Source of the DNA: Trypanosoma brucei | Taxonomy: Eukaryota | DNA length: 64,000 bases | Assembly: GCA_000002445.1 (NCBI GenBank) | Contig: CH464491.1 | Coordinates: 4,480,001-4,544,000 of the forward strand | Direction of reading: 5' to 3' | In this document: in pieces, positions 1 through 64,000 of the stretch | Layout of the letters: every line of letters starts with the position of its first letter | Numbering within the stretch: position 1 is the first letter of the stretch | The notes under the pieces: model-generated | What the model was told of the DNA's origin: nothing | What the model saw: the letters and a program-made list of their open reading frames with translations, nothing else | Databases searched by the model: none | Position numbers and translations under genes: made by a program

Positions 1-1
1 A

Positions 2-2110
2 CTCCAGAAAGACAGCATTGTTCCACAACGCTGTATGAAGAATAACGTGGCTGGCTATCAAGGGATATGAAACATCCAAAGGGCATTGTAACACTTTCCC
101 TCCAAAATGTATTTCACATAGCTCATGGTGGGAAGGGTAACAATAAATATTCACGGGCGACTTCTGCGGTCCGCACATATCCGTGCCAGGAGATGCTTGA
201 TCAAACCAACCTCGACAAGAAGTTGATATCATTCTCGTTGATTGCCTTGAAAGTGTTGTCCTTTTCCCCGTTGTGCAACAAAGAAAAAGTTCAACGCGCG
301 AAACACTGTCATAATATTTTGGGATAGAAGAAAGTGCCCGAACGAGGGTCTCGTCCCCCATGCTCAGGTTCTCAGTGAAAACAATTTGGTATCTCGAACA
401 GAATCGGTTTATCGCATCCCTCACCCATGAAGTAAACTTGTGAGAATTGCAAATTAGCTTTTCCGCAACTGCCTTGGGTTGTCTCAGAGCGTGACACCAA
501 AAAATACACTTTACGTCGAAAGGCGATAACTCAGGAAAACTGCTATCATACGGTAAACGGAAGCGATATGAAAGCGCCCGCCCGATGACACTCAACTGGT
601 ACGACGGCAACCCGTCACTGTTACGCAACTGCGACAGTAGTCCGAATGAGCACATAGCACTCATGACTTCGTCAAAAAACAAAGACGCGTCCATAGTAGC
701 AAAGAAACTCTCCGGTATGCGTAAAACTGGGCCTGTATCTTCCTTCCTACTTTCAAACCGAAAGCGTCTAAACAGCCATAACACAACATTCATCGCATCT
801 TGAAGGCAGTCATTACTAACACGTTCCGTGTCAACGAAGTTATTCTCGCTGCTACAATGGCCCGGATACGGTACATAGATTGTGTGGGGAAGTCGGTGAA
901 AAAGTGCCCGAATTATGTCCAGATCCTCTCCCCTATTTGACTCACCGAAAACAAGAAACTTTATATCCATATAACCAAAGCAACATTCGTGATGCGGTCT
1001 CAGAAACTCCCTTTCAATTTTCTTCTTGGAACAAAAAACCGTCAACGGTACACCATTGGCACGAGCTGCTAAAAGTTCAGGGAAGTGGTCTAAACTCGCC
1101 GCGATTGACATGGGCGACGAAGTGTAGCTATCGTGTAGGCATTGCTCCAACATGCTAACCAACGAATCCTCTTCAGGGATTATCAGCAATATGCACGAAG
1201 GGTTACTGTTTACACATTCCACTCCGGTGTCACACAATTCTTCGTGGCAGTTTGTAACAATTTCGGTCATTTTTTCGAGCCATGCCTCCTGGTTCGCAGT
1301 CGCAAACGAGTCTGTGAAGCAGTTCTCCATATTATTGGTCGATCCGGTGCTGGTATCCAGCTTGTTAACGACGCAAACTTTAAGTTTGCTTTCAATGAAC
1401 AGATAAATGTCATCTACAGTGGTACTCCGGACACAATCTTTAGAGAATTTTAATATTACCTTCACGTGACTTAGTCTCTCCTGGATACGATCGTTAGGGA
1501 ACGACGCAAAGTGATGGAGAAGCGATGAAATCGCTAACGCCCAAATGGAAAACATAAAACTCCCGTACGGAGCCCCCATGTGAAAATAAATATCAACGTC
1601 TGTCAAAACATACACGACATCATCGTTATCAGTGCCACCCAGAAGAAAAATAAGAAGTGACTGCCACATATGATCGATACCTTTAAGGTCTAGTGTTACG
1701 AAAATGCAGTGGGAGATCCTGCTCGCCTCCTCCGTTCTGTCACGACCCACCTCCTGTGACGATTCATTCAACTCAATAGCTATATAGCAACCGCCAGTGC
1801 AATCGTTACAGGCAATCCGATCCGCAGGAGACGCACAATGTAGGTATGGAATCAAGTCCATTATCCCAATGGGATCACCTGTGCTCGGGTTACCTCTCCT
1901 ATTAATTGTTCCTCTTTCCCCTGAAAGCAAATTGTGGAAACGAGTATTCTTGTCGGTATAATACGCCTCGCTGTCAATCCTTGACATCATCGATTGAGGG
2001 ATGCGGTGTAGCCTCGAAGATGTGAGCGCATCAAAAAAGGCACTGCATTCCAGTGGAAGACAGTAAGGAATATCACCGAAATAACCCGAAGCGACTTCGT
2101 TTAAATTCAT
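2..2110 (-). CDS. Partial large ORF (at least 703 codons, ATG at 2110, continues beyond the window start). Function unknown.
   Basis: Manual reverse-complement translation from the ATG at 2108-2110 (MNLNEVASGYFGDIPYCLPLEC...) reads without a stop down to position 2. The frame was checked at three points (nt 2110, 1321, 781, all in phase). It is absent from the ORF track because no stop lies in the window. Only short ORFs occur on the opposite strand here. No P-loop or other motif recognised. Confidence 0.5.
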   Translation of the reverse strand, partial: MNLNEVASGYFGDIPYCLPLECSAFFDALTSSRLHRIPQSMMSRIDSEAYYTDKNTRFHNLLSGERGTINRRGNPSTGDPIGIMDLIPYLHCASPADRIACNDCTGGCYIAIELNESSQEVGRDRTEEASRISHCIFVTLDLKGIDHMWQSLLIFLLGGTDNDDVVYVLTDVDIYFHMGAPYGSFMFSIWALAISSLLHHFASFPNDRIQERLSHVKVILKFSKDCVRSTTVDDIYLFIESKLKVCVVNKLDTSTGSTNNMENCFTDSFATANQEAWLEKMTEIVTNCHEELCDTGVECVNSNPSCILLIIPEEDSLVSMLEQCLHDSYTSSPMSIAASLDHFPELLAARANGVPLTVFCSKKKIEREFLRPHHECCFGYMDIKFLVFGESNRGEDLDIIRALFHRLPHTIYVPYPGHCSSENNFVDTERVSNDCLQDAMNVVLWLFRRFRFESRKEDTGPVLRIPESFFATMDASLFFDEVMSAMCSFGLLSQLRNSDGLPSYQLSVIGRALSYRFRLPYDSSFPELSPFDVKCIFWCHALRQPKAVAEKLICNSHKFTSWVRDAINRFCSRYQIVFTENLSMGDETLVRALSSIPKYYDSVSRVELFLCCTTGKRTTLSRQSTRMISTSCRGWFDQASPGTDMCGPQKSPVNIYCYPSHHELCEIHFGGKVLQCPLDVSYPLIASHVILHTALWNNAVFLE

Positions 2111-2547
2111 CTACCGCCAGTACTGAAATAGTGAAAGGGAGAACTTAAGAACGAAGTTAAAACAAAGATAAAACCACATATGTCACAGATTCATGGGAGA
2201 ATGCAAATTAGGTCACATTAACCTCCGCATATTTTTTTTGTGCTTTGGTTAAACATTGATCCCTCCCCCTATGCAACCACCACACCTCGGTAGATCAGAG
2301 GGACGGCAGAATGTAGAAGCAGACAATTTGGGTGAAATCAAACCACCCTCTAAAAAGTCCTGAAAGACCACCGCAGCCGACCAACACATCAGGTACTTCA
2401 CAACTTTTTCTTTAATTAACACGTTTAATTGTCGTTGTTGTTATTGCTGCTGGCGTCAACACAGCTCCAATAGGTACCTTTGCGGTTAAACATGGTCTAT
2501 GTTTCGCTTTGTTTTTTGCTTTCAACAAAACAAATTCGTTATTAGCG

Positions 2548-2573
2548 TGTGTGTGTGTGTGTGTGTGTGTGTA
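2548..2573. repeat. (GT)n microsatellite
   Basis: gtgtgtgtgtgtgtgtgtgtgtgt run seen directly. Confidence 0.9.
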
Positions 2574-2699
2574 TTTGTTTTCATATGGTCGGTCCCTGTT
2601 GATAAGGCTACATCGTTAAGCAGGGGAACAATGCTGCAAGCAGCACTTTACATGTACGAAAACGTTCCAACGCTTACACAGATACATACAAATAAAGAA

Positions 2700-3950
2700 A
2701 AAAGAAACCATCACAGAGGAATAACCCAACAGCATGTCACGCCCCAAAGCACAGGCACCCCGTCCCTGCCTTTTGATAAGTGAAAATGAACAAAGTTAAG
2801 AACGAGTATGGGAAGACGTCGGCACACAACATGGCAAAGCGGGAACCGGCCGTTGCACCGCTCGAACACATATGCGGCAGACGTCCACAATATCACGTCA
2901 TCACCGACGTACAAAACGAGGTCAGCGGCCGTGTGGCAGCCGCCCGCCGCGCAAGGCCGGCACAGACACGGCCAAAAAGTCCGGGCGGACGCAAGCACCC
3001 ACCTGCGAAAACCAAAGAGTCGGAAGGACACGCTCCCTCGCTCTTTCTTCCCCCCTCCCCCTTCGGTTCGACAGCGGCCCTCCGCTGGCAGCCGCGCGCC
3101 TCCGGACCACGGACGGCTTCTCCCGTAGAAAACTGTGGAATCTCACATCCCACCCCCACGTTAAAGCAAATTCCTTCTCTGTTGTGCGCACAGATCACAC
3201 ACACACCTTCCACATTTTCCTCGGCCGAAAATGCTGGCCGGGATTTCTGAGGGCCCTTGACCCACAGCGGCGGCACACTCGGCCAAGAAGTGCAAAGGAA
3301 GGGAGATGCAACGCGCAATAAATCGCTCTTTTCCCCCACACTCGTGCGGCACCACGCCTGCCTACCGCTTGCGTCGACGCGCCAGTCGCCGAACCATTGC
3401 GGCCATCTGGGATATGCGCAGGTGGTGGTGAGTCGGGCACTGGCATCGATGTCGAAGGGTTGGGGTGGCGTAGTCGGCGCGTTCAAGCTGATCTGGAGGA
3501 GCAACCTTGTACCTACAGACGTCTTCGGTGAGAAAGAGCGGCTAGTCGCTGTGGGGGACCCGTCGCCTCTACGCGAGGAAGTTTGGAATCCGGCACCTGG
3601 CCACTCCTTGCCGCCTCGTACCCGATATGGGGAAAATTGGCTGTTATGCTCTGCCCGCGGAACCAGCCGGTACGGGTTGTGTGGGTCTTCGGAACCTCGG
3701 GCAGTGTGAAGCTTGATTCGGATGCGCCCAGAAGCCCATGGAAACAGTACAGATCCGAACCTAGGCCTAGTCGCCGATTTCTTTTACGGAAGCCAGAGTA
3801 TTGTGGGAGGTCTTTTTCATTTCCGTTCGTTTCGAAGGCAAGCATTTGGGGGGGGGGGGGGGAAGAGATATCAGTTTTTTCCCCCATCACCGATGCAGTG
3901 CGCTGAATATCTTTGAGTTGGTTTTTAACGTTGACCTTCATTTCTGAGGT
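2700..3950. other. GC-rich island with all six frames open (overlapping ORFs on both strands); poly-G run at ~3843-3862.
   Basis: Multiple overlapping ORFs of 100-200 aa in every frame (2711-3941) imply a depletion of the A/T needed for stop codons. Visibly GC-rich sequence (ccgcgcaaggccggcac...). A poly-G homopolymer is present. Confidence 0.6.
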
Positions 3951-6499
3951 TCAAGAGCGGTAGCGACCTGGGACTCTTAGTAGATTTCTGTGTTACGTTC
4001 CATTTCCGGTACCGGTTCTCCCGGTACGTGAAGCCGGCTGGGGGATTATGTATTTTAGATGCAACAAGATTCGGAACCCTATATATTTTTTCTAAAATTA
4101 ATCATTCATGGGGAGAGATTGCTGCATTTTCTCCCTTCTTTAATTGGGTGAGAACACATAAAAAGTCATCAGGTCGTGCGACATTTTTTAACAAGTTATG
4201 TCTGACCGGTCACTACAAAGCAAGGTGGAGACTTGTGGCTCTTTCGAGCATACCCACGGCTACGCATTGGTAATGAGGGGTGAATACTAGCAAAGAGATT
4301 AGACATAAACCGCAGGGGAGTTCACCGTTAAGATTGTGCCGGCATGAATGTAACGCGTAGGACGCCACGCCGCTGTACGGACGATGCACGTGACTGTTAG
4401 GGGCTTTGAAAGAGATGTTTGCATCCTGAAACAGATTTCACGGCGAAAGAAAAAGAACTTCTTTTGTTAACATGCAAATTTACTTCGACACACTTGCTTC
4501 TGTGGTTAGTCGAAAGTGTGTGCTCTCAGGATTTAAGCAACACACATCATGTCACTGGTTGCTGCAATGTGGTCATAGCATTTGCATTTGCGACAAACGT
4601 ACTGAACAAAGAAATGCGCAGTGGTAGCGAAGAATTTACTTTTTGTCCATACCATGCTCAACTGTGCGTTCCGAAGTTTTTATACTTTCGTCATTACGCG
4701 ACGATGTGTCTCCATCATATCTAACGTCTCCCCCCTTTACACACTTGTGACAAGGAGGAAGAGCCGGCCAAGCCCCCAGCATGCGCACAAGGAAACCAAC
4801 TACTACTAAACAACGCATCGTGGACAAGCATGACAACAGTTCTCCGGACGAGGTGAGAAATATGGAAAGATTAAATTTATGAGTCGTGACTTATACACAG
4901 ACCTCGATAGTCGCAATGTCATTGTTTACTATTGTTGCATCCAATTTAGTAACATCACCTTTCTGTGGTTTATAGGCCGAGTGCTCTAGGCATAACAGAG
5001 GAGAACTTTATGTCCCTTAGAACACATTGTGGCCTCAGCTGACTTTCACTATTTAAAAACCTTCACTGCAGGAGGCATCTGTGTTTGCCGCGCGGATCGG
5101 CACTTCGCTGTGTCAACCCTCTTGATCACCGGAGCTTGGCACCGATTTCCCCATTGACCGGAAGCAACCTCCTGGATCTTCATTAGAAAGTAAGATATGG
5201 GTTGGCTGTCCCCAACATACGTTATGGGGGTGGGTCTCTGAAAGATTCGGAGTGCCACGCGGTGCCGCCCGAACATTCGTAAATGCAGATTTTACCACGA
5301 CTTCCGAACCAACTTCTCATCGCCCCTTTATTTGTATTCCCCTCTAGACAAGGAGTGGGTTCTTCAAAGGAATCGTATTGCGATTGATTCAGTCCCATTG
5401 CAACGTTGCGGGGCAGTTGCGTGAGAGGTCCTTCTCAGACCGCATGTCCCTGCCCACACAACGTTTGCTGGAAGAAATGTTTGTGAGGTACCCTAGGGGA
5501 ACATAGCCACCCAACTACTACTGCCCACACGCACAAACTCTATGTACAGTGCCGCCGCCGTGCTGGATACTCTTTAATCCATATACTGGAAGACTTTTTT
5601 TTTTTTAATGGTAGGGTTGTTATGCGCATGCGCCACTCTCACCGTAGATTGGTGCAGTACTTGGTCAGCGAGCTGATGGTGCGGTTAAAGTCCTTGACGT
5701 CATTTTTATCTGTTTAATCAACTTCCGGTAACATACCGTAATTTTTGAAGTACTTCTCTCTTGTGTTTGGTGGAAAATGCACTGTAGCTGGTGTCTGATG
5801 TAGGCACAGTCATTTCCGTAATACGCAGTGAGAACACACTTTTTACGAGAGGTGGTTGAAACCGACACGAGTTACCAACATAGTGCCATCAAACGGTCCT
5901 TCCTTTCGTGTTAATGTCAGTACAAATGCGAACTCCATCGCTACCAACGAGGGAACAAACAACACATAGATAACCCTTCGAACCGTGCCCGAGGTGACGC
6001 TCTGCTTATATTTTGGACCACAACATAAAGGCGGATGTGATGCCGCTGTGGCTTATGACGAGGTAAGCGATCAGGTCGCGTAGTGTTGTCAACGCTTCGT
6101 GTATCCTACAAAGCGACGTAACATAGCGCCCGAATCGTCACCACCATCAGTGGGAAACAAAGCAGCTGTTGGAAAAGTATAAGTCATTCTGGAGGTGTTG
6201 TGAACTCCCGTTGAAACCGAGTCAGGAACCATGAGTGGGAATGGACGCGAAAAGCAAAATTTTATGCACATTTTAGCCGAGCGTGGTCGTAAAACTATAT
6301 CACCTGGAATCGGAGATTCCACTGTCATAAAGGTGGATGTTGTCCAGTACATGTTGTTGAAACCTCGTGAACACTCGTCTTTGGTATTGTTGGGCCTTGT
6401 TGTAGAAGCAAGACAGCTGGGTCTATGACAGCCGGTTGTCTCAAGGCAATTTGAGCGGTTGAACACTGAAAGTCTCTGATGGTAGACTGTCTAACTCGA

Positions 6500-6960
6500 C
6501 TTCACTCACGGGAATGCTTCGACTGAAGAAGCTTCAAATCAGGGGCAACCTCGACAACAGCAACGGCGCTGGGGAAATATTTCGTATTGAAATGCTGAAA
6601 GAGATGGTGCCGACGTATAAAGAGGTGGGAATAATTGGAGAGGTGCGCCTCTCCCCGAACCCCACGATTCACAACTTGGAACAGACATCAGCAAATGACG
6701 ACTTCATAAAGTAACTTTCCGTATGGAAGAAACTATATGAAAGTTGACACTATCTGTGTCCCTAAAACTGGATAATGTCGAACAGCTGTCAAAGATTACA
6801 ACACTAAAGGGGTTGAGCCTTTCATGGTGCACTAATATTATACATGGGTGGGAAAGCAATGATAAACTTCCACAGCTCCGAGTTCTTTATTTGGAAGGGG
6901 GCGGCAAATATGCTGGGGGTGCAACCTATGAGAGGTATCAGCAACATGTTTAAATGTTAC
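6500..6960 (+). pseudogene. Possible degenerate leucine-rich-repeat protein (LRRP/ESAG8-like) remnant.
   Basis: ORFs 6514-6714 and 6744-6953 give LKKLQIRGNLDN... and LSKITTLKGLSLSWCTNIIHGW...LPQLRVLYLEG. This fits the L..L..L.LS.C..I LRR pattern of trypanosome LRRP/ESAG8. The region is fragmented across frames. Confidence 0.3.
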
Positions 6961-9919
6961 AGTGAGGGTAAGTGGGGCATACACAAAACTGACCGCGCGG
7001 AATTTGCCTTCCTGTGCTGTTATTATTTTTCCATTATCCCTCTTAACATGGTATGCGATCTCCTGCACCACGGAAGGAAACAACATATGCTACTGGGGTA
7101 AATGCCGACGCCTCAGAGGAGTATATCTTCTGCAGAGCTCAGCACAGGATCTGCAGACCCCCACGGCAGCGAAGGAGGCTGGCCGTCACACAGCAGCAGC
7201 CGTCTGCTCCTAAACGTTGTGGTAGGGCACGGAAGATTCATAAGACTAGCCACTGTTTGACTGACAAGAGCTTGAATGCGACGAGAAATGCTCCCGAGGT
7301 GCGCACGTCGCTGTGAGAAAAGTGATGCCAAAAGATTATTGCAACTCGCTGGTGATGGCACCAGCCCGATGCCTCAATTGTTTTACTGGAGTTTGTTTGG
7401 CAACGGGTGGCACTGGGAAAGAGCCACTGAATGCGTCTTTATGACACACAGACACGTTGCTGACGAGAAGGAAGCGGAAGCACTACCGAGTTTTCGTTTG
7501 GTAACACTTTGGATTAGTACATGATTCCAGTTGGCATAAGCGCTGGACCTCCAGAGGCGTGTTGGGGCCATGGTCATGACTAAGCGCACTGAGGGACAAA
7601 GCGTAGCAATGGTAGTAGGTCGGGAACAAAACGTCGATTGAGACTCCGTTAAGGATTGGTTAGTTGATCGGGACAGGAGGACAAGCAATGACGAACACCA
7701 CTGTTTTGCTTGTTGGTACAGAGAAACGCGACAACTAGCACAATATTCCAGGTTGGACTGCAGAACAAATTGGAAATTAGCAAAAAAAAAATGGCCGAGT
7801 GGCTGAATCAAATTACAAAGAGTGGCAGCCCAACTGCGTCGCAGAAAGGAGTAACGATGAACGGGAGGCAGAATGTTGTAATACAAAAGCAAGAACAGAA
7901 CGGGAAGCAGGCAATTAAAGCGCATCCGGGTCCAACAGCAAAGATCGTAGAGCCATGTCAATGAGGGTGCTAGAAGCCGAGAAAGACGTGCTGAAAAGGG
8001 GTGTTTCGGACAACCACGACCGTCTTCAAGAGAAATTTGAAGTGTGTGTTATCCGTCAGCATGTAATGAGGGGGGGCTGTTTCGCGATTTCCCGATCACA
8101 CGAGAGGAGTTGAATTTACGTGATGTTTCTGACCAGTCGTAACCGCGTCTTTGTGATCGCTGGTTTCCACGGCCTCTTTCAACTGATTTTTTTATTGTGT
8201 AGCCCACCGCAGTTTAATGGATTTTTTGTTGGAATCCATTGCACGTGCTATGGTGCGCTATGTCGTGGCTTGTGCTTTGTTATGTTTAGTTGGCGTTGTT
8301 GTTGTTGTTGTTCTTGTTCATAGGCTTCTTTCATGGCATGCAGTGACCTCGCACATTTGGTCTCAGATTTCATCCGTAGTAGTTCATCCTTTCGTTTCGA
8401 TAACCGAGTATTCCTTTGTTGTTGTTTTTTTTTTGAACGCTTTTACTTCTCATTTACTGTGTATTGCTGATCCAGCTCCCGCATGTCACTACACAGCTGC
8501 TCCGTAGCACCCCTCAGCTTTGACTTATACGCACGAACAACCCTTCCCTGTTGTCCTGCTGTTACAGTCACTGGGCATACAGAACGAAACAGCTTCTTAA
8601 CTCCACGCAAAATATTTGTTAGCTGTAAGTGCCCTCTGTCAAAGGGGACACAGACACAGTAATAACAGGCACTTCTTCGTTCGCTGCATAACCGGTTATG
8701 CGATGTCGTTGCGTTCCTGTTTGACGCTGCAAGAACGATTCCCTGTGGGGTTTTCCGATTGGTCACCTCATTAACGGTAACAGCGCGTGTGTCATGGACC
8801 GCAGTACCTGGACGTATTCGGAAAGGTCGTGGTAACGTCCTTGGCGCCCCACTTCATTTTTTACCGCTTTTCTTATGCATATCATCGCTTTCGGTGAATC
8901 GCGAACTGTTAGTGTACTTCTTGGAGATCGGTTAAGACCCATAGCTGTCCAGCAGGTCGTTTTGCTGCGTTCGGTGCCGAGATTTGCTTGGCAGGGATCA
9001 TTTTTCCAAAATGCAATACATAGGCTCACACACAGGTCCCGGTGATCGGCCTCTACAACCAATAACCTGCGACTGCTGAACTTCCTTGGAAAGTCTTCCG
9101 TATGCACCGTTAGCATCTCATATTTGCTTTTACTTTCGTAAGCGCTGAAAACAGAGCGATTTTCATTGGTGGTCTGCTCTGTAGCGCTTGCCTGCCAGGG
9201 AAGTTGAGATGACAAAATTAAATAGAGGTCCACATAGGTTTGGTATCCTTCACGCGATTCTTCAAGGATGTGTTGTTCCTTTCGTCTGCGGAGTGACGAC
9301 GGGAAAAGCGGAACTTGCTGCTGGAGAAACGTTGCAGTACGACACGTAAACTATTGTTTTTGCGAAATTCATAAATATGATTTCCACAAGGAGACAGGGA
9401 GTGCATCGTGTTGTGCTATGCAAAGGCGACAGGGCAATTATAAAAAACGTGCTGTCGCAACCAGTCAGCTTCCATCAATTTAACAGCGATGCAATAAGTG
9501 GATCTTGACTACCCCAGAGATGCGTATTGCGGTAAGGGGAACGTCACCCCCCCCCCCCGTACATCATTTTAACCGGTAGGGACGAGTAGTCTCATACCTT
9601 ACCTACAGTTGGAGGAGCTTTAAGCCGAAAATTTTCGACTTTTTTGAGGGTAGAAGCAAGCTCCCCAGGTTTCCCTCAAAAGCAGAAAGAGCATCCATCC
9701 TCGCTTTGATACACCGCATTGGGTGTTTTCCGTTTCTCGCTCCTTGGGCATACAGAGTGGCGGTTCCCCCGATGCTATCCTTTCCCCCCCCCCCCGCAAA
9801 AAAAAAAAAAAAATCTTTTGGGTTGCCCTTTCGGGCCCGCTCCGCCGCGGTAAACCTTTTACCGGCCGAAAACCCCGGGCAAAATGTTTTCCCTGACTGG
9901 GTGGCGGACCCCCGATCTT

Positions 9920-10019
9920 NNNNNNNNNNNNNNNNNNNNNNNNNNNNNNNNNNNNNNNNNNNNNNNNNNNNNNNNNNNNNNNNNNNNNNNNNNNNNNNNN
10001 NNNNNNNNNNNNNNNNNNN
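9920..10019. other. Assembly gap (100 N).
   Basis: Run of n characters. Confidence 1.
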
Positions 10020-10804
10020 TGACAATTGCGGCAGGACGATGAGCAGAAGTAACAACGCGACTGGAGCTCTCAATATCACGGGAAGTACGTCCATGGCGAC
10101 ACGACACACAGCTCCTCCCGTCGGAAGGGAATGTTCCCCGCCACTCGGTGCGAGTGAGGCATTGCGGTCGCTCAAGTGAAGCATATTCATCGCAGTGTCT
10201 TTGATAGTCTACGTGTAAAAGTGGTTGTCACACTGGAACAAATGAAAGGGAGGGGTTGGGCAAGAGTTGTTAGGTGAAACTGGGAACCACGTAACGCCAA
10301 GAACGTGATGCCCATATCGAGGGGAAAAAATATAAACGGTTGCACGCAACAAGCCATATTAAGATTTAAGGACGCCAACACACGCATCGTTCCATCAGAG
10401 CCAAACACACCAGTAACGTAGGCGCGAAACTGCGCTTGTTGTGTCAGAGGCGGCGGTCACAATGCACAAGACCACCCCACAACAGTACAGAACTCCCAAG
10501 GTATGCGCCGCGCGCGGTGGAGTGGACCATCGATAGGTAAAACAACAATGTACCATTAAGAGGTCAACGGTTCCTCCAATCACGGCGGATGTGCCGCCCC
10601 TTTGCCACTAATTGATTGGAGGAACGGGGGCGTATTTTTCGCGACACACGACCACTGCAAAGCGGCTGGAGACTTGACACAATCCGAAGGGCGCGTCAGC
10701 TGCGTCGCAACTGTGTGCACGCTTCTATACCCCTGGCATCGGCGACAAAGTATCCGCAGCCACAATAGCCACCAAAGAACCGCCTCTCCTTCCAGCTTAG
10801 ACAT
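10020..10804 (-). repeat. Left arm of an inverted repeat: inverted copy of the GRESAG4 5' flank plus its first ~57 codons.
   Basis: 10020-10190 is the exact reverse complement of 11738-11907. The 10782-10804 junction is the reverse complement of 11114-11136. Identical small ORFs are predicted on opposite strands (10187-10408(-) = 11520-11741(+), 10395-10583(-) = 11345-11533(+), 10580-10948(-) = 11124-11348(+)). Confidence 0.85.
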
Positions 10805-11113
10805 AGTAGGTGTCCGCCACACACACACACACAATCTCTTTTGTGTTTGCTCTTTTCGTGCCCCGCTCCGCGCGGGTAAACCACTTTCAGCGGCCGGAGA
10901 ACTCCCGTGCGAAAATGTTTTCTCACCTGACTCGGTGTGTGCTGACACTCCGAGTCACTTCGCAGGTAAGGGAGTCATACGCCCTCTGGAACGGGTGAAC
11001 CAGTTCCAGTAGGATAGCACTATCCTTGATCAATGGCACCGCGTAAATGCTGCATCACTACCGAAAGCAAGTAAGAAGGCATATGACCCCGTTTCGCGCC
11101 GGTTCGTCCACCC

Positions 11114-11907
11114 GACACCTACTATGTCTAAGCTGGAAGGAGAGGCGGTTCTTTGGTGGCTATTGTGGCTGCGGATACTTTGTCGCCGATGCCAGGGGTA
11201 TAGAAGCGTGCACACAGTTGCGACGCAGCTGACGCGCCCTTCGGATTGTGTCAAGTCTCCAGCCGCTTTGCAGTGGTCGTGTGTCGCGAAAAATACGCCC
11301 CCGTTCCTCCAATCAATTAGTGGCAAAGGGGCGGCACATCCGCCGTGATTGGAGGAACCGTTGACCTCTTAATGGTACATTGTTGTTTTACCTATCGATG
11401 GTCCACTCCACCGCGCGCGGCGCATACCTTGGGAGTTCTGTACTGTTGTGGGGTGGTCTTGTGCATTGTGACCGCCGCCTCTGACACAACAAGCGCAGTT
11501 TCGCGCCTACGTTACTGGTGTGTTTGGCTCTGATGGAACGATGCGTGTGTTGGCGTCCTTAAATCTTAATATGGCTTGTTGCGTGCAACCGTTTATATTT
11601 TTTCCCCTCGATATGGGCATCACGTTCTTGGCGTTACGTGGTTCCCAGTTTCACCTAACAACTCTTGCCCAACCCCTCCCTTTCATTTGTTCCAGTGTGA
11701 CAACCACTTTTACACGTAGACTATCAAAGACACTGCGATGAATATGCTTCACTTGAGCGACCGCAATGCCTCACTCGCACCGAGTGGCGGGGAACATTCC
11801 CTTCCGACGGGAGGAGCTGTGTGTCGTGTCGCCATGGACGTACTTCCCGTGATATTGAGAGCTCCAGTCGCGTTGTTACTTCTGCTCATCGTCCTGCCGC
11901 AATTGTC
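11114..11907 (+). repeat. Right arm of the inverted repeat (the native 5' flank and start of GRESAG4). The spacer 10805-11113 carries a (CA)n tract.
   Basis: See left arm. Arms are about 790 bp and the unique spacer about 309 bp. Confidence 0.85.
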
Positions 11908-14900
11908 AGTGGGCGCCGAGGCTAATGCGACAGTCAAGGTTCTCTCCGCCGCGTGGAACTCGTACATGCCGCAGGAGTATGTGACCGCGATCAATGCTGG
12001 CTTCAGTGCCTCACTAGAGTCACGACAATGGACTGTGGCTGGAAGCGTGAAAGTTGAGGTAGTTTATCCAGAGCGGTACGAAACACTACCCGAAGATTTC
12101 ATTAAAGAGCAGTTGGAATTGGAAACGGACCAGAATAAGATTGTTATAGTGTATGGACCCCTCGGTGACAAAAGCGTAATATACTCGATCCCGTATCTGG
12201 TGAATCACAGCGTAGTGGCCTTAGGGTTGATGACCGGCTCCGGGGAGGTGCGGCGGTGGAATCCGTACCTTTACTTTCTGCGTGCCGACCCCGCTGCTGA
12301 AACATTGGCTCTCATTCGGTATGCTCTATGCCAGTTGCGCGTGCTGCGCTTGGGTTTTATGTACCTTCAGGGTGTTCATTATGGCGACGAGGAGTATGCA
12401 TTGACAGTGAACGTGATGTCTCAGATGGGTTATGAGCTGCATGGTGTGTTCACCGTGATGAGTCCAGACGGTGAGCCTGCTCCTGATGATGAGTTCAAAG
12501 AGGCGTTCGAGCGTTTCGCCGCCGCCCTTCCTCAGGCCATCATTGTCTTTGGTGCGCCAGAAAAGGATACTGCGAAGTTCTTGATGATGATGGTAGCGGA
12601 GGAGCGCGTTGCTCGGTCTTATATTCTTGGTCCATCATCCGTCCAGGTGTCACTTGCAGAAATGTGGCGACTCGCTCTGGAAGCTGCAGGGGCCTCATTC
12701 GCGCCCGGGCAGCTACTTTTCACAGGCACCAATCCGCTTGCGAAGGACAGCCAGTACATAGCAATCAAGCGTTTTCAAGGAGTTATGAGTGAATACCTGA
12801 AAGCTCACGTCGGCGAAACCAACATCACTGAAACAGATTATTTCCTGACCCACGATCCTGAGGGAGAGTTGATGGTGTATGGGTGGATTGCTGGGGAGGT
12901 ATTGACCCAGGCACTTAGTAGTCTTGAATGGCTCAAGGACCGCGCTACGTTTGTCAGGTCGCTATACAGCCAACGGCGCTACGTCATCAATGACATTGTG
13001 ATCGGTGATTATGGCGGTACGTGTGAGGGGGAGGCGGCCAAGCATGGCGCCACCTGTGAGTGTAACCAAGGCAGTAAGGCGGTGTATGTGAAAGAGGTGT
13101 TGGAGGATGGCCGGACGACGACGATGGCGAGTGGATTCACGGTGGTGAAAGCTTCGCAGTGCTATGCTGAATCTTCGGAGCTTCACGGGCCACTGAATGG
13201 ACTCGCCGTTTTCATGGAAGACGACGACACCGCGTCGAAGGCAGCTGCGCTGTGGCACAAGGGGGCCTCCCATCTTGTCGGCAAGGGTGATTTGGGACAC
13301 TCGGACAGGTTCTTTCTGCACGCATTTAATACTACCATAGCTGAGGCAGCGAACGATCTTCGGCATGAACAAGGTGAAAGAATCGTAACCGCTGTGTTTG
13401 GCCCCGTGACCGAGGCGATGTTGGACACGCCGAATATAACCTTTATCGATCCCCTGGAACTCAAACCACGGCTGAATAAGTTCAGAAGGAATGTGATTCA
13501 TCTCTCGCCCACCCTGGAACAACAACTTTACGTTCTTTCATCGTACCTCGCAGGCGACGGGGTCGGCACTGTTGATGCCGTGATCTGCAGCAACGAAGCG
13601 GATGGGATTGCAGATTTTCTGCGGAGGTCACTAACTGAGTTCGGTGTCTCGCTACGTTCCGCTGTCATACGTGAGGATGGGGAAGGTGTTGGTAAATACC
13701 TTCCGATGAGTGGGATCGTGTTTGTCATTGGTCTTTCCGTTCCAGATGTGAGGGAAATCGCGAGGAAACTTGAGGAACGTAACGATTTGCGTGTGATTGT
13801 TCTCTTCGCGGAGTTTTCGTTACTGTATGATCTGTTTACTTCGACCCTCAACAACACCGCAGGCGCCGCGCGTCTTGTGTTTGCCACCAGCTTGCCACAT
13901 TGGGGTGATACTGAAACCTCATCGAAGACTACTCAACTGTTCCATGATGTCGAAAAAGACTCACGATTGTGGACACCCCTATCACTTCTGGCATTCGCAA
14001 CCGGTCGATTGATGCGGGCAATACTTCTTCGTGTAGAAGAAATGAGTCCAGAAACGTTGGTAAATTTCTTCTATGCCGATTCTTCCATCATCTCTGATGA
14101 CATGCGGTACGGTGTCTTCGACGACACAAAGTGCGACGGCGCAGAGAACATTTCGGAGGGTGATTGTGCCTCGAACTATGGCGCAACGCAGATATCCGTG
14201 TGGTCTATGGCCCGTGCTCTCAACGCCTCCATTCTTCCACTTACAAATCCCATGACACCGTCAATGAGCTTCAGAGACCCTAGCGAAGGAAAACTCTCCG
14301 GGGCACCGCTGGTGGGCGTCATCATCGGTGCTACCTTTGCTTTGTTTCTTGTGGTGGCTCTGGGCGTGGTTCCATACTTTGTCCTGCGCAACACCCGTGA
14401 TAACAACAGCGCGCCAAAGGAACCCACAGAGCCTGTGACAATTGTTTTCACAGATATTGAAAGCAGCACGGCACAGTGGGCTGCCCACCCCGATGTCATG
14501 GCTGATGCTGTCGCCGCACACCACAAGTTGATCCGCGCGCTGATCTCCCAGTACGAGTGTTACGAGGTGAAGACCGTTGGGGACTCGTTCATGATCGCGA
14601 GCCGAAGTGCGTTTATGGCGGTGCAACTTGTGCGGGATCTGCAGAGGGCGTTCCTTCGCCACAACTGGGGCGCGTCCGTGTTTGACGAGTATTATTGCAG
14701 ACTTGAGCAGGACCGTGCGTTAGAAAGTGAGGGATACGTGCCGCCAACCGCACGCCTGGACCCCGACGTGTACCGAAAGTTGTGGAATGGCCTCCGAGTG
14801 CGAGTTGGTGTGCACACCGGATTGTGTGACATTCGCCACGATGAGGTGACAAAGGGTTACGACTACTATGGTCATACGTCGAACATGGCTGCCCGCACAG

Positions 14901-15499
14901 AGAGCGCTGCGAATGGTGGACAGATATTGCTGACACGTGCAACATACCTTTCGCTAAGCACAGCGGAGCGTGAGCAACTTGACGTCACTGCGCTGGGCGC
15001 CGTCCCACTGCGTGGCGTTCCCGATCCGGTGGAAATGTACCAAGTTGATGCTGTGGTCGGTCGGTCCTTCGCTGCACTGCGCCTCGACAGGGAGGTCGAT
15101 CTGGTCGCAGATAGTGGGGTAACAAACCTATCCACCAGCGACTGCGCGTCCTTATGTGAGTTGGGTCAGTCAGCACAGACGATAGTGGCAGTCATGCGCG
15201 CACTTTTCGGCACTTTTACAGCATCACAGCGGGAAAAGTTGTTAGTGCCCTTCTGCGAGCGTTGGCGTGTGACGCTACCACCCAAAACGAAGTCCGTGTG
15301 GGATGATAACTACTGTCAGGAGGTTGTGCGGCGTATAGCAGCAAAAGTGGGACACGTCGTTGACTTCACGGCTTACAACATCGCTGAGCCCCCCCTCACA
15401 ACGTCAAGCAGCTCGTCCGTCATATTCATTTCCGACGCCGCCGTGGGTTTGTGCGCAGTGGGAGAACGAAATGTCTCAACCCCAAAGGAGGAAAACTGA
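11738..15499 (+). CDS. GRESAG4: Receptor-type adenylate cyclase, GRESAG4/ESAG4 family (1253 aa, intact).
   Basis: Single 1253-aa ORF with an N-terminal signal peptide (VLPVILRAPVALLLLLIVLPQLS). It has a large extracellular domain, a single TM helix (LVGVIIGATFALFLVVALGVVPYFVL), and a class III cyclase catalytic domain (VTIVFTDIESSTAQWAAHPDVMADAVAAHHKLIRALISQYECYEVKTVGDSFMIASRS ... RVRVGVHTGLCDIRHDEVTKGYDYYGHTSNMAARTESAANGGQILLTRATY). It sits outside an expression-site context, hence GRESAG4 rather than ESAG4. Confidence 0.9.
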   Translation: MNMLHLSDRNASLAPSGGEHSLPTGGAVCRVAMDVLPVILRAPVALLLLLIVLPQLSVGAEANATVKVLSAAWNSYMPQEYVTAINAGFSASLESRQWTVAGSVKVEVVYPERYETLPEDFIKEQLELETDQNKIVIVYGPLGDKSVIYSIPYLVNHSVVALGLMTGSGEVRRWNPYLYFLRADPAAETLALIRYALCQLRVLRLGFMYLQGVHYGDEEYALTVNVMSQMGYELHGVFTVMSPDGEPAPDDEFKEAFERFAAALPQAIIVFGAPEKDTAKFLMMMVAEERVARSYILGPSSVQVSLAEMWRLALEAAGASFAPGQLLFTGTNPLAKDSQYIAIKRFQGVMSEYLKAHVGETNITETDYFLTHDPEGELMVYGWIAGEVLTQALSSLEWLKDRATFVRSLYSQRRYVINDIVIGDYGGTCEGEAAKHGATCECNQGSKAVYVKEVLEDGRTTTMASGFTVVKASQCYAESSELHGPLNGLAVFMEDDDTASKAAALWHKGASHLVGKGDLGHSDRFFLHAFNTTIAEAANDLRHEQGERIVTAVFGPVTEAMLDTPNITFIDPLELKPRLNKFRRNVIHLSPTLEQQLYVLSSYLAGDGVGTVDAVICSNEADGIADFLRRSLTEFGVSLRSAVIREDGEGVGKYLPMSGIVFVIGLSVPDVREIARKLEERNDLRVIVLFAEFSLLYDLFTSTLNNTAGAARLVFATSLPHWGDTETSSKTTQLFHDVEKDSRLWTPLSLLAFATGRLMRAILLRVEEMSPETLVNFFYADSSIISDDMRYGVFDDTKCDGAENISEGDCASNYGATQISVWSMARALNASILPLTNPMTPSMSFRDPSEGKLSGAPLVGVIIGATFALFLVVALGVVPYFVLRNTRDNNSAPKEPTEPVTIVFTDIESSTAQWAAHPDVMADAVAAHHKLIRALISQYECYEVKTVGDSFMIASRSAFMAVQLVRDLQRAFLRHNWGASVFDEYYCRLEQDRALESEGYVPPTARLDPDVYRKLWNGLRVRVGVHTGLCDIRHDEVTKGYDYYGHTSNMAARTESAANGGQILLTRATYLSLSTAEREQLDVTALGAVPLRGVPDPVEMYQVDAVVGRSFAALRLDREVDLVADSGVTNLSTSDCASLCELGQSAQTIVAVMRALFGTFTASQREKLLVPFCERWRVTLPPKTKSVWDDNYCQEVVRRIAAKVGHVVDFTAYNIAEPPLTTSSSSSVIFISDAAVGLCAVGERNVSTPKEEN

Positions 15500-18400
15500 G
15501 GGTCGTAGGCATGCGCCATTTTTTAATGTGACGGTAAATGTTAGCGAAAGTTCTTTTAAATTTGACTTCTTTTTTTTTTTCATTCCATGGCTTATAACCG
15601 CATGTAGACATACAGTCGTGGGCACTTTCCTTCTGGCTTCGTCACTTGAGCGCGTATATCTTACAGCTAAAATGCTTTCGTTGTTACTTTTGTTATCGTC
15701 TGGGGATATAGCATCAACACCTCTATGGAGGTTACCGTATAAGCATATTGATATGGTGACTAACCACACGCACTATATGCCCCTTTTTGATTTTTCCCGT
15801 TGGCTTTTATGAGTTTTGTTCCGGGATGAACAAGCACTACCAAAATAAATGGAAATAGTGTTTTGCCTTTAATTCTTCCCATTGGGTGTTATTATTATTA
15901 TTTTTTTCGCATATATTAAATAAAACAGTCTTTGATCGTAGACAGTTCTCAGAAACAGTGAACTTACATTATAACCACCTTTCGTATGTTGTGTTTTGTC
16001 GTAATGTTGAAAAGTCTTCCTCCGTCAAACATGAATGTCTTTCTTACTCCTCCAACGCTAATAGTGCCTACTCAATTTTGAATTGAGGCGCCTGCTCCCC
16101 CACAAGGGTCCTTGGCATGACGAAAAAAAAAAAAGCGTACGCATTGCAGTGTGTTCAACTCGTGAATTTACGAATATTCGATGTTACGCCTCTATTCTTC
16201 TCATGTTGGTTTTCTCATTCCAAGGTGGCCTGAGCATTTGTTTCCGGCCATGGCACCACGTTGCGCCCATATAAACCGCCCTCCAGAGACCCTGTTTTGC
16301 CAGCGCGCTGTGGCTCTGCGTAATGCGGCTTGACGGCTCGCTTACTTAACTGAATCCCTGCATCATTTCTCCATCCCCTTGCTTGTGTTTCCCAACCCCC
16401 TGTTGTTTTGCTGCACACTTTCCTCCCTATTTCTACATTCCACAAGGGTCCCAAGTGTGTGTATGTGTGTACGTGTATGTTGTTGTTGTTTTGGCGACAG
16501 CAATCCCAGTGCTTACGCACGCACAACTATGCTAAGAACACCCGTGGCGGGAACTCTGTCACAACAGCCACACACAAATAAAAAAAAACTCGCAACCTAG
16601 TTGAGATTATCACAGAGGCAATGTTGCCGCTTTGCCGTGGAGCATTCAGGGAGGTTCGGGGTACAGAATGTGCGGCCCTTTAACATTAATAGTAGCGAGG
16701 CGGTAGACGGAGTAGCTGAGTTGCGTGAGCCCTAAGCGCCACGGGCCCCAGCGCAGAATATACAACAGAGAGCGAAGCTGATGTATTTTTCCCTCTTGGT
16801 GATGCACAATCCGTATTCTCGTGTCGTGAACTCTTGTGACATGCGAGCGGGCGATGGTGCTTCGTGTCCTGAACCATCTCTAAAGGGCTCGGCTGGATGC
16901 TTTTGGATGTGTTTTCATCCCTCAATGCTCCGCGACAAATATCTAAACCTATTCCCCACGCTGTGTGTGTGTGGGGGGGGGGGGGAGATCAACTTGCTCT
17001 CGATTGATGTGTGAAACGGACCACTCTCGGAATGTGCACAAGCAGAGCGACGAGTCGCTGTATGAAAAAAATAAAATAAAATAACCCAAACCCGTGAAAC
17101 TGTCAACCGGATCCGCACCAGTTGAGTTTGGGAAAAGTTGGAGTTGGGCGCAACCTGCCGAGTGGCACATCGCTTTACGGGATATCGCTGCTGCATGGAG
17201 GAAAATATGATTAGTGCAACCGTCGCAACACCCGCGGCGTCAGCAACCCCGCATGGTTCGGTACGGCCACCGCCACCCGACCTTAACTGAGCCGTCGCCT
17301 TGTTTGTTTTTTTTTTTTTAGCGGGAACGCGTAAAGAGTTTGAACCCGGTGGCCTCTGAATCTGCGGGGAATTATTTCTCCCATCGATGGCGTCATAGCG
17401 AGAGCGCCAACAATAATGAGGAACTTAACAGAACGGACGTGGTGCGCACAGTGCGGAAGCCCTAATGGGAATAATCGCCGTCACGTTGGGAAGGTGACTG
17501 ACGCTGCTAAATATGAATGTGCTCAGCAGGCATTAGAGAAAATATCAGCGTGAAGTGCAGGCGTTCGCCGCCGTGTGGTATCGAATTCAAGATGTTAAGC
17601 TGAGAAAGTTGGATGACACTTCGGGCGCCGTCACCATTTTATGGGAAGAAGAGAGAGAGAGAGATCGGTGGCAATGCGTCAGAACCACAATATTACCGAG
17701 CAGTAAGGGGCGAAATGCAATGCATAAAATACATTGAACATATTAACTGATAGAACTAAAGGACATATAAAAGTGCGGAGGTAAAAAGGCATTGCTCAAC
17801 AGCATCACGTCCATTTCGCCGATGCTGAGACGCCGTCCCACCCTCAGTCTTTACATATTTCGTCACACGTGTAGCGGACTGACCCCAGCGCGTATCCAAG
17901 TGAATGTGCCGATGCGGGCGCGCGCTGTACAATAAATGCCGCGCTGACAGGAACGAATCAGAAGGTGCTGCTGGCCTTAAAGCTTCAGCACATCGCAAAT
18001 GTATAAACAATAACGCTGCGGGAGCAATGAAATGGAAGTGTAATGGAATATGCATTACGTTTTACACCTTTTCGGAAGCATATGTGCGCTGGTGGCGCAT
18101 CCTTGCTCACATTCGTCCCGCATCAAATGGGATCACTCTGAAAATAAAGAGAGATACGACCACGTTTCCGCATGGGCGTATCGGTATGGCTGTTCGACTC
18201 AACGCATCTCCGCCGAAAGCATACAAAAAAAAATAAAACGATGGAGACGCCGTATTTTCGAGTATGAACGAGTCCACGGTGGCAGCGGCGGGACCTGAAC
18301 CCACAGTGGTGGTGGTGGGGGGGGGGTGTGAGGACGTTGCTCCGTAATCATTTTCTAATGTGAAATGTAATTCGGTCACCCCTCATATGCAAAGGTGTCG

Positions 18401-19055
18401 GGTACATGTAAGGTAGCCAAACGCAATTGTGCTGCATGAATGGTGAAGAGTATTTAAAACGGTAGCTGAAGGCATTGATTTTTAAAAAAACAAAAAAAAC
18501 AGAGACCTCATCGGTGCTTTGTCTGGAGTATTGCCATTTGGAATGAAAACGGGCACATAAAAACCCCCTGTGGGGAACTTTAAATCCTAGAAAAGGGCAA
18601 TCAGAAGGTGAATGTAATGAAAGTCCACTGAGAGCGGGAGGCACTCGGGACGCAAAATGCCACCTCATGTTACCATGCCTGAGGTGTCGCTTTACCTCGA
18701 AACAGAAAGACAAGGAAACTATGACCAGGAAAAGGTGGAACCGCATCATACAAGAACCCTTCGCAAATAAGGCAGTGCTGACGGTGTGTCGGCATCAGGA
18801 GCACAGACCGAATCAAGAGCGTTACCGCAACCCAAACATAAGTGGAGCGATGGCATCAAAACAGCGTCTTGCCACTTGCAAATTGCTTGGGAGTGGAAAG
18901 GCAGACGCACACCACTGAGGGTCGAGGTTACTCAAACCCCGCACACGTGGCAAAATACACAAATGAAAAAATCATTGTCTGGTGAATGAAGTCGCTTCAG
19001 CACGTCTGGCGCACGTTCCGCGGCACTCAAAAGTTTCGTATTTGAAGCCTCAAAA

Positions 19056-19148
19056 GGTTAGGGTTAGGGAGATGTGTAAAATCAAGGCTGCAGAGGGCCC
19101 TGATCGGTTATGAAGTCGTGCCCGAAGAACCCTAACACCAACCCTAAT
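19056..19148. repeat. Head-to-head telomere-hexamer relic: (TTAGGG)2 at 19056-19070, then ~58 bp, then CCCTAA-type repeats at 19129-19148.
   Basis: ggttagggttaggga and ccctaacaccaaccctaatca read directly. Confidence 0.7.
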
Positions 19149-20102
19149 CATAATGATCGTCTCTGTAACCCTCAGTGCTATAGAAAGATGCGTCCGCGCA
19201 CACGGCAGCACAAACACATGTCAATTGAGGTCTACAACGAAAACTCGCTGCTCAACTCAAGAAAACAAACTTTAAAAACAAAGAGCTATGAAGCAATATG
19301 CGGCGCTCAACCCTCGCGCATCCGCCCTTACAATATGCCACCAAAACGTGAGTTCAAGGAAATGGCCTACCAACAAAAGAGAAGCAACAGACAGCACCCA
19401 AGTGAGCGGTAAACACTAAGAAAAAAGGAAACATTTTCAACCCAGCAGACGTGGCGTCAGCCCGACCGACACGCATGTCGCCTCCTCATCAAGCATGCAA
19501 AAATACACCGCCCCCGTCACCACCATCACTGCCACAATAACTCCAGTCACAAAAATAAAAAAACCTACTAAGAATAACATCACGCTCCTTAACAGAAAAG
19601 ACGATACAACGCCTCAACGGCACCTTCAACAATAGGGAACAGCATATACATTCTTCCATAGGTCCACTGAAACTCACGCCTACTAAGCATTATTGATGGC
19701 AACCCACTTAAACCACCATCTTCCGCAAGTTCCCATATATGTTTCGGCACCTGCACAGAAAAGCAACACAAGAGCACATGTCTTTCTCGCAACGCGTAAT
19801 ATTGCATGTATAATTGCACAGTATGCAACCAAAAATATACATATATGTTTTGCATGTATGTGTTTCTATATGCCGTTTGACATGGGAGATGAGGGATGCT
19901 ATACATAGTTCTGTTATTTTCTAACACGTATGTGTGTTAGAGTGTCTGTGTTAATATACTTTTTAATACATGCTCTACATAATATACAGTAGTAATAACA
20001 CAGAGAATACGTATGGAATGCGTATCTCTCTATATATATTTATGTATATATGCTATGTGTATATCAACCTCGCATATTTTCTCCCTGTTGACCATGGCTC
20101 CC

Positions 20103-20276
20103 ACAACGTGTCGCGATGGATGACTTGGCTTCCTATTTCGTTGAAGAACGCAGCAAAGTGCGATAAGTGGTATCAATTGCAGAATCATTTCATTGCCCAA
20201 TCTTTGAACGCAAACGGCGCATGGGAGAAGCTCTCTCGAGCCATCCCCGTGCATGCCACATTTCTCAGTGTCGAAT
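20103..20276 (+). rRNA. 5.8S rRNA
   Basis: aacgtgtcgcgatggatgacttggcttcctatttcgttgaagaacgcagcaaagtgcgataagtggtatcaattgcagaatcatt...ctttgaacgcaaacggcgcatgggagaagctc...ccccgtgcatgcca...cagtgtcgaa matches the kinetoplastid/T. brucei 5.8S from memory. Confidence 0.85.
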
Positions 20277-20870
20277 ATAAAAACATAACACACACCTATT
20301 TTGTGTTGTTCAACGCACGCACAAAATCCCGCCACCTCTTCTCCTCGTATGGTTCATATTCATGTTTGTGAGTGTGCACATATACGATATCTTTCAACTT
20401 TTTCTCCTCGCAAAATGGAGTATGTCGCGCATATACGTGTGTGTAGTGAGTGATATGGAAGAGAAATGGGAAAGGCATATATATATATATACGTATATAC
20501 ATAATATATATGTGTGTGGATTTGTGTGTTGAGCACATATAAGGAAAAAGGTCGTGTGTATATGCAGAGAGTCCGTGGCGGTTTAGACGTATGTATATAT
20601 ATCTATAATATATGCATATGTGTGTGTTCCGCTGTGGAGATTTTATATCATACGGAGAGTGTTCATATATATGTTTGTAGGCATGTATTTTGGCGCCCCG
20701 TATAGAGATTAAAAAAGAAGAGAAAAAGTATGCAAAAGAGGCGGCGGATAGTGTGTATGTGTGTATCACAGCAAGGAACTATATTTTGCAGCTTGAGTAT
20801 ATGCATATATGTACATTATGTGCTTGTGCTTCTTTCGTGTACGCTTCACTTTTTTATATTGCATTTTTCA
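20277..20870 (+). other. ITS2-like spacer (AT-rich, (TA)n/(TG)n tracts) between 5.8S and LSU-alpha.
   Basis: Position between recognisable 5.8S and LSU 5' end; low-complexity composition. Confidence 0.6.
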
Positions 20871-22375
20871 GACCTGAGTGTGGCAGGACCACCCGCTAAA
20901 CTTAAGCATATTACTCAGCGGAGGAAAAGAAAACAACCGTGATTCTCTCAGTCAGCGGCGAGCGAAGAGGGATTCAACTCGTTGCCGAATCGGGTCTTAC
21001 ATGACCTCGAACTGTGGCACCATTTTTGTGGCCGTTCTTATAGGGCTGGTGCAGGCGTGGCGGAATTCAATTGCAAAGCAAACCCGTTGCTGAACACATT
21101 TACAACCCTTCATGTGAGTATTGAGCCAAAGAAGGTGTCAGCCCATTACATTCCTTAGCCACGGAGCCCACGCGCCTCCTCATGTTCGGTCCAAGAGAGT
21201 AGCACTGTTTGGGAATGCAGTGTCAAGCCGGCAGGTATTTGTCTGCCAAGGTTAAATATAGAGTAGGAAGACCGATAGCGAACAAGTAGCGTGAGCGAAA
21301 GTTTGAAAAGTACTTTGGAAAGAGAGTGACATAGAACCTGAAATCGTGACAACGACAATGGAAGTACCTCCATTTCTTTTTTTTACGGCCAGACCCAACC
21401 TCGCCGCGCAATTTCCTTCCGGGGCTCAACATCCGGTGGGTTTTCACTGTGCGGGTTTCTCTTTTGAGGTCATGGGGTGCGTGAGTGGGCGGAATAAAGG
21501 GTCGGTGTGTTGTGTGTGGGTTTTTTCTCTCACTCTCTTCCTCCTTCCCTGTCCGTGCGTCTCGACGCTGGCGATGGAAATGGGGTGCCCCCACCCGTCT
21601 TGAAACACGGACCAAGGAGTCAAACAGACGCGCAAGGGAGGAGTATGTATGTGAGAACTCTTTTCTCGTACTGAAAGGGAGGTGTGATTTTGCACCCGTG
21701 GCGTGCGCAATTTCTCTTTTTTGTGTTTTTGCCCAACGCCGGCCGGCCCCCCGTGGGCTGCGCGCGAGTGTGCCTGTTTGGACCCGAAAGGTGGTGAACT
21801 ATGCCTGAACAAGGTGAAGCCCGGGGAAACCCCGGTGGAGGCCTGTAGCGATGCTGACGTGCAAATCGCTCGTACGATTTGGGTATCGGAGCGAAAGACT
21901 CATCGAACCACCTAGTAGCTGGTTCACGTCGAAGTTTCCCTCAGGATAGCTGGTGCTTGTCTTTAAGAAGTATTGTGCGGTAAAGCAAATGATTAGAGGC
22001 ATTGGTGTTCTTGTAATATCGACCTATTCTCAAACTTTAAATGTGCAAACAACCCAGCCTTAGTTATCTTAACAAGGCTTTTGGGTACATAAGAATTGAG
22101 GCACCAAGTGGGCCTTCTTCGGTAAGCGGAGCAGGCGATGCGGAATGAACCGCTTAGGGATATGTGGCGTCAAAACTTGTGGGCTCATTCTCGATACGTG
22201 AAAAGGGTGTTAGCGGATAGGGACACTTGGACGGTGGCCATGGAAGTCGGCATCCGCTAATGAGTTTGTAACAACTCGCCAACCGAATTCACCGGCCCGG
22301 AAAATGGATGACGCTTAAGCCCCATGTGCGTGATTGCCAATTATTCCTTTGGTGAGGGCGGCTATATTTCTTTGT
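20871..22375 (+). rRNA. LSU-alpha (28S-alpha) rRNA, 5' ~1.5 kb only, truncated by the ingi insertion.
   Basis: Universal LSU 5' start (gacctgag...cccgctaaacttaagcatattactcagcggaggaaaagaaaac) and conserved blocks (gaccgatagcgaacaagtagcgtgagcgaaagtttgaaaagtactttggaaagagagtgacatagaacctgaaatcgtga; ...gagtttgtaacaactcgccaaccgaattcaccggcccggaaaatggatgacgcttaag). Confidence 0.85.
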
Positions 22376-25300
22376 CCCTGGCGATACCGGCCACCTCAAC
22401 GTGGTGCCAGGGTCCAGTACCCCGTATCATCGGGGGAAGCCAAGAGCCAGCAGCTTTCCTTTCATGGGGAACACTGCTGTGCTCCGGCTACGGCATCATA
22501 CAGCACAGGGATCAGCAGCGTCTTGCTGGGACACCGTCTTTCATTTGTCGGTCCCTGGTCACGTGCCAGTGTGCCATCAGCAGTATCATCCGCACTAAGA
22601 TGCTGCTGTCCGGTGATGTGGAAGAGAATCCCGGCCCGTCGTTGCGCGGGATGCAGTGGAACTGCGCCGGGCTATCTCAAGGAAAGAGATTAGCACTCCA
22701 CAAAACCCTTGTTGATGAGCGGATCGCCTTTTGTCTGTTGAGCGAGACAAGGATGACGCCTGGAGTGGCGGCTTGCTTTAGTGTTGCTGGCTACCAACAT
22801 CACGGAATAGCTCGTAACTGCAAAGGAGGTGGTGTATCAATACTAGTGAGGGAGGACCTACCAGTCGAGACCGGTATGGCCGTTATTGGTCGCATTGAAA
22901 AAGTGCATGCAACAATTCACCTTGCACGTGGAACGGCGCTGACTGTCACGTCGGCATACATCCAACCAAAACACACCTTCACGGCAACTGACCTAGATAC
23001 GCTTCTGACGACTGACGGTGCCCAGCTCATCGGTGCAGAGGCTAACGCACACGCGTTGGCATGGGATCGCGCGAGCCCACCAAATACCAAGGGTGAAACC
23101 CTCACACAGTGGTGCATTGACAACCAGTTTCTGGTCTGCAACACTGGTGAGTGCACCAGGTACGCGCGCCACCACGGGGAGTCCACCCCTGATGTGACAC
23201 TGTCAAGGAATTGCACAGTGTACACGTGGACATCGCTGTATTCTCCCGATAGCGATCACCATCACATATTTTTCGACGTTATCGTTGGAGACGACACAGA
23301 TGCACTGAGTTGCCCGCGGCTTCGAAAGCCCATGTACGCATGGCTAAAAGCTAACTGGAGGAATTTCCGTCTCAAGGTTGACGAGCTCTGCAGGAAAATT
23401 GGTAGAGAAAAGAACATCAACACCCTGAAACAGAAATTGAGCTCCGCCATCCGCATTGCGACGAAGGTCTCCGTCCCCCGTGGCTGCAGAGCAACGCCAC
23501 CACATTGGACACCTGAGCTCGCGAAACTCGATGAAGAGATCGCTGGATGCGGACCCTCCCACCGAAGGGAAAAGTTGGTAGCCACGCGTAAGCAGATCCT
23601 GGACCGTACAACAAAGAAGAGATGGAGCACGCTATGCTCCAGACTTGCGGTGTCAGACCGCTGCAGTTGGCACATTGTCAAGAAGGTATATGCGCCACGA
23701 CCACTAACCACACCGGCTGTACTTGTTGATAACGCGGCCATCACGGACTACCGTCAAGCTGAGAGGTTCAGTAAACTGTACTCGTCCCGCGCAAGAAGGC
23801 ACCCCGACTCACACCCACCGGCACCCATAAAGATGACAAAGAGTGAGTTCAGTCCCATCACTATGGCTGAACTACGGAGATCGATCAAACTGCTACCGAG
23901 TGGATCCGCAGCCGGACCTGATTGCTTATACAACGAGGCACTGCAACATCTCGGTAGAACAGCGCTGAATGTTGTTCTGAGGCTATTCAATGAGAGCCTA
24001 CGAACGGGAGTCGTGCCGCCTGCATGGAAGACTGGTGTTATCATCCCCATCCTGAAGGCCGGAAAAAAGGCGGAGGACCTCGATTCTTACAGGCCTGTGA
24101 CGCTCACGAGCTGTCTCTGCAAAGTCATGGAGCGCATAATTGCCGCGAGGCTTAGAGACACTGTTGAGTCCCAGCTGACGCCGCAGCAATCAGGCTTTCG
24201 CCCCGGATGCTCAACGCTCGAACAACTCCTGCACGTCCGCGCTGCCCTCTGCCGTCCCACGCACCAATATCGTACGGGTGCTGTATTCGTCGACTACGAG
24301 AAGGCATTCGATACAGTAGACCACGACAAAATTGCGAGGGAAATGCACAGAATGAAGGTATCACCCCACATTGTGAAGTGGTGCGTATCATTTCTGAGTA
24401 ACCGAACTGGCAGAGTGAGATTCAAGGAGAAGCTCTCCAGAAGCAGAACATTTGAGCGAGGAGTGTCACAAGGAACTGTCCTTGGCCCAATCATGTTCAT
24501 TATTGTCATGAACTCGTTGAGCCAATGCCTTGCAGAAGTGCCGTTACTGCAGCATGGATTCTTTGCAGACGACCTGACGCTATTTTCGAGGCACACAGAG
24601 AGGGATGTCATCAACCACACACTACAGTGCGGCCTAAACGTGGTGTTACAGTGGTCACAAGAGTACTTCATGTTTGTCAACGTAGCGAAAACAAAGTGCA
24701 CACTCTTCGGGTGTATAGAGCGCCACCCCCTTACATTACAACTGGACGGCGAAAGAATAGGAGCTGACAGGACACCGAAGCTTCTAGGAGTAACATTCCA
24801 GTGTCTGCAAGGGATGGCAACACATGCGGCAGAGACAAGACGCAAGATGGACTTCAGACTACTGCAGATAGCAGCCATCTCAGCTTCTACATGGGGGCCA
24901 AGACGACAAGTGCTGAGAGCTTTTTATCTAGCACTCGTACAGGCACACACCATGTATGGCATCGAGGTATGGTACTGGGACGCTTCGAAACGAAGTCGCG
25001 ATCTCCTTTCAGCAGCACAACACAAAGCCAGTTGCATCATAGCTGGCATACCCCATGGGACGCGCAAAGAGGACTCTCTGCTGGAAGAAAACCTCCTGCC
25101 ACTCAAGACGGCCACTCTTGTGCGCAGCATGAAATTCATGCTGATGTGTGAGTCACGAGGCGGATGTTTGCGGCACAGTGCTGAGGAAGTATACCACAGC
25201 AAACACCCAGTCAGAGCCCTACATTCCCGCATCATGCGGTCCTACCCCCACCTCCACATTGAGCCACGCGAGCACCCACTAGAGACATCGACGCTCCGCC

Positions 25301-25458
25301 ACAGCTGCCGACCGTTATTTCACACGCAGATAAAGCCTGTGTGCGCTGATGACCCTGACGATGTCAAAAGAGAGGCTTCCGAAAAGTGGATTGCACGGCA
25401 TTTTGCACGGAGGGGGATAGGAGCCACCGCGGCGAGAGCACTACGAATTGTAGACTGA
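22324..25458 (+). pseudogene. ingi ORF fragment 1: 2A-like peptide, AP-endonuclease and reverse-transcriptase domains.
   Basis: 1044-aa ORF with the motifs above. A full ingi ORF (~1650 aa) is interrupted here by frame changes at ~25460 and ~26540-26670. Confidence 0.8.
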
Positions 25459-25465
25459 TGGATCC

Positions 25466-26533
25466 GTGTCCCTCGGTGAGAAGTCCGGGGCAGCTGCCCT
25501 GCTCTATAGAAACAACACGCTGATTTGTGCACCCAAAACCGAAGCAGGGGAACTCTCATGCAGTTACAGAGCGGAATGCGTAGCATTAGAGATAGGACTG
25601 CAACGGCTGCTGAAATGGCTTCCGGCATACAGAAGCACACCGAGCAGGTTGTCCATCTTCTCTGACTCGCTGTCAATGTTAACAGCCCTGCAGGCAGGTC
25701 CACTAGCCGTAACGGACCCAATTCTGAGACGACTATGGAGGCTTCTGCTTCAAGTTCAGAGAAGGAAGGTGCGTATCCGACTGCAATTTGTGTTTGGCCA
25801 TTGTGGCGTGAAACGGAATGAGGTTTGTGATGAAATGGCCAAAAAGGCTGCAGATTTACCACAGTTGCGAGACACATGGATCCCCAACATCATTGCTTAT
25901 GCGAAGCGAGTGCTTAGGTCGGAAGAAGTCCATGAGAACACTCATAGGTTTGGTGTCACGGGCAACCACTTTCCAACAAAACATAAAGAAGAACTAACGA
26001 GGGAAGAAGAAACGGCACTGGCACGCTTTCGGGTTGGGTCTTCAAGACACTATGGATGGATGTTGCGAAAGATCAACCCGAGTGTGCCTCCACAGTGCCG
26101 ATGGTGTAACCCGCAACATGCAGCGATAGGACCAACAATACAAACAGCCCCAACTGTTGCGACACGCATTCTTCATAAAACCTCCGAACCGACCAAATGT
26201 ACGGAATGTGATGCCACATACCAATGCCACTCAAGTGCTGTAACGCATATGGTAAACAAACACGGCTTTGTGCGAGCTGATGCACTCCGGAGGATCAAAT
26301 ACGGCGATGCAACACCTGCAGTGGACATCCCCCCGGAGCCCCCTCCAGTGGTGGCGATCGTTCCTTTACCATCGAGCACACGAGTCCCGATGAGACCGCA
26401 GGTGCTTCATTGTACCCTCTGTGCCTCCAAATTCGCAGTGCCAGGCCGACTATTACACCACCTTAGAACAATACATGGCATAGGCAGCGGTAGTTGCCGC
26501 GTGAAAAGGGGGCGAGAGAACGAGGACTCATAG
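25466..26533 (+). pseudogene. ingi ORF fragment 2: RNase H-like region plus C2H2 zinc fingers.
   Basis: 355-aa ORF. CTECDATYQCHSSAVTHMVNKHGF and LHCTLCASKFAVPGRLLHHLRTIHG are C2H2 fingers. Confidence 0.7.
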
Positions 26534-26671
26534 CAAGGAGATGGTAGAGCCCCAGCAGCGCCAGCCTCTCAGGATACACGGAAGCTGCCGTTTCAATGTG
26601 ACCTGTGCGAGGCGAGCTTCGGTACACGTTCTTCCCTGTCACTACACAAGAAATTCAAACATAAGAGCATA

Positions 26672-27421
26672 GTGACGGAGGACGGTACCGTGGTGTTGGT
26701 GCAATTCCCTCGTAAGCGTGCCCGTGAGGGAAACGTTGACGTCCCGGGGAAGGGCGAGGTGCAGTGCGGTGTGTGCCAAAAAGTGCTCAGTTGCAGGGAC
26801 TCCCTCATCCGACACTGCAAGGCTTTTCACAAAGGTGAGGGAGTCGAGCTTAAATGCAGCAAAAGCACAAAATTTTGTGCCACTGATTCCCCGCATACAA
26901 ACACATCCATGTTGGTTTGCCAGACATGCGGAAGGCAGTGTGCTAGCAAAACTGGCCTCACCCTATATCAAAAGAAGATGCACGGTATGAAGGTAGAGCA
27001 CGCTGTTACCAGCCAACGCGGCGACTGCGAAGAAACGTCGCTGCACCTGATGAGCTGTCTTGGTTTGAAGGAGTTACGTGTCAGGTTTGCGGTAGAAGGT
27101 GTGTGTGTGCAGGATGTATGTTTTTCTAAAAGGCTGGCGCAGTTTCTTATTGCAGTTGAACGGGGCCGGCTGCAGGTGCTTAGCACAATGGTGTCGATGT
27201 TCTCAGCTTCGGCGCAGGTCGTGCTTTTGTCTTCTTGCGTTGTGTCCGCACATGTTTCTCCTCCAGGTGTCCCTGTGATCTGCTGTGAGCACAGTGCTTT
27301 ATTCAGCTTGGCCTTAATTTCCGTTATTAGGCTTTTGGCGTTAGTGTCCATAGGTTTGCTTTTTAGTGTCGTCACTAGGTCTGCCGTTTCCTCTGCAGTG
27401 CTGTTGACTACCAACTTTTGA
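26672..27421 (+). pseudogene. ingi ORF fragment 3: C-terminal C2H2 fingers.
   Basis: CGVCQKVLSCRDSLIRHCKAFH and CQTCGRQCASKTGLTLYQKKMH. The overlapping ORF 26593-26820(-) and the alternative frames are not coding. Confidence 0.65.
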
Positions 27422-28335
27422 AGTCCCGTCAGCTCGGTGTTTGTTGGGGGTTTTTGTTTCTTGTTACATTAGCTGGTTGGGTCTTTGACTTGTTTCCGTG
27501 GCTGTAACCAGTTTGGCCACTGTGCTTGCCAGCCGACACCGGCTGTCTGAGAACAATACTTTTCTTTGCGAGCTTCCCACCCGTTTTTCCCTCTGGAGTG
27601 CCGAAAATCTCTTTCCACTTCTGGGAAGCCAAAGACATGTTCAGTTTGACGAGTTGGTCGAATTCAGTGGGCACGTCCGGTGCCTTATACGTTTGCAATT
27701 TCATCCTTTCCGCTACGTCCCAGTCCGGACACAAAGCATAAAACGGTACTAGTGCGTCTCCTACGGCTCAGTTTCCATGTCTGATTGCAGTCGAGACTAA
27801 CATAATTACAGCTTTAACAATGAATTGCATTTTGTTCCGCGGCCACTGGTGAAAATCACCCGGTGGTGCTAAAAAATGACTAAACCTTTAGATTAATATT
27901 AACATCTTAAAGACTGTAAATATTTATTGTAACACAACAGTTAAACTGCTTTTGCTGAATATTTCTTGTGCATTTCGCTACCAAACCGTTGCCTGAAATT
28001 CGAAAGTTGGTTACATTTAAAAAATCTAATTTTCTGCCATTAATCGCATATATTTGAATATTCCAGTGCTCTTTTCTTGTAAATCTCTTTACTTTCAACT
28101 CTCTATGCAAGGTAAACGTTTTAAAAATCAATTTAACTTTATCTTCTCAAGAAATAGTCTGTCCTGGTAAATGAATAAACGAAGCCTTTACAGTCACCCA
28201 ACTATTGGGAATAGTAAAAAATATCTCCTCATAATTTAATCCAATCATTCCTCTCCTCAAAACAAATCTCTATCCAACAGCTTCTTCCAACACAGCACTA
28301 CATATTAGCAACGGTTTGTAAATACTCTGCTCTGA

Positions 28336-28830
28336 CTACCATTCACCACTTCCCTTTAGTAACTCTCCAAATGCATATTCAAACCTTTTAAATGCCCAAA
28401 CTCTTGCGATTATATTTCCACTACTAAGATAAGGTTTTCCACTTGGAGTTGATTTCAGTAAATGAGGTAACTCTTTATTCTCTTCTTTCCTGTCAGCCAC
28501 ATTAAAAAACCAAAAACATCTCTGCACATGCTCCTTGTGAACATCTTCTTCACTAAACTTATCTTCATTTTCCGCCGTATTTTCTATAAAATATTCCACC
28601 GAGTTCTCATATTTATTTCCATCACGAGCGCTACCTATAACGTCATACCCATCAACTTATATTACAATATCCTCATAACTTGCATTCTGTCTTTCCAAAA
28701 ACTCCATAACCCATCTAGGTCTTTTAACATGGCTATATAAACCTCCCATCGCAATTGTAATAATTTCAACATGGCTTAGTTTTGCACTCAATATTAGTCT
28801 GCACCATCCTTGAGTTGCATGAGTTTACAC
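28336..28830 (-). pseudogene. Glycosyltransferase-like (possibly ESAG3-related) pseudogene, copy 1.
   Basis: Fragments ...GGLYSHVKRPRWVMEFLERQNASYEDIVI*VDGYDVIGSARDG... and MEYFIENTAENEDKFSEEDVHKEHVQRCFWFFNVADRKEENKELPHLLKSTPSGKPYLSSGNIIARVWAFKRFEYAFGELLKGSGEW. It contains a DxD-like hLDrSDViv/vDkCDVii motif. The assignment to ESAG3 (nucleotide-diphospho-sugar transferase fold) is from memory and uncertain. There are internal stops. Confidence 0.4.
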
Positions 28831-29904
28831 TAAAAATACAAACACTCTGGGTTTCTTAGTGTAATTCACTGACACTTTGTTTATGTTATTTATTTTCTCA
28901 CTTTCAAAAGATACTGTACTTAAATACACAATGTAATAACAGCGGTAGTAGTAAATTTCTCAATATACAAAACTTTATTGCCTAATATACCTTTATAATT
29001 TTATTCTGTTATTAGAAAAAATGTAGAAAACTCAAGAAAGATAAGCCAGATGTACTACTAAGCTGTTTAGTTAAGAAATAGTTTTATATACATAGGTATC
29101 GACTTGATATTGTTATGATGTATCTGCTGCTACATGTTTGCTTAGTGTGTGCAGCTTCTCTTTGAGCGTGCATCTACAGTCTTTTGTTTTAGAAGTCAGT
29201 TTTAGCAACAGCTGGTGCAGAGCACGCTAGAGTAATTCTACTTCTTTATTGCATTCTTTACATTTCACCTCTACACATAGTTATGTTGATGGAAGTAGCT
29301 GATTGCACTGATTAGTTCAGATATACTAGAAATTTTACCAGTTGCGTGTGCTAGCTATTCCAATTACACGGTTTCCATCATAAGACTCCCATCAGCGTAG
29401 CGTTTAAAGCTGCTGCTACTGCAATCATCTCTGAAAAGAATGTATCCATTATCAGTATAATACCGCAAATTTGTGGGTTATCCTCTTTATCATCAAGTAT
29501 CATTTTGTTTTTCGCCGTGCACTCGCATATATTTTTACTTCACTCCGTACTTTCTTTAATTTCTTTTCGTCTTCTGTTTCTTTTCCTATCGGTAATGATA
29601 ACGTAGCAACTCCATTTAGACTCTACACTGGACTGTTTCGCGCCTTCGTTTCCTCTTTAGTTAGCTCGATGTGTGTATAATACAAATTTTCATAGTTGCA
29701 GAAAAAGCTACACATATTACAGCTACATTTTTTTCTTCCTTCCCTTGACTTTCCTTCATCAATATTTTTCCTTCCCCTCGTCGTTCTATCTCATATTCAT
29801 TTACTCCCATTGCATCATTTTTCATATAGTACCCTTAGAATTAGTTTAAGTGCTTCTATTTCTGGTCTCCAGATGGTCCATACAACTTCTCTTATTATAA
29901 TATT

Positions 29905-29933
29905 TGTATATAAACACACTCATAACACTCTCC

Positions 29934-30015
<82 letters not shown>

Positions 30016-30819
30016 TAATTATTTTTATTAATTAATTATTATTATTAATTATTATTATTATTATTATTATTATATTATTATTATTATTATTATTATTTAT
30101 TANNNNNNNNNNNNNNNNNNNNNNNNNNNNNNNNNNNNNNNNNNNNNNNNNNNNNNNNNNNNNNNNNNNNNNNNNNNNNNNNNNNNNNNNNNNNNNNNNN
30201 NNAGGTATTATTATTATAATTAGTATAAGTATTATTAATATTATTATTATTAGTATTAGTATTAGTATTAGTATTAATAATATTATTAGTATTAGTATTA
30301 TTATTAGTATTAGTATTAGTATTATTAATAGTATTATTATTAATTATTATTAGTATTAGTAGTAGTATTATATTTATTATTATTATTAGTATTAGTATTA
30401 GTATTAGTATTATTATTAGTATTAGTATATTTATTATTATTAGTATTAGTATTATTATTATTAGTATTAGTATTAGTATTAGTATTAGTATTATTATTAT
30501 TATTAGTATTAGTATTATTATTATTATTAGTATTAGTATTATTATTAGTATTAGTATTAGTATTATTACTAGTATTATTATTATTATTATTAGTATTAGT
30601 ATTAGTATTAGTATTAGTATTATTATTATTATTAGTATTAGTATTATTATTAGTATTAGTATTAGTATTATTACTAGTATTATTATTATTATTATTAGTA
30701 TTAGTATTAGTATTAGTATTATTATTATTATTATTATTACTATTAGTATTATTATTATTATTAGTATTAGTATTAGTATTAGTATTAGTATTAGTATTAG
30801 TATTATTATTATTAGTATT

Positions 30820-30862
<43 letters not shown>

Positions 30863-31235
30863 GTATTAGTATTAGTATTATTACTAGTATTATTATTATT
30901 ATTATTAGTATTAGTATTAGTATTAGTATTATTATTATTATTATTATTAGTATTAGTATTAGTATTAGTATTAGTATTAGTATTAGTATTAGTATTATTA
31001 TTATTATTAGTATTAGTATTATTATTATTATTAGTATTAGTATTATTATTAGTATTAGTATTAGTATTATTACTAGTATTATTATTATTATTATTAGTAT
31101 TAGTATTAGTATTAGTATTAGTATTAGTATTAGTATTAGTATTAGTATTAGTATTAGTATTAGTATTAGTATTATTATTATTATTAGTATTAGTATTATT
31201 ATTATTATTAGTATTAGTATTAGTATTACAAGATA
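29905..31235 (-). repeat. 70-bp-repeat region: core (ggagagtgttatgagtgtgtttatata on the minus strand) plus a massively expanded (TAA)n / (ATTAGT)n array. Contains the 30103-30202 N gap.
   Basis: Long (tta)n then (attagt)n/(att)n mixtures seen directly. The conserved VSG-upstream 70-bp core motif is at 29905-29935. The predicted 385-aa poly-I/L ORF here is an artefact of the repeat. Confidence 0.8.
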
Positions 31236-31419
31236 AACAAAATGAACCAATTCATAGTAGCACTAATTTTGTACTCTCTGTTATCCTTCTACTTTACATC
31301 AACACGTCACTTTCATACATAATATACCAAGTTTTTACATTTTTTAATCCTTAAATTTCATTATATTTCTTTTTCTTTACAAACAATGTTAAAATATATC
31401 AAATGTTAAAAATTCTCTC

Positions 31420-33023
31420 GAAAAAGCAAGTTTTCATAAAATTAAAAAAAACACTTATAATAATCAAAATACAAGCAACTCACAAAACCAGAAACAATCA
31501 GAGCCAATTTCTTATTGACGAGAAAACTACCATTTCATAACTTTTCCGTATCCTTGTCATCCTCATTATCTTTGCCTTATCTAAATGCACGGCTTTGCTT
31601 GTCGCCTGTTTTTCTAGCGACGCAAACCTTCTTGTTGGTTCCGTGTTTTGACACACAGTTGAAGCTGTTCCCTCTGTAAACGTATCTCCTTTTCCCTCTG
31701 TGTTTGTCTGCTCTTTAACGTTGCTTTCATCTACTACGCACTTTCCATCTGTTTCTCTCTTTCCTTTCCATTTGCAGCCCTTTTGGACAAATTTTTCGTT
31801 ATTTTTGTGTTGTTTGCAGTCGTTGTTAGATGATTTTGGGGATACTGTCACACTGTTTTGGGTTAGTACTATTCCCAGTGAGTGCTCCACCGCTGCATAA
31901 GCAGTCGTATTCAGGTGCTCCGCCTTGGCCAGGACCTTTTTGTCGTCGTGGTTTGCTGTGTCTAGACTTTTGAGCGCTGTTTCTGCCTTGGCGGCTTCGT
32001 CTATCCAGGCTATATTGGCTTTCTTTGTTGCACCGTCTTTATGGCTTACGCACATGCCCCCGGCCGCTGAGGACTGGCCGCAGCAGCCGCCATTTGCATT
32101 GCCTTCGAGGTTTCCTAGAACGAAAAACTTGTCTGCGCCGCTTCCTTTTGGCTTACTGATCATTGAGAGTAGGCTTTGAATTGATCCTGTTATCGCGTCG
32201 GTTGAGGCCGCTGCAGGCTTTGAGAAGTTAGCGCATTGCGTTGTGAGGTGCTCGAATATCGCTTTGCCGGTTGTGGCACTGGTCCATTGTACATCTGGCG
32301 TCGGAGTGCATGCTTCGCAGCACGTTTTGGGTTTGGCTCAGACTTCGCCTGATTTTGCACAGACACATAGAAAGTCATTTCCGAGAGATGTGCCCGACAG
32401 CGTCCCCTTGTTGCCGCTCGCTGCGCCGCATTCGGCGTTTTGGTCGACGGCGTGCCCTACTCCAGCCTCCGCTGTGGCCGCAGGGCCTCCGTAAATGGCC
32501 TGCTCGGCTGCTGTTGTGAACGCCGATTTTTTGGTTTGTGGGCCGGTTATCGCTGAGTTCGTGCTATATTAGAATGCCCGTTCCGCTAAAGCTTTAAGGT
32601 GTTTTTTGTGCGCTCCAGAATGTTCGCTGCGTTTTTGAGCTCTCTTTCCTTTTGGTTTTTTGCCAGCTGTTGCCTAGATGCCAGCCATAAGTCATAGTAC
32701 TTGCCCCAGCTCGCTACAGCATCGGGCGGGTCCTTTGGTCTGTTTGGGTGGTTTTTTTTGGTCTGACTCCCTTCAGGGTCGAACAGGTTTCTAAAGTTCT
32801 CCGGGGATGCGGACATATTCAGAGCTCCAACGTCAGCCACTAGTGCTTTCAGTTCCGTAGTTACTTCGGCTGCCTCTGGTGGCGCCGTCAGAGCGTTGTA
32901 GAAGCCACAAAGGGTGCTGAACGCTGCCGCATTCGTGCTTTCGCCCGTTGTTGCCGTCTCGCCGATGTCGGTACTCTTTAAGATTGCTACAGTTAGTACA
33001 ATTACCCACTGTAATGCATTCAT
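31420..33023 (-). pseudogene. VSG: VSG pseudogene: frameshifted, N-terminal domain plus C-terminal domain.
   Basis: The N-terminal ORF 32586-33023 has a signal peptide (MNALQWVIVLTVAILK...). Downstream fragments sit in two other frames (32190-32378 and 31498-32163, with CKWKGK...). The GPI signal FLVNKKLALIVSGFVSCL is in a shifted frame. The 3'UTR 16-mer tgatatattttaacat is at ~31385-31400 on the minus strand. Confidence 0.8.
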
Positions 33024-33192
33024 TTCTTTGGTGTATTTAGTTTTTTAAAAGCTACTATCGCTGTGAGGGTAAGAATAGAATTTAAAGTATTGTTACTTTC
33101 TGACATCAGTACCGTTCCAAAGTTGTGTTGACAACTTTACATTTGTTTTCTTGCTTCCCAAGCAGGTTTAGACCCTTACACCTTCTTGTCTT

Positions 33193-34083
33193 TTACATAC
33201 CACTTTCTTTAAACATCCAACCACAAATTTTACCAAATTCAAAATCCCATTTCTTTCCATCTGTTGCTGAAGCTTGTGTTTTCCCATAATATCTTGTACG
33301 GAACTTCCTTGTATCCAGCATTTTGTACCAAATAGGATTTTTTCCAATCAACTTTGCTTTCTCTTTCCATGCAATTGGTAGACCTTGAAAATGAATGAAT
33401 AGAGCATCTCCAACTTCTACACCATGCGGAATACAAATGAATCTCTCTTTATAATCCAATTATCCCATTAATCAACAAAACATTTTCACCCACAACTTCT
33501 TCCTGAATTGCTCTCCAAATTAATAAGGGTTTATAAATACTTTGCTCTCACCACCATTCATCCCTTTGAATAACTCTTCAAAGGCAAATTCAAATTTCTC
33601 AAAAATCCATACCATTGCTATTAAACCTCCACCAGTAAGATAGGGTTTTACACTTGGAGGTGATTTCAGTAAATGAGGTAACTTCTTGTTCTCTTCTTTC
33701 CTGTGCGCAACATTAAAAAAACAATAATTTCTTTGTACATGCTCTTTGTAATCTGAGTGCAAAATAAAGTCCAACTGAGGTACATAGCAGTCGGATGTTG
33801 CCATGAATAGAATTGTGGAAATCTTTTCTCTTTTAATATATCTTCTTAACTAAACTTATCTTCCATCCCTGCAGTATTTTGTATAAAATACTTTACTGCA
33901 TTCCCATACATTCTCCTGATCATAAACAATGACATCAGATCTATCCAAATGAATTACAATATCCTCATCACTCGCATTCTGCTTCTCTAAAAATTCCATA
34001 ACCCATCTAGGCCTTTTAACATGGCTATATAAACCTCCTATCGAAGTTTTAATAATTTCAACATTGCTTAGTTTCGCACTCAA
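33193..34083 (-). pseudogene. Glycosyltransferase-like (ESAG3-like?) pseudogene, copy 2: the longest copy, in three frames.
   Basis: MSAKLSNVEIIKTSIGGLYSHVKRPRWVMEFLEKQNASDEDIVIHLDRSDVIVYDQE..., then ...YKEHVQRNYCFFNVAHRKEENKKLPHLLKSPPSVKPYLTGGGLIAMVWIFEKFEFAFEELFKG..., then ...ICIPHGVEVGDALFIHFQGLPIAWKEKAKLIGKNPIWYK... These are homologous to copies 1 and 3. Confidence 0.4.
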
Positions 34084-35094
34084 TATTTTTCTATATAATC
34101 CTTGAGTTATTGTCGTTGGAACTACAACTACAATAATTCTGGATTTTTATTGTCATCATCGGTTATGTTTGTCTTTGTTATATCCTCTTGAAGTGATATA
34201 GCACTTCGACACACTAAATGTAATATAACCAATAAATCTTTCAAGATACATAACTTTATGTCATAAAATACTTTAATGAATGAAAGGAATGTGTAAAACA
34301 TTTTTTGAATGTATATAAACTTGTACACTAAGTTTTTTAGTTGAAGAAACAGTGTTAACAAATATAAACAATATCTTTATATAGTTTAGATATGGGTTTT
34401 GAAAGAAATGCGCGTCGTGTCTAAAACTTATGTTTGAGCACACACTTGCGGTCCCTGTCTTAGAAGTTTGCTTCTGTCACGGCTAGCACCTCACACTATG
34501 ATTCTTTTGCTTTCACTTGCATTTATCGCATTTTTTAATTATGCATTTTTATGGTTATTACAGCAGGTAGGTGCACTATTAGTGGATACATACTGAGAAT
34601 TTTACTAATTTATACTGATAAATATTCTAAACATCGGATTTCATAAGGCCCTGATCGGAGTAGCTGTAATAACTACCGCACTGTTTTTGCTAGCATCATC
34701 TCCACCGCCGCGTCTCTCTATTATATAGTGAATCGTGGAGCACAACATTCTCCTGTATTATTTCTTTCTTTTTTACCTTCTGTCGCTGTTTTTATGGATA
34801 AATTGGAGTCACCAATTTGTCCTGCAATCCCTCTTTCCTTATTGTCCCCTCCATCTTATCTCTGTGTATGATGATTCCCATAGTAATGTTTATGTTTAAA
34901 ACTGAACATCTTTCACATTTTCACTTTCTCCTATTAATTATGTCTTTGTGCGTATCTTTTAATAACACTCTCAGTATTCCCATTCACTCTTTTACTCCAA
35001 CAATACCCTTGCCATTGTTTTAAATTCTTCTCTTTTGTTCAAGCTACATGGTCTTTACAGAACCTCCAATCTTCTTATATTAATAGTATGCACA

Positions 35095-35160
35095 AACTCA
35101 TAACACACTCCTACCACTATCATAATCATCATTATTATTACTGTTATAACCCTAAATCAC
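35095..35160 (-). repeat. 70-bp-repeat unit (single, minus orientation).
   Basis: cacaaactcataacacactcctaccactatcataatcatcattattattactgt is the reverse complement of (TAA/TGA)n + GGAGTGTGTTATGAGTTTGTG. Confidence 0.7.
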
Positions 35161-35354
35161 TCCTAATATCCATAAAATTAACAAATGTATAAATTAGAGT
35201 AGCATTCTTTTTTCGCACCGCATCATCATAGTAATTTGCACTGACAAAACACTTCCATATAAATATTTCAAAAATACACATCTTCATCAAAAATTTTTAT
35301 AATATATCAAATTTTAACAAATCTTAATTATTTTCATAAAATTGAGCAAAAATA

Positions 35355-36892
35355 CTTAAAATTATACAAACTTACCGACGCACAAATCGAAGCGAATTTC
35401 TTATTAACAAGAAAGTTGAAATATTTGGAAGAATTATTTCCCATTTGCAGCCGTGATCCTTTCCAGAATCACTTTCTGTTTTCGCTGCACATTTCTTCTT
35501 TTTCTTTTCTTCCCCTTTGCCCTTCTCCACCGCCACGCAATTATCACCTTTTAATTCGTATCCTTCTGTTGTTTTGCATTTGTCCTCGTATGTTATTGCT
35601 TGACACTTGTTGACTTCCGCTGAAGGCGTGATTGTGGGCTTGCTTGTTGATTCCGGCATTGCCGTGTTGATTTTTCCTTCCAAGTAGGCAATAATTTTGG
35701 CAGCCTTTGGCCCGGATGCAAGGTCTGTCAGCTTGCCGTTTATTTTCTCATCTCCTATTTGAAAAGAGTGCTCTTTTGTTTTCGTCTATTCAACGACATC
35801 CTTGGAAAAGGCTTCCACCGTGGGGCCTAGCGCGGCTTTTATCAGGGCTTTGGTTTTGCCTTTATCATTGTCATCTTTTTCAAATGGTTGGTTAAGCTGG
35901 AGTGCTATTAGCGTAGCGATCTCGGAATCAGCTTCTATGTCGCTCTAGCTTCCCTGAAGTATTGACGCGGTGTCTAGTTTTGGCGCGTTCAACGCATTAC
36001 AAACAGCCCGCGCCACTTTTGCGGTTCCGAGTGAATCCCAGGGCAAGCTGTCCGTTTTTGCTTTGCATCCACCGCGTTTAGTTAGTGTGTCAAATATGTC
36101 AATATCCGCTGTCGCTTCTAACAGTGCGCCGGCGCTGCCTAGTTCTCCTAAGTATCTTCCATTTTTGGCGCTGCTGTCGGTGTCGACGAACCCTGGATGG
36201 CCTGAGAGTGCCCTGTGACCTTCTACTGGTGTGCCTTTTACAGCTGCTTTCAGTGTTATACTTGCTTGTTTCAATATTGCGTCGTTTATCATTTTTAGTT
36301 TGTAAATTTCATCCGCCTTGACGTCTGCTTGTTTGACTTTGTGGCCTGCCGTTAGATCGTCAATGTTGCAGTTGGCTCCTGTTTCGACTGTTGTCACGGC
36401 CGCTTTGTTCGTTGTCACTACTGTTGTTGTCGCTGGTGAAGCTTCGCTTGTTTCTTGCGTTGCCGTTCCTGGCTGTAGAGTTTTGATCCGTAGTTTTCGG
36501 CACATGATTAGCCTGTGCACCCTTGTCTTTAGTACCGTTGCCGCTGCTTCCAACTTTTGGTCGTAGTTTGGTAATTGTGTTAGTGCAGCCATTGCATTCG
36601 CTTCTTCGATGCTTGCTAGAGTACGCAGCCCGGCTGCTCTTTCTCTTCCGCCTTCCGCAGTGGCCAGTCTTAGTGCTGCGGCGGTTGCTGACAGCGTCAG
36701 AGCTACTGAAGTTCCTGATGTCGCTTGCTGTCTTGACATAGAATCCAGCGCTAGATCGTACCGGATTTCCCCACAGCTCTCTGTTACTTGTTGGCCGGCA
36801 TCGTGTACGCCATCTGTTGTTGCTGCGGTCGCGCTCCGGTGGAGAACCAATGCAGTCAGTAAAGTTACGTAGAGGGAAATGGATATGAACAT
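35355..36892 (-). pseudogene. VSG: VSG pseudogene: A-type N-terminal domain intact as a 315-aa ORF, C-terminal domain frameshifted.
   Basis: 35945-36892: MFISISLYVTLLTALVLHRSATAATT... with a long N-terminal domain. 35372-35683: CTD with CKWE. The GPI signal SSFLVNKKFASICASV is in a shifted frame. Confidence 0.8.
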
Positions 36893-38574
36893 TTTTGTTC
36901 TTGAGGTTTCTCTAGCGTTGTAGAGCGGTGTAATTTCTGTTAAATGCGATTTAGCTACTTGATTTGGTCGTTTTAAAAGTTTGGCTTTAGTCTACGGCGG
37001 TTTTGGAGCTGGTAGTTGCCGACCGCCGCGAGGTTAGTGATGGATCTGTTTTGCTCAAGATGAGGAAAAAAAAAGCGATTTTGTGAGTGTCCATTACGCT
37101 TCCAGTAGCATTGTTTGGTCAGTTGGCCGCTGCTATACGATGGCACTTGTATGCTTTGTGCGGCCTCTTTTATGCGATGCTGTTTTCTGGAAATGTTTAT
37201 GGTGAACATCCATATGAAGGCACTCATCGTTTGCGAATTTCCCTACAAAAACACTATCGATTCCCTCTTTTCTCCTGTTTCGTTATTAGAACCAGTTGAA
37301 TATCGCATATTAATAATCAGACCGCATTTTCGGTGGTATCTTCGCCGACATTCTGTGTTGTCTTGCTGAAGACTGTCTATACAAAAGTTCAGTTATTATT
37401 TTTTTGTTACTTTTCTTAACCATTTTTCTGTGGAGGCCACCGTTTTTCTTTTTGATTTCGCCATGAATCTCATTTACTTCGCCACAACCACGCATGCTGA
37501 CGCTACTCAGTGGTCTAATAGTGCCTTTTTCGTATAAGATACAGTAAATATGGGTCGCTTTCTGTTGCGCGGTTCCTTGTTTCTTTCAAAGTAATCGGTG
37601 TAGGCCCTGATTGAACTATACTGGGATGTGAATAGTATATTTCGCTGGGCCTCTCTCGTATTTTTGCCCGCCGTTAGTGCCACGCTTAATTTATAACTCC
37701 GCAGAAAACTGTCTGCAGAAGGGGCTGAAATTGTGATCAGTAAAGGCCACGCTTGACAAGTTTCTCTCTATCTTTTTAAAAATAGATTCATTTGCGCTTC
37801 TATTATGCCAACTCCTTCTGATCTACTAAATTTCTCATTGATCTTTAATTTTCATTTCTTCAGTTGGCTATGTTATAGAAAAAAACAAAACACTTATTTC
37901 TAACTAATAACATTTCCAATCTACATGAGTGCGCGGTTCACAGAAACTAACATTTTTTACACTCTCTTATGATGAAATCAATATATTATTACTGCTGTTC
38001 CTCTAGCAATTAGAATAATCCTTGCATCTTCTGCTAGTCTTACTAAATATTGCGTTAGTATATACACTTGCCGAAGAATCGGGTTCAATATTTAGCTGCT
38101 CGTTTCAATTCTCTTCCACACACGTGTGAATAACGAAGATGGACACATTTTTATACACATGAAACTGCATTATTCATTTTTATTCTATGTGGTAGACTGC
38201 TGTACCTCAATTACAGTGCTTTAAGTGATAATAGCGCATTTTCCAAAGAGTTCTAAAAAAATATTCGCAACACTACTTTTAAATATCTTGTACTTACAAT
38301 GCTTCTTTGTGTTAGTTGAAATAAATCCATTTGGCATACACACTGGATTTTCTGTATCCACCTCATTGGTCCCCCCATTATTATTCTTGTGTATGATCAG
38401 TCCATTGCTATGATGTCATTTGTAACTGCTTACATGCTAACTGCTCCTTTTTTAACAATAATTCTCGTGTTATTTCCCCGCCGGAACCACTATCGCACTC
38501 ACTTCTATTGGTCCAATTTCAATCTTTATTTTTTTGCCTCTATTTAGAATTCCAATTTAATGTCAGCATATACT

Positions 38575-38660
38575 ATTATAATATTAGTATATACACACTC
38601 ACAACGCTCTCTTATAATTGTTATAATAATTATTCATTGATATTATTGTCATAACCGTAA
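38575..38660 (-). repeat. 70-bp-repeat unit.
   Basis: atattagtatatacacactcacaacgctctcttataattgttataataattatt. Confidence 0.7.
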
Positions 38661-38981
38661 GTAATATTCATGAAATAAGTTAAATTAAAATATTTTCATG
38701 ATATCATTCATTTTGAATACCATGTCACTTTACTTATACTTTTTCCCCGTAAGCCATTACCATATACAATTTACAAATTTCATATTTTTAAAAAATTTTC
38801 ACATTTCCAACGAAAAGTTTTAAAGTCTATATCAAATTTTACAAAACTTTCTCAAAATACTAAATTTTACAAATTTCATAAGATTTAGCAAAAATCCTTA
38901 TAAAGATAGAATGCCACCGCACTCACAAAAGCATTAACCGTATTTACAGCAATTATTTATTTACAAAGAAGTAAAAGAGCG

Positions 38982-40621
38982 TTACTCCGGCTTGGGAAGC
39001 TTTCCAGTATCATCAGCATAATCAATCAAACTACATACTGCTTTCTGACCAGGTTTTACATCTTCGTTTTCCGCTTTACAGGCTTGCTGGGTTTTGTGTT
39101 TACTGCAATCTAACCCCGGTACTTGTCTCTTCTGTTTCTGCTGCGTTTTCTGTTCCTGGTTTAGGTTTGCATTTCTTGCCATCTTCGGCTTTCTCATCAT
39201 AGTCGCAGTGCTCGCTTGGGCATTCTGCGGCGGTTGTGTTTTGTGGCTTGCATTTGCTGCCATGCTATGTTGTTGGCTTGTTGACTGGCTTTGCAGGCGC
39301 CGAAACCATAGCTGCGTTTATTAAATCCTTCATTAACAAAACTTCTTCCATTTGCCTTTCTACGTTTTGTGCCGCTATTACCAGGTTTTCAAGTTTTTGC
39401 CTTTGGTGGTCTAATCTTATTAGGTCTGTTGCAGCTTTCGTTGCTTTTGCGACCCACGGAATTTCTTTTCCTGGTTTTCGTACTGCGGAATAATCAATGC
39501 AGACGCCCATGCCGGCTGCAGACCAGTCGGTTGTTGTGGAAGTGCATGCTGGTGCTGTGCTGCCATACACGAAAACACCGTAAAAATTGCCGACTTTTGC
39601 TGCGCCGTTTGCAGCGCTTGTTACTGTTGCGATTTTTATCATGTTTTTTCCCAGTCTTGCCTTGAAGTCTGCAATTGATGCCAGTATTAAATGAGCCCTC
39701 TGTGCTAGAGTATTACCTACTGGGCTTTCTTTGCAGAGTTTTAGTGTTGCTTTCCAGTCGCTGATGACGACAGAGGTTGGCTTGTTTGTGCTGTGGTCTG
39801 TGCTGGTAAGGGTTGAAGTTTGGCAAAATGTGTGTCCGCCGTTTTTTTTTGGCGAAGCATATGCACAACATGTCCGTTGCAAGTGCCATACCAGCTTTTT
39901 TTGGCGTTTGGTCCGCTTCTGCGCAGTTAGCGTCCCGGTCGGCGGTTCCGTCCCAGGGTAACGTTTCTGCTGTAAGTTCTGCTGCTGGCGAATATGCCGT
40001 CATCGTTTGTGCCGCCATCGCCTTAAGCTGGTCTCCGGTTGCTGCTTGCATGAGCTTGAGTCTGGCTTCCTTTGTGTCTGCGATTAACTCCTCCTCATTT
40101 TCTGTGAACTTTGTGTGAATTTCGAGTAGTTTTTTGTACAGATGTGCTATTGGGTTGCGGAGGGCGTTTTTGGTTCTGGGGCTTAGAGGTGTTTGGTAGG
40201 TTCGGCTGAATCCTTGCTTTCCGCTGTCGGTTCCAAGTACCTCTTTGTAGAGTTGTCGAAGTTTTTTGAGGTCGCCATCATTTTCCAACTTTAAGTATCC
40301 TTTCTTGTCGGCATCGTTATCGACATCTTTTTTCGTTTTGTATTTCTCCGTGTTTCTGAAAACTACGTCCACCGGTTCCTCGGCGACTGTTAGATTTAGC
40401 TTGAGTGCTCTGTTTAGGACTTGAGACATTGTGTCATGTGGCGCCTGGTCTGTCGACGATGCTGATGGTTCCTGAATTTTTTGTTCTGGCAGTGGTTCTG
40501 TTAAAAGCTTGTATATTGTGCACAACTGAGCTATTTCAACCTGATTCTCGTCTGTTGCGTCATTAATTTGACTGTTTAAGGCGACAAAAAGTAGCAGAGC
40601 TACGGCGAAACCTCTATTCAT
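38982..40621 (-). pseudogene. VSG: VSG pseudogene: N-terminal domain in two overlapping frames plus CTD.
   Basis: 39713-40621: MNRGFAVALLLFVALNSQINDATDENQVEIAQLCTIYKLL.... 39265-39882: ...CIDYSAVRKPGK.... 38982-39263: the C-terminal lysine-rich region. Confidence 0.75.
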
Positions 40622-41989
40622 CTTCTGGGTATAAGTATCTCAACAATGATTAAAAAGTGAGGAAAATAATGCTGAAAAAACGCAAGGTTATTGGGTGTAG
40701 ATGGATCCAGCTTATGCAATCTGTAGAGGAAAAATTGGAAAACTTTGTCGCTGCATCCTCTTAGTGTATGAGTAAAAAGGAACGGGAATTAGCCGATGAA
40801 TTTCTATTTTTAATTCAAATACAGATTATTCCATATATATATATATATACACTGAATTTAGCTTCGAATATTAATGCATTGCAACGTATCTTTAAAAAAT
40901 AACATACATATTTCTACGATTAAATTTTCAAACCTTGCGCTTAGCTATCATTTTCTGCTGGCGGCAACTCAATACACGCTGTCATAATAACCAAGCAATA
41001 CCACTATATATTCCGGTCATGAATGACTCTTTGTTTCTGAGTATTATCATCTTGCACTTCTTTGGGTCTATAGCGTTTAGCACTGAGCAGTGTAGCTGGT
41101 AAATTACATTTTTGTAGCTTTGGTTTATAAAACCGATCTTTTAGCTGTGCATCAGCATCAAATCTTATGTTAAATAACAGCTTATCGAAGGGCCGTAGTG
41201 TTTGTCAGCATACCTATACGGATTTTGGAAAGTGTAACTATTGATTCTCTATCCTTTGTAAAAATTCTTCATTAGTTCATGTTGGTCATTTCAGGTAGTT
41301 TTCAAGTTTTTACTTTTTTTTCTGTCCAGGGTAATATATTACTAATTCTAGTTTAAAATCAACCTCCAAATAATATTATATTACTTAACTCAAACCTTCA
41401 CGCGTATTGCTGTATATGGTAATAAGAGTTCAATTTCACTTCATACTTGTTCAATCCATTTTTCTGCTTCTGCTTCTTAATTTTCTTGTTTGGAGATGAA
41501 TGCTAAAATTCACAATCACATTAAATATAACAGAAGCAGCATTATCTTCGAAGTTTTTTCTAACCATTCCAGCCCGCAGTACAGTGCATCATCGTGTACC
41601 CTACGCCGTTGTATACTACTTTACTCCCCGCCATTTTGAGTATTCCATTTATTTTTCTCCGTATTCTATTTCCTTTCTGGTCTTCTGTAATAATTGCTTC
41701 GGTTAGTGTTTTGACTTCTTTTTGTCCATAAAATAGACTCTGGTTCTTTCCTGTTGTCTCCTTTTTCTCATTCTTATGATCACGTATTCAATCATTATAT
41801 TTGTATTTGAAACTGCGAATATTTCTTCATTCCCTTCCATTTCCCTCTTTGTGGATTTGCTTGCTTTTAAAAATATTCTTCATGCTGTAATATTTCCTTA
41901 CCCAGCAACTTCCATTATACCATTTTCGTTGGTTAGAGTACATTTGATCGCCAGCCATTTAGTCACCACAACCACCGCTCAAAATATTA

Positions 41990-42060
41990 AAATATTAGTA
42001 TATACACACTTACAACACACTCCTATTATTACTATTATTATTTATTATTTATTATTGATA
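41990..42060 (-). repeat. 70-bp-repeat unit.
   Basis: ttagtatatacacacttacaacacactcctattattactattatt. Confidence 0.7.
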
Positions 42061-42400
42061 ATACTGTAATAATTCTAATTAATATCCATAGAATAGACAA
42101 AATAAATAAAATTATAATTTAACTTATTTTTCATACTATATCTCCTTACTACTTGATATCGATAGACACTATGATATATATTTTACTGTAATTTTAGATT
42201 TTACAGTTTTTGGTTATCCACATTTTGCAAAGAATTTACAAAAGTGTTAAAATATATTAAATTTTATAAATTTTACCGAAGTCTATCAAGCACGAAAATT
42301 TCATATAACTTCATAAATTGAGAAAAAATCCATAAAGTGATAAAATACTGAAATTATACTGGTTTTATAAGGGAAGCAGTAATCAGAGCGAATTTTTTAT

Positions 42401-43931
42401 TTACAAGATAACTGGAGTCAAAGCATTTAATTTTTTTTGCTTTTTCATCCTCTTTATCTTTCCCACACTCCATACACAATGCTTTTTGGCATCCTTGTTT
42501 ACTGCCTCACATTCCGGTTGTGTGGTAATTTTTTCTGCAGTCAGATTTCCCATCTTTCCAGCCTGTTTCTTTATTTGCTTACTCTGCTGCTTTTTGTTTG
42601 TCTTTTTCACTTAGCATGCACCTTTTTTTTCATCATTTTATTCCTTATCCCATATGCAAGGTTTTCACATTTTTTTCCTTTGTTAAGCTTTTTTCATTAT
42701 ACTTTGGCTTCTGAGCTCTGATCACTTGAATCGGTGGACCCTGAATCCCTTCTGTTGTCGGATTCTGCGCTGCTTGGACTGTTAGGGCCGCACGTGGAAC
42801 AGGGTGCGCTCGCTTCTTCAGCGCCTTCATGCTTGCTTCAAGCGCATTGTGCCTTGCGATGGACTACTCTTGCTGATACAGTTCGCTAGGTCTCCTAGAT
42901 CGTCCAGCCCATGGATCTTGTCTGCGTAGTTGCTGGCCGCATGTACCGTATCTGGTGAATTTTCCACATGCGCCACTGCTATTTTGACCATCACGGTCGC
43001 TGCCGTGGATCACGCCATAGTAGCCATGGCTGTTTATGACCTTAATAGCGTTACGTATGTTGTGTGCTAGCTGACTCACCGCTGCCGAGGTTGCTTGGAA
43101 TACCTTGCGGTGAAGACAGTGGCCAAAAACTTCGCCAAACTCCCGTTTCCAGTCCGGGGCTGAAGCGTCTGTCCAGGCGTTGGTCATAGTCTGCTTTCGG
43201 AAGCAAGGTGTGGCTAGGTTGGCTCTGCTGTCCTTGACACATATACAGAACATTACCGCGGCTGCGCTCGTGGCCTTTTGGCCCTCACAGTCTGTGGTTC
43301 GCGAGTTGGTTGCACCATTTAACGCTTTGGTTTCATCAAAGGTGTTATCAGTGGCTTTGGCTCCGTAAAATTTTTGAATTAAGATCGCTTTCACGCTTTG
43401 TTTATTCTGTGTGTTTGCTGTTTCCTGATCAGCTGTTATCTGAGCTCGCAGCTCCACCGCTTCGGCCAGTGCTGTGGTTACGAGTAGCCAAGCCTGGTCA
43501 GCTTGCTCTGCGGTTAGTTTTCCTTGCCTCACGCCTTTTAATTCTGGTATAATGTTGTCTGTAGAGGTAAGCCGTTTGTGTGCCGAAATCCATGCTGTCC
43601 AGTGTGTCTTCCAGCTGTCGTCTATTTCCCCTGGAGTTAGTGAATAGTTTTTGGCCACTTCTGCCCAGTCAGATGTTTCTTTTCCCAGGGCTAGTTTTGT
43701 GAACCATGAAGGTGGTGCGAAGGTTAGATTGAGGTCCTGCAAAGATGCCAAGCTATCGTCCTCGTCGACCGCCCGTTTCGGCAACTCGATGTCCGCATTG
43801 GCTGCTGCGCCTATAGCACACAAATGGTTGAAATAGATATGGTTCTCCGTTGGATCAACGTTTCCAGCGGCGTGCTTTGTTGCTAAAACAGCAATGAACG
43901 TCGCTGCTGCTATCTTATTGAGCGAAATCAT
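42401..43931 (-). pseudogene. VSG: VSG pseudogene: B-type N-terminal domain as a 355-aa ORF, CTD in other frames.
   Basis: MISLNKIAAATFIAVLATKHAAG...AAVMFCICVKDSRANLATPCF.... The C-terminal fragments 42645-42830 and 42401-42610 are in different frames. Confidence 0.8.
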
Positions 43932-44634
43932 TCGTGCAGTTTGATTTGTTCCCTGTCTTGTGCTACAAAGAGTTGAACAACGTAGAGAAAGTAACGAAAC
44001 CGCTGACTCTGTATACGCAACATTACCGAAGTATTACCTGCTTGTTAGAAATGGAGCCGGTACTGGAGTGCCACCTCCGTGGTGTCGCTTTAAGTCTTTG
44101 CAGCTTGGGCCTGCCGTTACGCTTGCCTGCTCTCCGATCGCGGTGGTATTTTCCATAAATTTTAAATTCTGTTATCTCTTTTACATTAGTTATTTTCTAT
44201 CCCGGCGTCACGTCTTATGTGTAGAGATTACTTCTTTATCCTCTGAAAAACCGACCGAAAATAAAACTCACTCATATTCTATAAATGAACATTGTATTAT
44301 GAGCTTTCTGCTTATGATTATCATCTTTTTTCTCTATCACATTAAAAACTACAGACAAAACTCTCATCTTTACAGTAGGGTCTATCCTTTTTTAGTGAAA
44401 TGTGTTATACAAATTCCTCCTCTATCTTTTCCTTTTGTGCTGCTTTGGTGCATAATCTGTCATTTCATTCACCATTTTCTCTTCTTTCTTTTCTCGAGTA
44501 CGGCTTTTCCACGCAAGATCTGTCACTAAAAAACTCTTTCATTCCTTTTCGCACACCGATTGATATTCAAACGCAATTCAAACACTTCTGTTGCTTTAAT
44601 TTCAACTTTGATCACGGATTTGCCTCACATACCT

Positions 44635-44700
44635 TGCAATAATAACCAACACTCATAACACACTTCTCTCATTATCATTATTATCACTATAACAACCTTA
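44635..44700 (-). repeat. 70-bp-repeat unit.
   Basis: aataaccaacactcataacacacttctctcattatcattattatcac. Confidence 0.65.
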
Positions 44701-44992
44701 AATAATATCCTTGAAGTCAAAAAAATAAACCAAATCAGAATAGCGCAAATTTTTCACATTATATTACTCTATACCTTTACACTTATAGTGCACTCTTACA
44801 TCAAATTTTCACTTTTAATCGAAAAGTTTTGATTTTATCAAATTTTATCAAACATTCTCAGATTTATCTAATTATCTGAAAAAACAAAATTACATAATTT
44901 TCAAAAAAAGTGAGCAAAATCCTTAAAATAATAAAGCTCTACAGAACTAATATAAGAAAAAATCAGAGAAATTTTTCTTATTGACAAGAATA

Positions 44993-45304
44993 CTACCGTT
45001 TCGGATTTTTTTCTGTAACATCTTCACCATGTTTACCCTTTCCAAATGCACAATTTTGTTTGTCATCTGCTTTGTCATTTTCCCAACTCGTTTTATCACC
45101 ATGTTGCTTACAGTTAGAGTACGTTGCCCCCTCTAGTTGCTCTTCTGCTCCTGCTGCTGCATTTTCTGCTCCTAGTTTATGTTTGCATTCCCCTTTTCCA
45201 TCTTTTTCTTCCAATTTGCAACCTTTGTTTGTGCAGGTCGTGTTTGTTTTGTGGTCATTGCAGCCTGGTCTATGAAGCTCTGTCGCACCTTCCTGTGCGG
45301 TCAT
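44993..45304 (-). pseudogene. VSG: Orphan VSG C-terminal-domain fragment with no N-terminal domain upstream.
   Basis: ...CTNKGCKLEEKDGKGECKHKLGAENAAAGAEE...CKQHGDKTSWENDKADDKQNCAFGKGKHGEDVTEKNPKR is the cysteine/lysine-rich VSG CTD type. The sequence upstream on this strand is telomere-hexamer-like and A-rich, not a VSG N-terminal domain. Confidence 0.6.
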
Positions 45305-45584
45305 TGAAGAGAAGCACCTCGCAAAGCGCAGAGCTGAAATTCACAAAAGAAAAATTATGGTGCTGTGTAACGATGCGTGAGTAAAAACGAATATGAGAAA
45401 AATTCAAGTGAAGATGGCCGGCCGCTAAATAAGGATAAGGATGGGCACCAAAAAACGTTGTATTGCTAAACAAATTAAAAATATATTGTAAATAAACAAT
45501 AAAAAAGAAATTAAATAAAAAGAAATCCAAAAATTTTAAATAGTTAAAAAAACTAAGCACCACTGCAGAACTGTGGTCAAATAA

Positions 45585-45917
45585 GGGTTAGGGCGAGCAC
45601 CAAAAATGTTCTGCTGTATTACATAAAAAAATTAAAGTCGCGACGTTTCCCGACTGGTAAAAAAAAAACTTATTAGTAATGGGAGAAATAACCCTAACCC
45701 TAACACGCTCTAGAATTAGTTTCTTTTTTATATTTGACCGCAACTTCTGCTCTCTGCAGAGACAATCTCAAAAACCGAAAAAAAACGAAGGTAAGGAATT
45801 TTTTAAAATGCGCGAGATTTTATAAAATTCGCCAAAAGACACAAAAAAATAGAAAATCGATTAAAATATTGAAAAATCCTAACCCTTAAGCCTTTTTTTC
45901 TAAAAACCCAACCCTAA
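45585..45917. repeat. Degenerate interstitial telomere-repeat relic. TTAGGG orientation is at 45585-45593; CCCTAA orientation is at 45690-45704, 45878-45888 and 45907-45917. It lies within an A-rich low-complexity tract.
   Basis: gggttaggg; aaccctaaccctaac; cctaaccctta; cccaaccctaa read directly. Confidence 0.7.
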
Positions 45918-46076
45918 AAGTTCAAAAAAATCAACAAAAAAGGAGAAAAATTTTAGCTGCCGGAAAAAACTTACAGAGTCACAATTTTACAAAACCACAC
46001 TATTCCAGAGAACTTAAAGGTGTAAAAATATATCAGAGTAGCAAGAAATTTTTTAAAAAGAGGGAATAAAAATCTT

Positions 46077-47850
46077 TTAAAACAGAAAAACCACAAAGGC
46101 AGCAGCCATGAGAGCGAATTTATTATTTACAAGACAACAGGAATCCTTGCAAGTATTATTTTCCCATTTGCAGCCATCTTTCTCTCCTGTTTCTTGTTTT
46201 GCTTCTTTTCCTGCTTCCTTTTTTGCATTCTCGCCCAATGTGCATTTTCGGCTATTCCTTCCATCCTCTTTAAATATGCACCCCTTACCCTCAAGGTTTT
46301 TGCATTTATTTTGGTCATCTCCTGCTGCACTGCATTCTTTTTCGGCTTCTTGTTGTTTTAGTTTACTTGTGTCCCCCGTTTTTTTCGGTGACTTTGCTGT
46401 ACCGTCCGCGACTGCCGCTGACAGTGCTGTTAGGTGAAGATTCGATTCCAATGTTTCTTTGAATGTTTCTATTCTGGCTTCGGCAGCTACTGTAGCTTGT
46501 GCTTCTTTTTCGTATTTCTCAGCTGCTCCTGCTGCATTTTGGAGCTCTGCTAACCACGTCGGGAATGCTATTGTATTCGCGCCGCTTGTTAATGTTGCGC
46601 AGTCGCCTTTTCCTCCTGTGGCGTCGCCGTCGCAGTTACCTGCACCGGCGTTCGAGTCCGGGTGCCCTATATATCCGATTGTGCCATCGTTTCCTTTGGG
46701 TTCGTATATCAAGCTGTTTAGCTTGTTCGTCAGGTGTCTGAGTTCCTGCGCTGTCGCTGTTTGATGTGGTGCCGCTTCGCTTTTGCAGTTCTTTGCTATG
46801 ACGTCCCAGGCTGTGATAGCTGTGTTTTCGTTCCAGTCTGCTTGCGCGGTTGTTGCGGTCTTGTAGCATGCGGTGTTAGCGTTGTCGGATTTGCTTCCTG
46901 ACGCACACAGACAAGCTATAGTAATGCCGATCGAAAGTTTGGCTGAAGTCCCGCCCGTCGCTTTTGTTCCGCAGTGCGCCTGGCTGTCGCTTCCTGTGCC
47001 TAGTAGTTTCGGTTCTGGGTCTGTCCCTTCACCGCCTTACACTGCCTTTTTTAGGGCTGTAGCTATTTTCTGTTTTTTTGGCTGCAATGCTGCCCGCATC
47101 GAGTAGCTTCGCCTTTGTTGCTAGCAACTTGTTTAGAGTTGTGTTTAAGTTCCGGCTTAGCTGCGTTGGGTCTGTGGCTGCTCTTTTGAGTGCCGTTTGG
47201 CCTGCAGACGGCAAGCTCTTGAGGTAAGTGGATGCCGCTATACATTCTGCGCGACCGCTTCCACGGCACTTTTCCGTTATGTCGGTGTCCGGTGGTTGTT
47301 TCGACTGTTGTTCGGGTGGTGTTACGGCAAGTTTTTTTATTGCCAAGTAGTCACTTAGAATCAAAGATATGTGAGCAGCGGTTTCGGCTGCATTCTTTGC
47401 GTTTTTTTCATGCCTGTGGTAGGTCTTTAATGTTTTCTGAAGAGACAACTGCGGTGCACAATATGCCAAAGTTTTTCCTGTTTAGACCTTTTGCTGGGCC
47501 GGTTGCGGAGGCCGGTCTGAGCGACGACTGCAAGAGCGCTGCCATCGATATGGCTAAAGCAACCGCCGATTTGGCTATATCTCCTGGTTTCATTTTGTCG
47601 TTTCCCGTTGATGTCGTGGATATCCTATTGCTGCGGGTTGCGTGCTGTTGTTGTGCTTCTTGGTAGTGGCTCCCCTTTGATTCTTGAAGGTTGTGAAGTT
47701 TTTGTAATGCCACTTTCAGGTTCTTGTTTGTCGGCTTGCAGATTACCTTTTCTGGCCTTGTGCCCAGTTGCGGCCCCGCTGCCGTCTTTTGTTATCCTTA
47801 GCTTTCCTTCTCCAAGAGGTGTCAGTGGCAAACTCTGTGTATCCGAATCC
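46077..47850 (-). pseudogene. VSG: VSG pseudogene: complete CTD with GPI signal, N-terminal domain frameshifted.
   Basis: 46077-46712 ends ...GCKWENNTCKDSCCLVNNKFALMAAAFVVFLF*, a canonical CTD plus GPI-anchor signal. N-terminal fragments are at 46636-46869, 47029-47469 and 47408-47713 in other frames. Confidence 0.8.
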
Positions 47851-48216
47851 TATACTGCTAGTTCCTTTTTATGGAGTAAAGAAAAACTTATTCAGGCATA
47901 TACAATATGAGATTTTATTCACATTTTCTTAGGTGAGTTTTTTAAAATATAGTATTTATGAACATCCTGACACCATTTTTAATAAAAATGTGTTTTCGAC
48001 TTCACATAGCATAACAAATGATATTTAAGGTAAATAATTTTGTATCAACGGAGACAAGTGACTCACACATTAGGAAATGTAAATTATCACTATAAATAAT
48101 TTTGTTTTTCATATTTTCACCTTGAGTAAAGGTTTATGTTGGCATAAAAACCTACGGCCACCATGACCTAAATTTTTTTACAGAAAGATGTTACATACTT
48201 ATTCCAATCTATAGAA

Positions 48217-48257
<41 letters not shown>

Positions 48258-48399
48258 GCATCCACATACCTCCTCAGATTTGATTCTGTAATTATTACAA
48301 AAATATCACACATATCTTGTGCTTGAAAAATCATGTTGTATGGCTTCTAATCTGCTATATCTGTTGCTGAATACTTTCCTGTATACTCCTTGTTAGTAA

Positions 48400-49150
48400 C
48401 AACGTAAAGTCTTTGTTTGGCCAGTATACGAGGTGCTGTTCCTGATTCCTTCAAAAAATTGTATTCTGTTTTGTTTCTTTCGCTCACGATTTTTCAATTT
48501 GTAGTTTTCTGGAACTTCCTCTGTGCCCTGCTCTGGTGGTTAAGTAGAGTGCTCGTCGCAGATAGTAAAAGGGTCGATCCCCGTGGGCGGAAAGTGTTTA
48601 GCCTACGCTAAGGATGGATATGCCTCAACGTGGCGCTAGGGTTCAGGAACAGAAAAGAAATAAACTGGGAAGTCAAATGTTCCATCCAAACGGCGGCCGC
48701 AACACCGGATATGGAGCGACCGCTCCGTGGGGAGAGAACCATTACTTAGTGTTCCACCACGGTTCAGCACCCTGCTCAAGTGGGGGAACCAAAATCCCTG
48801 ACTTAACCTCCGTCCGGAGAGGAAGATGGATATGGTAAACATGGTTCAGACGCAAAGGAGGAGAGTATGGAATCGAACGGGCACCAAATGGAGAACGCTA
48901 CCCTAAACACGCGCACATGCAGTCGCCCACCGGTGGGTATCAATTCTATGAAAAACAGCGGGTTTTAGTGGGTAGGAACGCCGGTACAGCGTTGAGGCCC
49001 ACACTACCATGCCCTCGTGGTGTGGTGTGCGTAAATGCATTTCCTCCTACCCTCGTGTGGACTGACTGCATGGTCCCGACAGTTGCTCGAGAGAAAATCA
49101 AAAAAAATGTCTTATGTTTTTGCTACACTTGGAGAACTGCATACCCGTAA
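48400..49150. other. Compositionally distinct, GC-normal island with a tRNA-like motif (gggtcgatccccgtgggcgg at ~48560-48580). Identity unknown.
   Basis: The sequence is unlike the flanking AT-rich VSG-array spacers. It has a T-arm-like GGTCGATCCCC, but I could not fold a convincing cloverleaf. Confidence 0.25.
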
Positions 49151-49545
49151 AGCTGACACTCAAGTATTACAACTCCTTTGTTTCTAAAAATTAACTTCTA
49201 CACAAGCATTACCACAAAACACTACATAATAAAAATTCCATTTCCAGCTACCAAACGCTTATGTTTTAAGTTCCCCCAAATTGTTACCGTAAATTGTTTT
49301 CTTTCCAAGTATTCATACCAACTAATATTTTTAACAATCAATTTAACTTTATCTTCTCAAGAAATAGTCTGTCCTGGTAAATGAATAAACGAAGCCTTTA
49401 CAGTCACCCAACTATTGGGAATAGTAAAAAATATCTCCTCATAATTTAATCCAATCATTCCTCTCCTCAAAACAAATCTCTATCCAACAGCTTCTTCCAA
49501 CACAGCACTACATATTAGCAACGGTTTGTAAATACTCTGCTCTGA

Positions 49546-50050
49546 CTACCATTCACCACTTCCCTTTAGTAACTCTCCAAATGCATATTCAAACCTTTTA
49601 AATGCCCAAACTCTTGCGATTATATTTCCACCACTAAGATAAGGTTTTCCACTTGGAGTTGATTTCAGTAAATGAGGTAACTCTTTATTCTCTTCTTTCC
49701 TGTCAGCCACATTAAAAAACCAAAAACATCTCTGCACATGCTCCTTATGTTCTGAGTTCATAAGCAAATCCAACTGAGAAACATAACACTCTGATGTTGT
49801 CATGAATATAATAGGGGAAATATGCTTCTCTTTTACTATATCTTCTTAACTAAACTTATCTTCCATCCCTGCAGTATTTTGAATAAAATACTTCACAGCA
49901 TTTCCATATTTTTCACGGTTGGATATTATAACATCACACTTATCAACAGTTATTACAATATCCTCATAACTTGCATTCTGTCTTTCCAAAAACTCCATAA
50001 CCCATCTAGGTCTTTTAACATGGCTATATAAACCTCCCATCGCAATTGTA
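49546..50050 (-). pseudogene. Glycosyltransferase-like (ESAG3-like?) pseudogene, copy 3.
   Basis: MGGLYSHVKRPRWVMEFLERQNASYEDIVITVDKCDVIISNREKYGNAVKYFIQNTAGMEDKFS plus MTTSECYVSQLDLLMNSEHKEHVQRCFWFFNVADRKEENKELPHLLKSTPSGKPYLSGGNIIARVWAFKRFEYAFGELLKGSGEW. The stretch 49322-49745 is identical to 28122-28545. Confidence 0.4.
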
Positions 50051-50284
50051 ATAATTTCAACATGGCTTAGTTTCGCAGTAAATATGAGCCTATACTATCC
50101 TTGAGTTGCATGAGTTTTAACTACAACAACGAACACTCTTGGTTTCTTAGTATAATTCACTGACACTTTGTTTATGTTTTTCATCATCTTGATGAGATGC
50201 AGCGCTTAAACCACACTAATAGTAAAACAACAGTATAAGTGTATAAATATCATATTTCCTATTCTAATCTACTTTAAAACATTG

Positions 50285-50330
50285 AGTCTGTTGTGAGTTT
50301 GTGTATACGAATATTATAGCAATAGTGTTT
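50285..50330 (+). repeat. 70-bp-repeat core (plus orientation) upstream of the VSG at 51190.
   Basis: ctgttgtgagtttgtgtatacgaatattatagcaatag. Confidence 0.65.
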
Positions 50331-51189
50331 GTGATGAAAACCGAATTGGGGAAAAGTAGAAGCATTAAAAATAATGGTAAGGGTGATATAAGAGTAAGTG
50401 ATGGAGGAAAAGAAAAGAAATGTGCTAAGGATATTATTAAAGCAAAAGCATAAAGATAAAGAGGGATGGAGTGAGATTGTATACAAGCAGTTTCGAACAG
50501 TAACTTAATGACAGTGGTTCTTAATACAAGGAGATGAAGGAAGGAATATTGAAAGGAAGACAAAGTTTGGTTTACAAGCCAAATTTTGTCACTAGGTGAT
50601 ACGCAACAACACAGCGCAGAAAAAGGAAAGTGATACATTAGAATGAATCACTGATTATTCCTCAAATTTCACGTTGAAATGAATATAAGCCACCGCATAT
50701 ATGATTTTATTCACTTAAAATGTTAATATTCTGGAGAAATAATGTTTAGCTTCACTGAGGTAAGTGTCTGACGATGAAGAAACGTTGATTTTCACTTGAA
50801 GATAACCAGTAATAGAGAAAATGTATGATACATAGGAACCCAAAAGGTCGGTTAGAATTTTGCAACCAGCTCGACCTCACAAAACAGCCTGCGGCAAGGA
50901 GCCAATCAATAATAGGTCGAATTTCACGAAGTGAGGGCAGAAGCAGCATGCGTAAACCTAGGTAATGGACCTAAAAAACAAAGAGTGCAACTGCAAAAAC
51001 TGAGCTGGTGCCAGAGAAGACAACAAACATCTAACAACTAACATAAGAAGAGGTGGCGCACTAGTCATGTCCACTCTGAATGTGTCAACCACTGCATACT
51101 TAGGCATAAGTCACCTTTTCTAAGCCAAACACAGCTCCTTGTTTACTTTCCAACTCCAGAAATAACACAGCAAGGAGCACTGGAAAAAT

Positions 51190-52560
51190 ATGACACTATC
51201 ATGGATACTACTAGCGACTGTAGTGGCGATGCTACCAATCTGGACTATAACAGTGGAGACGGCTGCAGGACAAGGTCTAAAAGACACCTCTTGTAGCCTC
51301 TCTGTCAACTACCCAAACAAAGACTTGGACACTATAAGCAAAAAAGCGACACTCAAACTGAAAACAGCTGTACTTGACACCGACGCCATGATAAAGCTGA
51401 AACTTCAAACGGAAATTTATCTAGCCAAGCTGCCCAACAAACAAGACACGCGCCCATGGGCCGCTCTTGAAGCGGCCCTTGAAAGGGAAATAGGAGGCGT
51501 CTTAACAGCACTTCCAGGTACAGCAAAAGCAGCAATCAAAGCAACACAGCGCGCAGCTCACCTGCAAGAACGCTTAGCCGAATTTCTGTCAATCTTCGCA
51601 AACGCAGCCAAATCCGGCGTGCCGCAACATTGCTGCCTCTCAACAGGTTCAAACCATCAAACAGCAGTTGAAGGTATCACAGGCCTAAAAGGCTGCGTCC
51701 ACAAACCTGGAAATAGCAGCGCCGTTCCGGAAGCGGTGACGACAATCACGGCAGCAACGTACAAAGACATACCGACTCAAACAGCTGACGGGAGAGATGC
51801 GATAGCTGCGGCGTCCAACCTAAACTGCAGCATAGCACTGGGGACAGAAGATGGATCTCTGGGAGCCGGCATACCTAAAAACGGAAACAACAGCAAGAGC
51901 CACGAGCCTTTCACTGCAGCTTATCTCAAGGTAGCCGCCAATGCAATAACAGCAGTTAACCCCAACAACAGCAGCAAGCTACGCTAAGCCAAGTGAATTC
52001 ATGGTAATTTAGGTAGCAGAACTCAAAAAGCAGTGAGTTTACTGCTTCAATCCAAAGCCGAACACGACGACCACACAGAAAAGTTGGTAAAAGACAAATA
52101 AAAAAGAGGAACGAAATTCGAAACAGATTTCTGGGGCAAGGTGCTAAACGAGCAGGTAACAAAGCAAACGGCAGACGGACAAAGCAACCGCATGCTAGGA
52201 CAGATGAACGACATCACTGAGCTGCAACTTACTCTAACGTATTATGAGAGCCTTAACGGCGCGGAACATAAAGATAATTAAGGAGCTGCAGGAAGAAAGC
52301 AAAGCAAATAAAGAAAGTTCAGCAACCACAAAGATTAGTGAAACAGATGAAACTTGCGCGACCAAAGGAGTAGATAATGTGAAAACCCCTGCAAGTTGGT
52401 TGACGAAGAAGGTGGAAAAAAGAAGTGCAAATTGGATAAAGAAGCGGCAAAACAAGCAGCCCAGGCAAGAGAGAAAGATAGTAAAACCGGACCCACAAAC
52501 ACCACAGGAAGCAATTCTTTTGTCATCAACAAGGCCCCTCTTTTGCTTGTATTTTTGATT
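51190..52560 (+). pseudogene. VSG: VSG pseudogene: N-terminal domain ORF of 265 aa ending in a premature stop, CTD in another frame.
   Basis: MTLSWILLATVVAMLPIWTITVETAAGQ... The CTD 52244-52558 has the canonical end NTTGSNSFVINKAPLLLVFLIL in a shifted frame. The 3'UTR 16-mer agatatattttaacac is at ~52641-52656. Confidence 0.85.
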
Positions 52561-52867
52561 CTAGCATAAAACTTTTAAAAATTATTGGTAAAGGATTTTT
52601 TGCTAAATTTTAATAAATATATTAAATTAGTTTTTTTTGAGGGAATTAGATATATTTTAACACTTTTTGATGAAAATGTGAAAATTAGTGAGAATTTTCG
52701 AAACTTGAAAATTATGAAAATTTTAGTAAAATGTGTATGACAGTGTCCCAGGTGTGTGAAGGTAAAGAAATATAAGGAATGAAGAATGAATACTATTCTC
52801 ATTGGATTATTTTGTTTATTTTTTGTGTTTTATGGATGTTTGTTAGGCTTTAATAACGATAACTACA

Positions 52868-52905
52868 AGATAGTATTGTGAGTGTGTATATACTAATATT
52901 ATGGG
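52868..52905 (+). repeat. 70-bp-repeat core.
   Basis: gtattgtgagtgtgtatatactaatattatgggaac. Confidence 0.65.
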
Positions 52906-54044
52906 AACTATGGTGCTGAAGACAGATGGACGGGCTAAGTGCAAGCATCTATATCAGTTACAGAGCGCAATGTAAGTAAGTAATTGAGTAACAAAGAATG
53001 GAGAAGAGAAAAGGATAAAAATGTTAGAAAAGAAAACAAAAAGTGTTAGAAGGATTTGATGCACTGTTTAGTAAAAGTCTATAGGACGATATCATCATAC
53101 GGGGAAATGGTTAAGAACAATGAGACAAGAAGTCTACTAACCGATATAAATAGAAATACTTCGGAATTCACAGCAGTAATAGGTACAAAAGCCGCTGTCG
53201 AAAGAATAGGTAAAAGAAGTAACTAAATGATAAGAAACCGCGGATGGACGCGCAAAGAAGAATTTTTTTAGTACAGAACGTTTCAAATGACAATCAACCT
53301 CTCTCTTACTGTCTCAATAAAAAACTGTTGAACCCATTTAGAAAGCGAGCAATTCATAAACGTATACACACTAACACGGTATTGATGGAACTTGTCAAAC
53401 ACATTCACAGTGAAAAATGTATTTGGGACCGCAAATGAGCAATGAGAGACGAAAGAGACAGACATTTACATGATAACAACAAAGATAAGTTGAAGCTGTG
53501 AGTATGGCAGAAACGCTGGCTTAATATTGTTATTGAATAAGTACACACACAACAGAAGTTAACCTCTAATAGAAGCACAAAGATACAATAATAAATATAA
53601 AATTTTTTGATGGAGATTAGACTTCTATAAATTATATCTTTAAGTAGATAATTCTTTTACTTGACTGAGTGATTTTTAAGCAACAATAGCTGACTGGAAA
53701 ACGGCACTCATACAAAACTTTTGTACGCCCCCTCAGACATGAAGAAATATTTATAGCCTTGTATTTTTTAGCAGTTTGTTACTTTCCACTTTCACTGGTA
53801 TTATAACGCGACACATCAAATGATTCATTTAAAAATAACACTCATTATTATTTTTGGCAGGAAAACCTAAGTAAAAAAGCAAACATTGGATAGAGAATTA
53901 AGGGATCTGTGTTTGATTTTCAAACTTATTACTAAGTCCGCTGCTTGGCCCAAAATGCATACCCAAACCGGCATACAGACTGCAAGGACATACTTTTATT
54001 TAAGAACCACATTTTAACGGTAAGGACCAAAGAAGCTCTTTCAT

Positions 54045-55610
54045 GGATGTAAGGAAAAGCAGGATCTTAACGCTCTTAGTAACGCTCTTAGTAACGCTGG
54101 CGCTTTTAAATGACGCCCTCAAAGCCTTAGAAAATGTAGCGGAAGACAGCAACCAGCCAGAACGACAGGCTTTGTGCTCTATAATAGAGCTCGGTGGCGA
54201 AAGATCAAAACTTCTAGACTAGGCACCAGGAGGAACTTCAGACTTGGATGAGTTGCTATCAATCAACATGAAGCTCGCGGAAGACACAAGGCTGCAACAC
54301 TTCAGGGACGCAACCGACCCGACTAAGCCACGAGACACAACCAAACAAGCGCTACCCCCGAATACGAATTGGAATGAACGCTGGCCGGACTGGCAAAAAG
54401 CCGCTAACCCTCTGTTGGAAAAAGGCGAAATCACGGAAAAACTTAAACACTTTACTAGACAAGTTAAATGATAAACAAAAACATGCCGTCCGACTCCACA
54501 TATTCAAACTAGCGGAAGAAGCGTCCAGGGAGGCCAAGCAAGCAGAACAAGAACATCCAGCAGGCGACTTCCTAACAGAAGACGACCTACACAAAGAGCT
54601 AAACAAAGCAATTTACGGTGAAGAAACAGAACCTGCTGACGATTTCAGCAATTGTAAAACGTTTGGCGACAGCCCTGCCAGTGACAGACAAGCGAACTGC
54701 GGCAGTGCCAGCGTAGCAGGCAAAACCAACACGGCATTCGCAGCATTCGTCTGCGTATGCGCCAAAGACAACACCAACGGTGGAAACGAGGGAAAAGCCT
54801 GTGCAGGTTCTGTAACTCTGAGCAGCACCTGGAATCCGGGCACCAACAATAACCCATCACCCGCAACGTTAGCAGAATTAAGAAAGCTATGCAATATAAA
54901 GGCTGAAACACAGCTAACAGTAGCAGATCTTCAAAGAAGGATCGCAGATGTAACTGGATTACTCCGCTACACAACCCAAGCAACGCACCTCGGCACTTTC
55001 CTGACTACAGCCTGCAGCGGCGCCGCAGCCAGAGGAGTGTGTGTCACATACAAGGGCATCCACGGCCACGCTGCGGACCCTAAGAAGGCAATAAACTGGC
55101 TAGCTGAACTAGATGCCACGGCGAAAAAAATACACAAACACGAACAGGCGGTCTAAGCTAGGAATAGGCTAGCTCAGCTACTAGCAGTAAAAAAGCAGCT
55201 TGCTACGGACGTAGACTACCTAACAAGAACAATAGAAACACCGCAGCGACGCCCCGGACTGCAACAGCAAGCGGAAGAACAAAAAAACAAAAACCAAGCA
55301 AGAGCACAATCAATCTGCGACGAACACAAAAAAAGTAAAACTAAATGCGAAAATACAGGTAAATGCAAATGAAAAGGAGAGGATGAGACCAAAGGGGAAT
55401 GCAAATCTAAAGAGGGGAAGGGCAGAAAAGCTAAGGAACAGAGGGAGCTGTGGGAACAGTCGCTAGAGTAAAATGCAAAGTAAAAGTGGAGAAAGATTGC
55501 AAATATCTGGATTTTCAACAGTAAGGAACAGAGTGAAAATATTCCAGTTTTCTCGTCAATAAAAAATTGGCTGTTATGGCTGCTACTTTTATGAGTTTAG
55601 TCGAATTCTA
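54045..55610 (+). pseudogene. VSG: VSG pseudogene: in-frame stop near the N-terminus, frameshifted CTD.
   Basis: The ATG at ~54045 runs into a tag stop at ~54218. ORF 54374-55156 is a B-type N-terminal domain (...AFAAFVCVCAKDNTNGG...). The GPI signal SFLVNKKLAVMAATFMSLVEF is in a shifted frame at ~55545-55610. It is ~75% identical at protein level to 59505-60917. Confidence 0.8.
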
Positions 55611-55859
55611 GGATCCAAAGGATATTTGCTTAGTATAATGAAAAATAAGAAATTTCCCTGGTGACGCTGGCCACATCATCGTAATGTCAGTGTCTAGTAT
55701 TTCGTCCAGAAGGAATTCAATAGCCCGCATTATACACGATCCAAAAGGGTTGAGGCTGGAAACAGGTTTTCAGCCACCAGAGAAGAAGCAAGAAGCAACA
55801 TCGGCACTCTGTGGTAAATGAGGTTTTACGAATTCTTCCCTGCACGTGCAAACGTGCCT

Positions 55860-56780
55860 CGATTGGGATAAATAGGCTTCCACTACTACTTAGCAGAGAT
55901 GTTGAGTGTAATCCTGCTCCCCAGATACATGGAACCCAATATAACACTGTGGAGGTACCTCAGAAAAACGACTTGCCTTAGAGAAGAAGCTCCACGAGGA
56001 TATGGTAGTCTTCTGTTTATTGCGGGAGACACACTTGGCAGCAGAAGAGTACTGCATATTAAAAGCAGCGGATACCAACATATGTGGATGTCACGTTCTC
56101 TACATGGTGGTATGGTATCAATTCTAGTCAAATATGGGATGGGAGTGGAACTGGGTCCAAAGCTGGAGGGTCTGCCGGAAAGAGTCTCGGTAACACTGAT
56201 GTTTTTAGCTGATTTAATGTTAACTATAAAATCATTTTACTTCCAACGGAAGAAAAATGTCACTACCTACGCTTGAGTGTCTTGAGAGATCGACTTTACC
56301 AATATTAATAAGATCTGATACAAAAACTCATCATGATTTACGGGATCCGTTATGCTCAAATGATACTGTAAGAGAAGTTTTGTGGACTAGTGTCTACGAA
56401 AAGATATCAAAATTGCAAATGATGGCACTACGAGGAAAAATATGCCTCTCACAGAAACCAGATCATCTCATGATGTTATAACGTACAGAGACTGCGAAGT
56501 CACAAGATGGAAGGCAAGCCTCATCCCAGAGAGTGACAACTAATGGAAAACGTTTGAGATATGTATTGGCATTGGTGTAGAAGTGATCGCCATTACAAAG
56601 CCAATAAGGGTGTTGTATGCTTGGAGTATAGCAAACTAGTTGGAGTTTAGAAAAGTGTGTGGTGTAATAATGGTGAAAAAATTAAGGAAGTCTGGAAAGA
56701 ACGTGGATGCTATGAATGAGGCAGTGACAAAAGTAATTCGCACAGCAGCAAAGGAAACAATACAAAAATGTAAGGGAGTA
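55860..56780 (+). mobile_element. Degenerate ingi/L1Tc-related retroelement fragment (AP-endonuclease region), truncated by the assembly gap.
   Basis: ORF 55899-56276: ...LLFIAGDTLGSRRVLHIKSSGYQHMWMSRSLHGGMVSILVKYG... parallels ingi ...LLSETRMTPGVAACFSVAGYQHHGIARNCKGGGVSILVRE... at 22.7 kb (an ETH-like motif, GYQH and GG(V/M)SILV). Confidence 0.5.
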
Positions 56781-56880
56781 NNNNNNNNNNNNNNNNNNNN
56801 NNNNNNNNNNNNNNNNNNNNNNNNNNNNNNNNNNNNNNNNNNNNNNNNNNNNNNNNNNNNNNNNNNNNNNNNNNNNNNNN
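56781..56880. other. Assembly gap (100 N).
   Basis: n run. Confidence 1.
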
Positions 56881-58025
56881 TATCTAGCCAAGCTGCCCAA
56901 CAAACAAGACACGCGCCCATGGGCCGCTCTTGAAGCGGCCCTTGAAAGGGAAATAGGAGGCGTCTTAACAGCACTTCCAGGTACAGCAAAAGCAGCAATC
57001 AAAGCAACACAGCGCGCAGCTCACCTGCAAGAACGCTTAGCCGAATTTCTGTCAATCTTCGCAAACGCAGCCAAATCCGGCGTGCCGCAACATTGCTGCC
57101 TCTCAACAGGTTCAAACCATCAAACAGCAGTTGAAGGTATCACAGGCCTAAAAGGCTGCGTCCACAAACCTGGAAATAGCAGCGCCGTTCCGGAAGCGGT
57201 GACGACAATCACGGCAGCAACGTACAAAGACATACCGACTCAAACAGCTGACGGGAGAGATGCGATAGCTGCGGCGTCCAACCTAAACTGCAGCATAGCA
57301 CTGGGGACAGAAGATGGATCTCTGGGAGCCGGCATACCTAAAAACGGAAACAACAGCAAGAGCCACGAGCCTTTCACTGCAGCTTATCTCAAGGTAGCCG
57401 CCAATGCAATAACAGCAGTTAACCCCAACAACAGCATCAAGCTACGCTAAGCCAAGTGAATTCATGGTAATTTAGGTAGCAGAACTCAAAAAGCAGTGAG
57501 TTTACTGCTTCAATCCAAAGCCGAACACGACGACCACACAGAAAAGTTGGTAAAAGACAAATAAAAAAGAGGAACGAAATTCGAAACAGATTTCTGGGGC
57601 AAGGTGCTAAACGAGCAGGTAACAAAGCAAACGGCAGACGGACAAAGCAACCGCATGCTAGGACAGATGAACGACATCACTGAGCTGCAACTTACTCTAA
57701 CGTATTATGAGAGCCTTAACGGCGCGGAACATAAAGATAATTAAGGAGCTGCAGGAAGAAAGCAAAGCAAATAAAGAAAGTTCAGCAACCACAAAGATTA
57801 GTGAAACAGATGAAACTTGCGCGACCAAAGGAGTAGATAATGTGAAAACCCCTGCAAGTTGGTTGACGAAGAAGGTGGAAAAAAGAAGTGCAAATTGGAT
57901 AAAGAAGCGGCAAAACAAGCAGCCCAGGCAAGAGAGAAAGATAGTAAAACCGGACCCACAAACACCACAGGAAGCAATTCTTTTGTCATCAACAAGGCCC
58001 CTCTTTTGCTTGTATTTTTGATTCT
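56881..58025 (+). pseudogene. VSG: Partial VSG pseudogene copy: a duplicate of 51417-52560, starting inside the N-terminal domain at the gap.
   Basis: 56881 onward is identical to 51417 onward. ORFs 57082-57450 and 57707-58021 have the same proteins as the copy at 51-52 kb. The 16-mer is at ~58104-58119. Confidence 0.85.
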
Positions 58026-58334
58026 AGCATAAAACTTTTAAAAATTATTGGTAAAGGATTTTTTGCTAAATTTTAATAAATATATTAAATTAGTTTTTTT
58101 TGAGGGAATTAGATATATTTTAACACTTTTTGATGAAAATGTGAAAATTAGTGAGAATTTTCGAAACTTGAAAATTATGAAAATTTTAGTAAAATGTGTA
58201 TGACAGTGTCCCAGGTGTGTGAAGGTAAAGAAATATAAGGAATGAAGAATGAATACTATTCTCATTGGATTATTTTGTTTATTTTTTGTGTTTTATGGAT
58301 GTTTGTTAGGCTTTAATAACGATAACTACAAGAT

Positions 58335-58372
58335 AGTATTGTGAGTGTGTATATACTAATATTATGGGAACT
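58335..58372 (+). repeat. 70-bp-repeat core.
   Basis: gtattgtgagtgtgtatatactaatattatgggaac, a duplicate of 52868. Confidence 0.65.
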
Positions 58373-59504
58373 ATGGTGCTGAAGACAGATGGACGGGCTA
58401 AGTGCAAGCATCTATATCAGTTACAGAGCGCAATGTAAGTAAGTAATTGAGTAACAAAGAATGGAGAAGAGAAAAGGATAAAAAATGTTAGAAAAGAAAA
58501 CAAAAAGTGTTAGAAGGATTTGATGCACTGTTTAGTAAAAGTCTATAGGACGATATCATCATACGGGGAAATGGTTAAGAACAATGAGACAAGAAGTCTA
58601 CTAATCGATATAAATAGAAATACTTCGGAATTCACAGCAGTAATAGGTACAAAAGCCGCTGTCGAAAGAACAGGTAAAAGAAGTAACTAAATGATAAGAA
58701 ACCGCGGATGGACGCGCAAAGAAGAATTTTTTTAGTACAGAAAGATTCAAATGACAATCCGCCTCACTCTCACTAAATCAATAAAAAACTGTTGAACCCA
58801 TTTAAAGAGCGAGCAATTCACAGACGTATACACACTAATACGGTATTGATAGAGCGTATCAAACACTTCACAGCGAAAAGTGCATTTGGGACTGAAAATG
58901 AACAACGTGAGACGAAAGAGACAGATATTTACATGATAAGGACAAAAATAAGTTGAAGCTGTGAGTATGGTAGAAACGCTGGCTTAATATTGTTATTTAA
59001 TAAGTACACACACAACAGAAGTTAACCTCTAATATAAGCACAAAATACAATAATAAATATAAAAATTTTTGACAGAGATTAGACTTCTATAAATTATATC
59101 TTTAAGTAGATAATTCTTTTACTTGACTGAGTGATTTTTAAGCAACAATAACTGACTGGCAAACAGCACTCATACAAAACTTTTGTACGTCCACTCAGAC
59201 ATGAAAAAATATTTCTAGCTTTATTTTATTTAGAAGTTTGTTACTTTCCACTTTCACTGGTATTATAACGCGACACATCAAATGATTCATTTAAAAATAA
59301 CACTCGTTATTATTTTTGGCAGGAAAATCTAAGTAAAAAAGCAAAAATGGGACAGAGAATTAAGGGATCTGTGTTTTATTTACAAACTTATTACTAAGTC
59401 CGGTGCTTGGCCCAAAATGTATACCCAAACCGGCATACAGACTGCAAGGACATACTTTTATTTGAGAACCACATTTTAACGGTAAGGACCAAAGAAGCTC
59501 TTTC

Positions 59505-61080
59505 ATGGCGGCAGCCAAAGGAAGGATCTTAACTCTCTTAGCGACGCTGCCGCTTTTAAATGGAGCCCTTACAGCCTTAGCAGCTGTAGCGGAAGACAGC
59601 AACCAGCCAGAACGAAGGGCTTTGTGCGCTATAATAGAGCTCGGTGGCGAAAGATCAAAGCTTCTAGACCAGGCACCAGGAGGAACTTCAGACTTGGATG
59701 AGTTGCTATCGTTAAACATGACGCTCGCGGAAGACACATGGCTGCAACACTTCAGGGACGCAACAGACCCGACTAAGCCACGAGACACAACCAAACAAGC
59801 GCTACCCCCGAATACGAATTGGGATAAGCGCTGGGCAGACTGGAAGAAAGCCGCCGACCCTCTGTTGGACAAAGGAAAGATCACGGAAAAACTAAAACAC
59901 TTTAAGCTAGACAAGTTAAACGATGAACAAAAACATGCCGTCCGGCAGAACGTAGCTAAACTGGCGGAAGAACCCTACACGGAGGCGAAGCAAGAGGAGG
60001 AGGACCATCCGACAGCCGATATCCTAACAGAAGAAGACCTGCACAAAGAACTAAACACAGCAATTTACGGAACCCAAACGGAGCCTGCTGACACTTTCGA
60101 TAATTATAAAACGTTCGGCGACACCGCGGGCGCAACCAGGGAAGCAAACTGCGGAACTAACACGCAAGCGAGCAAGGCAGAAACGGCGTTCGCCGCATTC
60201 GTCTGCGTATGTGCCAAAGACAACACACACGCCGGCGACGAAGCAAAAGCCTGTGCAGCTTCTGTAGATCTGACCAACAACTGGGATCCGGGCACCAACA
60301 ATAACCCATTGCCAGCCACGTTAGCACAATTAAGGAAGCTGTGCAATATGAAGGCTGAAACGACGCTAACAGCATCAGAGCTGCAAAGAAGGATCGCGGA
60401 AATCACAGGATTACTCCGTCACACAACACAAGCAACGCACCTCGGAACTTTCCTAACTACAGACTGCAGCGGAGCCGCAGCCAACGGGATGTGTGTCACA
60501 TACAAGGGCATACACAACAACGCAGCAGACCCCAAGAAAGCAATAACCTGGATAGCTCAACTAGATGCCACGGCGAAAAAAATACACAAACACGAACAGG
60601 CGGTCCAAACTAGGAAGAGGCTAGCTCAGCAACTAGCAGTAAAAAAGAAGCTTGCTACGGACGTAGACCACCTAACAAGAACAATAGAAACGCCGCAGCG
60701 ACGGTCCGAACTGCAACAGCAAGCGGAAGAACAAAAAACCAAAAACCAAGCAATAGCACAATCAACCTGCGACCCACAAAGAAAAGTAAAAATAAATGCG
60801 AAAATACAGGTAAATGCAAATGGAAAGGTGAGGATGAGAGCAAACGAAAGTGCGAAGTTAAAGATGGTGGAGAGCAGAACAGCTAAGGAACAGATAGAGA
60901 TGCAGGAACAACTGTAAACTGTAGAAAGTATAAGGGCTAGGAGAGTTGCAAAAACGCGCCTGGAGAAAAAAGCCATGTAAAATGCCGTCTGTGGCTGGAT
61001 TGATTTCATTGAAAGACAAGGCAAAGTAAAACCGGCATGCATGGATTCCAGTTTTCTCTCCAATCAGAAATTGGCTCTGA
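59505..61080 (+). pseudogene. VSG: VSG with a complete B-type N-terminal domain in one 470-aa ORF. The CTD/GPI signal is reachable only by frameshift, so this is a near-intact pseudogene.
   Basis: MAAAKGRILTLLATLPLLNGALTALAAVAEDSNQPERRALCAIIELGG...AFAAFVCVCAKDNTHAGDEAKACAASVDL.... CKWKGEDESKRKCEVKDGG and the GPI-signal-like ...LALMAAAFVDSYYFCIL are in other frames. The 16-mer-like tgatatattttaatat is at ~61176. Confidence 0.8.
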
Positions 61081-61269
61081 TGGCCGCTGCTTTTGTAGAT
61101 TCGTATTATTTTTGCATTCTAAAATTTTAATTATTATTGCTCAAGTTTATGAAACTTGCTGAAATTTGATATATTTTAATATTTTTGTATATCCTTTAAA
61201 ATATTTGAGAATCTAAAATGGTTGTATGACTTTAGCCCATAGGTGGATATAACAATGGTTATAGAGCAT

Positions 61270-61700
<431 letters not shown>

Positions 61701-63423
61701 ACCCTCTATAAGATGCACTTGAAACAATGTACAAGGGTGTAATGGCAGTAAGGTGGTAATACAGTGAGGAAGAAAGTGTAATATTATTAGGTGAAACGCC
61801 GAAATACAAAGAGGGATATGATGAAGGAGATAGAATATGTACAGTTACATGCACAAAAATGATGATGAGCATCATCATACACAATGAGATTAAGGAGTGA
61901 CAGAGTGGAATGTATACATGCCATATGGAGCGGTGATGTTATCCCAAGGTGTGTGAAAGAAAACGGAAGTCAAGGAAAGAAAAAACTAAATAAAAAGACA
62001 GTAGACATGAGAGTCCAGAACTAAGAAGATAATACATGAGGATGAACCTATGATGGCCAACATTTCACACAGAAGTGGATAGATGTTGCTGCAAAAATTG
62101 TGTTGAATGGAAATTTAAGCTGATGTCAGATCCTAATGTACGGTTGTGAAGAAAATTCAATAAATGGAGAAGGAGAAAGAGAATAGGTAAGTGTCAGGTA
62201 AATTTGAAGAAATGTTTTCATCAGATATACTAGTACACAATAAAAGTTGTGGAAAACAATATAATTCTATCGGAAAGAAGAATGTTGAAACCAGTAATTC
62301 TAATCGATTACCATTGAAAAACAAAAAAGTAGAATAAAGACGCGGAAAATGATTAAATTAGCACATGTATGAATCTTCTGGAAAGGGTTGTGAAGTAGAT
62401 ATAGTTGGTATAAAAACTACACTACTTCCATGCTGGTACAGGTCCAAAGATTAACCTGCATAAAATGTTTGTTCGCTAAATATTAAGTTCAAACTGAACC
62501 CATTTAATAACTAGAATAAAGGTTTCGAAGAAGCCAAGGTAGTTGTAAAATTGACCATAATACAACTTGCACAATCAGCCTCGAAACAGTCGTTGTTCGA
62601 AGGAATCCTAGCCTGGACGAACCGCCGGGGACTATGCGCAGACGTTACATTGTAAATGAATTGGCAAGTAACAAGCCAAATTTAAGGACAAATAGACTAC
62701 AGTAGCAACCATAATATTTGAATAACCAAGTTTATATATAAGAATCAGGTTTTATAGCAGAAAAGAATTAGACTTAATCAGCAATAGAAGCAATAGATAT
62801 AGATGCTGAGTGACACACATTGCAATGGAAATTAGCAAAATTGCTATTAAACTGCGTGTTTCTAACAGAAGTCTCGACCGTGGAGGCACCCTCAACGTAG
62901 CTATCAAATTGTCAAGACTGAATCCTTGAGAAATGAAATGGGTGACCGAAAAGGGAAGGTTAAACAGAATCAGAGAAGAATTTTAAAAACTGACGATCAA
63001 AGATTAACAAAATTTTCTATCGAAAATTTCTTCTTTAGAAGAAAAGCAATGGCAGTAGCTAGTAAAGTTAGACAAAAAACATACAACATACAACGACAAC
63101 AAACGAAACTAAAATTTAAACTGACAAGAAAAAGGCAAAGATGCACAGGGCAGGTAGAGGTCAGTTTTCCCGACAATAGATTGAGTCAAATATCCAAGAT
63201 GCAGTACCCAGGAAGCGACACACTCAGCCAGCAAACAAGACCTGAAAAAGTGGCTCCACGAACATATCAGGTGCCTCCGAAAAAGCGTTGGATGTCTGCC
63301 CTACATTTTGGTTCACAGTGGAAATCTGTTTTTTTTTTACGGAAAATGCGGAGAAAACATCGACACTTGGACTAAATCCATAGTTCATTTATTAATTCAT
63401 TTACCATCCAGGTGAAGCTTAAC

Positions 63424-64000
63424 CGATGACCGGCAGAAAAGTCTCTATCACCAGCAAAAGTCTGTTGGCCGCCGTTGCAGCACTACTAACGCTAGTGTAT
63501 GCAACAAAGCCAGCATCAACAGCGGCCATAACCGATGCTGACACCGGCCCAGCACAGATAACAGACGTCTGCAAGGAAGAGTTTTATTTGTCTGAGCTGC
63601 GAAAAGAACTCGCGGCAGGAATCACCAGGCGGCGAACACAGAGACAGGGACTACTGAAGATACAGAAAAAGTACAGGCTGGCAGCGGACTTAGCAAGCAG
63701 CACAGAACAGCGTTGCCTTTACTCCGCTTTAGCTGCCAAGCTTGAGGAAAAAGCGGAGTCAGTACAACAGCAGGCCGACAAAGCCGACGACACAGCCACC
63801 ACAGCAATGGAGCTGATCGACGAACATGTAGGCAAACTCAAGTACGCACAGAAACTACTCAAAACAAAGCCAACCGTAGACGGCAGCGGCTACAGCCGAG
63901 CAAGCAGCGGGGGCAATATCCACCTAGAGTTAACACGGGAGACAATCGCCAGCGGCGGCTGCGCAGCAATTGACAGCTGGGCCAAATTCAGCAACACTCA
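63424..64000 (+). CDS. VSG: VSG, 5' part only (signal peptide plus start of the N-terminal domain). It runs off the window end and no frameshift is seen in the ~190 codons present.
   Basis: The ATG at 63424 gives MTGRKVSITSKSLLAAVAALLTLVYATKPASTAAITDADTGPAQITDVCKEEFYLSELRKELAAG... open to the end of the window. It is not in the ORF track because no stop is reached. Confidence 0.7.

Follow-up and report, generated by a model that had tools for sequence, protein, structure and literature searches.

Upstream of a receptor-type adenylate cyclase gene of Trypanosoma brucei, two complementary arms flank a short spacer, and the outer arm begins at a run of Ns. The locus raises the question of whether the chromosome contains a genuine palindrome at this point or whether the end of a contig has been misassembled. 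The analysis covers a window of 64 kb (the whole stretch of DNA studied) and supports the second reading. Very probably, two overlapping contigs were left unmerged at a homopolymer and microsatellite, and a chimeric fold-back (clone or read) lengthened the right contig at its left end; about 1,019 nt of the deposited sequence (9797-10815) would then be spurious.

The window is part of chromosome 11 of T. b. brucei TREU927, and its cyclase protein exactly matches EAN80648.1 from the 5,261,801-bp record. The product is 1253 amino acids long and identical to the TREU927 entries XP_829760.1 and Q380Y3; its GenBank name is 'expression site-associated gene (ESAG) protein, putative'. It shares 98% identity with the DAL972 orthologue, 81-83% with ESAG4 proteins and about 49% with GRESAG4 proteins. 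The gene had been labelled GRESAG4 in an earlier note on this DNA. Its assignment as an adenylate cyclase stands, but the label needs refinement as the protein is closer to bona fide expression-site ESAG4 than to typical GRESAG4. The protein cluster that contains the cyclase has three members only. A paralogue (P0002) is found on chromosome 10, and the gene upstream of the cyclase encodes an 857-amino acid protein (P0056). The locus lies at the boundary between chromosome core and subtelomere; an ingi element and VSG arrays are found downstream of the ESAG4-like gene.

The duplicated region had also been described as promoter-proximal, which is a misnomer on established knowledge. Protein-coding genes of trypanosomes are transcribed polycistronically; to our knowledge, individual genes have no promoters of their own. 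A scan of the sequence for bacterial promoters and terminators found nothing above chance; a scan of this type is irrelevant to a trypanosome.

The inverted repeat itself is real in the deposited sequence. Its arms are 795 nt each, 100% complementary and 299 nt apart (Table 1). Exact reverse-complement arms and a (CA)n tract in the spacer had both been noted correctly, the latter being (CA)8 at 10818-10833. The limits first given for the arms (10020-10804 and 11114-11907) need correction, the left arm having been stopped about 10 nt short on its inner side, and the spacer is not the 309 bp first given. As noted before, the left arm lies directly against the 100-N gap, its first base following the last N. 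The right arm consists of 624 nt of 5' flank and, counting from the annotated ATG, the first 57 codons of the cyclase gene, which agrees with the earlier count. A second ATG at 11834 lies directly before the signal peptide; from this start, the arm covers 25 codons. Within the arm there are also a polypyrimidine tract and an AG (11694-11695) that probably serves as the trans-splice acceptor. The pair is the sole long inverted repeat of unique sequence within the 64-kb window. The remaining inverted pairs are arms of simple TAA-rich repeats, and the two further gaps of the window show no similar inverted structure.

Table 1. Features around the inverted repeat (positions in the window).
Feature	Position	Strand	Basis or remark
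False ORF running into the gap, mimics an N-terminal cyclase fragment	9603-10190	-	apparently created by the copy judged spurious
C12 homopolymer, last reliable bases of the left contig	9784..9795	+	DAL972 has C9GCC(CA)7 there
Degraded read tail (probable), right end of the left contig	9797..9919	+	low-quality same-orientation duplicate of 10816-10948
100-N scaffold gap	9920..10019	.	N run; DAL972 continuous here
Left arm, inverted copy of 11114-11908, extreme left end of the right contig	10020..10814	-	100% reverse complement of right arm
Junction-spanning ORF	10580-10948	-	
Junction-spanning ORF	10602-11012	+	
Spacer, intergenic, upstream of the cyclase gene, starts CGC(CA)8	10815..11113	+	98.7% identical to DAL972, collinear
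Right arm, 5' flank 11114-11737 plus 57 annotated codons	11114..11908	+	97.1% identical to DAL972, collinear orientation
ESAG4-like receptor-type adenylate cyclase gene	11738..15499	+	Pfam PF25495, PF25493, PF00211; exact protein match

Of the other genomes compared, the one that covers the junction is that of T. b. gambiense DAL972, which belongs to another subspecies. It was sequenced and assembled independently, from pUC19 and BAC clones with Phrap and Gap4 (PMC2854126), and the orthologous locus (L001) contains no Ns. Window positions 711-9903 correspond to L001 1-9190 at 98.4% identity, and 10820-19672 to L001 9073-17934 at 98.2%; in DAL972 coordinates, the two contigs of the window overlap by about 118 nt. 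The DAL972 locus is collinear across the window gap and has a single, non-inverted copy of the 5' flank. The only DAL972 match of the left arm is the reverse of this single-copy flank (L001 9367-10171), and no inverted repeats longer than 21 nt were found in L001 7000-13000. On the sequence evidence the spacer and the right arm are genuine, and the left arm is judged to be spurious. The T. equiperdum OVI contigs contain no more of the cyclase than a C-terminal fragment, on a 1.5-kb contig (L002) that stops short of the junction, while the contig with the upstream gene (L003) ends 1.7 kb from that gene, far from the junction. No long-read reassembly of TREU927 came up in a search of the literature.

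The left contig is informative about the order of the locus. It passes from unique upstream sequence into C12, (CA)n and then spacer, for about 123 nt. Aligned to 10700-11113, the tail (9797-9919) scores 82, compared with 16.8 +/- 2.2 for 500 shuffles (z = 29.5); it is 73% identical to 10816-10948. This bears out the earlier suggestion that the left contig ends in a noisy copy of the spacer start. The alignment of 9796-9919 with 10816-10948 contains 15 substitutions and 27 gap columns, and twice as many bases are missing from the tail (18) as are extra (9). Seven of the substitutions are C to A within (CA)8; the A16 tract at 9798-9813 is (CA)8 with every C called A and its length unchanged. 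Such an error profile resembles the unresolved end of a capillary read and suggests that the tail is one.

The error-rich zone was originally drawn from 9540 to 9919, and this extent is not borne out. Identity to DAL972 is 98.4% over 9540-9783, matching the preceding 9 kb, and falls abruptly to 73.5% over 9784-9919, at the homopolymer. Of the homopolymers taken for errors, A16 alone appears to be an artefact; the C12 runs at 9547-9558 and 9784-9795 are matched by C-rich tracts in DAL972 (C5AC6 and C9GCC, respectively). Since the tail enters the spacer directly from unique upstream sequence, it contradicts the junction between left arm and spacer. It also follows that the two contigs overlap and that the gap is not real; the alignment indicates a spurious 100-N gap and a negative true distance between the contigs.

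In the right contig, the order is inverted arm, CC, GC(CA)8 and spacer. Microhomology at the junction (10814|10815) is at most 1 nt, as the C at 10814 alone is common to both partners. Chromosomal end joining in T. brucei typically uses microhomologies of 5-20 bp (MMEJ), and NHEJ has not been found (PMC3045614); the junction does not carry the MMEJ signature. Two routes to the join were considered and rejected. Firstly, fold-back priming by microhomology fails as the 3' end, ...GTGGCG, has no match beside 11113. Secondly, a spurious assembler overlap between the two ends of the spacer fails as these ends are not similar. The junction falls in the C12/(CA)8 tract, where read quality also collapses; this tract is a plausible polymerase-stalling site both in vivo and in vitro. 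There is no second junction within contiguous sequence. The left arm ends exactly at the contig end, and its outer limit is not a biological boundary.

Of the two readings offered by the earlier note, the chimeric or misassembled contig end is therefore favoured, on the collinear DAL972 locus with its single flank, the overlapping contigs, the arm that stops at a contig end and the near absence of microhomology. The anomaly abuts a gap, the contigs are collinear and overlapping in an independent assembly, and the conflicting left contig supports the simple order. The true locus would run from unique upstream sequence (to about 9796) through the C-tract, (CA)8 and spacer (from about 10816) to the 5' flank and the cyclase gene, which is the T. 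b. gambiense order. Reads entering C12/(CA)8 from the left would have degraded, leaving a 123-nt low-quality tail on the left contig. The assembler would then have been unable to merge this tail with its high-quality counterpart in the right contig, and 100 Ns would have been inserted between overlapping contigs at the scaffolding step. With no good read across the true join, a chimeric clone or read, produced by fold-back or strand switching and with sequence from 11114 onward attached in reverse to a fragment end at 10815, may have extended the right contig leftward. The outcome would be one read-length (795 nt) of inverted sequence ending where the contig does. A point against this account is that the left arm matches the right arm at 100% identity up to its last base, without a low-quality tail; it was therefore not simply the far end of one poor read. 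We infer that a chimeric clone or read was the origin of the inverted piece, and that it arose in vitro or in the cloning host.

This explanation can be compared with artefacts of known kinds. The locus resembles contig-end artefacts of capillary shotgun drafts (of the Phrap/Gap4 era) in several respects: a low-quality single-read tail at a contig end; a conventional 100-N gap between overlapping contigs; a break at a homopolymer and dinucleotide repeat; and odd sequence that is limited to the last read-length and is missing from the independent assembly of a close relative. It differs in that the joined piece is not a random part of the genome but the adjacent 0.8 kb, in reverse. A reversed neighbour points to intramolecular fold-back or strand switching rather than to co-ligation of unrelated fragments.

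Polymerase fold-back (inverted) chimeras arise during library construction or amplification, for example in multiple displacement amplification, and usually carry a few bases of microhomology. The locus is similar to these in having an inverted nearby copy after a skipped 'loop' of 299 nt and a junction where a polymerase would be likely to stall. It is dissimilar in its microhomology of at most 1 nt, and there is no evidence of amplification in the TREU927 library. A literature search on fold-back library artefacts found nothing specific to capillary libraries. No single in-vitro mechanism has a near-neighbour chimera without microhomology as its most typical product, and this is a counterpoint to the artefact reading.

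A real fold-back inverted duplication in TREU927, carried by one homologue of chromosome 11 or by some of the sequenced population, is improbable but merits consideration. According to this explanation, a break or stalled fork at C12/(CA)8 would have caused the nascent strand to turn back and copy from 11114 outward; the normal homologue would be the source of the left contig's tail, and the rearranged one that of the right contig's end. Chromosomes 1 and 9-11 of TREU927 were sequenced by shotgun with capillary reads and with both homologues as template (PMC2854126). With the homologues of chromosome 11 mixed in this way, a structural variant on one of them would also give a break with two conflicting continuations. 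The position at the core/subtelomere boundary, the homopolymer and microsatellite at the junction, and arms that are 100% identical without a low-quality end are consistent with a real event. The duplication is absent from DAL972; as a member of another subspecies, DAL972 is compatible with an event specific to TREU927. Against a real event, the outer boundary of the arm is merely a contig end with no second junction seen, and the microhomology falls short of that typical of T. brucei end joining. A dicentric or acentric palindromic chromosome would also be expected, neither of which should be stable.

Inverted duplications have parallels in T. brucei and in related parasites. The minichromosomes of T. 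brucei have palindromic cores of 177-bp satellite repeats. They resemble the present locus as a large palindrome of the same genome, but the sequence here is unique and lies on megabase chromosome 11. In Leishmania, linear amplicons arise under drug selection when inverted repeats that already exist rearrange in an MRE11-dependent manner (PMC4256157). These are similar in that a kinetoplastid carries a gene-containing segment in inverted duplication, and they lend some support to a real event. However, the Leishmania amplicons need inverted repeats to be present beforehand; the ancestral T. brucei locus has none, and it shows one junction only, at a contig end. The relevance to gene amplification or fork stalling that was proposed for the palindrome is not supported and is considered improbable. 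If the fold-back were real, it would be a rare case of natural palindrome formation at a homopolymer and microsatellite in a trypanosome, starting 0.9 kb upstream of an ESAG4-like cyclase gene, where the core of the chromosome meets a VSG subtelomere. It would then offer a snapshot of a break-induced palindrome at a natural replication obstacle, formed without the microhomology usual in T. brucei.

An error made purely in computation or finishing, without any chimeric molecule, is very unlikely. An example would be a minus-strand read from the gene start that was misjoined by the assembler or during hand editing. In length the arm is close to one capillary read and it starts where a clone-end read could start, and the junction lies inside the low-quality zone without microhomology; both fit such an error. 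A join of this type requires an overlap, however, and the continuation of the read (GGGTGGACGAACC...) is not similar to CGCCACACAC... This explanation differs from the favoured one in route only, and the verdict on the sequence is the same.

Finally, it is scarcely credible that the whole scaffold is real in cis (with 9797-9919 as a diverged second spacer start, unknown sequence in the gap and a real inverted arm): the deposited scaffold does show that order, but no single rearrangement yields a direct spacer duplicate with an inverted arm between the copies, identity drops sharply and precisely at C12, from 98.4% to 73%, the 27 gap columns and the C to A changes by which (CA)8 becomes A16 at equal length suggest base-calling rather than divergence, and the sequence is single copy in DAL972.

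With the artefact as the favoured explanation, the biological importance of the finding is low; its value is practical. Some 1,019 nt (9797-10815) should come out of the TREU927 reference, and their deletion closes, on paper, one of the few gaps left in it. Owing to the spurious 795-nt copy, three parts of the cyclase locus are no longer unique: the intergenic region 5' of the gene, its probable splice-acceptor site and its first 57 codons. As a result, short reads from this region (RNA-seq, spliced-leader mapping, ChIP-seq and ribosome profiling) map to more than one position and are often discarded. This affects the strain that serves as the annotation reference for African trypanosomes.

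The stretches at 10020-10814 and 11114-11908 form a perfect inverted repeat, with arms of 795 nt that are 100% complementary and 299 nt between them. An earlier note had described this repeat largely correctly; its arm coordinates were close, except that it let the left arm stop about 10 nt too early on the inner side, which made the spacer 309 nt. The spacer starts with CGC(CA)8, and the right arm consists of the 5' flank (11114-11737) and first 57 codons of a receptor-type adenylate cyclase gene. The left arm directly follows a run of 100 Ns, and its outer edge is a contig end only; its length would correspond to about one capillary read. There are three such runs, and the window is therefore a scaffold of contigs. 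No second long inverted repeat of unique sequence is present within the 64-kb window.

Features of the window and identity to related sequences (DAL972 locus: FN554974.1, 4513676-4531609)
Feature	Window	Strand	DAL972 locus	Identity or domains
Left contig match	711-9903		1-9190	98.4%
First 100-N run	9920-10019
Left arm match	10020-10814	reverse orientation only	9367-10171	97.1%
Right contig match	10820-19672		9073-17934	98.2%
Receptor-type adenylate cyclase ORF, 1253 codons	11738-15499	+		PF25495, PF25493, PF00211
Cyclase protein vs T. b. gambiense DAL972 orthologue				98%
Cyclase protein vs bona fide ESAG4 proteins				81-83%
Cyclase protein vs typical GRESAG4 proteins				about 49%
Ingi-type retroelement ORFs	22324-26533	+		reverse transcriptase, endonuclease, RNase H
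Direct-orientation element (~0.4-0.9 kb), copy 1	28079-28898
Direct-orientation element, copy 2	33489-34190
Direct-orientation element, copy 3	49289-50189
Second 100-N run	30103-30202
VSG_B ORF	54374-55156
Third 100-N run	56781-56880
VSG_B ORF	59505-60917

TREU927 chromosomes 1 and 9-11 were assembled by shotgun from capillary reads that include both homologues; the DAL972 genome is an independent assembly of pUC19 and BAC paired-end capillary reads (Phrap and Gap4), with its contigs ordered afterwards against the 927 reference (PMC2854126). DAL972 is the only other genome that spans the junction; contigs of T. equiperdum OVI end before it. The orthologous DAL972 locus contains zero Ns. The left and right window contigs are collinear on it and overlap by ~118 nt, and the left arm has no separate counterpart; the 5' flank in DAL972 is therefore single-copy and non-inverted. 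Inverted repeats at 7000-13000 of this locus do not exceed 21 nt.

Three-way alignment and identity counts show that good sequence in the left contig reaches about 9796. The whole of 9540-9919 had been regarded as error-rich; this does not apply to 9540-9783, which is 98.4% identical to DAL972, as are the 9 kb before it. Identity falls from the second of two C12 runs, whose DAL972 counterparts are C5AC6 and C9GCC. Past this run it is 73.5% to DAL972 and 73.0% to window 10800-10960. The resemblance of the sequence before the gap to a copy of the spacer, also claimed earlier, is real: the tail (9797-9919) aligns to the spacer start with a score of 82 (shuffles 16.8 +/- 2.2; z = 29.5). The left contig itself therefore reads from upstream sequence into the spacer. 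Seven of the 15 substitutions in the tail are C to A changes within the dinucleotide repeat, so (CA)8 shows as A16 of equal length; 18 bases are missing and 9 are extra. The tail is probably the unresolved end of a capillary read past a homopolymer, not divergence. The left contig has the DAL972 order (upstream sequence, C-tract, (CA)n, spacer); this contradicts the right contig, in which that C-tract remnant and (CA)8 come after the inverted arm.

The chimeric junction reads ...ATAGTAGGTGTC / CGCCACACAC..., the natural reverse strand of the flank ...GGTGTC / GGGTGGACG... and the natural upstream sequence ...CCCCCCCCC / GCCACACAC...; the two junction partners have just one base in common, the C at 10814. 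Chromosomal end joining in T. brucei is reported to be exclusively microhomology-mediated, typically over 5-20 bp, and NHEJ was not observed (PMC3045614). The junction does not look like a product of such repair. No short inverted match able to prime a fold-back was found near 11113.

The inverted arm is very probably a contig-end assembly artefact, in which overlapping contigs were left unmerged and one received a chimeric extension. The contigs, although truly overlapping, would not have been merged owing to the loss of read quality at the C12/(CA)8 tract, and the scaffolder would then have separated them by 100 Ns. The right contig was probably extended at its left end by a chimeric clone or read of fold-back or strand-switch origin, with no good-quality sequence to contradict it at a low-coverage spot. 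Of the two readings in the earlier note, a chimeric or misassembled contig end thus holds, given the collinearity of DAL972 and its one copy of the flank, the contig overlap, the arm ending at the gap and the lack of microhomology at the junction. In the corrected sequence, about 9796 is in all likelihood followed directly by about 10816. What lies between, 9797-10815, is most probably spurious (1,019 nt: 123-nt tail, 100 Ns, 795-nt arm and 1 nt).

The other reading, a genuine palindrome, is not favoured. A real fold-back duplication in TREU927, carried by one homologue or by a subpopulation, is improbable. In its favour are the mixing of both homologues in the chromosome 11 shotgun (PMC2854126), the position of the locus next to the subtelomere, a junction where stalling is plausible and the absence of a low-quality end from the left arm. 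Against it, the structure is absent in DAL972, a second junction and microhomology are both missing, and the product is expected to be unstable. In addition, Leishmania inverted amplicons arise at pre-existing inverted repeats (PMC4256157), which are absent at this locus. Less probable still is a purely computational or manual mis-join involving no chimeric molecule, as there is no overlap to justify joining; the verdict would be the same as for the contig-end artefact, and the route alone differs. That the whole scaffold is real and in cis is extremely unlikely: it would take a rearrangement in several steps, and the pattern of errors in 9797-9919 also speaks against it.

The cyclase product is identical in every residue to EAN80648.1 / XP_829760.1 / Q380Y3 of T. 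b. brucei TREU927, named 'expression site-associated gene (ESAG) protein, putative', which places the window on TREU927 chromosome 11. The signal peptide is immediately preceded by a second ATG, at 11834. With its greater identity to ESAG4 than to GRESAG4 proteins, the cyclase is a chromosome-internal copy of the ESAG4-like kind. On the 3' side follow an ingi-type retroelement and then VSG genes, and the cyclase locus is the core/subtelomere boundary. Three successive (+) ORFs (endonuclease and reverse transcriptase; RNase H; a third part) occupy 22324-27421, with the cyclase gene on one side and the VSG arrays on the other; together they look like one ingi-type non-LTR retroelement whose reading frame has been fragmented. 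In DAL972, the chromosome 11 record stops ~4.2 kb beyond the cyclase stop codon (locus position 17934, window 19672), before the ingi element and VSG arrays present in TREU927. The orthologue of this cyclase gene is the last annotated on the assembled DAL972 chromosome 11, and thus marks the edge of the conserved core.

On the 5' side, a conserved 857-aa gene (EAN80646.1) starts at 2110 on the minus strand, ~9.6 kb (2110-11737) from the divergent cyclase gene. This interval contains no convincing conserved ORF, and DAL972 annotation there consists of only two ~110-aa hypotheticals; it includes homopolymers G15 (3848-3862), T12 (5595-5606) and A10 (7782-7791). Its arrangement is that of a divergent strand-switch region, the kind of site at which Pol II transcription starts in trypanosomes. 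The cyclase gene, which lacks its own promoter, may therefore have a transcription start zone upstream of it.

Around the second gap extends a long repeat tract, TAA/TTA-rich and of AGTATT type (29897-31250), with dozens of copies phased at 9-15 nt; it resembles the 70-bp-type repeats that precede VSG genes. A smaller inverted-orientation copy occurs at 61373-61639. The three-copy element sits in the VSG-array part of the window; 28119-28536 and 49329-49746 are 99.5% identical, and other pairs 72-94%. At the third gap, the right-hand contig opens exactly at the start of a 4-kb segment (within 56781-60910), which is 92.9% identical overall to 51418-55458; identity is 100% over the first 300 nt and then drops to about 75%. 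The two look like a tandem pair of VSG-containing units, and a repeat boundary that was collapsed or wrongly joined may be hidden by the gap.

The false arm makes the cyclase 5' end non-unique for read mapping. It also creates a false minus-strand ORF (9603-10190), which starts with the cyclase N-terminus (MNMLHLSDRNASL...LPQLS) and extends across the N gap as far as the left contig; an annotation pipeline could label it a gene fragment or pseudogene. The locus has no biologically new content; in practical terms, a widely used reference carries a gap that can be removed and 1 kb of false sequence.

Follow-up and report, generated by a model that had tools for sequence, protein, structure and literature searches.

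Patchy sequence identity among three ESAG3 pseudogenes in a silent VSG array of Trypanosoma brucei points to segmental gene conversion

The window (the whole stretch of 64,000 nucleotides analysed here) contains three degenerate copies of ESAG3, all on the minus strand and here called A, B and C:

28021-28978, minus strand: ESAG3 pseudogene copy A, aa 1-347 (tblastn, frameshift-aware protein-to-DNA alignment, multiple alignments)
33181-34235, minus strand: ESAG3 pseudogene copy B, aa 11-367 (tblastn, frameshift-aware alignment)
49169-50253, minus strand: ESAG3 pseudogene copy C, aa 12-368 (database match, tblastn, frameshift-aware alignment)

The translation of copy C has a single significant database match, a protein of 368 aa (E = 5.4e-146, 76% identity, 99% coverage), and the 90% cluster to which this protein belongs is made up of proteins annotated as ESAG3 in T. 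brucei bloodstream expression sites. This bears out the ESAG3 assignment that the first-pass annotation had proposed. With tblastn all three loci are recovered (1e-150 for C, 1e-130 for A, 7e-92 for B), and exactly these three, as no fourth ESAG3 copy was found in the window. In frameshift-aware alignments the copies are homologous to the 368-aa expression-site (BES) protein over its full length, at 63-72% amino acid identity. The three minus-strand copies had been recognised before, in intervals that are contained within the longer true extents listed above.

Copy A carries stops at aa 52, 108, 242, 264 and 305, one frameshift and an internal deletion of 29 codons (87 bp, junction 28541|28540), and is without an ATG start. 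In copy B we find stops at aa 142, 243 and 363 together with five frameshifts, and in copy C stops at aa 59, 142, 242, 264, 305 and 338 with one frameshift near aa 329. The pseudogene status proposed earlier therefore stands, with 3-6 in-frame stops and 1-5 frameshifts in every copy; an intact start is present in 0 of the three, and none retains an intact ORF of ~368 aa with an N-terminal signal sequence. While functional ESAG3 is an intact gene, none of the three copies is. Judged by their sequence, the loci are confirmed as non-functional ESAG3 relics, and they encode no protein.

The first-pass annotation had also called the copies glycosyltransferase-like, which is right in kind, but the family it proposed for checking, the nucleotide-diphospho-sugar transferases of PF03407, is not the one involved. 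This profile gave no match in any search, neither with the three translations (E <= 1), nor with intact ESAG3 (E <= 10), nor with 29 family members (E <= 0.01), and membership was rejected. The family is instead the PLOD/LH3-type GT-A domain (PF25342), a link for which the support is strong, though indirect and drawn from profile comparisons. At 16.5 and 16.4 bits, respectively, ESAG3 itself and copy A do not reach the PF25342 gathering threshold of 27; the domain is matched by 11 of 29 distant ESAG3 relatives (best E = 3.2e-10), and the ESAG3 family profile matches LH3 structure chains at the GT domains with E = 1e-8. According to a 2026 preprint, in which intact ESAG3 was studied by cryo-EM and enzymology, the protein adopts a GT-A fold and acts as a Mn2+-dependent O-glucosyltransferase of VSG; the authors assign catalytic roles to D110-x-x-D113, G215-G216, W242, E244/Q245 and H297 (bioRxiv 10.64898/2026.01.27.701950). 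Invariant or near-invariant columns in the family are D110, D113, G215, 244, Q245 and H297, and these are the catalytic positions superimposed on the LH3/PLOD3 GT domain in the same preprint. LH3/PLOD3 modifies collagen, whereas ESAG3 is reported there as a VSG protein O-glucosyltransferase in an 18-mer ring; unlike either, the copies described here are dead. The codons for D110, D113, G215, E244, Q245 and H297 can be recognised in A, B and C. In both A and C a stop has taken the place of the catalytic W242 codon, and G216 is replaced by N; copy B keeps all catalytic-position codons, including W242 and G216, yet is frameshifted. In the pseudogenes these codons are homology markers without functional meaning.

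The surroundings are those of a VSG array: tandem VSG (pseudo)genes on both strands, most of them preceded by a single 70-bp unit, with VSG domains flanking the ESAG3 copies and neither ESAG6/7 nor any other ESAG order around them in the window. The elements next to the copies are:

35071-35143, minus strand: single degenerate 70-bp unit upstream (minus sense) of copy B (motif scan and sequence)
31498-33023, minus strand: VSG pseudogene directly downstream of copy B (two Pfam domains in separate ORFs)
29889-31228, minus strand: long array of (TAA)n/(TAATAC)n repeats, interrupted by an N gap (30103-30202) and ending in the GT-rich half of a canonical 70-bp unit (29889-29933)
50283-50325, plus strand: GT-rich half of a 70-bp unit, without the TAA half (motif scan)

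The unit at 35071-35143 consists of a TAA/TGA-rich half followed by GGAGTGTGTTATGAGTTTGTG. The VSG pseudogene has a B-type N-terminal domain (32586-33023, PF13206, E = 8e-17) and a C-terminal domain (31498-32163, PF10659, E = 2e-5). On the minus strand the order is 70-bp unit, ESAG3 pseudogene B, VSG pseudogene, with the unit as the 5' edge of the cassette. The placement of copy B between a 70-bp repeat and its VSG, claimed previously, is thus correct, and the same arrangement recurs in contig L002 of T. equiperdum OVI, where copy B itself is found again independently at 99.9% identity. The large array at 29.9-31.2 kb was rejected as the 70-bp repeat belonging to copy B, as it sits downstream of that VSG; the first gene downstream of it (minus sense) is copy A. 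The half-unit at 50283-50325 stands head-to-head with copy C, right next to its truncated 5' end, at the point where minus-strand and plus-strand VSG arrays meet.

Pairwise alignment of the three copies, a check that had been suggested at the outset, delimits two tracts common to A and C and one common to B and C:

28119-28539, minus strand: main A=C tract, A side (421 bp, 99.3% identity, ESAG3 aa ~171-311)
49329-49749, minus strand: main A=C tract, C side (partner of 28119-28539)
28660-28782, minus strand: second A=C tract, A side (123 bp, 100% identity, aa ~68-108)
49951-50073, minus strand: second A=C tract, C side (partner of 28660-28782)
49751-49837, minus strand: 87-bp segment present in C and B and deleted in A, abutting the 5' edge (gene sense) of the 421-bp tract (alignments)
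49837-49881 (= 33837-33881), minus strand: perfect 45-bp B=C patch carrying the aa-142 stop, with A as the outlier

The partners of the main tract lie at an offset of 21,210 and differ at three positions (28125, 28422 and 28537), with a single mismatch in the 411-bp core at 28126-28536. A near-identical block in two places 21 kb apart had been noticed before and is real; the coordinates then given, 28122-28545 equal to 49322-49745, are slightly off, and at the offset of 21,200 that they imply the identity is ~25%, i.e. chance level. Likewise, the resemblance described between 28700-28870 and 49960-50130 exists, with coordinates off by about 30 bp: 28543-28893 and 49840-50184 are 84% identical and contain the perfect 123-bp run, within which copy B is at 89% identity. 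That A and C diverge between the tracts, as the annotation also held, is borne out by an identity of ~71% over 28545-28659 and by the 87-bp segment missing from A. Along the gene the A-C identity is 82%, 100%, 71%, 99% and 57% by segment; the DNA identity between B and either of the others is about 70-75%. In the 5' segment A and C are 82-88% identical, and their identity to B is ~62%. The tract edges are abrupt, falling within 1-10 bp and in one case at an indel, with identity at both edges falling over a few bases from 99% to 57-71%.

To compare the lengths of the shared runs with chance, the positions of the A-C mismatches were permuted 10,000 times. Perfect A-C runs of 296, 123 and 114 bp are observed, whereas no permutation gave a run longer than 113 bp (p <= 1e-4), and the perfect B-C run of 45 bp is also beyond expectation (permutation p <= 1e-4). 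Counting polymorphic sites gives a similar outcome, with runs of 91 concordant A-C sites (p <= 1e-4) and 9 concordant B-C sites (p <= 2e-4). The lesions follow the tracts: the stops at aa 242, 264 and 305 are common to A and C only and all lie within the 421-bp block, the stop at aa 142 is common to B and C only and lies within the 45-bp patch, and each remaining lesion is private to one copy. A fourth sequence, copy E from another genome (L003, 78% identity to A), has its deletion at the same site as A, to within 1 bp. A and E share the VDGYD and FSEED variants, and in that segment B and C share each other's. Upstream of the deletion the sequences therefore group as (A,E) and (B,C), and in the block A equals C with B and E as outliers. 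The A-E identity is 78% in the block and 76% upstream of the deletion, which fits either A or C as the donor. The transfer may have run from A to C, from C to A, or into both from an unseen copy.

Excess identity runs with abrupt edges, combined with segment-wise incongruence, are what gene conversion is expected to leave. We consider it likely that the three copies are mosaics produced by segmental gene conversion between dispersed ESAG3 pseudogenes in a silent VSG array; the patchy conversion between pseudogenes suggested by the first-pass annotation is supported by the run statistics, the tract-restricted shared stops and the incongruence with the fourth sequence. Non-reciprocal, short-tract homologous recombination would have created these mosaics, A and C (21 kb apart) coming to share the 421- and 123-bp tracts and B and C the 45-bp patch, and the segments between tracts would represent different sublineages of ESAG3 pseudogenes. 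The old 87-bp deletion in A lies at the 5' edge of the large tract, where the heterology probably halted heteroduplex extension. Gene conversion as the mechanism, the recency of the transfer and the deletion as a barrier are what we infer from this pattern and, given the three to four sequences compared, multiple unseen donors may have contributed. A close known parallel is mosaic gene conversion among silent VSG genes and pseudogenes in trypanosome subtelomeres, which likewise involves short, abrupt-edged tracts between dispersed, diverged paralogues of the same array and the same homologous recombination that is presumed here. In contrast, the substrate in our case is an ESAG3 relic and not a VSG, and nothing here implies an expressed product or a selective benefit.

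Another history would have A and C derive from one recent whole-copy duplication, with the divergent segments later overwritten by other ESAG3 pseudogenes and the identical tracts left as a remnant. In agreement with this, A and C are relatively close in the 5' segment too (82-88%, against ~62% to B), the divergent segment and deletion of A resemble another sublineage (E), and the divergent segment of C holds the B-like 45-bp patch with its shared stop. However, the A and C flanks are unrelated (E < 1e-3) except for generic post-70-bp sequence, so that no duplicated segment survives beyond the pseudogene, and the 3' tail just past the block is already at background divergence (~57%). Several conversion events would still be required; such a duplication, which we regard as unlikely, therefore differs from segmental conversion in history only and not in mechanism. 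That the 421-bp block is instead kept identical by a sequence-level function (an RNA or regulatory element) independent of ESAG3 coding has nothing in its favour but the identity itself, and is effectively refuted: B and E are merely 73-79% identical to A and C in the same block, which is consequently not a generally conserved region, three shared stops lie inside it, and its edges are abrupt (1-10 bp), one of them coinciding with an indel.

The block might also have been produced or homogenised during assembly or polishing of a repeated family, through chimeric paths or mis-mapped reads. The window is a scaffold with three 100-N gaps, and a 100% inverted duplication (10020-10814 / 11114-11908) begins directly after one of them, so that artefacts do occur locally. 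The T. equiperdum OVI genome, which differs from the window at only about 0.1% of positions, was assembled from 2x150-bp reads using Velvet with k=33 (PMC5278650), and such reads are too short to bridge 296 identical bases. Its contig L001 (1,644 bp) runs from the A flank through the block into a C-type continuation, a hybrid A/C path in which the SNPs switch from A-type to C-type inside the 296-bp perfect run. Either the sides of the block are wrongly joined in at least one assembly or there is another copy, and the A/C linkage across the block, contradicted by this one independent short-read contig, is uncertain. Against an artefactual block, both assemblies have it in more than one context, with two different 3' flanks and two different 5' continuations, which calls for at least two genomic copies. 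The three SNPs that discriminate A from C recur in OVI, A-type by the A flank and C-type by the C-type continuation, and the deletion that borders the block in A recurs in another genome, which marks its junction as a genuine old variant. The full OVI contig behind L002, which reaches ~2.4 kb past the stretch compared, would by extrapolation end ~40 bp into block C, the edge to be expected of a real repeat in a k=33 graph. Moreover, a repeat collapse removes a copy and cannot create one. We therefore judge an assembly origin of the block to be quite unlikely.

ESAG3 is known from VSG arrays too, where its pseudogenes form a recognised category (PMC3607257), and ESAG pseudogenes are common in the arrays (PMC4766357). 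In expression sites, recombination breakpoints coincide with ESAG3 loci, and BES7 and BES15 contain ESAG3 pseudogenes 3' of the 70-bp repeats (PMC2567434). The present copies share full-length homology with T. brucei ESAG3 as found in expression sites and among array pseudogenes, and have VSG genes, 70-bp repeats and an ingi element as neighbours; they differ from the promoter-driven ESAG3 of expression sites by their location in silent arrays. Neither subtelomeric gene conversion nor the occurrence of ESAG3 pseudogenes in VSG arrays is new, and exchanges of this kind are ordinary here. A bolder reading, which we consider very unlikely, is that array ESAG3 pseudogenes are not inert but act as homology anchors and donor fragments, with B borne to expression sites in its cassette, tracts patching functional ESAG3, and the OVI hybrid being real. 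If so, copy B would enter an expression site with each duplication of its VSG, and being carried along in this way would account for the presence in BES7 and BES15 of ESAG3 pseudogenes 3' of the 70-bp repeats. Tracts passed among pseudogenes might also occasionally patch the functional expression-site ESAG3 genes, whose product the preprint reports to be the VSG O-glucosyltransferase, and this would diversify the enzyme in the manner of mosaic VSGs. On this view the hybrid A/C contig of T. equiperdum OVI might be no chimera but a longer tract that is real and specific to that strain.

Judging by their sequence, copies A, B and C are pseudogenes of ESAG3. In a database search the translation of copy C gave a single strong match, to a 368-aa T. 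brucei protein (E = 5.4e-146, 76% identity, 99% coverage) whose 90% cluster comprises the annotated ESAG3 of Lister 427 expression sites, TREU927 and T. b. gambiense; the ESAG3 assignment, which the first-pass annotation had offered with a question mark, is thereby confirmed. Its count of three copies also stands, since tblastn with ESAG3 over the window recovers these three loci and no fourth, but its intervals were shorter than the aligned extents. Lesions were mapped by frameshift-aware protein-to-DNA alignment against ESAG3, and each copy carries in-frame stops and one or more frameshifts, in line with the pseudogene status proposed earlier. A fourth pseudogene, E, was found via the database ORF P0035 in a 2.1-Mb record of another genome (GCA_003543875.1, locus L003) and is ~78% identical to A.

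Copy A, 28978-28021, minus strand: ESAG3 aa 1-347; stops at aa 52, 108, 242, 264 and 305; one frameshift; a 29-codon deletion
Copy B, 34235-33181, minus strand: ESAG3 aa 11-367; stops at aa 142, 243 and 363; five frameshifts
Copy C, 50253-49169, minus strand (DP core 50178-49196): ESAG3 aa 12-368; stops at aa 59, 142, 242, 264, 305 and 338; one frameshift
Copy E, L003 4983-5672 (L003 = CM010678.1 232913-243200): ESAG3 pseudogene, 5'-truncated at ~aa 72

The earlier description as glycosyltransferase-like was right in kind, but the Pfam family named for it, PF03407, was wrong: in a Pfam search neither the translated pseudogenes nor intact ESAG3 nor any of 29 relatives matched this family. The sole Pfam signal is PF25342 (PLOD GT domain), on which ESAG3 scores 16.5 bits (below the cutoff of 27) and which is matched by 11 of the 29 relatives that were aligned out of 46 found in an exhaustive HMMER search (best E = 3.2e-10). 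In addition, the ESAG3 family profile matches LH3/PLOD3 glycosyltransferase structures with E = 1e-8. Columns D110, D113, G215, 244, Q245 and H297 are invariant or near-invariant in the alignment of relatives and correspond to the catalytic residues of a 2026 preprint (bioRxiv 10.64898/2026.01.27.701950), which describes ESAG3 as a Mn2+-dependent VSG O-glucosyltransferase with a GT-A fold nearest LH3 and reports W242 to be essential. The codons for D110, D113, G215, E244, Q245 and H297 are still discernible in the pseudogenes; in A and C a stop replaces W242. The fold of intact ESAG3 is settled by the cryo-EM study together with the profile-to-LH3 matches, and the correct family label is PLOD/LH3-type GT-A (PF25342), in agreement with the reported O-glucosyltransferase activity.

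Self-BLAST of the window shows that 28119-28539 in A equals 49329-49749 in C over 421 bp (offset 21,210, 99.3% identity), with mismatches at 28125, 28422 and 28537. The first-pass annotation had paired 28122-28545 with 49322-49745 (offset 21,200), which are ~25% identical, i.e. at chance level; its claim of one mismatch does hold for the 411-bp core of the block (28126-28536). A second resemblance was real, though misplaced by ~30 bp: 28543-28893 aligns with 49840-50184 at 84% identity and contains a perfect run of 123 bp (28660-28782 = 49951-50073). Between the two tracts A and C diverge (~71% identity), as had been noted in general terms, and 87 bp of C (49751-49837) are missing from A. Copy B is 70-75% identical to either. 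When mismatch positions were permuted 10,000 times, the longest perfect A-C run (296 bp) exceeded the permuted maximum of 113 bp (p <= 1e-4); a 45-bp perfect run between B and C (33837-33881 = 49837-49881) reached p <= 1e-4 by permutation as well.

A-C identity by segment, from the four-way alignment of copies A, B, C and E (coordinates in A).
28896-28783, ESAG3 aa ~25-67: 82%
28782-28660, ESAG3 aa 68-108: 100%
28659-28545, ESAG3 aa 109-142: 71%
Absent from A by deletion, ESAG3 aa ~143-170
28539-28119 (the block), ESAG3 aa 171-311: 99%
28118-28030, ESAG3 aa 312-347: 57%

Within the block B matches A and C at only 73% of positions, so this stretch is not conserved in general. The shared stops, and identities of just 73-79% for B and E within the block, rule out selective constraint on it. 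The stops at aa 242, 264 and 305, all inside the block, are common to A and C only; that at aa 142 is common to B and C only and lies within their 45-bp patch; all other lesions are private to a single copy. Upstream of the deletion the copies group as (A,E) versus (B,C), while in the block A equals C. The deletion site of A and E is the same within 1 bp (GAAGATGT/TCACAAGG in A, GAAGATAT/CATAAAG in E), and both copies share the variants VDGYD and FSEED; since E is only ~78% identical to A, the deletion is an old character of a sublineage. The incongruence between segments, their abrupt edges and the confinement of shared lesions to the tracts thus bear the signature of segmental gene conversion, the patchy process that the first-pass annotation had suspected. 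One edge of the large tract falls at A's deletion, where the heterology may have halted heteroduplex extension. A-E identities, compared for the direction of conversion, are alike in the block (78%) and upstream of the deletion (76%), values compatible with either A or C as the donor. A word-indexed protein search with the translation of copy A across the deletion junction gave no match.

An independent view of the region is offered by the T. equiperdum OVI assembly (GCA_001457755.2), a contig of which encodes a protein identical to that of the intact B-type VSG at 59505-60917 (plus strand, 470 aa). One OVI record (L002) is collinear with 46979-31200, differing at ~0.1% of positions apart from N gaps, and likewise contains copy B with its cassette. 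A second (L001), the one that carries this VSG, is made up of two contigs with 10 Ns between them: of these, the left (1-1644) runs from the 3' flank of A (27099-28118) through the block into C-type sequence up to 49950, and the right part equals 50046-51491 followed by 56881-61431 at 100% identity. The N10 gaps of the OVI contigs are filled by window sequence, and the window would thus be a more complete assembly from an identical or very close Trypanozoon strain. Exact-product look-ups in the contig index returned nothing for the ORFs 49546-49803, 28336-28599, 49846-50040, 33520-33804 and 42864-43931, nor for the adenylate cyclase at 11738-15499.

The different path of L001 through the block is what might suggest that the identity of A and C is an assembly artefact. 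At 28125 the left contig agrees with A, at 28422 and 28537 with C, so that the type switches inside the 296-bp perfect run; since the OVI draft is a Velvet assembly (k=33) of 2x150-bp reads (PMC5278650), this switch is plausibly chimeric and would then fall at positions 1029-1326 of contig CZPT02001161.1. The window's linkage across the block is tentative all the same. On the other hand, the block occurs with two distinct flanks on its 3' side and two distinct continuations on its 5' side, the SNPs that discriminate A from C recur in OVI beside their respective flanks, and A's deletion junction is a variant seen independently. A repeat collapse is unable to create such a structure, and we therefore regard an artefact as quite improbable; that the repeat exists is well supported.

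The pseudogenes lie among VSG arrays, retroelement sequence and an adenylate cyclase:

11738-15499, plus strand: receptor-type adenylate cyclase, intact
22324-27421, plus strand: ingi-type retroelement (endonuclease, RT, RNase H)
31-48 kb, minus strand: run of VSG (pseudo)genes
51-61 kb, plus strand: run of VSG (pseudo)genes

A motif scan of the window found nine sites with at most 3 mismatches to the GT-rich half of the 70-bp repeat (0.13 expected), the majority of them upstream of a VSG gene and in matching orientation. In the minus sense, VSG-like ORFs (36892-35372, no Pfam match) are followed by a single 70-bp unit (35143-35071), copy B, a VSG pseudogene (33023-31498), a 1.3-kb (TAA)n/(TAATAC)n array (31228-29889) closing with a canonical 70-bp half, copy A and the ingi element. 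Copy B is thus indeed placed between a 70-bp repeat and its VSG, as first described. The array at 29.9-31.2 kb was rejected as the repeat of B's cassette, being, in the minus sense, downstream of B's VSG and upstream of A; the unit of that cassette is the one at 35143-35071. This "70-bp repeat" (29934-31228) is mostly ~1.3 kb of microsatellite broken by an N gap, with the canonical GT-rich half in its last unit only; at 61 kb a perfect (TAA)77 (61409-61638) lies within an otherwise canonical unit.

Copy A occupies the usual VSG position after a long 70-bp array, and the ingi fills the site where a VSG downstream of A is expected; in a Pfam search for such a VSG, ten ORFs left of the ingi and 27429-27734 gave no match. 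The ingi is a non-LTR element with its coding region in three ORFs (endonuclease and RT, RNase H, zinc finger); from the sequence, its A-rich 3' end would be near 27875, with ~145 bp between it and the 3' end of A. The adenylate cyclase (1,253 aa, ESAG4/GRESAG4-like; PF25493, PF25495, PF00211) is ~7 kb from the ingi and 12 kb from copy A. Copy E directly follows a VSG 3' end, ahead of the next 70-bp unit (L003 7778), a placement differing from that of B, so ESAG3 relics are variably positioned in arrays.

The minus-strand array starts with copy C, and AT skew reverses near 50 kb. At its truncated 5' end (50253) C meets a GT-rich half in plus orientation (50283-50325, GAGTCTGTTGTGAGTTTGTGTATACGAATATTATAGCAATAG), which is without its (TAA)n half and serves the first plus-strand VSG. 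The interval 50254-50325 coincides exactly with the skew reversal and with the switch of the VSG arrays from minus to plus, and it resembles a breakpoint, left by inversion or recombination, within a 70-bp repeat.

Mosaic VSG formation is based on segmental conversion among silent subtelomeric paralogues. Both ESAG3 pseudogenes and short-tract exchange among silent-array paralogues are already established for T. brucei subtelomeres: the occurrence of ESAG3 in VSG arrays has been noted explicitly (PMC3607257), pseudogenic ESAG copies are prevalent there (PMC4766357), and in BES7 and BES15 ESAG3 pseudogenes are recorded 3' of the 70-bp repeats (PMC2567434). The present case is a clear instance of conversion tracts, with little significance beyond annotation. 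Recombination breakpoints in expression sites coincide with ESAG3 loci (PMC2567434). A role of array pseudogenes as anchors of recombination, or as a source of patches for functional glucosyltransferase genes, seems very improbable. Near-identical tracts of 300-400 bp in diverged repeats are of the size that breaks short-read assemblies, and given the differing OVI path, linkage in such regions wants a long-read check.

Two further repeats adjoin N gaps. Directly after the gap at 9920-10019, 10020-10814 repeats 11114-11908 in inverted orientation without a mismatch (100%), and the adenylate cyclase ORF begins inside this region (9920-11908); an artefact of assembly or scaffolding is probable, a real palindrome possible. 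A unit of two VSGs is directly duplicated over 4 kb (51418-55458 and 56881-60910, 92.8% identity), its second copy starting straight after the gap at 56781-56880. In the OVI scaffold (L001 1655-7577) the equivalent of 50046-51491 is continued without interruption by the second unit, at 100% identity to 56881-61431. Unit 1 may have been passed over in OVI; otherwise, the sequence upstream of unit 1 would be present a second time inside the gap, where a further ESAG3 pseudogene may lie as well.

Follow-up and report, generated by a model that had tools for sequence, protein, structure and literature searches.

The question raised by this locus is how telomere-type repeats came to stand in the interior of a Trypanosoma brucei VSG array, between the 3' end of one VSG and a fragment of another. 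With a probability of roughly 45%, the locus is read here as the relic of a short interstitial telomeric repeat, left at the site of an old rearrangement within a subtelomeric VSG array. Its anatomy, the excess of telomere-type runs, their orientation and the atypical flank are direct observations. The relic was probably left by an old rearrangement that involved a chromosome-end copy of a VSG, and the locus represents the usual scarring of reshuffled subtelomeres, not a new system.

Read on the minus strand of the window (the whole 64-kb stretch of DNA analysed), the order is VSG-a, its 3'UTR 16-mer, degenerate T2AG3 units, a perfect tract, 95 nt of unrelated DNA and two reverse-oriented motifs, followed by a CTD-only VSG fragment, a canonical 70-bp repeat and the next VSG. 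VSG-a (46077..47593, minus strand) is a full-length VSG pseudogene, as assigned by three-frame translation, its ORF and Pfam. Three-frame translation revealed two frameshifts and one in-frame stop, all in the N-terminal domain. The CTD and the GPI signal are intact (PF10659, E=2.6e-9 for the 3' ORF) and end in ...CCLVNNKFALMAAAFVVFLF before the stop codon. The sequence-only reading had placed a VSG with canonical CTD and GPI signal at 47850->46077; its 3' end stands, but the start lies at 47593 and the gene is not intact. Among database entries, T. brucei VSG-1415 is the closest relative (77% identity). The conserved elements of VSG 3'UTRs, the 8-mer TTGCTACT and the 16-mer TGATATATTTTTACAC, are located at 46020..46044 on the minus strand (16-mer at 46035-46020), as found by a pattern search allowing one mismatch and by reading of the sequence. 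Over the 2.7 kb that precede VSG-a, no 70-bp repeat was found on its strand; the nearest repeat core, at 50286-50303, belongs to the opposite strand. The spacer that follows VSG-a is 772 nt long, and not an A-rich stretch of ~0.5 kb as had been described.

Region 45400-46000 contains four runs in telomere phase that are 8 nt or longer. At 160-200 nt 3' of the VSG-a stop, a degenerate T2AG3-like tract (45875..45917, minus strand) consists of the units CCTAACCCTTA and CCCAACCCTAA on the plus strand, or TTTTAGGGTTGGGTTTTTAG...CTTAAGGGTTAGGA in the VSG sense; it holds runs of 8 and 9 nt, and its copies (family D4) are 86% identical. A perfect tract of 2.7 repeats, the 16-mer GTTAGGGTTAGGGTTA (45689..45704, minus strand, including AACCCTAACCCTAAC on the plus strand), is found 373-388 nt 3' of the stop codon with its G-strand in the VSG sense. 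It contains at least two tandem canonical hexamers in an internal position (flanked by ~18 kb and 45 kb of DNA), as is characteristic of a short ITS. All three G-type dimers (45689-45704, 45875-45888 and 45904-45917) are oriented 5'->3' away from VSG-a, and the claim that the G-strand reads away from the VSG 3' end, as for a telomeric VSG, is confirmed in this respect. The 95-nt stretch at 45594..45688, assigned to neither strand, separates the opposed tracts; upon reading of the sequence it revealed no telomere-like periodicity, and it has no similarity elsewhere in the window. Beyond it, the 10-mer AGGGTTAGGG (45584-45593) has its G-strand on the plus strand, in the reverse orientation to the tracts at 45689-45704 and 45875-45917, and the G-strands of the opposed motifs (45704-45689 on the minus strand, 45584-45593 on the plus strand) face each other. 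The minus-strand TTAGGG hexamers and the oppositely oriented motif picked out by the sequence-only reading are thus present, in place or close by. The latter motif does lie at 45584-45593 but is not single, being part of copy 2 (45579..45636, plus strand) of a local direct repeat of ~58 nt (family D3, 82% identity), whose copy 1 (45427..45484, plus strand) carries the degenerate dimer TAAGGATAAGGATGGG at a spacing of 152 nt. A palindrome or fold-back duplication across the junction was rejected, as the spacer halves are not palindromic and have only short A/T-rich inverted matches. A telomerase RNA or other structured RNA behind the CCCTAA template-like run was rejected as well, the Rfam searches of 44900-46200 and 47600-50300 being empty.

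The number and length of these runs were compared with 5000 dinucleotide-preserving shuffles of region 45400-46000. Exact hexamers numbered 4 versus a shuffle mean of 0.42 (P=0.0004). The maxima among the shuffles were 2 runs (≥ 8 nt) and a longest run of 11 nt, versus 4 runs and 16 nt observed, and 0 of 5000 shuffles reached either value. The check proposed with the sequence-only reading, to count and orient the hexamers of this region, confirmed an excess over chance. The opposite-strand 10-mer at 45584-45593 by itself has a P of about 0.0012, and the expectation for a perfect run of 16 nt is about 2e-4 per 64 kb by the authors' own arithmetic. Among sliding windows of 601 nt (n=613), only 18.6-19.1 kb approaches the values of 45400-46000. 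Over the whole window, 10 runs of 8 nt were counted versus a rough estimate of ~12 for random sequence.

The downstream flank of VSG-a differs from those of the other cassettes. After the other 3'UTR 16-mers in the window, a 70-bp core follows 186-460 nt on or, for one of them, beyond an expanded triplet tract. Only VSG-a has no such repeat downstream; the next core is 1348 nt away, past the CTD fragment, and VSG-a therefore lacks the 70-bp repeat a few hundred nt past the 16-mer that characterizes an array-type cassette. It has the arrangement of a telomere-adjacent cassette, reading toward G-strand repeats with tracts 160-388 nt 3' of the stop. The longest telomere run is 16 nt, with array DNA continuing beyond it and no terminal long (TTAGGG)n array. 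The first degenerate tract sits about where a 70-bp repeat would begin, and TTAGGGTTA occurs within one 70-bp repeat (35147-35155). A decayed 70-bp repeat was nevertheless rejected as the source of this tract, since it contains neither the TAA-triplet block nor the GTGTTGTGAGTGTG core, and upon alignment with five normal flanks the VSG-a tract shows up as an insertion. No similarity was detected between the 772-nt spacer and the other inter-VSG spacers in the window or the T. equiperdum OVI contig L001 (BLAST with word size 9, nhmmer).

The orphan VSG CTD fragment on the other side of the spacer (44947..45304, minus strand) was delimited by Pfam PF10659, by translation in three frames and by comparison with P0009 and P0006. 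The CTD-only ORF 45304->44993, already recognised next to the spacer from the sequence alone, has a PF10659 match that covers model positions 1-82 and exceeds the gathering cutoff (E=7.5e-9); it begins close to the hinge and is not preceded by an N-terminal domain. The ORF stops after ...EKNPKR, and the remnant of its GPI signal, ...NGSILVNKKNFSDFFLY before a stop, is truncated and in another frame. Its 3'UTR 16-mer was not recognisable any more in a pattern search allowing one mismatch. The cassette ends in a canonical 70-bp repeat (44640..44715, minus strand; sequence read, BLAST and alignment), which has BLAST matches to the 70-bp repeats at 29916-29957 and 35096-35135 and forms a 3' boundary of the array type. 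The fragment had been credited with a 3'UTR of its own; this holds for the array-type boundary, but not for the frameshifted and truncated GPI signal or the decayed 16-mer. The proposal that it is perhaps a relic of the point where a telomeric gene conversion ended on the 3' side has no direct support; its 3' boundary is normal for an array. The next array gene, VSG-b, follows with an N-terminal domain ORF at 42864..43931 on the minus strand (Pfam VSG_B, E=4e-44). Orphan CTD fragments are a common class within VSG arrays.

A telomere-proximal origin of the VSG-a flank is plausible because of the hexamer excess, the orientation, the absent 70-bp repeat and the precedent of VSG221. At the telomeric VSG221 expression site, a degenerate T2AG3-like tract of 106 bp lies between VSG221 and a reporter inserted on the telomere side, and this tract seeds new telomeres (PMC1807955). 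VSG-a may likewise retain a telomere-adjacent type of downstream flank, with degenerate units followed by the perfect 2.7-repeat tract. One partner in the rearrangement would have been a VSG formerly beside a chromosome end, or a copy with a telomere-proximal flank; the other would have been array DNA broken inside a VSG, leaving the 5'-truncated cassette. The junction may have formed via recombination or microhomology-mediated repair, with subsequent decay of both partners. The sequence-only reading had seen an internalised former chromosome end; of this, the telomere-proximal origin is plausible, but the specific scenario of head-to-head fusion or healing is not supported. The surviving perfect repeat of only 16 nt counts against a telomeric origin, which also leaves unexplained the two reverse-oriented motifs and the ~390 nt of unique DNA from the perfect tract to the CTD fragment. 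The site is most likely inert today; at most it would bind a TRF-type protein weakly, or serve as a latent seed at which a telomere is added de novo after a distal break.

Alternatively, the repeats may never have been part of a chromosome end, but were inserted by telomerase, or captured as telomeric DNA, during repair of an internal double-strand break. This explanation is unlikely, as is its corollary that the same break removed the 70-bp repeat together with the 5' portion of the following VSG. It agrees with the shortness of the perfect tract (2.7 repeats), with the unique non-repetitive DNA on both sides of it and with a deletion that did happen, the 70-bp repeat and the N-terminal domain being gone. 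T. brucei telomerase uses T2AG3-like sequences as substrates (PMC1807955), and mammalian short ITSs at double-strand break repair sites are documented (PMC2246262, PMC7215372). However, one clean insertion would not account for several tracts over about 490 nt, part of them degenerate and in both orientations; no such process is documented for trypanosomes; and the further ~770 nt of unique DNA needs a source too.

Head-to-head fusion of two former chromosome ends, the VSG-a telomere and a critically short or healed telomere on the side of the CTD fragment, is distinctly unlikely. The opposed polarity is real, the reverse 10-mer is improbable by chance and has a second, degenerate copy, and the same "-> <-" polarity recurs at 19056-19147. 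However, the opposed tracts are only 16 and 10 nt long and do not abut, having 95 nt of non-telomeric DNA between them. The reverse motif is not a direct healing junction, because it lies ~280 nt off the CTD fragment and within the local 58-nt duplication. The VSG-a side has the orientation expected of a chromosome end, but the CTD fragment and the array genes across the junction are directed away from the supposed second end, in contrast to telomeric VSGs. T. brucei is without NHEJ, no end-to-end fusions have been reported in it, and MMEJ is not known to be able to fuse ends (PMC8287324).

A chimeric join of a telomere-bearing contig to an array contig during assembly would also produce such a junction, and is highly unlikely. 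Three gaps of 100 N interrupt the scaffold that makes up the window, VSG arrays are rich in repeats, and the T. equiperdum OVI contig L001 is arranged differently elsewhere in the window. The locus, however, lies deep within a gap-free block of 26.5 kb (30203-56780) and has unique sequence on both flanks. The tract alone was unable to nucleate a false join, because 16 nt is shorter than the usual overlap or k-mer, such as the k=33 of the OVI Velvet assembly (PMC5278650).

The inverted pair of telomere motifs at 19056-19147 is the second in the window and has a non-VSG context. Because it sits outside VSG context (19.06-19.15 kb), another process may generate inverted pairs. The spacers of the 19-kb and 45-kb loci have no mutual similarity. 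The block of ~26.5 kb between the two inverted junctions comprises a partial rDNA unit, an ingi-type retroelement and the VSG array. Three pieces thus meet at the two junctions, and the G-strands of each are directed outward. A small linear DNA with telomere caps, joined between two other chromosome ends at 19056-19147 and 45427-45917, would give this arrangement but is very improbable; if true, it would represent ancient end-to-end joining in an organism without NHEJ or documented telomere fusions. A RIME was considered for the GC-rich block at 48420-49130, and this identity was dropped since the block has no similarity to the ingi-type element of the window. Chance, in the form of low-complexity A/T-rich hexamers, is essentially refuted by the clustering and run length in spite of the near-random number of 8-nt runs in the window as a whole, and a decayed 70-bp repeat, which can hold TTAGGGTTA, is as improbable in view of the alignment described above.

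Exact-product look-ups of eight ORFs or proteins, both near the locus and in other parts of the window, yielded no orthologous locus; only a distant intact VSG (59505-60917) was matched, on a T. equiperdum OVI contig of 7.6 kb that ends short of the locus. VSG-a, VSG-b and the CTD fragment, used as queries for homologues, returned solely VSGnome-type entries with identities of 77% or lower and no usable genomic contig, and a metagenome scan with the tract plus its flanks gave 0 matches. The full-text literature searched, of which the Marcello and Barry survey and the VSGnome paper were not part, contained no account of telomere repeats in the interior of VSG arrays of T. brucei.

If the flank of VSG-a truly originated at a chromosome end, the locus preserves a trace of the copy traffic between telomeric and array VSGs, which shapes the antigen archive of African trypanosomes. 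T2AG3 tracts were the healing sites of broken trypanosome chromosomes in the VSG221 experiments (PMC1807955), and for this reason relics of this type may be preferred sites for the conversion of an array gene into a telomeric gene. Genome-wide counts of such relics would provide a cheap read-out of the frequency of chromosome-end internalisation and of whether ends are joined without NHEJ; a single 16-nt relic beside a pseudogene is of modest interest by itself.

Among known systems, the VSG221 site (Glover et al. 2007, PMC1807955) has degenerate units of the T(1-2)AG(1-6)/T2AGRN type 3' of the VSG and on its sense strand, as observed here, in an orientation competent to seed telomere addition; this likeness is drawn from the published description only. 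The VSG221 tract measures 106 nt, whereas the present locus has about 40 nt of degenerate and 16 nt of perfect repeat, continues into array DNA instead of a terminal (TTAGGG)n array, and belongs to a VSG without a same-strand 70-bp repeat in the 2.7 kb upstream. The mammalian short ITSs inserted at double-strand break repair sites (Nergadze et al.; PMC2246262, PMC7215372) share with the present locus the few perfect hexamers, the internal position, the unique flanks and the association with rearrangement. This locus differs in its multiple, partly degenerate tracts, in the presence of both orientations and in its setting within a subtelomeric gene array. Fusion-type ITSs are head-to-head arrays of (TTAGGG)n/(CCCTAA)n, for example at the human 2q13 site. 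The G-strands of the opposed motifs face each other in both cases, but here the motifs are 16 and 10 nt long and non-contiguous (95-nt unrelated spacer), chromosome-end-like content is confined to one side, and NHEJ is absent (PMC8287324). The CTD-only piece resembles the orphan CTD fragments of the arrays in the decay of its GPI signal and 3'UTR and in the 70-bp repeat that comes next, and differs from them in that its 5' side adjoins a spacer with telomere motifs and not ordinary cassette DNA.

The telomere-motif cluster at ~45.4-45.9 kb qualifies as a short interstitial telomeric sequence (ITS), and it resembles a relic of a telomere-adjacent VSG flank. Every maximal exact match to (TTAGGG)n in any phase was listed, with the region examined on both strands. 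Runs of at least 8 nt number ten across 64 kb, against ~12 roughly estimated for random sequence; four of the ten are packed into 334 nt at this locus, namely GTTAGGGTTAGGGTTA (16 nt, 45704-45689), AGGGTTAGG (9 nt, 45886-45878) and TTAGGGTT (8 nt, 45917-45910) on the minus strand, and AGGGTTAGGG (10 nt, 45584-45593) on the plus strand. Neither four runs nor a 16-nt run was obtained in 5000 dinucleotide-preserving shuffles of 45400-46000 (0/5000), in which the maxima were 2 runs and 11 nt. By the same shuffles, P is 0.0004 for the number of exact hexamers and ~0.0012 for the reverse-oriented 10-mer by itself. The hexamer content is above chance, and the telomere motifs noticed in the sequence-only reading therefore stand. 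The spacer containing them separates VSG-a, a minus-strand VSG pseudogene, from an orphan piece of a VSG C-terminal domain (the CTD fragment). It is 772 nt long with 45% A on the plus strand, and similarity was not detected in the rest of the window or in the T. equiperdum OVI contig CZPT02001161.1. Read along the minus strand, its features are, in order, a degenerate T2AG3 block (TTTTAGGGTTGGGTTTTTAG-A7-GGCTTAAGGGTTAGGA, 45917-45875), ~170 nt of unique T-rich DNA, a perfect 2.7-repeat telomere tract (45704-45689), 95 nt of unrelated non-telomeric DNA, the reverse motif CCCTAACCCT (45593-45584) and its degenerate paralogue CCCATCCTTATCCTTA (~45445-45430). The last two form the core of each copy of a ~58-nt direct repeat, whose copies have a spacing of 152 nt; no palindromy was found between the two spacer halves. 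All three G-type dimers are oriented away from VSG-a, as in the case of a telomeric VSG.

VSG-a extends on the minus strand from an ATG at 47593 to a stop at 46077 and is 77% identical to T. brucei VSG-1415, with agreement in signal peptide and domain order. Its N-terminal domain is damaged by two frameshifts and a single in-frame stop; an intact CTD and GPI signal follow, and then the 3'UTR 8-mer and 16-mer at 46044-46020 (minus strand). A search of the 2.7 kb upstream found no 70-bp repeat on its strand. The same upstream stretch holds an (AT)n(AG)n microsatellite (~48215-48260) and a ~0.7-kb unique GC-rich block (48420-49130), the latter with no Pfam match, Rfam match or similarity elsewhere in the window. 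The CTD fragment (45304-44993, minus strand) matches PF10659 at model positions 1-82, shares 59% identity with a CTD entry from T. brucei, and starts a few residues ahead of the first CTD cysteine; nothing resembling a VSG precedes it, whichever frame is read. Its GPI signal is truncated and shifted into another frame. VSG archives commonly contain orphan CTD fragments. This one is followed by a decayed 3'UTR, a canonical 70-bp repeat (~44715-44640) and, ~700 nt beyond the repeat, the start of the next VSG of the array, VSG-b (43931, minus strand), so that its 3' boundary is of the normal array type, in contrast to that of VSG-a. Six other cassettes have a recognisable 16-mer, and the distance from it to the 70-bp repeat core is 186-460 nt in five of them; in the sixth, an expanded triplet tract of ~1 kb and a scaffold gap come before the core. 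The distance for VSG-a is 1348 nt, with the CTD fragment in between. When aligned with five normal flanks, the VSG-a flank has the 16-mer and little beyond in common, is without the GGATATTA...(TAA)n...GTGTTGTGAGTGTG module, and carries the telomere-like block as an insertion. The 70-bp repeat at 35091-35160 (minus strand) has a 5' part, GATTTAGGGTTATAAC, that includes a 9-nt telomere-phase run in VSG-sense orientation; degenerate versions of this part, TTTAAGGTTGTTAT and AATTAGAATTATTAC, occur in other 70-bp repeats of the window.

The window represents subtelomeric DNA of the T. brucei group (Trypanozoon). Between 28 and 64 kb, ORFs match the Pfam families VSG_B, Trypan_glycop and Trypan_glycop_C, and a pattern search of the window gave recurrent 70-bp repeat cores and VSG 3'UTR 16-mers at cassette-like spacing. 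Between ~28 and 47.6 kb the VSGs occupy the minus strand, and from ~50 kb onwards the plus strand. The minus-strand array thus begins with VSG-a, which sits at a divergent strand switch. Scaffold gaps of exactly 100 N each lie at 9920-10019, 30103-30202 and 56781-56880, and the locus is within the gap-free block 30203-56780. Positions 56881-61431 are 100% identical to 3027-7577 of CZPT02001161.1; T. b. brucei TREU927 is a very close relative of T. equiperdum OVI (PMC5566637). The remainder of that contig has its matches elsewhere in the window, and the arrangement therefore differs between the two assemblies. The plus-strand VSG cassettes 50046-55458 and 56881-61431 are apparent diverged duplicates (94.7% identity via the same contig), and the 3' flank at 52648 is identical to that at 58111 over ~260 nt. 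A dispersed ~0.9-kb element is present in three plus-strand copies (28119-28893, 33326-34229 and 49316-50231; 75-99% identity), one directly after an ingi-type element and one in the strand-switch region upstream of VSG-a. Triplet/hexamer expansions adjoin 70-bp repeat cores, (GTATTA/TAT)n over ~1 kb at 30205-31228 and (TAA)77 at 61409-61638; the former borders a scaffold gap and gives spurious weak local-alignment matches to (TTAGGG)n.

The preferred reading, with a probability of roughly 0.45, is that VSG-a keeps a flank of the telomere-proximal type, the locus being an old junction at which such a cassette would have been joined to a 5'-truncated array cassette. It is favoured by the G-type dimers pointing away from VSG-a together with a similar tract in the same position at the VSG221 expression site. 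The reverse motifs are non-random and lie outside what this model explains. Insertion of the repeats by telomerase or capture, during repair of a break at which the N-terminal domain and the 70-bp repeat were lost, is rather unlikely; mammalian short ITSs offer an analogy. Fusion of two chromosome ends is somewhat less probable again. The non-random reverse motifs speak for it, but the opposed tracts are just 16 and 10 nt, kept apart by 95 nt of non-telomeric DNA, the reverse motif is located in a local duplication, the spacer halves are not palindromic, the far-side genes are oriented away from the supposed end, and NHEJ is absent from T. brucei, where the ability of MMEJ to fuse ends is stated as unknown (PMC8287324). 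The reverse motif also lies too far from the CTD fragment (~280 nt) to be a telomere added where that gene was broken. Head-to-head fusion or healing at an internalised chromosome end, as first proposed, is accordingly not upheld. An assembly chimera is improbable, since 16 nt of repeat is not enough to cause a false join, the locus is well inside its gap-free block and both flanks are unique. Chance, or a decayed 70-bp repeat, is essentially excluded by the shuffles and the flank alignment.

Comparable telomere content elsewhere in the window is confined to 19056-19147, where a second inverted pair comprises GGTTAGGGTTAGGG (plus strand), 58 nt of unrelated DNA and AACCCTAACaccAACCCTAA, with a further AACCCT ~20 nt past the latter (19056-19172 in all). 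This non-coding locus has a GRESAG4-type cyclase gene on one side and a partial rDNA unit on the other; both of these, and an ingi-type retroelement, are in the 1-28 kb part of the window, upstream of the VSGs. Its plus-strand polarity, G then C, is that of the VSG-a spacer, a match with a chance of ~1 in 4 given the first locus. The two loci flank 19.1-45.6 kb, a block that includes a scaffold gap, and G-strands face outward from all three pieces; this is the basis of a low-probability reading in which former ends would have been joined around the block. The bracketing could be coincidence. The receptor-type, GRESAG4-like adenylate cyclase ORF (11738-15499, plus strand, 1253 aa) is intact and ~3.5 kb left of the second locus. 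The subtelomeric partial rDNA (20105-22500) holds 5.8S (20105-20273) and the initial ~1400 nt of LSU rRNA (20869 to ~22500), with SSU rRNA absent upstream. The LSU match continues into the ingi-type element, with RT, endonuclease and RNase H ORFs at 22324-27421.

No description of interstitial telomere repeats in VSG arrays was found in the literature searched. Abutting tracts, a defining feature of fusion-type ITSs, are missing at the VSG-a spacer. We infer a telomeric origin of the VSG-a flank by comparison with the published tract description for VSG221. The sole T2AG3-like tract of the telomeric VSG221 expression site is 106 bp, made up of 46 bp of T1-2AG1-6 and then 10.5 degenerate T2AGRN repeats; it is located between VSG221 and a reporter inserted on the telomere side, and broken ends healed there (Glover et al. 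2007; PMC1807955). The VSG-a flank carries a shorter sequence of this kind, and its position relative to the gene is the same.

Follow-up and report, generated by a model that had tools for sequence, protein, structure and literature searches.

Two versions of a two-cassette VSG stretch on either side of an assembly gap in a silent array of Trypanosoma brucei TREU927

Results

The VSG1 cassette and its two copies

The window analysed here, a 64,000-nucleotide stretch of contig CH464491.1 from T. brucei brucei TREU927, runs from the chromosome core into a silent VSG array. An adenylate cyclase ORF in the window is XP_829760 of this strain. The array starts at about 28 kb, and the fork between the two homologues must lie at that point. 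The first VSG of interest, VSG1, is present twice, as copy A and copy B, with the following elements.

50289..50325, forward strand: 70-bp-repeat core upstream of VSG1 (91.9% match by BLASTN to the core beside a (TAA)76 tract at 61645-61681)
51190..52569, forward strand: VSG1 copy A, an A-type VSG pseudogene (PF00913, E = 5.7e-22; translations)
52648..52663, forward strand: VSG 3'UTR 16-mer variant AGATATATTTTAACAC, copy A (1 mismatch)
52851..52902, forward strand: single degenerate 70-bp-repeat core between VSG1 and VSG2A (82.7% match to 61622-61673 by BLASTN)
56881..58032, forward strand: VSG1 copy B, which the contig start cuts off at codon 77 (residues 77-266 of the VSG1 ORF match by tblastn at 99.5%)
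58111..58126, forward strand: 16-mer variant AGATATATTTTAACAC, copy B (1 mismatch)
58314..58365, forward strand: 70-bp-repeat core, copy B, within the near-identical block and in register with 52851-52902

Copy A has a 265-aa open N-terminal part followed by frameshifts, a degenerate C-terminal domain and a GPI signal. The conserved VSG 3'UTR 16-mer has the consensus TGATATATTTTAACAC. Matches to it with no more than two mismatches occurred six times in the window, against 0.11 expected by chance. The 70-bp cores at 50289-50325 and 52851-52902 match the core beside the (TAA)76 tract (61622-61681) at 83-92% in comparisons made within the window. VSG1 thus has the N-terminal domain, the 3'UTR 16-mer and the upstream 70-bp repeat of a silent-array VSG cassette. 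Its match to the C-terminal domain PF10659 was weak (E = 0.014); matches to this family scored 15.7-19.3 bits, under the gathering score of 21.4, because the fragments are short and frameshifted. Conceptual translations contain Cys-rich C-terminal motifs and GPI-signal-like tails, for example one ending in SNSFVINKAPLLLVFLILA and a stop.

VSG2A, VSG2B and the sequences downstream

Each VSG1 copy is followed by a B-type VSG.

54043..55611, forward strand: VSG2A, a B-type pseudogene interrupted by several frameshifts and stop codons (translations; PF13206, E = 5.7e-40 for the ORF at 54374-55156; tblastn with P0006)
55655..56780, forward strand: 5' portion of a DIRE-like, degenerate non-LTR retroelement of the ingi clade, which is inserted about 45 bp past the VSG2A stop codon and continues into the gap
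56781..56880: 100-N assembly gap and contig boundary
59505..61130, forward strand: VSG2B, a B-type VSG (PF13206, E = 2.5e-61; translation)
61167..61182, forward strand: 16-mer-like element in the VSG2B 3'UTR (2 mismatches)
61330..61681, forward strand: 70-bp-type repeat downstream of VSG2B that contains a pure (TAA)76 tract and has no counterpart in copy A (TRF)

VSG2B has an intact N-terminal ORF of 470 aa (59505-60917), identical to T. equiperdum SCU69153.1, and its C-terminal domain and GPI signal are frameshifted. A search of the window allowing up to two mismatches returned no 16-mer in the VSG2A 3'UTR, because the retroelement replaces that 3'UTR. Downstream of VSG2, copy A therefore has a retroelement whereas copy B has a 16-mer and a 70-bp repeat.

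By tblastx/tblastn the retroelement aligns collinearly with the endonuclease region at the N-terminal end of the ingi ORF at 26-48% aa identity, with many stops (30-48% and E = 2.7e-25 in the tblastx comparison), and its 5' motif matches the ingi 5' end at 22375 at 33 of 45 positions. A Pfam search of a 73-aa fragment of the element gave no match. The assembly includes just the first 1.1 kb of it ahead of the gap, and the 5' motif and collinear ORF identify it as a degenerate ingi-clade element.

All of the elements named in a preliminary description of this DNA (VSG N-terminal domain, C-terminal domain, 3'UTR 16-mer and 70-bp core) are present. VSG2A is also where it had been placed, except that the gene starts at 54043 and not at 54045.

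Identity between the copies falls abruptly

The preliminary description had proposed that sequence from 56881 onward repeats that from 51417 onward, and BLASTN bore this out: 51418-55458 aligns with 56881-60910 as one collinear match of 92.9% identity over 4,052 bp. The offset between copies is 5463 and becomes 5464 past a 1-bp indel at 53016. An additional 84% match joins the GPI-signal ends (55541-55590 and 61045-61094), and BLASTN found no homology between copies A and B past about 55611/61130. The alignment is divided as follows.

51418..53278, forward strand: near-identical block, copy A, with 4 differences from copy B (BLASTN, per-100-bp identity, zone statistics)
53279..54042, forward strand: region upstream of VSG2A, where the diverged zone starts at about 93% identity to copy B (change-point and zone statistics)
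56881..58742, forward strand: near-identical block, copy B, beginning at the first contig base and 100% identical to the T. equiperdum contig described below
58743..59504, forward strand: region upstream of VSG2B, diverged zone (zone statistics)

Divergence is not uniform. Per-100-bp identity and a maximum-likelihood change point at A53279/B58743 (4 of 1,862 columns differing on the left, 60 of 764 on the right; 2*dLL = 124) agree with the sharp drop that had been noted. The four differences on the left are 51974 G/T, the indel at 53016, 53141 C/T and 53207 T/C (57437, 58480, 58605 and 58671 in copy B), spread over 1.3 kb. The first zone (56881-58670) is 99.89% identical, with 3 differences in 1,790 bp. 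Identity is 92.9% in the second zone, upstream of VSG2, and in the third, the VSG2 coding sequence, it is 84.9% at the nucleotide level and 75.6% at the amino acid level (351/464 codons), close to the 75% first estimated. The near-identity of the proximal part therefore stood, and its length, put at about 1.9 kb, is 1.79-1.86 kb. This block spans VSG1, its 3'UTR, the next 70-bp core and 377 bp more.

Divergence thus changes abruptly inside continuous homology, as in a gene-conversion or recombination tract, with ~93% homology flanking the tract on the right and the contig start hiding its left side. The step at 53279/58743 is best read as the endpoint of a recent homologous recombination between paralogous cassettes, resolved in the ~93% identical region upstream of the two VSG2 paralogues, within older paralogous homology. 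The preliminary description had called the event a recent gene conversion; a recent recombination endpoint agrees with the data, and conversion and crossover both fit it. Two versions of the two-cassette stretch (VSG1 then VSG2) are present in the TREU927 genome, with a recently coalesced block in common.

VSG2A and VSG2B come from a VSG subfamily that has multiple members and patchy similarity. They could therefore be independent paralogues, and the older duplication of a two-gene unit that had been proposed is not needed. A related T. brucei VSG set holds both the VSG2A ORF (P0008, exact) and a variant of VSG2B (P0005), so the two co-occur in another genome.

Copy B begins at a contig edge

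Copy B starts at the first base after the gap at 56781-56880, which does hide its upstream boundary, as had been pointed out. The contig before the gap ends inside a dispersed degenerate retroelement, and the first difference between the copies lies 556 bp into the copy-B contig. No assembled sequence joins the retroelement to an upstream flank of copy B; the 100-N gap lies between them. No defined repeat unit with both boundaries visible is present: its left edge is the contig start at 56881, and homology ends at the VSG2 3' end. With copy B starting exactly at the gap, tandem order is a possibility rather than an established fact.

Another gap in the window makes contig ends in this assembly suspect: self-BLAST shows that the sequence just after 9920-10019 repeats 795 bp from nearby perfectly, in inverted orientation. 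Together with the position of copy B at a gap edge, this would suit a pure assembly artefact in which reads of copy A supplied the first 1.8 kb of the contig after the gap and no second near-identical sequence exists. Another strain largely refutes such an artefact, and we consider it very improbable. The T. equiperdum OVI assembly was made de novo from Illumina 2x150 reads with Velvet k33 and SSAKE (PMC5278650). Over 4,551 bp, contig CZPT02001161.1 of this short-read assembly has 0 mismatches to window positions 56881-61431; where A and B differ, it has the B state in all four cases. Because this independent assembly contains the junction between the shared block and B-specific sequence base for base, the junction is not an assembly chimera. 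The near-identical segment is likewise very unlikely to be a pure artefact of assembly around the gap, which had been raised as a concern.

A single copy in T. equiperdum

Upstream of the copy-B match, the OVI contig continues into the flank of copy A.

49329..49746, forward strand: R418 block, the part of the VSG1 flank that lies furthest upstream (self-BLAST); the T. equiperdum contig crosses it into the VSG1 flank

Contig positions 1655-3026 equal window positions 50046-51417 with 0 mismatches in 1,372 bp, and 1023-1644 equal 49329-49950 with 1 mismatch. The contig runs unbroken from the copy A flank into the copy-B-specific part, and T. equiperdum is identical to copy B over 5.9 kb. Further upstream it passes into sequence adjoining the core-proximal ingi at 27.1-28.5 kb. 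R418 has a second copy at 28119-28536 (99.5% identity, self-BLAST) and is probably the leftmost portion of the sequence common to copies A and B.

Since copy B in T. equiperdum runs on into the copy A flank, the alignment suggests that the shared block probably extends over 3.9 kb or more and is present once in T. equiperdum. The true left boundary of copy B is then probably at least 2.1 kb further upstream. In T. equiperdum, the only other assembly of this locus, one copy and no second was seen; with both versions present, a fork at 53279 would be expected in a k33 de Bruijn assembly. The upstream end of the OVI contig calls for caution. It is a Velvet scaffold with a 10-N join, and at the 418-bp repeat its path is shortened and its SNPs form a hybrid pattern; a second T. 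equiperdum contig extrapolates to end just within that repeat. For these reasons the OVI contig may be partly chimeric upstream of 49.7 kb.

Placement of copy B

We infer the physical position of copy B from the contig edges, the T. equiperdum sequence and the haplotype context. The reading that we prefer, with a probability of roughly 50%, is that copy B belongs to the other chromosome homologue, or is at any rate not adjacent to copy A, and does not lie downstream of VSG2A on the same molecule. The left end of copy B at the gap would be an assembly limit and not a biological boundary, and its true upstream sequence would be that of copy A (the VSG1 5' end, the flank and the 70-bp core, back to about 49329). 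Because the two would share this sequence, copy-B upstream reads would have been absorbed into the preceding contig, and the copy-B contig could have started only inside the shared block. Copy B would have been laid in series after a contig that it partly overlaps because the TREU927 reference collapses two haplotypes with differing VSG arrays.

Published data on TREU927 are consistent with this placement on the other homologue. The strain has an estimated heterozygosity of 2.2 variants/kb, and its reference collapses both haplotypes into one mosaic (PMC8445201). The shared block has a difference density of 4 in 1,862 bp (2.1/kb), a value from four events, which are too few to tell 'allelic' from 'recently converted'. 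VSG arrays differ so strongly between homologues as to be effectively haploid (PMC1934917). Read depth has no power to separate a tandem copy from one on the other homologue: each arrangement would double the depth over 49.3-51.4 kb and leave it single over the A- and B-specific parts.

The preliminary description had instead placed both copies in tandem on one chromosome. Under this possible, if less probable, alternative, an old duplication of the VSG1-VSG2 unit diverged, a recent conversion or unequal crossover homogenised the VSG1 cassette up to 53279, and the gap hides the rest of the retroelement and the copy-B flank. A high-identity block followed by older homology does have the look of a conversion tract, and the co-occurrence of P0008 and P0005 in another genome fits. 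Ectopic conversion in the archive duplicates VSGs singly or in blocks, within and between arrays, according to PMC3467770 (citing Marcello and Barry 2007), so a true tandem repeat is entirely plausible. Scaffold order also puts copy B after copy A. However, that adjacency rests on a 100-N join that read pairs from the shared block would give under either model. Copy B also opens at a contig edge with no assembled junction to its upstream flank, the preceding contig ends in a dispersed element, and the patchy subfamily makes an older tandem duplication unnecessary. The relative that matches copy B has the A flank and the B downstream sequence in single copy, which counts against a tandem; the same structure is the exact product of unequal crossover between tandem copies. 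T. equiperdum is another strain, and its single copy could be ancestral or could be such a product.

Copy B could also be an ectopic paralogue from a different array, at another chromosome end or on a distant part of chromosome 11, made by duplicative conversion of the VSG1 cassette and mis-scaffolded beside copy A owing to the shared block. Ectopic conversion between subtelomeres is common (PMC3467770), and mates in the shared 99.8% identical block would wrongly link the contigs. This origin is unlikely, because the sequence upstream of copy B in T. equiperdum is continuous with the 49.3-51.4 kb flank and then with the 27.1-28.5 kb ingi-side sequence, which ties copy B to this locus unless that part of the OVI contig is chimeric.

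Discussion

False ('heterotype') duplications arise when a haplotig is laid in series beside a gap in a collapsed diploid assembly. The arrangement here has this form: the duplicate adjoins a gap, opens at a contig edge, matches an inner part of the preceding contig with a density of differences that is near the allelic estimate, on four events, and then diverges. The TREU927 reference is, moreover, a collapsed mosaic of two haplotypes (PMC8445201). Unlike ordinary allelic variation, the versions past the shared block are about 7-20% diverged paralogues and then unrelated, so the cause would be hemizygous arrays rather than simple heterozygosity. Hemizygous, haplotype-specific subtelomeres are described for T. 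brucei (Callejas et al. 2006; Berriman et al. 2005, both cited by PMC1934917), and those of Lister 427 have been phased (PMC8445201). As expected at a fork between homologues, the window crosses the transition from core to array, and the two versions share proximal sequence before continuing into different VSGs.

The silent VSG archive evolves by ectopic gene conversion and duplication of cassettes, singly or in blocks (Marcello and Barry 2007, via PMC3467770). The locus resembles that process in its silent array pseudogenes, which are preceded by 70-bp repeats and carry a 3'UTR 16-mer, and in having one cassette near-identical at two places, an older paralogue as neighbour and an abrupt recombination endpoint. 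It differs in that the right endpoint is not the canonical cassette limit, lying 377 bp past the next 70-bp core in ~93% homology upstream of VSG2, and in that the left endpoint is hidden from view. Duplicative transposition into a telomeric expression site likewise uses homologous recombination on VSG-flanking homology to copy a whole VSG and its 3'UTR. Here, in contrast, the structure involves neither a telomere nor an expression site, promoter or ESAG set, each of the four genes is a pseudogene in an array, and the boundaries are neither 70-bp repeats (on the 5' side) nor the VSG 3' end. The structure belongs to the germline archive and is not an antigenic switch event.

Whether copy B lies on the other homologue or in tandem, the phenomenon is already known VSG-archive biology. 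It is doubtful that the tandem layout is both real and recent, with TREU927 gaining a second VSG1 cassette in the same array after its split from the T. equiperdum OVI lineage (or with that cassette segregating since) and with endpoints outside the canonical limits of the cassette at the 70-bp repeats and 3'UTR. If it were, the locus would be a datable example of silent-array growth by generic flank homology rather than by 70-bp repeats.

Structure of the two VSG copies

The initial 28 kb of the window is core-like, with a GC content of about 50%, and includes an adenylate cyclase ORF (11738-15499, 1,253 aa) identical to XP_829760/EAN80648 of the 5.26-Mb TREU927 record. A silent VSG array begins at ~28 kb and continues onward through the window, with minus-strand cassettes up to ~47 kb and plus-strand ones from ~50 kb.

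Features of the window
9920-10019, 30103-30202 and 56781-56880: three 100-N gaps
20105-20273: 5.8S rRNA
20892-22382: partial LSU rRNA fragment (initial ~1,445 model positions)
22375: 5' motif of a full-length ingi retrotransposon (ORFs 22324-27421; endonuclease, RT and RNase H matches)
28119-28536 and 49329-49746: 418-bp direct repeat, 99.5% identical, 2 SNPs
50289: 70-bp core upstream of VSG1
51190-52569: VSG1, copy A; A-type, PF00913
52648: 16-mer variant, copy A
52851-52902: single 70-bp core, copy A
54043-55611: VSG2A; B-type, PF13206; several frameshifts
55655-56780: 5' 1.1 kb of a degenerate ingi-clade (DIRE-like) retroelement, continuing into the gap
56881: VSG1, copy B, starting right after the gap at codon 77
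56881-58670: near-identical block, 3 differences in 1,790 bp
58111: 16-mer, copy B
58314: 70-bp core, copy B
59505-61130: VSG2B; open 470-aa N-terminal domain, C-terminal domain frameshifted
61167: 16-mer-like element after VSG2B
61409-61638: pure (TAA)76 tract in a 70-bp repeat after VSG2B

All four VSG genes of copies A and B are pseudogenes, as is usual for VSGs in arrays. VSG1 keeps an open N-terminal part of 265 aa; beyond it lie frameshifts, a C-terminal domain that has degenerated, and a GPI signal. The retroelement at 55655, whose 5' motif agrees with the ingi 5' end in 33/45 positions and which resembles the ingi endonuclease region collinearly at the protein level, is inserted ~45 bp past the VSG2A stop codon, replacing the normal 3'UTR and 16-mer. 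In the core-like part, the LSU rRNA fragment is truncated at the start of the full-length ingi, and no SSU rRNA match was found beside this stray rDNA fragment (20105-22382). A long (TAT)/(TATTAT) tract adjoins the gap at 30103-30202.

Identity between the copies falls in a step

A single collinear BLASTN match aligned copy A (51418-55458) with copy B (56881-60910) at 92.9% over 4,052 bp, with an offset of 5463. We scored identity per 100 bp and per zone along this alignment and found that it dropped from 99.89% in the near-identical block to 92.9% in the zone upstream of VSG2 and 84.9% in the VSG2 coding sequence (75.6% at the amino acid level, 351/464 codons). The maximum-likelihood change point lay at A53279/B58743, with 4/1,862 columns differing to its left (51974 G/T, a 1-bp indel at 53016, 53141 C/T and 53207 T/C) and 60/764 to its right (2*dLL = 124). 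The BLASTN match, the identity profile and the change-point fit thus bear out the repeat with a sharp identity step that the preliminary description had claimed. Homology between the copies stops at the VSG2 3' end, where only the GPI-signal segment aligns (84%). We looked for re-convergence in 61.7-64 kb and found no retroelement or VSG similarity there; the contig before the gap (contig A) ends earlier.

The junction is present in Trypanosoma equiperdum

The exact 470-aa VSG2B ORF had one match in other assemblies, on a 7,577-bp contig of T. equiperdum OVI (L001, CZPT02001161.1). Positions 3027-7577 of L001 equal window 56881-61431 with 0 mismatches in 4,551 bp, carrying the B state at 4/4 A/B differences, and the contig terminates 23 bp inside the (TAA)76 tract. 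Velvet (k = 33) and SSAKE built the OVI genome de novo from Illumina 2x150 reads, with TREU927 serving only for annotation transfer (PMC5278650). Because this independent assembly reproduces the junction between the block and B-specific sequence, the junction exists in nature. The same match rules out the contig after the gap (contig B) as a pure chimera; a pure assembly artefact is highly improbable.

The absence of mismatches in L001 is only moderately unusual, because a second OVI contig (L002, CZPT02000641.1) differs from TREU927 across 15.5 kb by some 20 substitutions, grouped in about 10 clusters, N-runs left out. These substitutions fall mostly in tight triplets (e.g. 35753/35781/35786, 37054/37060/37069 and 38687/38692/38697), possibly micro-conversions or contig-end errors.

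Upstream of the point matching 56881, L001 equals window 50046-51417 (0 mismatches in 1,372 bp), which is copy A's own upstream, comprising the VSG1 5' end and flank. Beyond a 10-N join it equals 49329-49950 with 1 mismatch. Its first part (1-1644) omits 21 kb, passing from core-proximal 27099-28118 via the 418-bp repeat to the 49.7-kb side, and within the repeat SNP 1 has the 28-kb state and SNP 2 the 49-kb state. A deletion, an insertion polymorphism or a haplotype difference might account for this skip, as might a short-read mis-join. L002 aligns collinearly with window 46979-31200, and therefore the 21-kb minus-strand block exists in OVI; its record start extrapolates to just within the 418-bp repeat. 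Past that repeat (28119-28891 vs 49329-50181), a 93-bp indel is followed by only 85% identity, a second identity step.

The gap probably reflects the repeat

Because L001 continues into the flank of copy A, the real upstream sequence of copy B is almost certainly the same as that of copy A, and the shared block probably spans at least about 3.9 kb (49329-53278) rather than 1.8 kb. The repeat probably also explains why contig B starts where it does, beyond any mere hiding of a boundary by the gap. Shotgun reads from the upstream part of copy B would have been inseparable from those of copy A and absorbed into contig A, leaving contig B to extend left only slightly past the leftmost A/B difference at 57437, which is 556 bp from the contig start. 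Dispersed retroelements are a standard cause of contig breaks, and the break of contig A falls inside the retroelement at 55655-56780.

A second suspicious gap-edge duplicate in the window is a 795-bp inverted repeat (10020-10814 vs 11114-11908, 100%), which opens at base 1 after the gap at 9920-10019 and resembles a contig end that is folded back or chimeric. The arm at 11114-11908 reaches into the adenylate cyclase ORF, taking in its initial 171 bp.

Copy B may lie on the other homologue

Only the order of the scaffold, with its 100-N gap, places copies A and B side by side. We put at about 0.5 the probability that the other homologue carries copy B, or that B is at least non-adjacent to copy A. 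OVI joins the flank of A to the tail of B unbroken; had that genome contained both versions, a k33 de Bruijn graph would be expected to branch at 53279. With only four differences in the block, A and B differ at 2.1/kb, which matches the published heterozygosity of TREU927, 2.2 variants/kb, and the TREU927 reference collapses both haplotypes into a single mosaic (PMC8445201). A Nanopore assembly is on record for another strain, Lister 427 (PMC11739655). VSG arrays are so unlike between homologues as to be effectively haploid (PMC1934917), and the array start, where homologues must part, falls within the window. However, T. equiperdum is a different strain, and L001 is a scaffold with a short cut via the 418-bp repeat and a hybrid SNP pattern. 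Since OVI has the 21-kb block, L001 may be a chimera in its upstream part; alternatively, this region may be heterozygous in OVI.

The OVI structure is also exactly what unequal crossover between true tandem copies would yield, and VSG block duplication is documented (PMC3467770); a true tandem repeat is possible, though less likely than a copy on the other homologue. That copy B is an ectopic copy placed here by mis-scaffolding is unlikely. Read depth alone is non-discriminating, as the tandem and other-homologue models predict the same pattern: doubled depth at ~49.3-51.4 kb and equal single depth at 53.3-56.8 kb and 58.7-61.4 kb. Mates of shared-block reads would link the two contigs wherever B sits, be it behind A, on the other homologue or at some further location.

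Recombination and mosaicism in the VSG2 subfamily

TREU927 holds two distinct sequences in which a common block, ~0.2% diverged, sharply meets paralogous sequence that is 7-20% diverged. A recent homologous recombination, by conversion or crossover, was probably resolved where the sequence upstream of the two VSG2 paralogues is ~93% identical. Situated 377 bp downstream of the 70-bp core, the breakpoint does not coincide with a canonical cassette boundary, the sole mildly unusual aspect of the locus. The preliminary description had read the pattern as a gene-conversion mosaic of an older tandem duplication; of this reading, which is partly supported, the recombination junction stands, whereas a tandem layout and an older duplication of the two-gene unit are both unproven.

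A homologue search with VSG2B matched five proteins, none tied to a genomic locus. P0005 (ARB50661.1), from another T. brucei, is identical to VSG2B (59505-60917) over residues 30-470, with the same premature end, and all 10 substitutions fall in the initial 29 residues; by sequence, the difference is a small 5' segmental replacement. The subfamily of VSG2A and VSG2B also includes the proteins P0006 and P0007 (81-83% identical to VSG2B). Similarity within it is patchy: P0006 is 100% identical to VSG2B at residues 1-30 and 61-90 and 60-66% identical in several central windows. Mosaic evolution in the VSG2 subfamily is evident from this patchiness and from the segmental replacement in P0005. The exact VSG2A ORF was found as a single GenBank protein with no contig, P0008, from the same GenBank set as P0005. 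Another protein of that set, P0011, is a 1-aa variant of ORF 35945-36892. The VSG1 ORF was not in the protein collection searched, where it had no homologues at E <= 1e-20.

Significance

Recombination among VSG cassettes is well described for this genome, so the kind of feature is already known. The A/B locus is an ordinary instance of how the silent VSG archive evolves through ectopic recombination, a process already documented in this same genome. Laying haplotypes in series is typical of collapsed diploid assemblies, and such an arrangement possibly overlies the locus. Unlike an expression-site switch event, it has no telomere, ESAG set or promoter, and its genes are all pseudogenes. The main value of the finding is for curation of the TREU927 reference: copy B is probably collapsed in part into the contig preceding the gap, and the post-gap copy may represent a second haplotype placed in series. 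This is relevant to VSG gene counts, archive duplication rates and read mapping in this region. Mosaic evolution is itself the expected behaviour of VSG archives.
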